Source: Mustelus asterias (Eukaryota). From it: a stretch of DNA of 64,000 nt. Below the pieces are notes generated by a model that was given only the letters and a program-made list of their open reading frames with translations, did not search any database and was not told where the DNA came from. This document shows, piece after piece, positions 1 to 64,000 of this stretch. The position numbers and the translations under genes were made by a program. The stretch's first letter is position 1. Each line of letters opens with the position of its first letter. The stretch is taken from contig NW_027590192.1 of the NCBI RefSeq assembly GCF_964213995.1, positions 620,001 through 684,000 of the forward strand, read 5' to 3'.

Positions 1-11003: not shown

Positions 11004-11938
11004 TGAGATAACAAATGCGACAGATATTCTAAACTGGAGTGTCAATGGCCAGAATTCTATTTCTGCACAATTTGTTCCAGAACTGCAGCATGACCGCACC
11101 GTGTACAATTTTATACTGGTTTCTTTGGTTACGTTGATCCCGGAGCATTGCTGTAGTGTGTTGGTTATTCCCTTTCTCCTATGAATGTGCAGGTAAAATG
11201 AATCCATGTGCCTTAGCACAGGGAGGAATTCAATGGGAGGGAACGGAACTGACCACCAGAAGACCGAGGATCCAATATTTTCCATTCAGTCATCAATAAC
11301 ACCATTCCCAGCTGCACCCCCTTCCAAATATTGCGATCCATTTCCCTCAGGATCTGTCCAAAGATTTAATATTTTCCTTCTTTTCCCCTCATTTTGAACT
11401 GAGATTCGCTTCAATACCCAACAGAAATTGAATTGCAAACCTGAGGGCTAACCGTGGGAAACAGGTCTCTGGGTAAAACAAATGTTGATTTTCAGATTCA
11501 CAGCACTCAGCTTTTCACTCAGATGAAGGAATTGATCACTGAAAAGCTTTGGAAACTTGGTGTGAATATTGATTGTGACTCACTCAGGTATTGTGTAAAT
11601 GCTACTCGAAGGTTCAATGAGCGGGATATAATCTATGTAAGTTTTGCTGAGCTTGTGTTCGGTGTACTGGGAGGTTGTTTGAACCGGGTTGAATTTTGTG
11701 TCAGGAATGTGCAAGAACCCGCTGATTGAAGCTGCAGCCGCCGCCTTTTGCCGGCAGCGCAGTGGGTGATTGGAGAATGTGGGCTAAAATCCTGCTGCGT
11801 GTCCCTGTCTCACTCACGCGGAAGAGAGAATCATTGATGGAGTTACTTCTCCGACTGAAATGTTGCTTTGCGTGACTGTTAACGGAGGTAGCTCCGCAGG
11901 AGCTATTAATAATCTGATGCAAAGTAATATGGAGTAGT

Positions 11939-12033
11939 ACTCCAATGGCGCAATCGGTTAGCACGTGGTACTTATGCAATAGTGTTGCCAGCAGGCTATG
12001 CCGAGGTTGTGAGTTTGAGGCTCACTTGGAACA
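11939..12033 (+). tRNA. Intron-containing tRNA-Ile(TAT) pseudogene (intron ~11977-11997)
   Basis: 'ctccaatggcgcaatcggttagcacgtggtacttatg[21 nt]atgccgaggttgtgagtttgaggctcacttggaaca' = Ile-TAT architecture; B-box mutated. Confidence 0.8.
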
Positions 12034-12044
12034 GATGTGTTAGG

Positions 12045-12325
12045 TGAGGCGATGGCGTGCTAGCATTCTCGCTCGATCAGGTAACAGTCTGGGGACCAAC
12101 ATGGCAGCTTTTGAAATTTGAATACAATAAAGAAGATTGGAATTAAGAATCCACGAATGACCATGAAGCCACTGTCCATTGACCCATGATTCACTCATGT
12201 CCTTTAGGGAAGGTTCTTCGCTGATCTGGCCTACACGTGACTCCAGAGCCACAGCAGAGTTGTTGCCCCTCAACTAGGGATGGCCAATAAATGCGGGTCA
12301 GCGACGCTTATGTTCTACGAACGAA
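12045..12325 (+). mobile_element. tRNA-derived SINE (SacSINE1/Deu-like), degenerate
   Basis: 'ttcactcatgtcctttagggaagg...ctggcctacacgtgactccagagccacagca...tagggatggccaataaatgc'; second copy ~31335-31660. Confidence 0.55.
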
Positions 12326-12989
12326 CGATAAAGCCAGAACGTGCAGGTTTGAGAGAAGCTTTCTAAACCGTCAGAGATGGAAACAGGAGTAAGTGAAAAA
12401 TATTGGGTTTGACTGTGCGCAGAGAGATGGGGAAGTGTAAAATACTGTTTTCAGTTAATTTTCAACAATACATTATTGATTTTCACTCTGAGTTTAAAAC
12501 AACGTAGAGATGCGTTTGCAGTCGCGACTTTCTACTGTCAGCGGGTGATTGGAGACTGCGGCAAGAAATCCTGCTGCTTTTCCCTGTCTCACTCACTGTG
12601 GAGCCGGAGAAGAGAGAATCATTGTTGGGTTTGTTTCCCCGTCTGAAATGTGGCTTCAAGTGACTGTTATTAACGGAACACGCGCTGTCGGAGCCTTTAA
12701 TAATCTGACACAAATCAATGGCAATCAGCCGAAATGTACAGGTTTGCGGGAAGCTTTCTGAACCGTCAGAGATGGAAACGAGAGTCAGTGAAAAATGTTC
12801 TGTCGGGTGTGACTGTGCACCGAACTGTCAAGGGGAAGGGTAAATGTAACACAGTGTCAGATACAGTATTCAGTTAATATTCAACAACAAACGTGAATTA
12901 TTGTTATTTTCCTCACTCTGAGGTTGAAAGTATGTATAAATGTTTCTGCCCGCTGTCAAACCGAGAATATTTTGTTAGGTGAAAGTGGC

Positions 12990-15040
12990 AATCTCTACAC
13001 TTACAGAAACAATGCGGTCCCTCCACCCTGGAAGCATTGAATGAATCTGTACCAGAGGTCACCATTGCAGATGTCAGAGCAACTTTCTGAAAGGTCAACC
13101 CACGGAAAGCAACAGGCCCGGATGGGGTACACGGACGAGCACTCAGATTCAGCACGGATCAGGTGCTGAGGGGATTCGCAGACATATTCAATCTCTCTTT
13201 ACAATAATTTGGGGTCCCTATCGACCGTCATCCCAGTACCAAAGAAAAGCCAAGCAGCGTGCCTCAATGAATACCATCCGGTGGCTCTGACATCCATCAT
13301 TCCGAAGTGCTCTGAAAGGCTACTAAAAGAACAAAGAACAATACAGCACAGGAACGGCCCTTCGGCCCTCCAAGCCCGCGCCGCTCCCTGGTCCAAACTA
13401 GACCATTCTTTTGTATCCCTCCATTCCCACTCTGTTCATGTGGCTATCTAGATAAGTCTTAAACGTTCCCAGTGTGCCCGCCTCCACCACCTTGCCTGGC
13501 AGCGCATTCCAGGTGCCCACCACACTCTGTGTAAAATATGTCCTTCTGATATCCGTGTTAAACCTCCCCCCCCACTCCCCCTCCCCCCTCACCATGAACC
13601 TATCACCCCTCGTGAACGTCACCACCGACCTGGGAAAAAGTTTCCCACAGTTCACCCTATCTATGTCTTTCATAATTTTATACACCTCTATTAGGTCTCC
13701 CCTCATCCTCCGTCTTTCCACACGTGGCACGAATCAATTGCAGTGTCCAGGACTGCCTGGATCCACTGCATTTCGCTACCGCCGCGACAGGTCCACAGCA
13801 GGCGCCATCTCACTGGCCCTACACTCAACCCTGGAAAGCTATATGACAAAGACACTTATTTCAGGCTCCTATTGATTGACTACAGCTCAGCATTCAACAT
13901 CATTATTCCTACGAACTTCATCTCCAAATTCCGTGGCCTGGGGCCTGACCCCTCCCTTGCGACTGAATCCTGAACTTCCTAACCCGCAGACCACAATCAG
14001 TAAAGATTGGCAACAACACCTCCTCCACGGTCGTCCTCAACATCGGTGCCTCACAAACCTGAGTGCTCTGTCCTCAGCCCCTTACTCTACTCCTTGTGCA
14101 CCTGTGTGGCTAAATTCCCCTCCAACTCGATTTTGAAGTTTTGAAGCATCACTGTAGTGGTTCGGAACACAAACAATGGCGAGGCGGAGCACAGGCAAGA
14201 GATAGAGAATCTGGCGAACGTTTGCGGCGACAATAATCTCTCCCTCAATGTCAACAAAACAAAAGAGATTGTCATCGACTTCAGGAAGCATGGTGGAGAA
14301 CATACCCTTGTCTAATTCAATTGGCGATGAAGTAGAAATGGTCGAGAGCTTCATGTTTTTTGATGTCCAGATCACCAAAAACCTGTCCTCGCGTACCCTC
14401 CACCCAGTCCCGCCGCCCCCCCCCCCCCTCCCCCCCGCCCCCTGCCCTCCACTCCCAATACCGACATCTGGTTAAAAAAGCCCACAAACGCCTGTAAATT
14501 CTCAGAAATCGAAGGAAATTTGGCATGTCCGCTACGACTCTCACCCATTTTTACAGATGCACCATAAAAAACATTATTTCTGATTGTACCATAGCTTGCT
14601 ATGGTTCCTGCTTTGTCTAAGACCGCAAGAAACTACAAAGCCCACTCCATCACGCTAACCAGCCTCCCACCCATTGACACTGTTGACACTTCCCGCTACC
14701 TCGGCAAAGCAGTCAGCATAATTAATGACCCCATGCACCCCAGAAATGATCTCTTCCCCCTTCTTCAGTCGGGAAAAATATTCAAATGTCTGAGGACACG
14801 TACCAAACGATTCAAGAACAGCTTCTTCCCTGCTGCTATCAGACTTTTCAATGGACCAATCTCGCACTAAGTTGATCCTTCTCTACACCCTAGCTATGAT
14901 TGTAACACTGCATTCTGTACTCTCATTTCTTTCTCTATGAACAGTATTCCTTGTCTATATAGCGCATAACAAATACTACTTTTCCACTGTATGCCAATAC
15001 ATGTGACAATAATAAATCAAATCAAATCAAATCAAATCAA
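12990..15040 (+). mobile_element. Rex1/Babar-like non-LTR retrotransposon, degenerate, interrupted by CR1
   Basis: 'KVNPRKATGPDGV.GRAL', '[18 protein letters not shown]', 'LLIDYSSAFNIIIP', 'RTRTKRFKNSFFPAAIRL'; (aaatc)n tail at ~15014-15039. Confidence 0.8.
13326..13722 (-). mobile_element. CR1 3' fragment nested in the Rex1-like element
   Basis: 'ERRRMRGDLIEVYKIMK...FTQSVVGTWNALP'; (ttctttg)n tail. Confidence 0.9.
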
Positions 15041-15662
15041 GCACCCACAGAAACATAGTGAATGTTGAGAAGTTCTTTGTTTTAACACAGCGTGTCACTG
15101 AATGGGACTCTGAATGACGGTAACTGGCAACATCCCATAATAGTCTGATTAAGTCAGAATGTCAATCACCAGTCTCGCTCAGAATGAGGAGAAAGTGAAG
15201 CTCCCCTCTCTATTCCCCTTCCCCACCATTGACAGTCCTGGCCTCTGCAGCAAATTCCCGTCTGCAAATAAAACCCTGATTGATCCATCTTCATTATTAC
15301 GAACAAAAGCCTGTTTGCAGCTGAAGCTCTGATATTGTGTGATTATATTTTTTTCTAACCAAATGCCATGTTTTACCAATTTATTAATAATGCGTGTTAG
15401 TTAATTGACTGTTCTTTTGTTCACAGCCGTTCAGTGTGACGATCAAAGCTCCCATCCTGAGCAGATGCTGTCTCGGGAAAGGGAATCGCTTGAACTGAAC
15501 TGTCGGGTCCCCGATGGTTCTGGTATCTGTTGGGTGAATGTTTGATCCGATGTTATTCTGGTTTCCTCTCGCTGTATTTGAACAGCTGACAGCGCCGTTG
15601 TTCATTGTGACTGCCTGCCCGCGATTCTAAACAACCCGCAGCAGACAGGAGCACCTATCTAG

Positions 15663-15701
15663 AGTTTTCCTACGGCTGTGGGAATGTTTTCTATCACTGT
15701 G
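15663..15701 (-). promoter_or_regulatory. 23-bp-spacer recombination signal of the TCR V pseudogene
   Basis: Minus strand CACAGTG + 23 nt (atagaaaacattcccacagccgt) + AGGAAAACT directly after YYCAFS. Confidence 0.9.
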
Positions 15702-16431
15702 AGACTGAAAGCGCAGTAATACGCAGCAGAGTCAGTCCACTACAGACCCAATGTATTTAAACTAGTCACTTTTTTCCCACTCTGGAGTTGCTGCAAAATC
15801 TGCTTTATCCTCAGTATCCCAGGAGCTTTTACTCACAATAAATTCCGTTTGTAGATCTGGGAGCTGTCGATACCAATCTAAATAAAGTTTAGATTCATTT
15901 ATTTGTCAGAAGTAATGTTTGCATTAACACTGAAATGAAGTTACTGTGGAATCCCCTCGGTCGCCACACTCCGGCGGCTGTTCGGGTCAATGCACCTAAC
16001 CAGGACGTCTTTCAGAATGTGGGAGGAAACCACAGCACGCAGATGAAACCCACGCAGACACGGGGAGAACGTGCAAACTCCACACAGACAGTGACCCAAG
16101 CCAGGAATCAAACCCGCGTCCCTGGTCCTGTGAAGCACTGTGCTACCCTGCCGCCAGTGCCAGCAATAATAGTTGCTGGCTGTGGCATCAAAGGTGCAGG
16201 TCATTGTCACCGCTTCTCCTTGTGCCTTAACATCTGAGGAGCGTCGCTGAGTCACAGAATCTTAGTTAGATCTGGAGAGAGAAGAAATATAATCACATCT
16301 GAACAGTTCAGGCTATAGGGTGCTAAGATTTGAACCGTGCTTGATAAATGCGAGAAAAGATTAAATGTATTTAATCTCCAAGCACCTGCTCGGAATGATC
16401 CGCACACAACCCAGATGCTGAGCAGCCGCAT
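15702..16431 (-). pseudogene. TCR alpha/delta-type V segment pseudogene (leader exon 16386-16431; V exon 15702-16271 split by a SINE)
   Basis: Leader MRLLSIWVVCGSFRA + GT donor (46 nt, phase 1); V: DSVTQRRSSDVKAQGEAVTMTCTFDATASNYY|LDWYRQLPDLQTEFIVSKSSWDTEDKADFA..LQSGKKVTSLNTLGL*WTDSAAYYCAFS; stops, a deletion and a SINE in CDR1. Confidence 0.85.
15894..16155 (-). mobile_element. HE1-related SINE inserted in CDR1 of the TCR V
   Basis: 'ggcggcagggtagcacagtg...cactgtctgtgtggagtttgcacgttctccccgtgtctgcgtggg'; approximate TSD aactattatt/aactttattt. Confidence 0.85.
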
Positions 16432-17209
16432 TGTCGCTTTCCTCTGTGTAAAAGTGAGTTGGGTATTTGACGGTATCTGTTCTACATCCCACTCCCAATA
16501 ATCTGTTGTTGCCTCAAAATGTCTTCACCTCACTCCTTGTATCGCTGGGGACGCTGTGAACCCAGTGGATGGTGAGCTGGTGATTCGCAAATGGAATCAC
16601 CCCGAGCTGGGTGACTCATTCTCAGATTTTGGTTCCAGAATTCACGAGCAGAGTGAGTGTCACTGTCTGGATATACTGACCCCGGATATCGATCTTTTGG
16701 TTTTATTCCATTCGTACTTTCGAATTCCCATTGTCTCATTTGCAGGTAACGGCGACTCCCACTCAGGGGTTTTGTTTTTCTTCACACTTTCAAAGGATTT
16801 CACAATCGCGGCCGATGCTATTATGTGTCGTTCATCCCTAATAGACCCAAGGGATTTGGTTGACATTTTGCTGGTGCTCGTGCTGAAGGCTCCCAACATA
16901 AAAGCTGCTCATTCATTATTAGAGCTACCCAAAGCTAACATAAAGTATATGAAGGACGAGGGCGCCAAGGGTGTTTTGAAAGGAACAATGCGGTCCAGTT
17001 AAAAAGAAATGGCAACAGTTATTCAGTAAAATGAGGCGTTACTGACCAATTTATGCAGTCTGGGATGCGTCGAGCAGCAGATGGGGTTAGACAAAATGTG
17101 GTGTGTCGTTCAGGACAAAAATAAATAAAACATCTTGTTAACGTTCATGTTAGCTTAAACGTTCATCATCGATTTCAAAATAGAACACAGTATACATGTG
17201 AAATACTTC

Positions 17210-18905
17210 ATTCATTGCTCTTCCTGCCAGATGTGGGGGTTCAGGGAGCATTCTAGTGGCCCTGACGGCTATGTCTGCGGTAAGTTTGACTAGCTACAGC
17301 TCCTCACACACAGCATGGTTCGGTTGGAGCAGCAGCTGGACACACTACGGAGCATCCAGGGAGTATAAAGCATGATGGACACTGGCTTCAAAGAAGTAGT
17401 CACAACACTGATCCAGATAGGTCGATGGATGACCTCCAGGAGAGGCAGGCAGGAAATGCAAGAGTCTCCTGTAGCTATTCCCCTCCCATACATATATACC
17501 TTTATAGATTTTGTTGGAGGTTGGGGGCAGATAGACTCTCAGGAGGAAATACCAGCAACAACCAAGCCTGTGGCAACACAACGGGTTCTGCTGGAGAGCA
17601 AGGTCGGGCTAGGTCTTAGCGAGTGATAGTAGAAGGATTCTCGATAGTCAGGGACAGAGAATGACGTTTCTGAGGCAGCGAACGACACTCCCGGATGCAG
17701 TGTACAAGGATCCATGGCTGTCTCTGAGCAGGTACAGGGCATATGAAACGGGAGGGTAAACAGACAGATATCATTGCCCACATTGGCGCTAACGACATAA
17801 ACATGAAGAGGGAGGAGTCCTGCAAAGACGTTTCTGGGAGTTAGGTAGGAATCTACAAAGCAGGACCACGAGGATAGTAATCTCAGGATTGCTGCCAGTG
17901 CCACGTGCTATTGAGGCTTGTCACTGGGATGTCTTCTGTTGTTTGCAGTGTATATAAATGATCTGAAGGAAAATGTGGGTGGTCTGATTAGTAAGTTTGC
18001 AGATGAAACGAAGGTTGGTGGAGTTACTGGTAGTGCTGGGGATTGTCAGAGGATACAGCAGGATCCAGTTAGACTGGAAACTTGGGCACAGAAATGCCAG
18101 ATGGAGGTAAATCGGGACAAATGCGAGGTAATGCATTTTGGAGGATCAGATTTAGGTGTGAGTTACACTGTAAATGGCAGAACCCTTCGGCACATGAACA
18201 TACAGAGAGATCTGGGCATGTGGGTACACATCCACCAAAAAGAGGCAACACAGGTGACCAAGGTGATAAAGAAGGAATATGGCATCCTTACATTCATCGG
18301 CCGGGACATTGAGTAAAATAGTTGGAAAGTCATGTTGCAACTATATAAAACGTTTGTTCTGACGCATTTAGAGTATTGTGTGCAGTTTCCGTTGCCACAG
18401 TACCAGAATGACGTGGAATCTTTGGCGAGAGTGCAAAGAAAGTTCACCAGGACGTTGCCTGGTCTCGAGGGTGTTGGCTGTGAGGAGAGTTTGAATAATC
18501 TAGGATTATTTTCACCAGAAGGACGGAGGCTGAGGGAACTGAGAAGACCAGAGGTCTGCAAAATTACGAGAGGCATAGACAGGATGGATAGTCAAAGGCT
18601 TTTTCCCAGGGCGCAAGTGTCATTTACAAGGGGGGCAGTGGTTCAAGGTGAGAGGGGAAAATTTTAAGGGAAATGTATAGGAGAAGTATTTCACACAGAG
18701 AGTGGAGGGTGCCTGCAACGCTCTGCCAGAGAAGGTTGTGGAAGAAGAGACATAAACAACTTTTAAGAGGCATCTGGATGGGTGCATGAAAAGGGAGGGA
18801 TCTAGATCGAATAAGCATAGGAGGTTTTTTTAGTTAGGGCATTATGATGGACATGGACCTGGCGGACCGAAGGGCCTGTTTTTGTGCTGTACTTTTCCTT
18901 GTTCA
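17210..18905 (+). mobile_element. CR1-type LINE (ORF1 remnants + ORF2 3' part, internally deleted)
   Basis: ORF1-like 'cacattggcgctaacgacata' (HIGxNDI); RT 'YINDL...SKFADETKVGG', 'LEYCVQF'. Confidence 0.85.
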
Positions 18906-19784
18906 ATGTTTTTTGTACTAAATCAATTAAATAAAGGAAATAACTGAAACGCAAAAGGACAAAAGAGTTTCTAACATGACAGAGACAGGAGGAGCTGGTT
19001 TTGTGTTCGAGTTCAGGCTTGAATTTAGCATTTACCATTAGTGCGTCTAATTAATGTTGATGCCAATTGTTGCGGGCTTTGATATCAGTCTTTTAATTGA
19101 TCACAACTTTACCCTTTGAGTCAGCCAGAAAAGTAACAGAGTTTTCTTTAAAAGATTTTAATATAAGCTTTAGCAACGACCCTGGGAAACTACAGTTCAT
19201 ATCCCTGGTTAGAAAGTTAGCCAGAGATATTTCATGATACAAAGGCAACTAAAGTTTTCAAAATCGATGACAAGTAATTAGCATAAACCAATCACAATCA
19301 CTTTATGCTTACTTCATTATAACATCCAATCATCAAGAAAACTTAAGAGTACAACTCGCTTTTGTATCTGTGAATCACTCCCATTTTCCAGTAGTAGATG
19401 TCTAATTCATGTGCTTTGCCAGTCTGATGGCCTTGGTGCCTCTCTATGAAGCTGTTATAAGAAGACTTTTGTTTTTCTTCCTTTGTGAATTTTAAACTTG
19501 TGTGACTATTAACTATTTTACCAACGCATGGTTTTGAGGGAGGGGGACAATGGAATTTGCAGCCAGCACTTTTGCTCATAAAAATAATAGAATCACCCAC
19601 CTTGCCACCCACCGGCAAGAAACCAGGAGTTAATTTGTTTGTTAACCGAAGTGTGAGTAATGTGCATTGTTATAATGTAATTGATCCTCTGGAGACAATC
19701 ACACAGGATAAATGAGATGCCCTTGGAGCGTGTGACATAGCTAAGGTGAACGGGTTGGAGAGTTTTCTCCCTTTGTGAAAAACG

Positions 19785-22700
19785 ATGCATGGACCAGCGA
19801 ATGGCCCTTTCTATGCCGTTTACTATCCCGTTCTCGCTGCAGTTGGCATTCCAGGTAATTTTTTAATTCCAAAAAGAACTTTGTTTTTGTTCGCGATGAT
19901 TATATTGGTTGCATTGTGATGTCTCGACAGAATAGAATGGAGTGAATATTAATCATTCATGTAACTTCTCATGTTCAATAACACTTGTTCTTGTTAGAAA
20001 TATCGAAATGATTTGGAGGAAAATTTAACTGGTTTGATTCGTAAGTTTGCAGGCGACACAAAGATTGGTGGAATTGTGGATAGGGATGATGACTGTCAGA
20101 GGATGCATCAGGATATAGATTTGTTGGAGACCTGGGCAGAGAGATGGTAGATGGAGTTCATAGAACATAGAACAGTACAGCACAGAACAGGCCCTTCGGC
20201 CCAAGATCAAGCTATCCCACTCCCTATCATCCTGGTGTGCTCCATGTGCCTATCCAATAACCGCTTAAATGTTCCTAAAGTGTCTGACTCCACTATCACT
20301 GCAGGCAGTCCATTCCACACCCCAACCACTCTCCGCGTAAAGAACCTACCTCTGATATCCTTCCTGTATCTCCCACCACGAACCCTATAGTTATGCCCCC
20401 TTGTAATAGCTCCATCCACCCGAGGAAATAGACTTTGAACGTTCACTCTATCTATCCCCTTCATCATTTTATAAACCTCTATTAAGTCTCCCCTCAGCCC
20501 CCTCCGCTCCAGAGAGAACAGCCCGAGCTCCCTCAACCTTTCCTCATAAGACCTACCCTCCAAACCAGGCAGCATTCTGGTAAATCTCCTCTGCACTCTT
20601 TCCAGCGCTTCCACATCCTTCTTATAGTGAGGTGACCAGAACTGCCCAAAATATTCCAAATGTGGTCTCACCAAGGTCCTGTACAGTTGCAGCATAACCC
20701 CATGGCTCTTAAACTCCAACCCCCTGTTAATAAAAGCTAACACACTATAGGCCTTCTTCACAGCTCTATCCACTTGAGTGGCAACCTTTAGAGATCTGGG
20801 GATATGAACTCCAAGATCTCTCTGTTCCTCCACACTCTTCGGAACCCTACCTTTGACCCTGTAATCCACATTTAAATTAGTCCTACCAAAATGAATCACC
20901 TCACATTTATCAGGGTTAAACTCCGGAGAAATGTGAGGTAATGCAGAAAGTTCAATCCGGAGAAATGTGAGGTAATGCATTTTGGAAGGTCTGATAAAGT
21001 TGGGAAATATACAGTAAATGGCTGATCCCTTAAGAGTATTGATAGGCAGAGTAATCTGGGTATACAGCTACGCAGGTCACTGAAAGTGGCAATGCAGGTG
21101 GAGAAGGTAGTCAAGATGGCATATGGCATGCTTGCTTTCATCAGCCAGGGCATTCAGTTGAAAAATTGGCAAGTCATATTGCAGTCTTATTGAATCTTAG
21201 TTAGGCCGCACTTGGGAAATAATGTTCAATTCTGTTCGCCACACTACCAGAAGGATGTGGAGTCATTGGAGAGGGTACAGAAAAGACTTTCGAAAATGTT
21301 GCCTGGAAGGAAGGGCATTAGCTATGAGGAGAGGTTGGAGAAACTTGGTTTGTTCTCACTGCAACGACGGAGGCTGAGGGGCGACCTGATAGTCGTCTAA
21401 AGGATTATGAGGGTCATGGACAGAGTAGATAATCAGAAGGTTCTTCCCAGGGCACAAGAGTCAATTACTAGGAGGCATAGGTTTACGGTGTGAAGGGCAA
21501 ATATTAAAGGACATTTACGAGGCAAATTCTCTACACAGAGAGTGGTGGGTGCCTGGAACTCGCTGCCAGGTGAGGTAGTGGAAACAGGTGCAACCGTGAC
21601 TTTTAAGTGGCGTCTTGACAAGTACATGAATAGGATGGGAATAGAGGGATAATGTTCCCAGATTGGTCGGGTATTTTTTTCAGTTCAGTCGGGCAGCATG
21701 GCCGGTGCAGGCTTTTAGGGCCGCAGTGCCTGCTCTTGTCCTGTAATTTTCTTTGTTCTTTGTTATTTGTTCTTAAAACGTGAAACCTTCTGGTGTAGAT
21801 CTTCTGTTAAATATGAGGTTTGTGGGCTTCAATTCAAACGATAATGCCCTGACCAGGATCCGAAAAGAAAGGCCTAATGTTTGGAATCAGATTTTCAACA
21901 TTTTTAACCCTCCCTTACAGCCAATTTGATGGCTATCGTGATCCTATCCAGAGGACGGTGTGGACTGTCCCAGTGCATCACCTACTACCTGGTGGCAATC
22001 GCGGTGACTGATTTCCTGGTTATGATTTCTGCTGTCATCCTCAACCGGATTGGTGGCATTTACTTTCGATATAGTGTCCTCTCCACCACCCCCGGGTGCA
22101 CGGTCAGCAGCGTCCTGGTATATACCACCCGTGATGGGTCCGTCTGGCTGACTGTAGCCTTCACCATCGACCGTTTTGTGGCCATCTGCTGCCAGAGCCT
22201 GAAGACCAGATACTGCACCGAGAAAACAGCATTGCTGGTTATCGGAATAGTCTGTGCACTGAGCTGTGTCAAAAACATCCCTTTCTTCTTCACCTATCAG
22301 CCCTTGTATATCCTAGACGGGGTGCCTTGGTTCTGTGATATCAAGTCCACCTTCTACACGTTAACCATCTGGCAGGCCTATCTCTGGCTAGACCGCATAT
22401 TAACACCATTGTTTCCATTCTTCCTGATCCTGCTGCTCAACGCTCTGACTGTGAGGCACATCTTAGCAGCCAGCAGGGCCCGCAGGAGACTCCGGGGTTC
22501 CGAGAGTCGGGGAGACATGGAGATGGAAAACCGCAAGCGGTCTATTGTCCTGCTTTTCGCCATCTCCCTCAGCTTCCTCCTCCTGTGGGTCATATATGTC
22601 GGTCATTTCCTCTACGTACAGATTTCGGGTGAGCCATACTTCACCGGCCTGGATTTCAATGACCCGCAGTACATCCTTCAGGAGACGACCAACATGCTGC

Positions 22701-22822
22701 AACTACTTAGCTCCTGTACTAACATCTTCATTTACGCAGTGATTCAGACCAGATTCAGGGAAGAGATCAAGAACCTGTTGATGTCTCCGTTCGCCACCCT
22801 CAAAGGTTTTCTGAAACGGTGA
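19785..22822 (+). CDS. GPR139-like class A GPCR, 323 aa, two exons (19785-19854, 21921-22822)
   Basis: Exon 1 MHGPANGPFYAVYYPVLAAVGIP + G|GTAA; acceptor ttacag|CC gives in-frame ANLMAIVILSRG...; seven hydrophobic segments; motifs GIPANL, YLVAIAVTD, SVWLTVAFTIDRFVAIC, NIFIY match the GPR139/GPR142 family; no stops; AATAAA at 22938. Confidence 0.9.
20007..21775 (+). mobile_element. CR1-type LINE in the GPCR intron (host element)
   Basis: RT C-terminus 'KFA.DTKIGG...MEF|NPEKCEVMHFG...QKDVESLERVQ'; (ttctttg)n tail. Confidence 0.85.
20159..20924 (-). mobile_element. Young CR1 3' fragment nested antisense in the host CR1
   Basis: Uninterrupted ~240-aa ORF 'EFNPDKCEVIHFGR...RRGLRGDLIEVYK...VWNGLP'; (ttctatg)n tail. 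Confidence 0.9.
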
Positions 22823-23223
22823 AAGACTATAGAAACGTTTGCTTTTCTCAGTTAAAGCCTCATTACACATTACCTGCCACCATTGTCTGCCTTCCATCCT
22901 AATGTCTCAGTACATGCCACTTTATGTCCGTCAGCTGAATAAAAAAGTCAATGTTTGGGACCCACTTCGAAAACCTAAGGACTATAATGCCGGCTAAGAG
23001 TTCTCTGTCACCAGAACTGAAGCAGTGCTGCATTGTTGGCGGTTTCTTGTTTGTTGGTCTGATACATAACCCATGCAATGCGCCTGCAATCTGAGTGAAA
23101 TTCCAGTGACCTCAGGGTCATTTTGCCAAAGAAGAATGTCAGGAATTTATCCCAGAGCCTTGGGTTAATATTTATGCTTAATTGGCACCCCTGAACCAAT
23201 CCCCTGCCCATCAATCTAACTCG

Positions 23224-23377
23224 TTGCAGAGTAAAGCAAAACAGATATCGTGGCTGGAATTTCGAAATGTGAGAGTTGAAGACACCGTTTCCTATTACGG
23301 TGAAGCTCCGTACTGGTATGATGACTGGTCTGGGACTCACAATGGAAGCAACCTGAACAGATATCTGTGCAAAATTA
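23224..23377 (+). pseudogene. Relic 3' end of a NAR/NAR-TCR-like V domain with RSS (heptamer 23338-23344)
   Basis: SKAKQISWLEFRNVRVEDTVSYYGEA (FR3-like, Cys TGT->GGT) + PYWYDDWSGT, then CACAATG + 23/24 nt + (T)GCAAAATT(A). Confidence 0.55.
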
Positions 23378-24626
23378 CAATATAAATTGTCTGGAAATGG
23401 AGAGTGAAGTGCCGTCTTAATGTTATTATCGTTTTAATCAGCTTTAATTTAATTGTAATTTTCACAATTCAGTTATAATTGCTGGAATATAATGATAAAT
23501 ATCTGTTTTTTAACCAGTAATCCGTTTATGTCGTTCATTGGAAGGGAACACCCGCAATCACTGTTACCATAAAGACATTGGTTACAGAGACTCCATTGAG
23601 ATTCCCCTAAGATGTTAGCAACCAGTGAACCAACACTGAACTCATGCTGGAATGTTAATAACAGTTACTGAACAATCCATTGAACTAGTGAAAGAATCAA
23701 CTGTCCCTTTAAATCGCCTTGATCAACATTTCAAACAGTGCACCCCACCCGAAACCTGCTCGCCCTCTCCCCCCGCCCCCCACCGCCCCAACCACCCCCC
23801 CCCCTCCCCCCCCACTCCCACCCCGCCTCGTCCCTCTCGCTATCTTATAGATCTTTTATCCATGAGGCCTTGAATCCCTTCAACTGCACCATCCAACAAT
23901 TCCAGTTAATCTTCTTGCTGCATTCTTCCTAAAGCTTTGTTTCACTGTCCTGTTTCGACGACAAATATTTATCCGCCGTAAGATTCCGTTCCAGGATTAA
24001 ATTATCTCAAACCAATTAAACAACGGGAGCTATTGAAGCATTTGATCGAGTCAAAGCTTTCTTAAGGTGTTGAATATCATCCGAATTCCGATGTTACAGT
24101 CAGATCATATTTGTTCTGACCACGGTCTGAAATGTCTTTTAAAAAATCTTAAAAATCCACTGCGGAAACTGGAAGTCTGAAATAAAGACTGAAAATGCTG
24201 GGCTGTACCAGTCGTACTGACAGCATCTGTGGAGAGAGAAAAAGAGTTAATATTTCGAGTCCTGTGGACTGATGGCTGCAACGGATACAATGGCCGATTG
24301 GCTGAAAGGCCTCTTTCCGTGCTGCAAAATCCTGTGCCTTTTATGATCCTATTTCGGAACTGCCCACCAGTTTATATTATGGAGGCCATTGTCTCTGTGT
24401 ACATTAGAATCGATCTTGTCTTTGTTACAATTCGTACAGAACCTCTCTGTTTATATTACAAAAAAAACACACACTCTTAATACGCTTGACCCTCTTTCAG
24501 TATCTACTGAACTGGACCCAGTCTTCCTTCATATCAGTGCAGGTGATGTGTCAATAATTGGTGTACTAGGCCTTTTCTTTGTATTATTAAATTGTATTAT
24601 TAAATTATTAAATTGTATTATTAAAA

Positions 24627-24852
24627 CTGCGTGGGTTTCCTCCGGGTGCTCTGGTTTCCTCCCACAGTCCAAAGATGTGCGGGTTAGGTTGATTGGCCAT
24701 GCTAAAATTGTCCCTTAGTGTCCTGGGATGCGTGGACTAGCGGGTAAAATATGTAGGGATATGGGGGTGGGATTGTTGTCGGTGCAGACTCGATGGGCCG
24801 AATGGCCTCTTTCTGTACTGTAGGGTTTCTATGATTTCTATGATTTCTATGA
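24627..24852 (+). mobile_element. HE1-type V-SINE 3' part (a second degenerate 3' part follows to ~25035)
   Basis: 'ctgcgtgggtttcctccgggtgctctggtttcctcccacagtccaaagatgtgcgg'; (tttctatga)n tail. Confidence 0.85.
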
Positions 24853-27659
24853 TCATGTTAGGTGTATTAGCCATGCTAAATTGCCCCTTACTGTCGAAAG
24901 ATGTGTAGGTTATATGGATTCGCTATATTAAATGCGCGTGGTTTAAGGGATATGACAAAGACGAGGGCCTAGGTGGAATGCAGAAGCATTGGGTCAGATG
25001 GTCCCTTTCTGCACTGTAGAGTTATATGGTTCTATGTCCATGAAATATTTCATCATTTCCCACGTCAGATATTTGAGCGCTTACTTATTTTTCAATAACC
25101 CTCAATGGAGAAAATGACCTTTGTTGTAGCAATTTCCATTCAGTTGTCCCAGTGATAGCCTTCAATCCATTTCTGCCTTCTGTGAGTGTACAAAAACTCC
25201 AATCACTCCATGCATTTGAATTGAAGATTATTTAAAAATGTAATTATTTATTGATAACCGTTCTGTTGTGCGTTGTTGCTTTTGGAGTGATTTCAGATAG
25301 TCTATTTCGTTCCCAGCATCGACTCTCATGTCTTTCGAGCTCAGTTGGAAAATTGATTAAATCACGTCGTGAATGAGGAGCGGATTACTGACAAATGATT
25401 AACTCAACCTCTCACAGAAAGGCCTCACACAAAATTCGAACGCGCAAATGATGGCAAAAACGTTCCTGGGCTGTACTTGACAGGAGATAAAGACTCTCGG
25501 AATTCTCAGACTTCTTATTGCTATTGATGCAAAGGATGGAAACCTTTGCTTCTCGCCAGAGAATGTGCAATATTTCTGTTTCTACAAATTTGAACGTTAC
25601 CTTTCCAAATCACACAGTAATCGCCCGAAATATTTTAGACTGATTGAACTCCCTGCAGATTGTACAATCTAGAAAAATTGATTTTAAAAATGAATGAGGA
25701 TTACATGTAGCATAAAGAGAGACCAGACCTTGTGTAATGTACAAAGTAGTAGGGGCTGGTGTATATGGGCTGCAGAGATTCAAGGCGGCAGCTCATCACC
25801 ACTTTATATGGGTCAATAAGAGCAGGCAACCAATTCTGACCTAACCAGCGACGTCCACATGCTATAAATTATGAATAAAGACAGATATGCCAGTGCAATG
25901 GTAACATAAACTCTTCATGGGAGTAATATAAACCAATATTTGGGCTGCATGGAATAAGAGAGACTGGACCTGCTATAACTTTAGAATAAACAGAAAAGTT
26001 ATTTGTGTGATCAGTAAAGAAAAGTACTTTGTCTAATAATAACTAGGAGGAGTCAAATGTACCAAACCAGAGATAGGTCCTTATTCTGAATTGATTGTGA
26101 AACTGTTTGCAGAAGTAATCGTAGAAAGTTAGAGTGCTAGAATTTGAATAACCGGCTCAAGTCTATCAATAACAGAGACTGTCGGGTCTGTGGACAGACT
26201 TGACGCTGATATAAGGAAACAGTGATTCTTATGGCCTTAACGCAGGTTTCTGTGTCATTGTGAGTGACATAGCGATTTGTGTGGTAAATACGGAGAGAAA
26301 TGTCACGCCAAACGCAGGAGTGACTAACTCCAATCTGACTGAGGGTTAATATTCCCAGAGATTTTTGATATCTGAGGCGACAATGCTGCATCTGTCAGAG
26401 GAACAGAAAATCACCTGTTCCTTCTCATTCTTACCAATAGTTCCCCACTTACACAGACAGACAAATGTCCGATCCGGCATCTTGCAGAAAACAAGGTTTA
26501 AATCTTCAGCTTAGCACATGCGATGACTAAAATTTGAAATTTCAAAACCTCATCGGAGGAAAAACTGTGCATCAAATATGAAGGGTAATTGTGCTTTTCC
26601 TAAACAACTTATATCGTGTGTTATTCTGTTGAAAGCGATGATTTGTAAAGTGTAATGAATATCGGAATTGTTCCTGGCAATTATCAACACACTCAAGTTC
26701 TGTTAAAAGACAGGATTGGCACAAGACGACAGCTATATAAATATTCTCTTCTATTAAGTCTCAGTAAAGGACGGAGATGGATAGAGAAAGGATGTTAAAA
26801 TAATGGAAGGTAACTTATGCTATCATTTCCCGGCTTCAGAGAACAGAGGGAGCTCAGTGACTGATCCACTGACCATTCACTTATCTCCTGCAATGGAAGC
26901 GCTAAATAGATCATAACAGCCTCATTTGTAATTGTCACAGCAAGGTGACTACTGTGACTCTGCCCTAACGCTGTGGACAGATATCGGCTGTCTTGACAGG
27001 TCTTCTCATCAGATTGTGGCCCCTGGATTTATTTTCTGCTCAGAACTGAGATGTGCGGTTTGGAACCGGCAGCAGAGAAACACCAAGTTGTTCAAAACAG
27101 CCGGAGTCAGTTTGATGTTATCTCCATGAACAGTCTCCCTGCCTGTGAAGGTGAACTCACTCTGAGAGCACCAAGAAAAAACAGAGAGATTACTGCCGCT
27201 CTCAGCATTACATTTACACCCATTCCAATTTTAAAGAATAAAACCAATGACAATATTTGGGTTTTAACACATTAACTGAAGGGGACTTGGAGAAAAAAAA
27301 GGAAAATTCAAGTAATAATTTTGCTCACAGAGTTATTCTAGAACAGAAAAATGTAGATGTGTTAGGTGTTGTGTGGGGGTAAGTGAGGGGACAGGTAATG
27401 CGAGTGAAATAGTCTGTTTCTCTCACTGAATTTCCTCTGATGAGAATTTTGTGATTCATCTTTTCAGTTAGAAGGTACCTGAAGCAAAAACTTAAGCATT
27501 GTTTACTACTAGCTGCCAGGTCCGGCAGGTACCTGTTTTTGTCAGTTGATGGACTGAGAGAGAGGGAGAAGAGAGGTTATCTGATTTAGGTACAGTCTGA
27601 GACAGAGAGAGGAGAATACAAGCACAGTCAGTCATTTGAAAGATGCATTGCCTTATCAG

Positions 27660-27935
27660 CGGAAGGCACAGTGGTTCGCACTGCTGCCTCAAAGTGCCAG
27701 GGACCCGGATTTGATTCCTGTCTTGGGTCACTGTCTGTGTGGAGTTCGCACATTCTCCGCGTGTCTGCATGGGTTTCCTCCGGGTACTCCGGTTTCCTCC
27801 CAGAACCTGAAAGACGTGCTGGTTAGGCACATTGGTCCGAACAGGCGCCGGAGTTTGGCGAATACGGCAATTTCACAGTAACTTCATTGCAGTGCTAATG
27901 CAAGCCTTACTTGTGAATAATAAAAATAAAATAAA
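27660..27935 (+). mobile_element. HE1-related SINE
   Basis: 'gcacagtggttcgcactgctgcctca...ggtcactgtctgtgtggagtt'; A-rich tail. Confidence 0.85.
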
Positions 27936-28582
27936 CATCTCTTTTAGGAGCGTCCAGGGCAATTCATTACCTTTAGGTATTGACTGAGGCATAGGATCCA
28001 TAAGTGAATACTCAATAAATTATCATAACATGCTTAAAGACAATTACAGTTAATTGCAGCTCACTTTTGTAAACAATGAAAAAATATATGTTTCAGATGC
28101 AACCACATCCACACTAACACATACAAGTGCACTCACAGGGGTGGTATGGTTACAAAATGGCTAACACTGCTCTCTTACGACTAACCCAGGTTCAATGTTG
28201 GCCTTGGGGGTCTGTCTGTGTGAGGTTGCACGTTCTGCCTCTTGGGTTTCTTTCTCGGTGCTTCGTTTCCTCCCACAGCCCAAAGATGTGCATCTTCGGT
28301 GGATTGGTCATGCTAAATTAACCTTTAGTGTCTATTTGCATTGCAACATTGAGACGTTTATTCAGTTCCTAAGTCTCTTTTGAATCAGATCATGTTACAA
28401 GATTCACCCCAAGCTTCCAAACAAATATTACACACAATACGAGAGTGATTAGATATCGTGCACAACAGCTAATAGTCATTAAGAAGACGAAACGTATTTT
28501 TCCAACCAAAGGCGATTGACAGCTTTCACCCATACGCATATATAATATTTTTAAAAAGTTAATATCCATCAAGTCAACTAGT

Positions 28583-28595
28583 TCTCTTTCTCTCC

Positions 28596-28636
<41 letters not shown>

Positions 28637-28640
28637 ACAC
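28583..28640. repeat. (CT)n microsatellite
   Basis: Directly visible. Confidence 0.9.
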
Positions 28641-29311
28641 TAACTATCAAATGCATTTTGTAGAGAAGTAATAACTGAGACAGTCTCCGTTTTATTATTA
28701 GAACCCAATGTAATACAAATCGAGTCACACGTCCGTTTAATAGTGAATTAAATAGAGCCGAACACCATAATAACCGAGAAGGAGCCTAATGGAACATAAT
28801 GGACACTTTATGCAGATAAACAACACTGGAGAAATGAAAACTCGTAGTTTATCTCGCGGCATTTCCACGTGTATTAATAAATGAAACTGCATAGAATGTA
28901 ATGTGAATAGATACAATGTCTGTGACAATAATCTCTCAGAAGGAGTCAAATGTAGTATATAAAGAGGCATGGCCTAGTGCATGACTGGATGCGACTCCAC
29001 CTAAAGTAATCAGTGTCTAACGTAGCAATAACCGAGAAAGGATTAATTGGGGCACAAATAGAAGCAAGGCACTGTGCATTAATAAACTAAACTTCAGATC
29101 GCGTTATGAACATACGTACAGTGTTGGAAGAAAGATAAAATGAAACATGTCTAGTCCAGTCATAACTGAAACAATTCATATGCAATAAAACGATTGCATG
29201 GTTAAATGCAGTAATAATTGAAGTATTCAAACTCAATAATTGAGTGTAATCAAACTAAACTCAATGTGCAGTGAAATATAAACGCACACATGGCCGCACT
29301 ATAGCAAGTGT

Positions 29312-29595
29312 GGGGCGGCATAGTGGTACAGTGGTTAGCACGGCTGCCTCACAGCGCCAGCGACCTGGTTTCGTTTCCTGGCTTAGGTTTTCCCTCTGTC
29401 TCTGTCTATATTGATTTGCCTCCGGGTGCTCCGGCTTCCTCCCACAGTCCAAAATATGTGCTGGTTCTGTGCATTTTCCATGCTAACCTCTCCCGCAGTG
29501 TACCCGAACAAGTGCCAGAGAGTGGCGACTGGGGGATTTTCACAATAACTCAATTGCAGTGTTAATGTAAGCCTACTTGAGACTCTAATAAATAA
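29312..29595 (+). mobile_element. HE1-related SINE
   Basis: 'gggcggcatagtggtacagtggttagcacggctgcctcacagcgccag'. Confidence 0.8.
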
Positions 29596-31704
29596 GTAAA
29601 AACGTAAAAAAAGTTCAGTTGTAGGTTCCACGGAATCATAGCCTAGTTCAGTAAAAACAGTATAAGATCTGATGTTACGAAACCTGAGAGGATCAATTGC
29701 CGTGGTGACAGAGAAAGACTTGGTACAGTAATACCGCTCCAATAATACTCAAAGATTGCTGAGTGTTTCTGGCATGTTTTTTTTTCAGATCCCATGCATC
29801 TGCAGTATCATGTTTTTGCGCAACCAGACATTGGATGACTAAAAGGATGGTCAATAAAGGGACAGTTTTATGGATTGAGTTAAATGAGGATAGTGAGATA
29901 AAGAGATGTAGTGAGGGAATAATAGAGTTTAAGGGCTAGATAGGTGAAGGCATCACAAACTGAACGAGATGAGCGCTTTCTGATTGTATGGACATTTATC
30001 CTATCGTTCCCGCAGGACTCATCCAGCCAATTGGAGAGAATCCCATTACACTCCTGACTTGTAACTTGTGGATGTTGGACAGGTTTTGGGGAGTCAAGAA
30101 GTGAGTTATTCGCCACAGGATGCTTATCAGGTGTTTTGATAATCTAGCGGAACAATAATCTGGCAATCCAGCATCCAGGGACTGCTCAGTGGTATTCGCC
30201 AACGTGTTTAAAATGGGCGATTCAGCGTTGGTAATGCCATTGAATGTCAAGGGGCAATTATAAGAAATTTTCATGTTGGAGATGTCGTTGCATGTCACTT
30301 GTGTGGCGCAAAACGGTATTAATAATCATCAATTCAGAAAGAGAGAAAGTTAAATTGACCAATGCCGATAAATTCAATAGATTACTGTACTTTAGATTAC
30401 GATAGCATACTAGATGCTATAACTACCATAATTTACAAAAATAAATCATTGTTTTCACTAATTATCATCAGTTCACAAACATGAATAATTATTTCACCAA
30501 TTACCATCAATTCACAAAGATAAATAATTATTTCACCAATTATTTTCAGAATTTTATTATATACGAAATGCAGTGGTTTATTTAATGCAATTTTTTGACA
30601 TTGAAATGCATTGAGATCACTTTGGCATTTCTGTCACCAAGGAATTAATTCTGTCCCAGATCTCAGTGAGAAATGGAATTAATTCAGACCGAGGACAATG
30701 AGCAGCTACTCGGCAGCCTCTGCGCTTTATTGGCAAGTAATCCCCTCACCATCAGACAGAAACTCCTGATATATAACTGGAGTGTGTGATCAGTTTGAAA
30801 GTGACAGGATGAATGGAAAAAAAAAACCTGTACATTAGACGAGGTTGTTGACTCTTAAAATCCCGACTAATTATTAAACTATTTGGGAATGTTTCTGTTG
30901 CCACTGAGGATATGCTCAATGATTTGTTGCACATGAAAGGACCACAAGTTCGAAATATATGCCCTCCTTAACCTAATCATTTTCCCTTATTTTTATCTTG
31001 GAAATGAATATTTTCACTATCAGTAAAGAACCATCAGTCCCGCCGAAAAATCTCCTCCGTCTCTTAATGAATGCTAGCTCCCGGTAATCTAGGGATGGAT
31101 TTCACCCAGAAAATCTGGATGAGTGGAAGGTATTAAACAGACACAAATAAAATAAAGCAGCTGCTTCAACTTATGAAGTAGTCAAGTACAAATATGGGAA
31201 TGTAGAACACCAGCTTTCAGGGACATCTACTGACGCATCCATCAATTAATTCACTGATTTCTCAATTCAAGTTTTCAGGCACCCAACTTTCATTCATTCC
31301 TGCATCAACGCAATCATCCGTTTATTTTTTGGGCTGATGGTGGCGTAATATTCATGCCATTAGACGTAATCCAGAGGCTCAGATCAATGATGTGGGGATA
31401 GGGGTTTACAGTGGCAGCTGGTGAGATTGAAATGAAACAATCTGGAAGATGTACCGATGGTGACCAGGGAATCCTCTCTCATTCTCCAATGTAGAAAATC
31501 CGCCATCCCTACCTGCTCTCACCAGGATGTGACTCCAGACGGACCACAATATGGCTGAACCTTCAATGTCTTATGAGATGCCGTAGCAAAGCGCTCAATT
31601 CATGAACAGTTAGGGGCGGGAAAGGAATATTGGTCTTGACAGTGATCCCGCAGCCCATGAAAACAAAGGGAGAAAAAAAATATGCATGTTTACGCATTAC
31701 TACA

Positions 31705-33170
31705 GCTATAGAAAACCTTGTGCAGGCCGTACTTGCAGTACTGCCTGGAGTTCTGGTCACCACACTACTAGAAGGACGTGGAAGCTTTGGAGAGAGTGCA
31801 ATGAAGTTTCATCACGATGTTGCCTGGTCTCGAGGGTGTTGCCTATGAGCAGAGGTTGAATAAACTAGGATTGTTTCCGAGGAAAATGCAACTGGTTTGA
31901 TCAGTAAGTTTGCTGATGACACAAAGGTTGGTGGATTTGCAGATCGTGATTAGGACGTTGAGAGGATACAGCAGGACATAAATCTGTTGGAGACTTAGGC
32001 GGAGAGATGCAAGATAGAGTTTACTCCGGACAAATATGAGGTAATGCGTCAAGAAGGCATACAGCATGCTTACCTTCCTCGGTCGGGGCATTGAGTTTAA
32101 AAATTGGCAAGTCATGTATAAAAAAATCCAAGTTTATAATAACCTGTGCTCATAGCCAACACCATCGAGACCAGGCATGTTGCAGCTTTATAGAACCTTA
32201 GTTAGGCTGGATTTGGAATACAGTGTTCAATACTGGTCACCACACTACCAGAAGGATGTGGAGGCTTTGGACAGAGTACAGAACAGATTTAACAGGATGT
32301 TGCATGGAATGGAGGGCATTAGCGATGCTGAAAGTTTGGAGAAACTTGGTTTGTTCTCACTGGAACGACGGAGGTTGAAGGGCGATCTCATAGATGTCTA
32401 CCAGATTACGAGGGGCGTGGACAGAGTGGATAGTCAGAAACTTTTTCGCAGGGTGGAAGAGTCAGTCACTGGGGGGCATCGGTTTGACGTGCGAGGGGCA
32501 AGGTTTAAAGGCGATGGACCAGGCAAGTTTTTTACACAGAGCGTGGTGGGTGCCTGGAACTCGCTGGTAGGGGAGGTCGTGGAAGCAGAGACGACAGGGG
32601 CGCCTTGACAAATGCATGAAGAGGATGGGAATAGAAAGATACGATCCCCAGAAGGGGGGGTTTAAGTTCAGTCTGGCAGCATGATCGGTGCAGGCTTGGA
32701 GGGCCGAAGGGCCTGTTCCTGTGCTGCAATTTTCATTGTTCTTTGTTCTTTGTTTTCACTGGAAAGACGGAGGCTGAGGGGAGACCTGATAGTGGTCTAG
32801 AAAATTTTGAGAGACAGACATGATGGATAGTCAGAGGCTGTTTCGAAGGCGGTAGTGTCAATTACAAGGGGGGACAGGCTCAAGGTGTAAGGGTGAAAAT
32901 TTATGGGAGGTATGTGCGGAAAGTTTTTCAGGCAGAAAGTGCTGGGTGCCTGGAACCCGCTACCAGAGCAGGTGGTGGAAGCAGGCACATTCGCATCATT
33001 TAAGAGGTAACTGCGTGGGTACATGAATATGGAGGAAATAGAGGGGTACAGACCAAGTAAGGGCAGAAAGTTTCTTCTTTAGTTTTGTTGGGACATTATA
33101 ATCGGCACAGGCTTGGAGGGCCAAAAGGCCTGCTCCTGTACTGTAATTTTCTTTATTCTTTGTTCTTTTT
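31705..33170 (+). mobile_element. Nested CR1 fragments (host 31705-31876 and 32752-33170; insert ~31879-32752)
   Basis: Two RT C-terminal copies with separate (ttctttg)n tails; host 'ggattgttt|tcactggaaagacggagg' is split by the insert. Confidence 0.8.
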
Positions 33171-34044
33171 CTTTAACATCAGTCCTCTCTTTGAGTCATC
33201 TCTCACAGTCTACCTGCATTTCTTTTCAACCAACCATCGCAATGTCCTGATGTGTTGGTGAGATCACCATTGTTGCTAACAATGTGCCAGAGAACCTGGT
33301 TAACTTTCCTTTCCTGAGAAATGGGAACAGTTCAAACACGTTTACAACTTGATAAAAGTAAATTGCCTCCAGTCTTGTTGCCAGGTAGATTTGTTTATGA
33401 ATATTCCTCATTGACACTGTTAAGAATTTGACATTTGTACCCAACATTCTCTGCCTGAAAAACTTCCCCCACACATCTCCCTTAGAGTTTACAGACAAGC
33501 GGTCAGTACTGAGGAAACAAATCTTTGATTTGCAAGTATAAACACCACCAGATGTTTCCTGTAATTAACTTTGGGCGTTTGGCAACCGGCTGGATTGCTG
33601 CTAAATGCTGTGTGGGGCAGATTAGCGTGAATCCTTATGGAACAAAATGAGATTTAGCCTTTTAGACAATAAATGTTTCATTCCAACAAGAAATGCACAT
33701 TTTAAATGGTACCCATTCTAAGCAAATGTTTTAAATGAATACCCTCATCATTATGTGGTTAAATTGTATCAGAAAATAATAAATTGACCAGATGCTATTT
33801 TGTTCGTTTAACTTCTCGTAGGTGTCATTCCAATAATTAAAGCCTATTTGTGAACGACTTAATAAAATGCGACACAGAACTGTTTCCAATTTTGCAGTCT
33901 GCTGAGATCAGTGTAATGGCAACACAATCAATAAAATGATAAGCAAATCATGAATTTGCCTTGAACAGAAGTGATCCCGAGAATATTGCCAGAGATTTGC
34001 AACTCATTTAAACGGCAGAATCTCTTACAGCAATCAATGAAACG

Positions 34045-34356
34045 TTGCAGTGCAGAAGAAGGCCATTCGGCCCTTCAGGTCTACACAGACAACAATCCCA
34101 CCCAGGCCCTATCCCATATATTTACCCTGTCACTCCCTCTAACTTAAGCATGCCAGGATACTAAGTGGTAATTGAGCATGGCCAATCAACATAACCCGCA
34201 CATCTTTGCACTGTGGGAGGAAACCGGACCACCTGGAGGAAACCCAGGCAAACATGGGGAGAATTCGCAAATTCCACAATGCAGTGAAAAGAGCTGGGAA
34301 TTGTATCCCGATCCTTGGAGCAGTGCTAACTGTGGTACTATGTCACCGTGCTGCCC
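34045..34356 (-). mobile_element. HE1-type V-SINE
   Basis: 'catggccaatcaacataacccgcacatctttgcactgtgggaggaaaccgga'. Confidence 0.8.
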
Positions 34357-35385
34357 TTATAACTAAATAGCACCGTGTTCTATTGTGCAGTATAATCTGA
34401 TTTCGATTATTTAACAGTCCTGATCATAGCTGCCAATGAGTGGAGAAGCGGTCAGGCTTGGTTCAATGGAAGATAAACATTTATTCTTGTGATATTGTGT
34501 AATAGGCCACAAAGTCCTTATATCCTGTGTTCCCAATACCAGTGAATGTTAGACAGCCGGTGGCCAATTAAATGAGCAGCAATAATTTGGATGCTGAAGG
34601 ACAACTTTACTTGTCACCCTGTCCGTTCTGATTTTCTGTCAAAAGCCCATGCCAATTTTATGTTTCTCTCTCAACTCACTGCGTAATTATCATGTAAGGG
34701 ATTTTCTTTACCGCTAATTTTAATGAGATTGTTATGCGCTCAGAAGCATTTTGAAAAATGTTAGGAGACTCCCGATAATGTGAACAGTTTTTTGTTATTT
34801 CGAAAACCAAATTGTATCGTGATAGCCATTCACAACGTAAGTATCATAATTTGGCTCATCCCTCGCAATTAGTTACAGAAATCGATAACAATTCATCTAA
34901 TAAATGATGCTTTATTATTTGAATGAGATTGAGACCCTGCATTGTTGCAAAATAGACTGATTGTCTCTTTATTCTCTGTAAACGTAATTTAGTTTAGTTT
35001 TATCTGCTTGCTAAAGGGTGTGGAAATTAAATAATTACATTTACAATAGAATCAGCGTTTTTAATGCAGAGACGATGAACTGCAAAATCTCCATTAGAAA
35101 TGAGACATTACAATGAATCTATTCAGTCAAACCAATTTTCCGATACCAATAAAAGGTCAATTTTAATAACAATGCATTGTAAATGTCAGAGTCCATTCTG
35201 TTAGGCGCATGGAAGATGGGACGTGGATCCAATCGCCGCTTCCACCAGGGAATCAAAAGGCTGGAAAGCCGCGCCCTTCAGCCGGGTATTTAAATGCCAC
35301 TCACTGGGACCGGAATACAACAGTCCGGGAGCTGGTGTGTTCACTGAGTTCCTGACACAACCATTTCCCCCAAATGACCAGAAGG

Positions 35386-35431
35386 ATGAGGTCGACGATT
35401 TCTCTCAGTTTGTTGCTGACTTTCTTATCCG
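35386..35431 (+). CDS. IgH leader exon (MRSTISLSLLLTFLS)
   Basis: 46-nt phase-1 exon ending G|GTGAG; in-frame upstream ATG at 35374; TATTTAAA at ~35287. Confidence 0.9.
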
Positions 35432-35558
35432 GTGAGCAGATTTATTGTCCAAGCCTCTCACTGTTACTGTCTCATTGTTATTTTATCTATGGAATGTTGC
35501 AGAGTCAGCAATCATTTCACCAGGATTAATCCTCTTGTTTTTTGATATATTTGTACAG

Positions 35559-35874
35559 GTGTCCAGTCGGAGATTATGTTAGCTCAGCCAAAAGCAGAGC
35601 CCGGGCATCCCGGAGGCTCCGTGAGACTGACCAGCAAAACCTACGGGTTCAATCTCGGTAGCGCTCACATGCACTGGATCCGACAGGTTCCCGGAGAGGC
35701 GCCGGAGTGGTTGGTTTACGACCAAACTTCATCAAGCAACCTGTACGCCCCAGGGATTCAGAATCGATTTACTCCCTCCAAAGACACTTCAACCAACATC
35801 TTCTCTTTGGCCGTAACTGACCTGAAGACCCAAGACACCGCCATCTATTACTGTGCAGTAGACCATGGGGGTAT
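35559..35874 (+). CDS. IgM VH exon with germline-joined D
   Basis: tacag|GT GTC CAG TCG then [49 protein letters not shown]...[13 protein letters not shown]; first Cys is AGC (Ser). Confidence 0.9.
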
Positions 35875-35902
35875 CACAGCATTAACTGCCAACACAAAAG
35901 TC
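35875..35902 (+). promoter_or_regulatory. 12-bp-spacer RSS after the VD segment
   Basis: CACAGCA + ttaactgccaac (12) + ACAAAAGTC. Confidence 0.9.
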
Positions 35903-36229
35903 CCCTCAGCGCGTATTAAGTGAGGCTAGGTCAGTGTCGCTTTTACAGTCCAACTCTATTTACAGTGAAGTACTGTTTATGTTCAACTCTGTTCAAATAA
36001 CACAGTTTAACATGGGAGATCTGTGATAACCATTCAATTATCAGTCGGTATTTTCAATAACATGTTCATGTGACACTCTGTGAAATAGAAAAGATTCCGA
36101 TCATTTATGGAGAGCGAATGGTACTAAAAATACAATTATAATTTCATGAAAATTCATTGTGAATTTACTTTGCCGCAAGATTATGAATATTTTTTTAAAA
36201 GGTGGTTTATGTCGTTTTTGTGCAGATCC

Positions 36230-36268
36230 GGTTATTGAATCACCCAGCCCAGGGGGTGTAACACAGTG
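36230..36268 (-). promoter_or_regulatory. 23-bp-spacer RSS of JH
   Basis: GGTTATTGA + 23 nt (atcacccagcccagggggtgtaa) + CACAGTG immediately 5' of J. Confidence 0.8.
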
Positions 36269-36316
36269 ATCCTATGGACGACTGGGGACAAGGGACCATG
36301 TTGACGGTGACTGCAG
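36269..36316 (+). CDS. JH segment (PMDDWGQGTMLTVTA)
   Basis: WGQG motif; GCAG|GTATG donor. Confidence 0.95.
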
Positions 36317-37137
36317 GTATGAACCATAGATTTATTTGCTAAATATTATATTTGAGTCATTGTTTTACATATTTTTTCTTTATTTCTCAAATCTTCCGAT
36401 CACTGAATTGTGACTTGGTGAATCCACTACTGAGATTTAATTGCGAGATTTCGTAGAACCATAGAACCATAGAAAATTACAGCTCAGAAACAGGCCTTTT
36501 GGCCCCTCTTGTCTGTGCCGAACCATTTTTTGCTTAGTCCCACTGACCTATAGAACCAAACCAAATCATGTGATTTATTGTAAAGGAGGTACAGAATTAC
36601 TCTGTCTCTTGACAAAAGGTGCTACTGAGGGATTCAGGTTCAAGTTGTTGTGATTTTTATATTTATTTGCTGAGGATACTGCATGGCCATCTGCCCAGCC
36701 GTTTGGCGAATTTACAATGATTAATCTCGATGGTATTTAATGGTTGTGGGTTGTACCATCTAATACACAAGGGTTTGAAATATAACCCAAGATTAACAAA
36801 AAAAGTTAAGGTTTTTACATTAATTTATTGAACATGTTCCTCTTACTCACAATGCTAATGCTTTTATTCGATATTGCTGTTTACTTCAACGATTCATTGA
36901 CTTGGTGACGGGCAGATGTGTTGCGTTCTCGATTGAGATTCTCTTTGCAAATTTACATTTGATTCTGTTGAAAGTGTTTGTAGCTGAAGTGCTTGAGCAG
37001 TTTCTCCAGAAAATTGGCTTCAGCCTCCCAGTGATGTGCTTTGATGTTTCTTTTTCTGCTGAGGGGATTGTGAGTCTGGATTATTTTGAATAAGTCAAAT
37101 TTGTGAAATGCTATTGCCTTTCTGCATTGTTTCCATA

Positions 37138-37680
37138 TTAGAACATGGAAAAACTCCAGCACAAACAGGCCCTTCGGCCCACAAGTTGTGCCGAACACAT
37201 CCCTACCTTCTAGACCTACCTATAACCCTCTATCCTATTAAGCTCCATGTACTCATCCAGGAGTCTCTTAAAAGACCCTATTGAGTTCGCCTCCACCACC
37301 ACTGACGGGAGCCGATTCCACTCGCCCACCAGCCTCTGTGTGAAAGACTTCCCCCTAACATCTCCCCTGTACCTACCCCCCAGCACCTTAAACCTGTGTC
37401 CTCTCGTAGCAGACATTTCCACCCTGGGAAAAAGCCTCCGAGAGTCCACCCGATCTATGCCTCTCGACATCTTATACACCTCTATTAGGTCTCCTCTCAT
37501 CCTTCGTCTCTCCAAGGAGAAAAGACCGAGCTCCCTCAGCCTACCCTCATAAGGCATGCCACTCAATCCAGGCAACATCCTTGTAAATCTCCTCTGCACC
37601 CGTTCAATCTTTTCCACATCCTTCCTATAGTGAGGCGACCAGAACTGAGCACAGTACTCCAAGTGGGGTCTGACGAGGGT
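37138..37680 (-). mobile_element. Young CR1 3' fragment in the J-C intron
   Basis: Open 'TLVRPHLEYCAQFWSPHYRKDV...RRRMRGDLIEVYK'. Confidence 0.9.
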
Positions 37681-38607
37681 GTTTGCATTGTTTAAACACG
37701 GGAGCATTGAGCGGTTATACGCTTTGATGCTGAATACAAATAATATTCGCGCTTGCAACTGCTTGACACATGATTGTAGGCAGAAGAAAATACTTTAAGT
37801 ACATTTTAAAATTTTTTTAGGTGATAACTGCAAATTAAACTGTGCCACGGTATCCGAGCAGAGATTGTTAGAGCAATCATTGCAAAGCATTTCTGCATTG
37901 TTTAATTTCGGTGACATCTGATGTCTGCAGTTTTTACCATCTACTGAAAATATTAAGTGTTTAAATATGTTTGAACTATATTTGAAAAACGACCCAAAAT
38001 GAACAGCACGTGGTAAATCTTCAATGTTACTCCGTTGGACATATTCGACCTTCTCACAATGCTGTTGCTGTTACTCCAGATTTATGTTTAGTTTGATAAT
38101 TCATCGATCTGAAGATGAATCGTTTTGCTTAGTTTGACATGTGGATGTTGTTGAAATATTACTTATTCTGTTGAATGTAAGAACTGAGCTGCTTCTCCAT
38201 GAACCGAGTTTCAGTCCCTCAGTGATGTGATTTGTTGATTTTTCGCCTGAGGAGGTGATGTGTCCGGGTGACTTTGAATGTGTCCAATTTGTGAAATGGT
38301 TTGGCGTTTCTGAATTGCGCCCGCCGCGTTGTTCAAACTCACTGACACTGAGCGGTTCCAATTTTCTACCTGAATGCAGTCTGAGTATTTGAATCTACTT
38401 GAAGTACAATTATAGGCAAATACAGGCTGGTTTCCGAAATGAAGAATAGAATTCAAGATGTGACAGAGCAATTTTTTGTCCTATTAACTTATAACAGATT
38501 AACCTAAATCGCCACAGTGAAGGGATTGTTCATATGAATGTATTTGTTTTGCAGGGAAGTTCCGACTCCATACCATTAGAGATTGAAAAGTAAAAGCTTG
38601 AAGTTAT

Positions 38608-39050
38608 GGACTTTGGGACAAGGTCTCACATGGCAGGCTAGTCTGGAAAGTTAGGACCCATGGGATCCAGGGCGAGCTAGCTAATTGAATTCAAAATTGG
38701 CTCCATAGTAGGAAGCAGAGGGTGATGGTTGATGGTTGTTTCTCGGACTGGAGGCCTGTGACGAATGGTGTGCCTCAGGGGTCGGTGTTTGGACTCTTGT
38801 TATTCGTTATTTATAGAAATGATTCAGATGTGGATGTACAAGACATCTTTCGTAAGTTTGTGGATGATACCAAATTAGAAGATATCACTGATAGCGAAGA
38901 AGGTTATAAAAAATATAGGGGGATCTTGATCAGTCAGGGAAGTGCGCCGAGGATTGGCAAATGGATTTCAATACAGATGAGCATAAGGTGTTGCATTTTG
39001 GAAAGGCAAAGCAGGGAAGGACTAATACATTGCAAGGTAGGGCTCTCGTG
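38608..39050 (+). mobile_element. CR1 RT fragment
   Basis: 'VDGCFSDWRPVTNGVPQGSVFG...KFVDDTKL'. Confidence 0.85.
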
Positions 39051-39064
39051 AGTGTTGAGGAGAC

Positions 39065-40945
39065 ATCCTAACTCACCGTCAGACTCCCTCACCCTCACTC
39101 TCACTCACCCTCACTCATGCACTCTCACTCACGCATGCTCACTCACTCACCTTCCCTTGAGCAACTCCACACACGCAACTCTCTCATCGTCATTCACCCA
39201 ACCTAACGCACCCACACTCACACACCCTCATTAACTCAGCCTCACTCACCCATCCTCATTCACTCACCCTCACACTCACCCTCATTCAGCCACCACCACT
39301 CATCCACCCTCAATCACTCACCTTCACTTACTCACCCTCACCCACCGTCACTCAACATCATTCGTGCACTCTCACTCATGTATACTCACTCACATCCACT
39401 TACTCACCCTCACTCGCTCAACCTTACTCATATCACTCACTCACCTTCGCGTAACCACCCTCACTCACTCACTCATGCACCCTCACACACGGACCCTCAC
39501 TCTCCCACTCTCGCTCACCCACCCTCACTCAGTCACTCAAACACCCTCATTCACTCACCCTCACACACTGTAACTGACCCACTCTCACTCGCACCGTAGC
39601 TCACCCACCCTCATCCACCCTCACACATTCACCCTCATTTAATCCCTTCACTCAGCCACCATCACTCATCCATCCTCACTCATTCACATTCACTCACTAA
39701 CCTTCACATGTTCAGCTTTACTCACACATGCTCACTTGCTCACACTCACTCGCCCACCCACACTCACACATTCGTTCACTCACCTGCCCTCGCTCACTCA
39801 CCCATTCTCAGGTCACCGTCAGACTCCCTCACCCTCACTCATGCACCCTCACTCACGCATGCTCATTCACTCACCTTCACTTGCTCAACTTCGTGCACTC
39901 AACTTTACTCTCTCATCTTCATTCACCCAACCTAACGCTCCCACAATCACACACCCTCACACACTCAGCCTCACTCACCCATCCTCACTCACTCATAGAA
40001 ATCATAGAAATTATAGAAACCCTACAGTACAGAAAGAGCCCATTCGGTCCATCGAGTCTGCACCGACCACAATCCCACCCAGGCCCTACCCCCATATCCC
40101 AACATATTTACCCACTAATCCCTCTAACCTACACATCTCAGGACAGTAAGGGCAATTTTTAGCATGGCCAATCAATCTAACCCGCACATCTTTGGACTGT
40201 GGGAGGAAAACAGAGCACCCGGAGGAAACCCACGCAGACACGAGGAGAATGTACAAATTCCACACAGGCAGTGATCCAAGCCGGGAATCGAACCCAGGTC
40301 CCTGGAGCTGTGAAGCAGCGGCGCTAACCACCGTGCTACCGTGCCGCCCCTCCACGCTCATCCTCACTCATTCATCCTCACTCACTCACCGTCGCCCATC
40401 CTCTCTCATCCGCCCTCAATCAATCATCCTCACTCACACCTTAACTCACCCCACCTCATTCACCCATCCTCACTGGCTCAAACTTTCACACATGCACCTT
40501 CACTCTCTCACCCTCTTGCGCCTCTTCACTAACTCACCCCTTTCAATTACTCACCCTCACTCACCCTTTCTCACTCTCTCACCCACTCTCACTTGCTTTC
40601 AATGAATCCATCCCCAACCGCACTCATACTTACTGACACAATATCATTCACTCACCCTCAGCCACTCACCCTCAGTCATCCACCATTATTCAATCCACAT
40701 TAATCATACTCCCTAATTTACACACAGTCCCTCAGTCATCACCAACACCCTCACACTCTCACCATTATTTCCCCGCCTTCAATCCCGCATCCTTGCTTGT
40801 TCAGCATCATCCTTCCACCCTCAGTGACTCACCATCACCCACCCACATTCACTCAGCTACAATCACTCACTCACCATCAGTCATTCACTCACTGATATTC
40901 ACTCACTTACTCATTCACTCTGTCACACTCAGCGTGCACAATCAC
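39065..40945. repeat. (TCAC/CCTCAC)-rich low-complexity tract with internal ~180-bp duplication
   Basis: C/A/T-rich and G-poor on +; 'tcaccgtcagactccctcaccctcactc' at ~39074 and ~39813. Confidence 0.85.
39994..40349 (-). mobile_element. Full-length HE1-type V-SINE inside the TCAC tract
   Basis: Head 'gggcggcacggtagcacggtggttagcgccgctgcttcacagctccaggg' to (tttctatga)n tail. Confidence 0.9.
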
Positions 40946-41789
40946 TCTCCCAGAGAGCCGGGGGAAAGTGCAGAGTGTCGTGGTAAGGGAAGAAAGCTGG
41001 AGAAGAATACCCAGAGCCCTGGTAGTGGACAGAGCGCCAGGGGCAGTTGCAGAAAGATGAGGGAGATCACATCGAGCCAAAGAAGAGGGCAGAGAGCACT
41101 GGGAAAGTGCAGAGAGCCGGGAGTAAGGAGAAAGTGCCAGGCAAAATGCAGAGAACCAGGAGAAAGGAAAATGTGCCGGGGGGAAGTGCTGACAACCGAG
41201 GGAATGTGCAGACTGCTGGTTATCGGATTTGGGGATGGAATATGGAGCTAATAATCGGTTCATCCATGATCTTACTGAATGGTGAATGATGTTCAAGGGA
41301 CTGAATGGCCTATTGTAGCTGTTAAAACATTATCCGAATATAAGAGAATGTTACAATTGATGAATTGCTACTTTATTGAGAGTTTTATGGGCATAATGGA
41401 AGAAATACTCCCGACGGTATTATTGAAGAAAATTCACTATTCTATGTTTTGTGGAGTGCGGTGGACGGGTGGGCAGGGGATTAGTGAGCGAGTGAGAGGA
41501 GGGAGCATCAGTCAGTTTGAAAAAAAGGCAATTTCCAAACTGCAATGACAAAAATGAAGAGACAAATTCTTCACCACAACGTGCTGTTGATTGTGAACGA
41601 GTCTCTGAAATAATGCAAAGAATCTCTGCTGTTCTCTTTTAATCCAATGAATGTATGTCATTCAGATAACAGCAGAATGTATTCTTATTATGCCGGGATA
41701 GAAACGGAGAAAGAGATGTGAGTTTCTATAGGGGACAATCAGTGCAGAAACCTAAACGATAGAAGGGGAATACAGGGAATACAGGTACA

Positions 41790-42490
41790 GAATACAGGTA
41801 CAGAATTCCCTAAAAGTGACGTCACAGGTGGATAAGGTCGTAAAGAATGCCTTTGGTATATTGGCCTTTATCAATCGGAGTATCGAGTATATAAGTTGGA
41901 GTGTTATGGTAAGGTTATATAAGGCATTAGTGAGGCCGAATTTGGAGTATTGTGTACAGTTTTGGTCACCTAGTTACAGGAAGGATGTAAATAAGGTTGA
42001 AAGAGTGCAGAGAAGGTTCACAAGGATGTTGCCGGAACTTGAGAAGCTCAGTTACAGAGAGAGATTGAATAGATTGGGACTTTATTCCCTGGAGCGTAGA
42101 AGATTGAGAGGAGATTTGATAGAGGTGTATAAGATTTTGATGGGTATAGATGGAGTGAATGCAAGCAGGCTTTTTCCGCTGAGGCTAGGGGAGAAAGAAA
42201 CCAGAGGGCATGGGTTAAGGGTGAACGGAGAAAAGTTTAAAGGGAATATTAGGGGGGGCTTCTTCACGCAGAGAGTGGTGGGAGTGTGGAATGAGCTGCC
42301 GGATAAAGTGGTAAATGCCACTTTTAACATTTAAGAAAAACTTGGACGGGTTCATGGATGAGAGGGGTGTGGAGGGACATGGTCCAAGAGCAGGTCAGTG
42401 GGACTAGGCAAAAAATGGTTCGGCACAGACAAGAAGGGCCAAAAGGCCTGTTTCAGAGCTGTAATTTACTATGGGTTCAATGGTTCTAAG
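41790..42490 (+). mobile_element. Young CR1 3' fragment
   Basis: 172-aa open frame 'QVDKVVKNAFGILAFI...RRRLRGDLIEVYK...VWNELP'. Confidence 0.9.
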
Positions 42491-42631
42491 TAGTAGAATA
42501 TCAAATGAGGCTGACGATTTGAAAACGAAGCTGTGAAGATCGGATCATAGTTGTAGTCGAATTATTAATTGCTTGATTGCTTATTAAAGAATAACAGAGT
42601 GTAATTTGTTTAATCGGTCATTCTTTGCTAG

Positions 42632-42928
42632 CAGCGCCATCTCCGCCTACTCTCTACAGCCTGGTCTCCTGTCAGCAACGCAATTTCGATGGCTCCATCA
42701 CCTATGGCTGTTTGGCGATGGGCTACTCTCCAGAAATCACCAGCCTGAACTGGAAGAAGGATGGGCAGCCGATCACCACTGGATTTAAGACTTACCCATC
42801 AGTAAGAAACATGATGGGAACCTCCACCCCGAGTCGCAAGTTAACCATCACTGAGTCAGAGGGAGCATGCAGCAAAATCAACTGTGAGGTTCGACACAGC
42901 GGTTCAGACCATAGCATTGAAATGCAAT
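42632..42928 (+). CDS. IgM CH1 exon
   Basis: ctag|CA: [16 protein letters not shown]...[10 protein letters not shown]...WKKDG...CEVRHSG; T|GTAAGT donor. Confidence 0.95.
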
Positions 42929-43129
42929 GTAAGTATTGAGGATCCTAGGAAGAACAGAAACACTGTTATTAAACTGTATCGAGCCTTGGTTATAACACAT
43001 ACATCGAAATCTCCATAGTCCTACTCCCTGAAATAAACGACTCTGGTGTCGCCTGATGGAAAATAAATTGTCAAAATATCAGGAATTTTATTTGTCATCA
43101 AAACATTCTACAAGAAATGTTTCTTGAAG

Positions 43130-43444
43130 GTCCGAAAGATGACATCCCTCCAACCGTTATGCTCACCGTGAGCTCCAGTGAAGAAATCACAAGCAGCAAA
43201 GTTGTAACCATCGACTGTTCAATCGTCGGTTTCTATCCAAAGTCAGTGGCGGTGAAATGGCTGAAGAATGGACAACCCATGGATTCAGGAATTGTCACCT
43301 CTCCAGCCTGCAAAGTGAACGGGAACTCCTCGGCGAGCATGCGGCTGACAGTCTCCGCTCGGGAATGGTTCAGCAAAGCGGTTTACACCTGCCAGGTCAC
43401 TCATCAAGAACTCACCCAAATTCGGAACATCACCAGATCTTTGG
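43130..43444 (+). CDS. IgM CH2 exon
   Basis: gaag|GT: [14 protein letters not shown]...[19 protein letters not shown]...YTCQVTH; G|GTAAG donor. Confidence 0.95.
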
Positions 43445-44053
43445 GTAAGAGGAACCGACCATCAACCAATAAATCATTGTGCAGTCCGATGTTAATGAAC
43501 ATCAGGAATTCATTGAAGTTAATCCAAAGCACAGGACAACTTCTAATTTACTGCCATGTATTTCATTCTGATTTAAGAACTGCATTCGGATTGTTCAACA
43601 TTTAGGATTTTATCTGAACAGGAAATAATGTTTCCCTCTACTTTGATATCATATAGTGTGTAAGGTGGACTTGACGTCAGCTTTGGCCTGAGGCATCTCA
43701 GAATATTTAGAGAGAAAGAGAGAGTGGGTGTCTGACATCATTTTTCAGGTAACAGATTCAGGATAAAGAGTTGAAAATTGTATCCCCTCTATTCAATGTG
43801 TTTTCCTGAGATCAGGAATGGTATATTTGTATTGGAAATGGTGCAATGTTTATTCATTAGAATGAAGGAGTTTAACGAAGAGAATAGTTTTCACAGGCCA
43901 AGCTGATTTTCCAGTGTGGAGAGAAGATAAAAGGCGACAATTAGAGTTTGATATCTGAAAGTTGATTTATTCCCATTTAGAGAATGAAGGCTGAATAATT
44001 CTGTTATGATTCTGAAGAGGGAACTAGGGTTGATTTTCAGTATCCATTCACAG

Positions 44054-44362
44054 ATCGTTCCCACTGTACTCAGTCCACAGTGACAATACTGCCACCGCGA
44101 ATGGAACAGGTCTTACAGGAGGCGACCATAACATCAACCTGCGTCATTTCTGATGCTCCTTATGGAGTCAGCGTGTCCTGGATCCCAGAAAAGAAGACTT
44201 TGAAATCAGAGATTGCCGAAAAGCCTGGAGAGGATCCTGACAGCGTGGTCAGCAATTTAAACATCTCGACACAAGCCTGGCTGAGTGCGGCTGTGTTTGA
44301 CTGCGTGGTGAGCCATCAGGATCTGCCGACTCCTTTAAGAAATTCCACCCACAAGAAAGAAG
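44054..44362 (+). CDS. IgM CH3 exon
   Basis: cacag|AT: [23 protein letters not shown]...VSW...[14 protein letters not shown]; G|GTGAG donor. Confidence 0.95.
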
Positions 44363-44654
44363 GTGAGTGGAGAGTCATTGTGCCTACTTCCAGTGTAATT
44401 GTAAAGTGAATGTTTAATATTCGTTGCATTTCTGGTCTACCAGAATTGGTAATTCCACTAACTAATCACTCTGGGACTATAGAATTTTTACTGGGGAAAT
44501 TGAGAAGTAGATGAAAGAAATTGAACTGAAGGGGTTTTTTTTTACATAAAAACTTCCTTGTAAAAAATGACTTTCAACATTTTTTCCCCAAACTTCCTGC
44601 AAGTTTACTCTCTCTGGAAGATTTTTGTTCAATTTTGGGTTTAGGTGGAGTAAG

Positions 44655-44965
44655 ACCATGCACCAGACAACGTAAGAGCAGAAGTAAGTCACTTGGTCCT
44701 CGACATGCCCATTCTGGCTTGCAGGAAAATCCTGATTGATCTGACATTGTAATACTCCATTCTACTTTCCCGCCTTATCCCCATAACCCTTGATTCCCTG
44801 ACTGATTACAAATCTGTCCATATCATACTTAACGACCCAGCCACTACAGCCCTCTGCGATAATTACTTCCTTAGATTCGTTACCATCTGAGAGAGGAAAT
44901 TCCTCCTCATCTCTCTCAACAATGGGCGACCCTTTCTCTGAGATTATACACTCGGCTCCTGGACT
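44655..44965 (-). mobile_element. Degenerate CR1 3' fragment
   Basis: 'GWVVKYDMDRFVISQGIKGYGDKAGK' CR1-type C-terminus. Confidence 0.6.
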
Positions 44966-45668
44966 CTGCCACAAGAGGCAAAAAAACAGTAAGAGGGTTG
45001 TTCCTCTGATCGAAGGAAAGATATACTGGCATTGGAAACAGTCAAAAGAAAGTCCAGTAAGTTCATCACGGGTAAGGAAGGATTTTCTTATGTTGAGAGG
45101 ATAGATAAGTTAGTCTTGTGCTTATTGGACCTTACTGAGACTTGTAGGACTCTCAGGATTCTTGACACGGTCGACGCTGATAGATTTCCATTTTCACCTT
45201 TTTGATCTGTCCAGTTTCCCAGCTCGGCGCGGAGATGGATACACTTTTCTCTGGGAAATTAACGGGTTGGATTAGGAAGTTTCAGTAATTTACAGCACAG
45301 AAACAGGTAATTTGACCCTACTGCTCTATGTTTAACCTCCGTACCAGGCTCTTCTCATCTTCTTCCAGAGGTTCAAGGGAAACAAATAAATGTAATTTAC
45401 TTGGATTTCTCAAAGCCTTCAATAAGGAACCGCACTGAAGGCAATTTAAGAAGAAAAAAAAACCCTTCGTGCTGGTGGTAGTATATCAGCATGGATAGAG
45501 AATTGGCTTACTAACAGAAGACAGAGAGTCTGGATCAGGGTAAAATTTCAGGCTGGTAAAGTTTAACCAGTGGAGTGCCACCGGTACTATTTCTCTAACA
45601 TCTGGCTCGCCGTTTCATTGTGTCCGGAATTCTCCAGTTTATTGACATTTATTCTACATTTTCGGCAG

Positions 45669-46060
45669 ATCCACATCCGTGGGAACCGTCCGCCTCTGTC
45701 CTCCTGCCCTCTGCAGAAGAAGTCTCCGCTCAGAGATTCGTCTCCCTCAGCTACTCAGTGAGACGTTTCTCTCCCCGAGAGATCTTCGTCAAGTGGACCG
45801 TCAACGACAAGCCACTGAATCCTGGGAACTAGAGGAACACCGAGGTGATGGCGGAGATCGGCAATAGCTCCTTCTTCATTTACAGTCTGTTATCCATTGC
45901 AACGGAGGAGTGGGCTAGCGGCGCTTCTTACTCCTGTGTGGTGGGACATGAAGCCATCCCCTTGAAGATCATCAACAGAACGGTTGATAAATCCAGCGAT
46001 ATACCCAGTTTTGTGAACATTTTCCTTGCACTGATGGACACCGTCAACTCATGTCAATGA
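45669..46060 (+). pseudogene. IgM CH4 + secretory tail exon with premature stop (TAG 45830-45832)
   Basis: [24 protein letters not shown](C->Y)[14 protein letters not shown]...N*RNTEV...[41 protein letters not shown]; AATAAA at 46088 and 46096. Confidence 0.9.
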
Positions 46061-47244
46061 GAATCAAACAGTTGCATTCAAAACTTCAATAAAATAATAA
46101 ATGACGAATGAAAATACCCAATCACTGACCTGATTGTTTTCCATTCTTACTTCCGTTTGATCTCTTTGACTTACATCTGATATTCAGAGAGTGTCGGATC
46201 CGTCTTGTGGAACCAAAGCTCCCACCTCAGATACATCCTGACTTACAGATAGACTGGAGATCATTCATCACAGGATACTGAGATATAACTTCACCAACCT
46301 TCCTCCCGCTGAGCAGAAATCTGACGATTTCCCATTTCCGATGAACAAACACAGCACATTTAGATCTCTGTGTTCCTGTTTCTTTCTTTGTCCATCTCTT
46401 TAACCTTGACGTCAGCTTGAAGTTGTTGCACCACACCCACTGGGAACTGAAGCGAGGGTCACAAAGAAACATGGAAGAACAAGCCCCCATCAGAGAGAAT
46501 GGCAGGGAGTGAAATGGTTAACACACTGGACTCCTACTCACCCAACAAAGAGAGTGGAGGGGCATTAGTTTACTCACTGTACCCCCACTCTCCCAAAAAA
46601 GAGATGGGAGCGACAATAGTTAGCCCCATGTACCACCATAAAACAAATACAGAGAGGGCGTTGGGGCATTATTTATCCAATTATACTCCCACTTTCCCAA
46701 TGAAAAGATGAGAACGTTATCATTCAGCCAACTGCACCTCAACAGATGGAGCCAAAAGTAAAAATTGCTCCATCACTGAGAACGGGAAGCGATGACTTCA
46801 CTATCCTTCCTCTCCCCAAGCAGAGAGTTTTAGAAAGGAAGAGCTGCCGAATGTAAGGATTCAGTTGCCAACTGAAGATATTGACTTCTGGTTTACTTGC
46901 CGCAGATTTTGAAATCTCATCATGCTAATCTTTTTACTGAATATGCATTTATGCAACATAATTTTAATGTGTTTTAACTCTCTTGTTCCTATTAATCATT
47001 TGCTGCCATTGATACATCATATTCCAAATTTAAACCAATGATTGAATCCTCCCTGGTTTTCACTGTTCTGTCCTGGAGTTTTCTGAGATGCAAAAATGAA
47101 TTATTTCATTCGGTCAGCTGATGTCACCTTGTCACTCACATGCAAGAAAATTATACACCAAACATTGAAAATATGCTGCATAATTCGTATTGTCAGGTTA
47201 ATGATTGCCGGTGAAACTTGGAATACCAGTTAAAAAATACACAT

Positions 47245-49030
47245 AGTGACAATACTGCAGAAAACTGACACAATTACAAGTACACATATAGACATACACA
47301 TCCACACCCATCAACACAAATGCACAAATACAAACACAAATACACATACTCACATTTATGCTCACAAATGCACAGACACGCAAATGTGTACGCATAGACA
47401 CACATGCATACACCACACAATCACGTATATCCATATGCACATTTATGGATAACACATACAAATACAGACAAACAAATATAGACACAGAAGCACATGTTTG
47501 CACAACGCACGCACACATACACAAAATCACAGGCACACATATGCATACATAAATATGCACAAACGCATTCGCCCACAAAAACACGCACAACACAGGCACC
47601 ACTGAACACACATACAGAGGAGCAATGGCAGTCACACCAACACACCCATACACGCAGATTTAAAAACACAGATTGACATACCCACAAATAAACACATACG
47701 AAATTATGCAGATGCACAAATGCACACATGGGCACACACAAATACACAATTGCTCAAACAGGCACAAAAACAAATACATACACACAAGCAATCAAATTAA
47801 ATAATCACACACAAACCCGCACACACATACACATACAAACATGCAAGTGCACGCATACATGCACATACACGAATATTTACACAGACCCACACACATAAAA
47901 CATACATACATATACACAAATAAGGACAGACACATACACACATGCAGAGCCACATAAATCTGCGAACACACATACACTGAAACAAATACATATATATTAG
48001 CACACGTTAATGCTGAGAGGAATATAGATATAAAGACAAACAATACCACACACATTAACACACATAGCACATTATAATCACATATAAGCACATTAGCAGA
48101 TTATACACAGGCACATAGATGAACAGAGAGCAAAACATTCACACGAAAATATGCAGACGTAAGCATTAACATGCTCATACAGAGCAGAACACCACTACAC
48201 GCATTAGTGCACATGGAGACACAAACACATATCAACACATAGGGTCATCGAGTCATAGAGGATTACAGCACGGAAACAGGCCCTTCGGTCCAACTTATCC
48301 ATGCCGCCCTTTTTTTTAAACCCCTAAGCTCATCCCAATTGCCCGCATTTGGCCCATATCCCTCTATACCCATCATACCCATGTAACTATCTAAATGCTT
48401 TTTAAAAGACAAAATTGTACCCGCTTCTGTTACTTCTGGCAGCTTGTTCCAGACACTCACCACACTCTGTGTGAACAAATTTCTCGTCTGAACACTTTTG
48501 TATCTCTCCCCTCTCACCTTAAACCTATGCCTTCCAGTTTTAGACTCCCCTACCTTTGGGAAAATATATTGATTATCTAGCTGACCTATGTCCCTTATTA
48601 TTTTATAGACCTCTATGAGATCTAGAACATAGTTATAAAGAACTATCAAGATGTAAATACATACAGTAACGCATTAACAGACACGCGCACAGACTCAGAG
48701 AAATGGAAATAAACATTAATAGTCTGATAGAAATGTGGAATACAAAAAGGGGGATCATTACCGAGCAACAGGCACGAACACATGCGCATGCATTACGGGT
48801 GGCATTAAGAAATAAGCATAGATTTCACACAATAATGCAGTCATACACACAGAATTGCAGAAGAATAAAATATACACACTGTTGAAGGCACACAAATACC
48901 CAAATGAACATTCATAGGGAAATGAACACGGACATTAACACTCATACATATTAACTCGGAATCAAAGATTAATGCAGAACACGAGATGCTCATACGCACA
49001 GCACAAATATAAAATTTTAAATACAAACGG
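47245..49030. repeat. Degenerate (CA/CATA)-rich tract, interrupted by CR1
   Basis: Directly visible AC-rich low complexity; the His/Thr and Cys/Val ORFs are artefacts. Confidence 0.85.
48243..48622 (-). mobile_element. CR1 3' fragment
   Basis: 'DLIEVYKIIR...FTQSVVSVWNKLP'. Confidence 0.9.
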
Positions 49031-49589
49031 CAAGCAACTGATTGAAATAAAATTCAAACTTGACTATGTTAATTGGCACATCCTCTGAAAACTGTCCGTA
49101 TTATACAATGAACGGACAAATACACACTGAGAAACTAGTTAATGATATATTAAACATTTCGAACATAACTAAACATAGAGGATGGGAACTCACATCTGAA
49201 TTCCTAAACAACAAAATTCATAGTTTGCAGATCAGTAGCAATCTGCTAAAATAATCATCATTGATCAGTGAACGTTCCTCGATATCAACTATAACATACT
49301 TCAATAAGGGATAGTGCCAAACTGTTCGAAAATGGACTGATTCTGAAGAAAAATTCTTAAGGACTATCCGACAGATTCTGTCTAAGGAATGCAAATAATG
49401 AACAATTGTGAAGATAGTTACGGAGATCGGTTACTGAGTCTCCCGAACTTAACAGTAGATATAGTTTAAAAATTAATTTTGAGAATAAATTAATAGCGTA
49501 AGAAAGTGAAAATGTAATATAGAACTAACAATAAAATTTCCTGGATCAATTAAGTAAATTAATTATATTTCCTTGTCTACGTCCCCTAG

Positions 49590-49800
49590 ACTCCACAGAC
49601 CGCATCTGGGTTGAAGACAATGAGGATCATAATGGCAACAGATGGACAACCGCTTCCGCGTTCATCGTCCTAATCTTCCTAAGCATTTTCTACAGCATCG
49701 CAATCAGAAGGGATTTGAAAAACCCCTAAATGTTTCCTTGATTAAAAACTTTTTAAATCATCTGCTTCATTCTTTTATCTCTCTTTTCCAGCTCAAATGA
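49590..49800 (+). pseudogene. IgM TM1 (from 49590, 3' end/donor deleted) and TM2 (49792-49800)
   Basis: ctag|AC: DSTDRIWVEDNEDHNGNRWTTASAFIVLIFLSIFYSIA (CART-like motif), runs into the intron; ttccag|CTC AAA TGA corresponds to the VK* exon. Confidence 0.85.
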
Positions 49801-51534
49801 TGGGCTGAATTTTGGATTCTGTAGTTTTCCCTCAGCTGATTATTAAGATGTCTATATGGCACAAATACAATACCTGGTCTTGGTGATTCGAGGAGTAACA
49901 TTCCGTCAGTTTATGTTCCGCACTTGTAACTGAGACAAGTGTTGTCGGTATTTCTGTTTTTCAACTTAAAATTTACGGCATAATTATAGTTGTAAAATGA
50001 TTGTATCTTGGAGTTTCACCTGAATTTAATGTATAAATAAGTACATTTTCATGAAACATATTCACAATTGTTCATTTTCCTGTATCTTGAAGTCCTGTGT
50101 TCTTTTTCTGGTTCTTGTTACAATTGTACATATATTGGACAGCTCAGAGCGCAAGTGTTCATTCTCAGTGCAAAGTTCAATCTTCATTTTCCCTTTTGTG
50201 AGCTTTAAAATAGACTTTTCTGTAAAATGTTCTCTGAAATTTTTATTAAATCTTGAATGAAATATGAACAAAATAATCTTCGAGCGAGGATGTAAAATCT
50301 CGCCCTAATTCAATGAAAGAATTGCTGCGCCACGCAGCGACCTATGCTGTAAATATATCTTTACCTCTGCCTTTTTATGATAAAGTCCAATGATTGAACA
50401 GCGAGAACCTCGATGATTTCGCTTCTAACTGGTCTGTCACTGTCACATGCCAGGTAATTATGAACAGCACGAACTCTGCTTCATCATAGACCGATGCAGG
50501 ACATTGTGGGAGAAATAGTTTCCTTTACAATGTCCCACCAAGCACGGCCGGTGTCGCTGCATCGTGGCTTGACTGAGTGAATCTCTATATTCCCCGATGA
50601 AATGCTCACAAGAAATGCGTACCGCAGACTAGAATATAACACAAACAGAACAGGGGTGCAAAACATAAAGTGGCCCAAGTGACTGAGGTGTATTTCACAC
50701 TAACATATCATCGAATGCAAACTTCCAAATAAAAGGGCTGATGAGATTTACCAGAGTAAAATATTGATGAAATTCTTGAAACCTGGGGTGTATCTGACAC
50801 AGTTCAGTGCAAACCGTGGGAATTGTTCCCAGGCTGGGCCTTACTGATACAGAGATTTCAGCTTCGCATTTTGTTTAAAATATACAGGCAGATACATTGT
50901 TCTCCCACAGTTCAATTAGATAGTGAAAGGGTCCACTGTCAAGAAAGTACAATGGCTGTCTGCTTCCACCATTATGGTTGTAATCACTGCCTTCTGTATC
51001 CATGATGCATTTCTCCCTCTTCAGCTCCACTTCCTTTGATGCTAACGCCCAGAACTCATGAGGATCACTCCAGGGATCCTCTCTCCCTGCTCCATTGTCT
51101 CTGATGCCATCTCACTAAACTGACTGAGCAACACCTCAGAGTTGCAGAGCAGTTCCTTCAACAATTTTTCAGCGATTCCTTCGAAGACTTCCTGTTACAG
51201 GAATTTCAGCAAAAATAAAACTCTGTTGGGAATCCCAGTATCTTCCAATGTTTTCATTCTACTGTGAGGCAATTGATCCTCTGCAGACTTGAGGTGCAGG
51301 CATGTTGTTATTTGACGTTTAATATCACAAATTACAAGGAGGAAAGAATTCAATGTGTTCCATTGTCTGTGGGTCTTCAGTCGATGGTAGCATTAATAGG
51401 AAGGCAGATTATTAATTGAAATGACCTCAATTGAGAGAGACGGATAATCAGCGAGACCTTGGTTTCCTCGTGCATCAGTCGCTGAAAATAGGCATGCAGG
51501 TACAGCAAGCAGTGAGAAGACAGACTGCATGTCA

Positions 51535-54165
51535 GACCATCAGACCATTAGACCATTAGATTTAGGAGCAGAATTAGGCCATTCGGCCCAAGGAGACTGC
51601 TCCTGCATTCAATCGTGGCAACTATGATTCTCATCCACACTCTCCTGCCTTCTCCCCAGAACTCTTGATCCCCTTATCCATCAAGAACCTATCTATCTCT
51701 GTCTGAAAGACGCTCAGTGACCTGACCGCCACAGCCCTCTATGACAATGAGTTCCACAGATTCACCACTCTCAAGCTGAGGAAATTCCTTCTTCTCTCAG
51801 TTTTAAAGGAGCGTCTCTTCACTCTGACTTTGTGCCCTCGAGTTCTCGTCGCTCTCACAACTGGAAACATTCCCTCCACGTTCACTCTAACCAGGCCCCT
51901 CAGTATTCTGTAAGTTTCAACGAGATCCCTCCAGATCCTTCTAAGCTCCATCGAGTATAGGCGCAGACTCCTCAACCACACCTCATATGAAAAACCCTTC
52001 ATTCCTGGGATCATTCTTGTGAACCTCCTCTGGTGCCCCTCCAAGGCCAGCGCATGCTTCCTAAGGTATAGGGCCCAAAACTGTTCACACGATTTCAAAT
52101 AGTGTCTGACCAGAGCCTTATATACCCTCAATAGTACATCCCTGCTCTTATATTCTAGCCCTGTAGAAATGAATGCAAATGTTGAATTTGCCTTCTCAAC
52201 TGCCAACTGAACCTGCATGTTAACAATCAGAGAGCCCTGAGCTAGGACTCCTAAGTCCACTTGTGCACAGATTTCGGAAGCCTTTCCCAATCGAGAAAAT
52301 TTTCTATGCCTCTATTCTTCCTACTAAAGTGCATAATCTCACACTTGTATTCCATATTATACTTCCTTGCCCATTCTCCTATCCTATCCAAGTCATTCTG
52401 CAGCCTCCCCATGTCCTGAACACTCCCTGTCTCTCTACATATCTTTGTGTGATCCACAAATTTAGCAACCATGCCCTCAGTTCCATCTTACAGATCATTA
52501 ATGTATATCGTGAAAAGTTGGGGTCACAGCACTGACCTCTGTGGAACACCACGAGTCACCCTCGGACTCCATTACCCCCACTCTCTGCCTTATGACTGTC
52601 AGCCAATCTTCTATCTATGTCAGTACATTACCTCCAATAAAATTTGGCTTTTGCTCATTTAGCAGCCTCATGTAAGGTACCTTGTCAAAGGCTTTCTGGA
52701 ACTCCAAATAAATCACGTCCACTGGCTCTCCTTTGTCTAATTTCTTCATTCCCGCCTCAAAAAACTCAAAAACATTTGTCAGACATGACCTCCACTTAAC
52801 GAAGCCAAGCTGAAGCAGCCCTATTTTACCATGCATTTCCAGGTAGTCCGCAATTTCATCCTTAATAATGGACTCCAAGATCTTACCCACCACCGAGATT
52901 AGGCTAACTGGCCTATAATTTCCCATCTTCTGCCTCTCTTCCTTCTCAAAAAGGGCTGTTACATTAGCATTATCCCAGTCCTCTTGGACCTTCCCTGACT
53001 CCAGTTATCCCTGAAAGATCACCACCAATGCCTCCACAATCTCCTCAGCTATCCACTTCAGATCCTGGGGTGTAGTCAATTCAATCGTGGTGATTCATAA
53101 ACCTTCAGACCTTTCAGCTTCCCTTTAGTGATGGCCATTACATTTACTTCTGCCCCCTGACTTTCTTGAAGTTTCGGCATGTTACTGGTGTCTTCCAACG
53201 TGAAGACTGAAACACAGTACCCATTCTGTTCCTTTGTCATTTTTTTGTCCCCGATTACTACTTCTCCAGCTGTCCAATGTCCATCCCTGACTCTCTCTTA
53301 CCTTTTATATATCTAAGAAAAAACTCATGCAATCTTCTGTGACATTACTAGCGAGCTTACCACCATATTTCATCTTTTCACCCTTTTTGTTTTTTTTTTC
53401 TAGTAGTCCTCTGCTTGCCTTTAAAGGATTCCCAATCCTTTAGCTTCCCACTATTTCTCGCCTCACGGTATTCTCTTTCCTTTGCTTTTATGCTATCGCC
53501 TTCTTCCCTTGTCAGCCATGGTGGCCTCGTCGTCCCCTCAACATGCTTCCTCTTTCTTGGAATACATTTATGATGTGCCTTCTGAATTGTCCCCCCAAAC
53601 CCCTGCCACGGTTGTTCCACAGTCTTTCCTGCTAGGCATCCTGTCCAAACAAATCTGGCCAGTTCCTCCCTTACGGCCTTGTAGGTGCCTTTACTCAATT
53701 GTAGCACCGTTTTATCCGATTTCAAAGTTTCCCCCTTAAACTGCAAGGTGAATTCAATCATATTGCTATCAATACCCCTTAGGCGTTCCTTCAACTTAAG
53801 TTCCCTGATCAAGATTGCCTCATTACACATTACCAGACCCAGAAGTGCCTGTTCTGGCACAAGCTGCTCCAAAAACAAACACCGCATCGACATTCCACAA
53901 TTTGTTTTATCTTCGGATCCGCTACCAACTTCATTTTCCCAGTCTACCTGCACATTGAAATCCCCCATGCTCTCTGTAATATTGCCTTTCTTCCATGCCT
54001 TTTTTATCTCCTGACATATTTTCTGTCCGACTTACTGACGACGGCTGGGAGTCCTGTACATAACTCCCATCTGGATCATTTTCCCAATTGCAATTCCTCA
54101 ACTCCACCACACAGATTCTATGCCGTCCGACCCTATATCCCTTCTTGCTAATGATTTAATTTCGT
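51535..54165 (-). mobile_element. CR1-type LINE ORF2 (EN-RT), degenerate
   Basis: 'MGDFN...', 'GNYRPVSLISVVGKILE...FQKAFDKVP', 'KFVDHTKI', 'RVVNLWNSL'. Confidence 0.9.
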
Positions 54166-54167
54166 TT

Positions 54168-54491
54168 CATAGAATCATATAATCCTGCAGTGCAGAAGGA
54201 GCCCATTCGGCCCAACGAGTTTGTACGGACCACAATACCATCCAGGCCCTATCCCCGTAAAACCACGCATTTACCCTAGCTATTCCCCTTGACACTAAGG
54301 GGCAATGTAGCATGGCCAATCCACCTAACTTCACATCTTCGGACTGTGGGAGGAAACCAGAGAACCCAGAAGAAACCAACGCAGACACAGGGAGAATGTA
54401 CAAAGTGCACACAGACAGTCACTCAAGCCGGGAATCGAACCCGGGTCCCTGGCACTGTCGGCCACAGTGCTAAACACTGTGCCACCGTGCT
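54168..54491 (-). mobile_element. HE1-type V-SINE
   Basis: Head, core and tail on minus strand; forms a divergent pair with 54583-54895. Confidence 0.85.
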
Positions 54492-54582
54492 GTGTTTCTT
54501 ACCAACATGGCATGTTGGCCTTGATAGCGAGAGGTAGTGTGCATGATTATCCGAATCTCGATGTTACAGCCATATTGTCACT

Positions 54583-54895
54583 GGGGCGGCATGGTAGCAC
54601 AATGGTTAGCACGGCTACCCCTAGGCGCCAGGGACCCGGGTTCGATTCCTGTCTTAGGTGACTATTTGTGCGGAGTTTGCACATTCTCCTCGTGTCTGCG
54701 TGGGTTTCCTCTGGGTGCTCCGGTTTCCTCCCACAGTCCGAAGATGCGCGACGTACGTTGATTGGCAATGATAAATTGCCCCTTAGTATCAGGGGACAAA
54801 CTGGGATAAATGCACAAGGTTATGGAGATCGGGCCTGGATTGGATTGTGATCAGAGGAAAAACGATGGGCCGAATGGCCTCGGTCTACAGTGGAG
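54583..54895 (+). mobile_element. HE1-type V-SINE
   Basis: 'gggcggcatggtagcacaatggttagcacggct...cccgggttcgattcc'. Confidence 0.85.
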
Positions 54896-55424
54896 GATCA
54901 GATAATTCCATTTGAGTATAGAAATAGGAATGCTGTGCTGCAGTTGTATGGGGCGTTGATGATGTCACACCTGGAGACAACAAACTGGCTCTGCAATAAA
55001 GTCAATTCATCAAAGAGCGTGGACTTCCTGGTCAATAGAAACAGATAATTCTTCTTTCTCACCCCGCACTGTAATTCGTAATTATAATTCAAAGAGGGCA
55101 GAAGAAGCGATGTTTCCATTTACGGATAACTAGCTCACCACCTTCTGGTTTTACAGCATCATTTGTAACAGACAGAATTGAGCTGAGAACATTCTGAGAG
55201 ACATCAGCAGATTATCAAGGGCAGAATTTCGAACGGGTGACTTAAAATGTTCGACTCTCCTTTTCGAGAGAGGACAGCGACAATACGGCTACTTCGCGCG
55301 TGAGTCGTGTGGGGAGCATTTCTGACAGTTGATTGTGGTCCAGTGACATTGGTTCTTTCCTTAAATTATCGAATAATTTTCGCATACACTGGCCAGATTT
55401 CTTCATATTTTAAAGTAGAGGCGC

Positions 55425-58400
55425 AGAGTTATAGAGGTTTACAGGATGGAAACAGGCCCTTCGGCCCAACTTGTCCATGCCTCCCTTTTTTAAAACCCCT
55501 AAGCTAGTCGCAATTTCCCGCATTTGGCCCATATCCCTCTCTCCTCATGTAACTGCCAAAACGCTTTTTAAAAGACAAAATTCGACCCGCCCCTACTACT
55601 GCCTCTGGCAGCTTGTTCCAGACACTCACCACCCTCTGTGTGAAACAATTGCCCCTCTGGACCCCTTTGTATGTCTCCCCTTTCACCTTAAACCTATGCC
55701 CTCTAGTTTTAGACTTCCCCATATTTGGGAAAATGTATTGACTATCGAGCTGATCTATACCCCTCATTACTTTATAGACCTCCATAAGATCATCCCTCAC
55801 CTCATAGAAATCATAGAAACCCTACAGTGTAGAAAGAGGCCATTCGGCCCATCGAGTCTACACCGACCACAATCCCACCCAAGCCCTACCCCCATATCCA
55901 CCCGCTAATCCCTCTAACCTACCCATCTCAAGACACTAAGGGGCAATTTTAGCACGGCCAATCAACCTAACCCGCACATCTTTGGACTGTGGGAGGAAAC
56001 CGGAGCACCCGGAGGAAACCCACGCAGACACGAGGAGAATGTGCAAACTCCACACAGACAGTGACCCAAGCCGGGAATCGAACCCAGGTCCCTGGAGCTG
56101 TGAAGCAGCAGTGCTAACCACTGTGCTACCGTGCCGCCCTTTCTAAGCTCCAGAGAAAAAGGTCCCAGTCTATCCAGTCTCTCCTTATAACTCAAACTAT
56201 CAAGTCCCGGTAGCATCCTAGATAACCTCTTTAGCACTCTTTCTATTTTAATAATATTCTTTATATAATAGGCTGACCAGAAATTTGCACAGTATTCCAC
56301 GTGTGGCCTTCCCAATGTCTTGTACAACTTCAACAAGACGTCCCAACTCCTGTATTCAATGTTCTGACCAATGAAACCAAGCATGTGGAATGCCTTCTTC
56401 ACCACTCTGTCCACCTGTGACTCCACTGTCAAGGAGCTATGAACCTGTACACCTCGTTCTCTTTGTTCTGTAACTCCCTCCAACGCCCTACGATTAACTG
56501 AGTAAGTCCTGCCCTTGTTCAATCTACAAAAATGCATCACCTGGCATTTATCCAAATTAAACTCCATCTGCCATTCGTCAGCCCACTGGCCCAATTGATC
56601 AGGATCCCGTTGCAATCCGAGATAACCTTCCCCACTTTCCAATATGCCAGCAATCTTGGTGTCATCTGGAAAGTTACTAACCTTGCCTCCTCCTATATTT
56701 TCATCCAAATCATTAATATAAATATCAGAGGACCCAACACCGATCCCTGAGCCACACCTCAGGTCACAGGCCTCCAGTTTGAAAAACAACCCTCTCCAAC
56801 CACCGTATGGCTTCTGTCATCAAGCCAATTTTGTATCCATTCAGGTACCCCACCCTGGATCCCGTGAGATTTTAATCTTATGCAACAATCTACCATGCGG
56901 TACCTTGTCAAAGGCCTTGCTAAAGTCCATGTAGACAACACCAACTGCACGGCCCTCATCTACCTTCTTGGTTACCATTTCAAAAAACTCAATCAAATTT
57001 GTGAGACATGACTTTCCACTCACAAAGCCATACTGACTGTCCCTAATCTGTTGTTGCGTCTCTAAATGCCTGTAGACTCTGTCTCTCAAAATAACTTGCA
57101 ACAACTTATCCAGCACAGATGTGAGGCTCACCGGCCAGTAGTTCCCAGGCTGTTCCCTGCAGCCCATTTTGAACAAAGGGACAACATTTGCGACCCTCCA
57201 ATCTTCAGGCACCTCACCTGTGACTATCGACGATTCAAATATCTCTGTAGGGGACCTGCAATTTCCTCCCCTGCCTTCCACAATGTCCTGGGATACACTT
57301 CATTAGGTCCCGGGGATTTACCTACCTTGATGGACTTTATGACTTCCAGCACCTCCTTCTCTGTAATATGTGCGCGCCTCAAGACATCACCATTTATGTC
57401 CTCTAGTTCTCTAACATCCATGCTTTTCTCAACAGTAAATACTGATGAGAAATATTCATTTAGGATCTCAACCATCTCTTGTGAATCCGCACATAGATGA
57501 CGTTGTTGATCTTTAAGAGGCCATACTCTCTCGCTAGTTACTCTTTTGGCCTTTATGTATTTGCAGAAGCTCTTTGGATTCTTCTTTGCCTTATCTGCCA
57601 AATCAATCCCTTGTCCCCTTTTTGCCCTCCTGATTTCTCTCTTAACTCTACTCCTACATCCTCTAGACTATTCAAGGGATTCACTTGATCCCAGCTGCCT
57701 ATGCATGTCATGTGCCTCCTTCTTCTTTTTGACCAGGTCCTCAATATCCCGAGTCATCCAGGGTTCCCTACTTCTACTAGTCTTGCCCTTCACTCTTAAG
57801 AGGAATGTGCTTACTCTGAAAGCTGGTTAACACACTTTTGAAAGCCTCCCACTTACCAGATGTCCCTTTGCTTCCCCACATACTCCCCAATTAACGTTTG
57901 AATGTTGCTGCCTGTTATCATCAAAATTGGCCTTACCCCAATTTAGAATTATAACTTTTGGGCCAGACCTATCATTCTCCATAGCTATCTTAAAACTAAT
58001 AAAATGATGGTCACTGGTCCCCAAATGATCCCTCACTAACACTTCTGTCACCTGCCCTTCTTTATTTTCCAAGAGGGCATCAAGTTTTGCCCCCTCTCTA
58101 GTCGGATCATCCACATACTGAATGAAAAATTCCTCCTGACTACACTCAACAAATTTCTCTCCATTCAACCCACTAATACTAAGGCTGTCCCAGTCAATGT
58201 TGTGAAAGTTAAAATCCATTAATATTGCCGTCCTATTTTTCTTGGAGCTATCTGTAATCTCCTTACGTATATGCTCCTCAATTTCGCGCTGTCTATTTGG
58301 GGGCCTAAAGTACAACCCTATCACAGTGATTTTCCTCTTATTATTTATCAGTTCTACCCATATACACTCAGTGGCCGAACCCTCGGATATATCCCCTCTC

Positions 58401-59605
58401 AGTACTGCTGTGATGTTCTCCCTAATCAAAAGTGCCACCCCTCTCCTCTCTTACCTCCTGTTCTATCTTTCCTCTAGCATCTGTACCCTTGAACATTGAG
58501 CTGCCAGTCCTGTCCCTCCCTTAGCCATGTTTCAGCAATTGCTATAATATCCCAGTCCCAAGGACCCATCCGTGCCTTGAGTTCTTCTGTCTTGCCCGTC
58601 AGGACTCTTGCATTGAAATAAATGCAGTTTAATCTGGACTTCCCTCGCTCTCTGCTCTGCGTTTGCCTGATGTGTCTGGTACTAGGATGACTGACAATGC
58701 CTTTACTACTTAATGTGCTCTCTTTAACTTCTGTGCTGTCCTCAACGTTCTCTTCTGTCTCCCTACTGCTTTGGGTCCCACCCCCCTGGCACTAGTTTAA
58801 ACCCTCCCGAGCGGCTCTTGCAAATCTCCCCCCACTAGGGTATTAGTCCCCCTCCAGTTCAGGTGTAACCCATCCCTCTTGAACAGGTCACCCTTTCCCC
58901 AGAAGAGATCCCTGCCCCTGCACCAGCTCTCAAGCCACGCATTCGGCTGCCTAATCTTCCTATTCCCACCGACACGTGGCACCGATAGTAGTCCAGAAAT
59001 TACAAACTTCGAGGTCCTGCACTATAGCCTTCTGCCTAACTCTCTATATGCACACTTCAGGACCTCATCCCTTTTACTATCTATGTCGTGGATACCAATA
59101 TGTACAACGACGTTTGGCTGGTCACCCTCCTCCTTAAGAATGTCCTGCAACTGCTCAGAGACGTCCTTGACCCTGGCATCCTGGAGTCTCGATCGCAGCC
59201 ACAGAAACGCCTGTCTGTGCCTCCACCTAGCAATTCCCCTATTACTGCAGCTCACTTGCTCTTTGCCCAACCCTGTGCGACAGCAGAACCAGGTTTGGTG
59301 CGTCAGGGCAGGCTGCTGCTGGGATCTTCCCCTTACAGGCTATCCCCTTCAAAACGATATACCTGCTTGAAAGGGGAATAGCCACTGGAGACTCCTGCAC
59401 CTCCTGTCTGCCTCACCTGGCGGTCACCCATCTACCTGACTGAAGCTGTGATGTGACAACCTCCTTGTAACCTATGCCCACCACACTCTCTGCCTCCCGT
59501 ATGCTTCGCAGTGCATCCACCTGCTGCTCCAACCGAACAATGTGGTCTGTGAGGATCTGCAACACTTCCTGCACACATAGTTATCAGGGAGACTAGATTG
59601 CTCCC
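55425..59605 (-). mobile_element. Near full-length CR1 LINE (ORF1 SGNH-esterase-like + ORF2 EN-RT), frameshifted
   Basis: ORF1 'ARVKDVSEQLQDILKEEGDQPNVVVHIGIHDI', 'RDGLHLNWRG'; EN 'GLYFRPP...MDFN...SDH'; RT 'DFSKAFDKVPH', 'FPDDTK'. Confidence 0.9.
55803..56139 (-). mobile_element. Young full-length HE1-type V-SINE inserted in CR1
   Basis: Near-consensus head, core and (tttctatga)n tail. Confidence 0.92.
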
Positions 59606-59610
59606 TAATT

Positions 59611-60015
59611 TTTGATTTGATTTGATTTATTATTGTCAGAAATATGAACATATAGTGAAAAGTATTGTTTCCTGCGCGCTATACAGACAAAACATACCAT
59701 TCATAGAGAAGGAAACGAGAGAGTGCAGAATGTAGTGTTACAGTCATTGCTGGGGTGCAGAGAAAGATCAACTTGATGCAAGGAAAGTCCTTTCAAAAGT
59801 GTGTCAGCAGCAGGGAAGAAGCTGTTCTTGAGTCAGTTGGTACGTGACCTCAGACTTTTGTATCTTTTTCCCGAAGAAAGAAGGTGGAAGAGAGAATGTC
59901 CGGGGTGCATGGGCTCCTTAATTATGCTGGCTGCGTTGCCGAGGCATCGGCAAATGTAAAGAAAGTCAATGAATGGGAGGCTGGTTGGCCTGATGTATTG
60001 GCCTACATTCACCAC
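59611..60015 (-). mobile_element. Rex1-like element 3' end
   Basis: 'AASIIKEPMHPGHSLFHLLSSGKRYKSLRSRTN'; (atttg)n tail; same family as 12990-15040. Confidence 0.85.
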
Positions 60016-60230
60016 CTAATTTCCCACATCTGGCAGGAGGACCATACCACTGCCCCAACTGTCATACTGCCTTCAAACAGGTAAAAGGATAAAATAATCT
60101 CAGCCCACCTTTCCCTTGATTGTAGCCCTCCCAAAGTCTTTTTTTTTGGTTCGAGGAAAAGGTAGGCACGGAAACACTGAAGTAGCGTTTGGCGTTTAGC
60201 TGTCCCTTTACAACAGCTCCTCCACAGACT

Positions 60231-60568
60231 ACCTTCTGGTCGCAGTGACTGCGACAATGCAAATCTTACCTGCAACAGACAATCAGCCCCGCCACTCTGC
60301 TGCCCTCACCTGGACACTTACCTTCACACGAATATGGAGCGTCCCTTCCGGACGTCCACCTTCTGGTCGCAGTGACTGCGTTGATGCAAATCTCACCTGC
60401 AACAGCCAATCAGCTCCGCCGCTCTGCTGCCCTCACCTGGAAACTTGCTTCACACAAAGATGGAGGGTGCCTTCCGGACGTCCACCTTCTGGTCGCAATG
60501 ACAGCGCTGATGCAAATCTTACCTGCAACAACCAATCAGTTCCGTCGCTCTGCTGCCCTGACCTGGAC
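60231..60568. repeat. Tandem repeat, ~126-bp unit x ~2.7
   Basis: 'accttctggtcgca(g/a)tgac' at 60231, 60358, 60484. Confidence 0.9.
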
Positions 60569-60596
60569 GTGATGATCTTTTCATGTCCTTGTGAAG

Positions 60597-60891
60597 GAGA
60601 TTCTGTCACCCAGCCGCCCTCATTAGATATAAAGAAAGAATGAGATGCAGTGATATTGACCAGTACGCATAATACTACAGTGAAGAACTATATATCATGC
60701 TGGTACCGACAATACCCAGATACACAGCCCGAGTTTGTATTCTTGAAAAACTCCTGGGATTCTGCGGTCAAAGCATATTTTGCCAAAATCCCTTTCTCTG
60801 CTGAGCTCCAGATTGAGAATAAATTTACCAGATTAACAAGCTCTGGGCTGGAGGAGAATGACTCTGCCTTGCATTACTGTGCTATCAGTCT
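60597..60891 (+). pseudogene. TCR alpha/delta-type V segment pseudogene (no leader visible)
   Basis: DSVTQPPSLDIKKE*DAVILTS(C->S)THNTTVKNYISCWYRQYPDTQPEFVFLKNSWDS...FSAELQIENKFTRLTSSGLEENDSALHYCAIS; in-frame TGA. Confidence 0.85.
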
Positions 60892-60930
60892 CACAGTTTT
60901 AGCATTCAATCTGATCACCGTACAAGAACT
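60892..60930 (+). promoter_or_regulatory. 23-bp-spacer RSS
   Basis: CACAGTT + 23 nt (ttagcattcaatctgatcaccgt) + ACAAGAACT. Confidence 0.88.
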
Positions 60931-61649
60931 GTCGGCGGGAGTTGCTATGTACTGCAGGTCATATAGAATCGGAGATGGCTGCAACTACAATGTTCAGCGG
61001 CGATTCCATGTACCAGAATACTCAACGAAATGAACCAAAATTAACCTGGGATCAAACTGTAATCTAACGGTAAGCAGCAGGGGCTAAGTAATCAAACTGC
61101 AGAACCCAATAGAACAAAGACACAGCGCAGTGCCACAATGACACCCCTCACCCCTACCTTCAATAATTTCCTGTCTTGTCAGACTGATCGATCGTGAGCT
61201 GGATATCAGTGAATGGAAATAGGCTGTGTTAGAGGGCAATGTCCTGACCATGGAAATACACCCACTGTTGGAGAGCGGGAGTGGGAATGTAAGCATCCTC
61301 TTTTAAATTGGCACTGTCGCTAATAAAACAGATTTAAAACCAATCATCGCACTCAACCAAACATACTGAAGGCCATCTGTGTAGATGAGAATTTGTACTC
61401 AATTTCCCGGTGGCCCGCAGACTGTGGATTTCGTCAGTTGCAATAATAAAAATAACCAGAAAATGTAAGAACATTTCACCAGCATCCGTTAGCCTTTTGA
61501 GAATTCAGTGGATTCTCAGAGAGAAGACCATTTGCCATGCATCGCAAGCGAGGGAACAACTCACGCTTGGCATGTTTACTGTTGAATGGAGATCACTGGA
61601 TCACATTGCACTCGGGCAGGAGAACGGTAATTTTCCTCATCATAGTTCA

Positions 61650-61935
61650 CCATTCCACAGTGAGAGAACCTGAACGGTTTCCCATCAGTGCACATATGTT
61701 GATGTGACAACAGATTGCAGGAGCTTTGATCGCGTTTCCCGCAGTCTGGGCATTTAAATGGTCTGTCAGTTGTGTGAATTCGCTGGTGTCTCAGCAGGAT
61801 GGGTGCTTGACTCGATCCCTTCCACCTTTGGAGCAGATGTAAGGTCCCTTGTGAGTGTGAACTCGCTGGTGTCCCCGCAGACGAGAAGAGTGAGTGAATC
61901 ATTTCCCACACAGAGCAGCTGAATGGCATTAATGT
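61650..61935 (-). pseudogene. C2H2 zinc-finger gene relic
   Basis: 'PFSCSVW...', 'LLRHQRIHTTDRPFKCPDCGKR...LLSHQHMCTDGKPFRFSHCG'; degenerate TGEKP linkers and frameshifts. Confidence 0.8.
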
Positions 61936-62021
61936 CACACCGCGTTAATGAAACACCTGTGAAATTCAGAGACAATGAATGGCCGGACGATTACTACTTG
62001 CTCTGAATTCTCCTGACTTGG

Positions 62022-63235
62022 TAGTGCAGTTGATGTTATCTACAGTGCAGTTGATGTTGTCTGCATGGACTTTAGCAAGGCCTTTGACAAGGTACCGGAT
62101 GATAGGTTGTTGCATGAGGTTAAATCTCACGGGATCCAGGGTGAGGTATGTAAATGGATACAAAATTGACAGAAGTCAGAGGGTGGTTGTGGAGGGTCGT
62201 TTTTCAAACTGGAGGCCTGTGACCACCGGTGTGCCTCAGGGATCAGTGCTGGACCTACTGTTATTTGTCATTTATATTAAAGATTTGGATGAGAATATCG
62301 GAAACATGGTTTGTAAGTTTGCAGATGACACCATGATTGGTGGCATAGTGGACGGTGAAGAACGGTATCTCCAATTGCAACGGGATCTTGATCAATTGGG
62401 CCAGTCGGCCGACGAATGGCAGATGGAGTTTAATTTCGACAAATGCGAGGCGATGCATTTTGGTCGACTGAATCAGAGCAGGACTTACTAAGTTAATGGT
62501 AGGGCGTTGGGCAGAGTTACAGAACAAAAAGATCTAGGGGTACAGGTTCACAGCTCCTTGAAAGTGGAGTCACAGATGGACAGAGTGGTGAAGAAGGCAT
62601 TCGTCATGCTTGGTTTCATCTGTCAGAACATTGAATACAGGAGTTGGAATGTCTTGTTGAAGTTGTACAAGACATTGGAACGGTCGCAATGGAATACTGT
62701 GTGCAGTTCTTTTCACCCTATTATAGAAAGGATATAATTAAACTTGAAAGAGTGCCGAAAACATTTACTAGGATGCTTCCGGGACTGACGGTTTGAGTTA
62801 TAAGGAGAGGCTGGATAGACTGGGATTTTTTTTCCTGGAGCATAGAAGGCTGAGGGGTGATCTTACAGAGATCTACAAAATAATGAGAGGCACAGATTAG
62901 CTAGACAGTCAATATCTTTTCCCAAAGGTAGGGGAGCCTGAAACTAGTGGGCATAGTTTCAAAGTGAGAGGGGAGATATACAAACGTGTCCAGAGGGGCA
63001 ATTTCTTAACATAGAAGGTGGTGAGTGTCTGGAACAAGCTGCCAGAGGTAGTAGTAGAGGCGGGTACAATTTTGTTTTTAAAAAAACATTTAGATAGTTA
63101 CATGGGTAAATTGGGTTCAGAGGGATATGGGCCAAAAGCGAGCATTGGGATGAGCGTAGGGGCTTAAAATAAATGAGCGGCATGGACAAGTCGGGCCGAA
63201 GGGCCTGTTTCCATGCTGTAATCTTCTATGACTAT
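62022..63235 (+). mobile_element. CR1 RT/3' fragment (same subfamily as 55425-57000, inverted)
   Basis: 'VEGRFSNWRPVTTGVPQGSV...KFADDTMIGG...WQMEFNFDKCEAMHFG'. Confidence 0.9.
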
Positions 63236-64000
63236 GGCTCTATGCCTCTTTGTGGCTTGCCGGTCCTGTGTGAGCCATCCTTACCACCGAAATCTGATTC
63301 TAAGAGCTGCTGTATGGTGATGATTGAAGACAGAGTCCCTGAACTACTCCAAGGACGAACCCGCACTTGACTGCACATGGATTTTGTTCAGATTTCCGGT
63401 ATTTTCAATATTTTACATTTTTTTTAATAGAACAAATCCATTTATTTTTAACCATGGTCTGTTACCATTTGCTTTTAAGCTGCTGTTCCACTTGATTTTA
63501 CCCAAATGATTCATTTTGTTTGCTTCATCTCTCCCATTCAGTTCACACTTTGCAATTTAATTTGTGCCGCCCTACAATCTGATTTCTGTATCTGTGTCAC
63601 ACGCCTTCAGTCAATGTTTATCTCTCTTCTCACGTCCCCTGTGAAAATCCCGACATTGTTTAATCTCTGTTCAATCAACCTTCCCATTGTCCATGTGCCT
63701 CCACAGAACTGTCTCGATCCACCTATCAGACTGCACGGTACCGCATCGGTGGCAAAGCTAATTGGTGAATTATCAAACTTTTTGCTTTATGTCACATTAT
63801 AATAAACACCTTTACTTGATTTTTTTTTACATCACAAACTCAGTTCGCCTTCATCTGTAACCATCTGTTGGAAATTAATTGTACCCTTTACTGCCGTAAA
63901 TCTCACCTCAGACTGTACAGATATTGAAGCTTTCCAAGCTCAGTTAGAATTAGTCTTTGAAGACATTTAGGTTTGGGCAACGTTCGTGTACAAACGCCCC

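Follow-up and report, generated by a model that had tools for sequence, protein, structure and literature searches.

The stretch of Mustelus asterias DNA analysed here (64,000 nucleotides, hereafter the window) lies on an unplaced contig of 797 kb (C160) in an assembly of 5313 contigs. It holds an IgM heavy-chain cluster between two TCR alpha/delta V segments, V1 and V2, together with the remnant of a NARTCR V and a GPCR gene (Table 1).

Table 1. Features of the window, with positions counted from its first nucleotide
Feature	Position	Strand	Remark
V1 23-RSS	15663..15701	minus	heptamer canonical, nonamer degenerate
V1 V exon	16271-15702	minus	TCR alpha/delta V pseudogene; split leader
V1 leader	16431-16386	minus	
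Rhodopsin-family GPCR gene	19785-22822	plus	intact; exons 19785-19854, 21921-22822
NARTCR V 3' end, joined to its D	23229-23337	plus	
12-RSS of NARTCR D	23338-23365	plus	
IgM leader	35386-35431	plus	
IgM V fused to D	35559-35874	plus	V-D pre-joined
IgM VH 12-RSS	35875-35902	plus	
JH and upstream 23-spacer signal	36230..36316	plus	J at 36269
C-mu1	42632-42928	plus	open frame
C-mu2	43130-43444	plus	open frame
C-mu3	about 44053-44362	plus	open frame
C-mu4 and secretory tail	45669-46060	plus	two lesions
IgM TM1	from 49590	plus	broken
IgM TM2	49792-49800	plus	
V2 V exon	60585-60891 (start approximate)	plus	TCR alpha/delta V pseudogene
V2 23-RSS	60892-60930	plus	heptamer and nonamer both weakened

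All exons of an IgM minicluster (L-V-D-J-C-mu1-4-TM) were present and in order, and the window matched the V-set and C1-set families of Pfam. RSS-like motifs numbered 6 in the window, modestly more than chance would give (20 shuffles had a mean of 2.7 and a maximum of 5), and the RSS calls were accepted because the motifs directly abut the V and J ends. A sequence-only reading of the locus had called the cluster complete, which holds for the exon set but not for an intact gene: the VH has a Ser in place of its first Cys (35633-35635), C-mu4 carries a Cys-to-Tyr change (45752-45754) and an in-frame TAG (45830-45832), and alignment to an intact cluster at 7.08 Mb of scaffold C71 revealed a 46-base deletion that takes the end and splice donor of TM1. 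The VH frame is open, with leader and splice sites intact, and CH1 is 83% identical to an intact IgM cluster; the canonical Cys, the open CH4 and the spliceable TM of a functional IgM gene are all wanting. Both C-mu4 lesions were shared by five of the 20 CH4 loci read, every one in the window's duplicate family, with the remaining 15 intact, and the first Cys of the VH is retained in the copy on contig C770.

The two flanking V segments are likewise broken. The 23-RSS of V1 reads AGGAAAACT, and that of its intact relative L014 reads ACAAAAACT. CDR1 of V1 is interrupted by a SINE-like repeat of ~280 bases (~15885-16166), for which we found 163 matches across the window and the retrieved loci, and V1 is 76% identical to L014 on either side of this insert; its FR3 has a 17-base deletion and a stop at 15742-15740. 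V2 was 73% identical in nucleotides to intact V genes (E 1.6e-45) and has a TGA at 60641-60643, has lost its first Cys, and has a splice acceptor changed from AG to AT; a leader was looked for and not found. Neither segment therefore combines a split leader with an intact frame, V1 having a leader and a broken exon and V2 having neither leader nor acceptor. In a V tree built without Ig light-chain or non-rearranging IgSF rows, both fell into a 19-row clade (support 97/81) of leader-bearing TCR alpha/delta Vs. The sister of this clade is the V of P0095, a TCR-delta chain model from a sawshark, while VH, IgH-like V-delta, NAR V and supporting V all fall elsewhere, so V1 and V2 are not IgH-like. 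Each ends at an RSS without J sequence, unlike the unsplit VJ exon of a non-rearranging IgSF receptor. Protein searches with an intact V2 relative returned no curated TRAV, TRDV or TAILV names, only automatically named shark models, and a PDB search with the same query did not tell TCR from antibody V. The assignment of both segments to the TCR alpha/delta type with 23-RSS was thus borne out at the positions first given. Their divergent orientation is also real, but we rejected the local inversion that had been proposed as a special event, since V1 and V2 share merely 65% over 271 bases and mixed orientation is the norm, both V orientations being common on C160.

The NAR-like V end noted earlier at 23.3 kb was correctly placed and typed, and can now be named more precisely as the end of a V-D-joined NARTCR V. 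It has lost its second Cys, has no leader, 5' V or J, and is 82% identical to intact NAR-type V ends, with a 3' flank that matches the sequence downstream of D in cassettes that are not joined. Its closest intact relatives have a Cys in their a-b loop and no Trp in WYRK, a region that is deleted in the window. In those relatives the NARTCR V has a D and J of its own, placed upstream of a leaderless supporting V-delta; in the window the D is fused, and neither a supporting V nor a NARTCR J was found. The GPCR gene, which had gone unmentioned, is intact (7tm_1 in Pfam, E 2.4e-22; spliced frame open, GT-AG), and no other intact gene turned up in the interval. We take it to be GPR139/142-like; it had no PDB match at 1e-10.

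The whole block recurs elsewhere in the assembly. For V2, CH4 and the NAR remnant alike, we obtained 5-6 matches each, with identities of 97-100%; the three sets fall on the same contigs and at matching spacing. The window is collinear with C71 at 8.265-8.322 Mb (98.8% over 33.4 kb, the C71 copy being without window positions 35599-42488), with C447 (99.5% over 25.7 kb) and with C770, whose copy is without 41765-48245. Distinct deletions of several kb and substitutions of 1-6% separate these copies. The C71 copy could be an allele or a paralogue of the window. The three exons used as queries (V2, VH-J and CH4) were all 100% identical in C447, which may be the window locus assembled a second time. 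Because the block recurs collinearly with different deletions, we regard it as a segmental duplicate and not as the one-off mis-assembly that the sequence-only reading had named as its refutation; that reading's other proposal, a "graveyard" co-duplicated from a mixed Ig/TCR region, agrees with the copies on other contigs and with the broken state of every immune segment.

Based on these data, we put the probability at roughly 0.8 that the window is a dead fragment of the shark antigen-receptor complex: its IgM cluster, two TCR Vs and NARTCR remnant are each broken, and segmental duplication likely copied them as one block. RAG activity in germ cells, as described for shark Ig genes, would have produced the VH-D and NAR-V-D joins, and blockwise amplification of a mixed Ig/TCR region would have carried IgM, TCR V, NARTCR and GPCR/zinc-finger passengers in each block. 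The redundant copies would then have decayed, the shared lesions dating from before the most recent duplications and the deletions that differ between copies from a later phase.

C160 itself is without TCR constant genes: no TCR D-J-C was found between 490 and 794 kb (304 kb) or in the window, and none of the 19 C-delta exons of the assembly lies there. This and its unplaced state would suit an orphon block on another chromosome, outside the antigen-receptor complex. We consider such an origin very unlikely, since a near-identical collinear block lies on C71 (20.4 Mb) amid at least ten C-mu4 exons, three C-delta cassettes, and a J-alpha array with C-alpha. Further evidence against it comes from intact TCR Vs with perfect 23-RSS, found 2.3 kb past the window end and at 722.8 kb of C160 with a NARTCR V and a supporting V between them, and from a supporting-V pseudogene that lies 19 kb beyond the window and shares 99.8% identity with a V found in a D-delta join on C401, although that V also has close paralogues on further contigs. 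IgH miniclusters and TCR alpha/delta genes thus share one scaffold in C71, and TCR Vs do lie between IgH clusters; linkage of the window to TCR constant genes rests on the 98.8% C71 copy. Proteasome searches, in which subunits were not told apart, gave 28 matches, none on C71 or C160; PSMB5 is a marker of the complex.

The same intact segments beyond the window would be expected at the boundary of a single, conventional TRA/TRD translocon in which an IgM cluster is embedded, the other origin first suggested, and TCR alpha/delta has the translocon form in four elasmobranchs (PMC12227049). That origin now appears very unlikely. C160 has no D-J-C in the 304 kb searched and no C-delta, and on C71 a distance of 1.1 Mb separates the window copy from the closest C-delta and one of 10 Mb separates it from J-alpha. 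The canonical order is 5'-TRDC-(TRAJ)n-TRAC-3' (PMC10322711), and it fails here: on C71, the first J-alpha has no C-delta, no V and no gap in the 320 kb upstream, which contradicts a translocon unless C71 is misjoined near 18.37 Mb; C546, the second contig with J-alpha and C-alpha, has none of the C-delta exons, and none of the 19 adjoins C-alpha.

The C-delta genes are found instead in many places. The assembly has 19 C-delta Ig exons and 19 TM exons, a DNA search again returning 19 of 19, spread over 17 contigs, three of them on C71 and the rest on 16 unplaced contigs, and the best PDB matches of the query were human TCR-delta chains. All 14 exons read were open, and they comprised ten distinct sequences, 89-100% identical, with one set of three and two sets of two identical exons. 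In the 70 kb upstream, and on the strand of the exon itself, 16 of the 19 exons have a supporting V and 11 have an IgH-like V, the IgH-like family having 14 matches, mostly within the cassettes. Thirty supporting-V loci were found, one of which (C90) could not be parsed. Most C-delta exons sit in cassettes of NAR-V-D-J, supporting V, D, J and C, with an anatomy that was read in six places; the supporting V-delta has no leader and carries a CDR1 Cys, and one cassette lies directly behind an IgM cluster. In a minority of cassettes the supporting V is V-D-joined, which we take as germline; one such junction is common to C436, C119 and C96. The joins on C850 and C401 were not counted as such, being single cases and possibly lymphocyte rearrangements in the assembly.

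Haplotype duplicates may inflate the count of 19, but ten distinct sequences require at least five loci in a diploid. A chimeric contig combined with uncollapsed haplotypes could in principle produce both the mosaic and the many copies, and the 5313 contigs, the identity of C447 at three exons, the identical C-delta exons on separate contigs and the match of C850 to C71 (99.84% over 31 kb) are all of the kind that it predicts. We nevertheless judge it very unlikely, given the distinct deletions and substitutions of the window copies, the number of distinct C-delta sequences, and the three C-delta exons of C71, which are megabases apart and differ in upstream content. None of the sequencing runs listed as containing a C-delta exon was RNA. 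A comparison with four contig-only runs of unrecorded kind was swamped by repeats; contigs of X1 and X5 break at the C-delta exon borders and continue in other letters beyond, but contig depth gives no copy number, and this observation was not counted as evidence.

The amplification proposed for the window likely also multiplied TCR-delta into cassettes, each with NAR V-D-J, leaderless supporting V-delta, often an IgH-like V, D-delta, J-delta, C-delta and TM. From the genomic layout, it is probable that houndshark TCR-delta has left the TCR-alpha locus and now forms from at least five to about 19 antibody-style miniclusters among the IgM clusters, with some joins between cassettes and a layout convergent on TCR-mu, the window being a decayed by-product.

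Under the 12/23 rule, two 12-spacer signals cannot join. The D-delta and J-delta acceptor signals are 12-RSS, like that of the window VH, so this VH cannot join a TCR-delta D or J. Its open frame, leader and splice sites might suggest a live VH donor to TCR-delta; with 12-spacer signals on both sides and the first Cys lost, this is extremely unlikely, and the earlier view of the window cluster as a physical basis for Ig-TCR V exchange fails on the same signals and on the dead state of the gene. Exchange is instead predicted at C-delta cassettes such as that at 7.06-7.14 Mb of C71, where an open-frame VH with a 23-RSS (7.06-7.12 Mb) lies 56 kb upstream of D-delta on the same strand. The cassette layout likely lets antibody-type segments join TCR genes over short distances.

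By itself, the window is another dead example of an arrangement that is, in kind, already published (PMC12227049), and the genome context weighs more. Shark Ig genes are usually described as miniclusters and shark TCR genes as translocons (PMC6795676, PMC12227049), a rule that many C-delta cassettes would break; no report of multiple C-delta cassettes in a shark appeared among the titles and abstracts searched, which mostly lay outside subscription papers. If our reading is true, a shark has a cluster-type TCR locus and "trans" Ig-to-TCR rearrangement becomes a short cis deletion. The VH upstream of D-delta and the IgH-like Vs of the 11 cassettes would give exact places for Ig-V use by TCR-delta. 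Many cassettes would also pose an exclusion problem for T cells, which must make one delta chain from many loci, as with multi-cluster shark Ig. Because the C-delta copies differ in sequence, a transcript can be traced to its cassette, making joining within and between cassettes measurable.

The window resembles the antigen-receptor complex of Flajnik et al. 2025 (PMC12227049), in which TCR alpha/delta V exons and NARTCR V lie in both orientations between IgM miniclusters, some of them pseudogenes, over ~10 Mb. For white shark, Table S1 of that paper gives an IgM marked "pseudo?" beside TCR V pseudogenes and a NARTCR V, and both V orientations are common in the table. The same table gives one C-delta-bearing model adjoining C-alpha in stingray and catshark, in contrast to the 19 in cassettes here. 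The IgM cluster has the plan of germline-joined (VD-J) shark IgH miniclusters (PMC6795676), namely L-V(D)-12RSS, 23RSS-J, C-mu1-4, secretory tail and TM1-2, but is a pseudogene with three independent lesions. Intact relatives of the NAR remnant share with NARTCR (PMC1845163) the a-b loop Cys, the missing WYRK Trp, the leaderless supporting V-delta and the CDR1 Cys; the window keeps only a V-D-joined 3' remnant, and most cassettes genome-wide have their own D-J-C-delta.

Marsupial and monotreme TCR-mu (PMC7615758) offers a likeness in layout only: repeated units of V-D-J, second V and C, a three-domain chain and a germline-joined second V, without common descent as a locus and with an outer domain that is NAR-type in the shark but VH-like in TCR-mu. 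The shark second V is furthermore of TCR-delta type, only V-D-joined and that in a minority of cassettes, and the units are scattered among IgM clusters. Germline-joined TCR segments were called unique to TCR-mu in 2023 (PMC7615758) and later found in a newt (PMC12698447, 2025), and the V-D-joined shark cassettes would add another case. The newt has TRD apart from TRA, two TRA loci and a germline-joined TRD V (PMC12698447), and birds have a second TCR-delta locus (cited in PMC7615758); those animals have one or two TRD units, whereas the houndshark has at least five, and up to 19, interleaved with IgM.

Every element named by the sequence-only reading was found at its position in the window, and the antigen-receptor parts were all broken. 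The IgM cluster, described there as complete, does hold the full exon set, but its V, CH4 and TM1 are damaged: the first Cys of V is replaced by Ser, CH4 has one Cys changed to Tyr and also an in-frame TAG, and 46 bases are missing from TM1, the splice donor among them. Both CH4 lesions were present in 5 of the 20 CH4 loci read, all five from the window's duplicate family, and were therefore inherited rather than introduced by sequencing error. VH and D form one fused segment, at whose end stands a 12-spacer recombination signal (RSS) like that 3' of D2 in an intact cluster. The NAR-like V relic proved to be what is left of a NARTCR-type V, its 3' end, which is fused to the V's own D and followed by the 12-RSS of that D; the window yielded no NAR leader, J, supporting V (the leaderless V-delta paired with NARTCR V), D-delta, J-delta or C-delta. 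Of the two flanking V pseudogenes, V1 has a leader, a ~280-base repeat inserted in CDR1, an FR3 short by 17 bases and followed by a stop, and a degenerate nonamer, while V2 has no detectable leader, a splice acceptor changed from AG to AT, one TGA and no first Cys. The only intact gene found in the window was a two-exon rhodopsin-type GPCR.

In a tree of 44 rows, none of them light-chain or non-rearranging, V1 and V2 grouped with intact genome relatives (support 96/84) within a supported clade (97/81) of shark V genes bearing leaders, separate from VH, IgH-like V-delta, NAR V and supporting V. Sister to their clade was a V from a sawshark gene model; the C region that follows it in the model finds its best PDB matches in human TCR-delta chains. 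Both fall in a TCR alpha/delta-type V clade, as had been proposed, and each terminates at a 23-RSS without J sequence; DNA cannot tell alpha from delta use for either.

Among the best 40 scored of 175, 110 and 50 candidates, respectively, V2, CH4 and the NAR remnant each gave 5-6 matches at 97-100%, located on C160 (the window's contig) and on contigs C447, C444, C88, C71 and C770 of the same assembly (CH4 not on C770). Three copies were compared directly with the window and all were collinear with it, that on C71 at 98.8% over 33.4 kb, that on C447 at 99.5% over 25.7 kb, and that on C770. The C71 copy is without most of V and without D and J; missing from the C770 copy is the stretch from the C-mu1 3' flank to C-mu4. 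Because the collinear copies lie on other contigs, the juxtaposition of Ig and TCR pieces has been assembled several times with differing lesions, which speaks against the mis-assembly considered at the outset, although C447 may be a redundant haplotype of the window. The protein encoded by exon 2 of the GPCR is unchanged in the C71 copy and shows a single-residue difference in C770, while the adjacent immune genes decay.

The suggestion that this cluster provides a physical basis for Ig-TCR V exchange did not survive. Under the 12/23 rule, a 12-spacer signal cannot join another 12-spacer signal; the window VH carries a 12-spacer signal, as do the upstream side of D-delta and J-delta, so that this VH cannot join either. 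On C71, the copy of the block is separated by 1.1 Mb from the closest C-delta and by 10 Mb from J-alpha. On C160, the 304 kb around the window contained TCR Vs from several families, which run in either orientation and include two intact members with perfect signals; pairs of NARTCR V with supporting V were also present, as were GPCR genes. A walk along these 304 kb, as the sequence-only reading had proposed, met no TCR D-J-C, and a DNA search (19/19 candidates) placed no C-delta on C160. These surroundings match the elasmobranch antigen receptor complex of PMC12227049, which locates TCR alpha/delta V exons between IgH clusters and, in Table S1 for white shark, IgM pseudogenes next to TCR V pseudogenes and NARTCR V over ~9 Mb. 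The arrangement is real and already known in kind, and the window adds one new, dead member to the pattern.

TCR-delta cassettes were located elsewhere. A protein search (70/70 candidates scored) found 19 C-delta Ig exons with 19 matching TM exons, and the DNA search returned the same 19/19 on 17 contigs, three of the exons being on C71. All 14 C-delta exons read were open, and 10 were distinct (89-100% identity), which in a diploid implies five loci or more. When 21 of 40 listed supporting-V positions and 14 IgH-like V positions were used, a supporting V lay on the same strand within the 70 kb upstream of 16/19 C-delta, and an IgH-like V did so for 11/19. The automatic gene models of Mustelus asterias contain these C-delta sequences and are not independent evidence. 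Anatomy was read at six cassettes. The first on C71 begins with an open-frame IgM cluster and continues with NAR V-D-J, a supporting V that has no leader and carries a CDR1 Cys, a V of unusual type, a pair of IgH-like Vs of which one is open, D-delta (12/23), three J-delta, C-delta and TM. The VH of this IgM cluster is on the strand of D-delta, 56 kb upstream of it, and carries a 23-spacer signal. The third has the same TCR layout, and the second has a broken IgM cluster with conventional Vs behind it, the last of which is already joined to D-delta.

Such joins were present at 5 of 29 supporting-V loci parsed. One junction is common to contigs C436, C119 and C96 despite 2-5% divergence around it, which indicates that a join made in the germline was then copied by duplication. 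The other two joins are single cases: that on C850 matches C154 on its 5' side (99.5%) and C71 at 12.25 Mb on its 3' side (99.84%), and the V of that on C401 matches, at 99.8% over 853 bases, a pseudo supporting V 19 kb beyond the window. These two could be germline or lymphocyte in origin; whichever applies, they suggest recombination between cassettes.

Coordinates of features in the window and on other contigs
Contig	Position	Strand	Feature
Window	15702-16431	minus	V1
Window	19785-22822		GPCR gene; same family interspersed with V segments here and at C160:602617 and 713663
Window	23.2-23.4 kb		NARTCR-type V relic
Window	35386-49800	plus	IgM cluster
Window	39083-40900; 47200-48230		Long CTCA-rich and CA-rich simple repeats in J-C and C-TM introns
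Window	60231-60567		126-base tandem repeat (2.7 copies) at place expected for V2 leader and intron
Window	~60585-60891	plus	V2
Window	~61700-61950	minus	Broken C2H2 zinc-finger remnant; zinc-finger genes likewise fill 320 kb upstream of C71 J-alpha
C160	686.3 kb; 722.8 kb		Intact TCR Vs
C160	699854-703625		NAR V with 12-RSS and supporting V facing inverted broken NAR V/supporting V pair; no C-delta
C160	703109-703353		Tandem stack of 23-spacer signals (2-5 per stack, 61-base spacing) behind supporting V-delta
C71	7091239-7091300; 12229725-12229847		Further stacks of this kind
C71	7.06-7.14 Mb		First cassette (C-delta at 7.14 Mb)
C71	7097676-7097972; 12235995		Long-branch V exon inside C-delta cassettes; two extra cysteines, no clear signal
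C71	8.265-8.322 Mb		Copy of window block
C71	11.0 Mb		Second cassette (C-delta at 11.04 Mb)
C71	10998800-10999330		IgM V fully V-D-J-joined, leader exon inverted mid-V; broken cluster directly upstream of C-delta cassette
C71	12.22-12.27 Mb		Third cassette (C-delta at 12.27 Mb)
C71	18.37-18.43 Mb		J-alpha array and C-alpha
C546	160000-242100		Second J-alpha array and C-alpha
C850	35980-36330		V-to-D-delta join; no untemplated bases
C401	584-900		V-to-D-delta join, its two sides resembling different cassettes; no untemplated bases except one palindromic base

TCR-alpha was found apart from these cassettes. The C71 array has 37 J-alpha motifs, and the 320 kb before it are gap-free and contain neither C-delta nor V; that on C546 has 64 motifs in the 40 kb read; the C-alpha exons of the two are 84.5% identical, and no C-delta match lies near either locus. 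The canonical order TRDC-TRAJ-TRAC, as given in PMC10322711, was not found in this assembly.

Beyond the directly observed lesions, copies, cassette anatomy and signal spacers, RAG may have joined segments in the germline, a mixed Ig/TCR region would have been duplicated in blocks, and redundant copies would then have decayed; the intact cassettes are predicted to be used by gamma-delta T cells. Provided that read depth bears it out, the spread of TCR-delta over many antibody-style cassettes would surprise specialists. Shark TCR genes are described as translocons in PMC6795676, and no earlier report of multiple C-delta cassettes in sharks was found in a literature that covered the primary shark TCR-delta papers only in part, so prior mention is possible. 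With their V-D-J, second V and C, the shark cassettes work like marsupial TCR-mu clusters (PMC7615758) in layout but are not TCR-mu; newt TRD, according to PMC12698447, is likewise separate from TRA, and the newt has one or two units.
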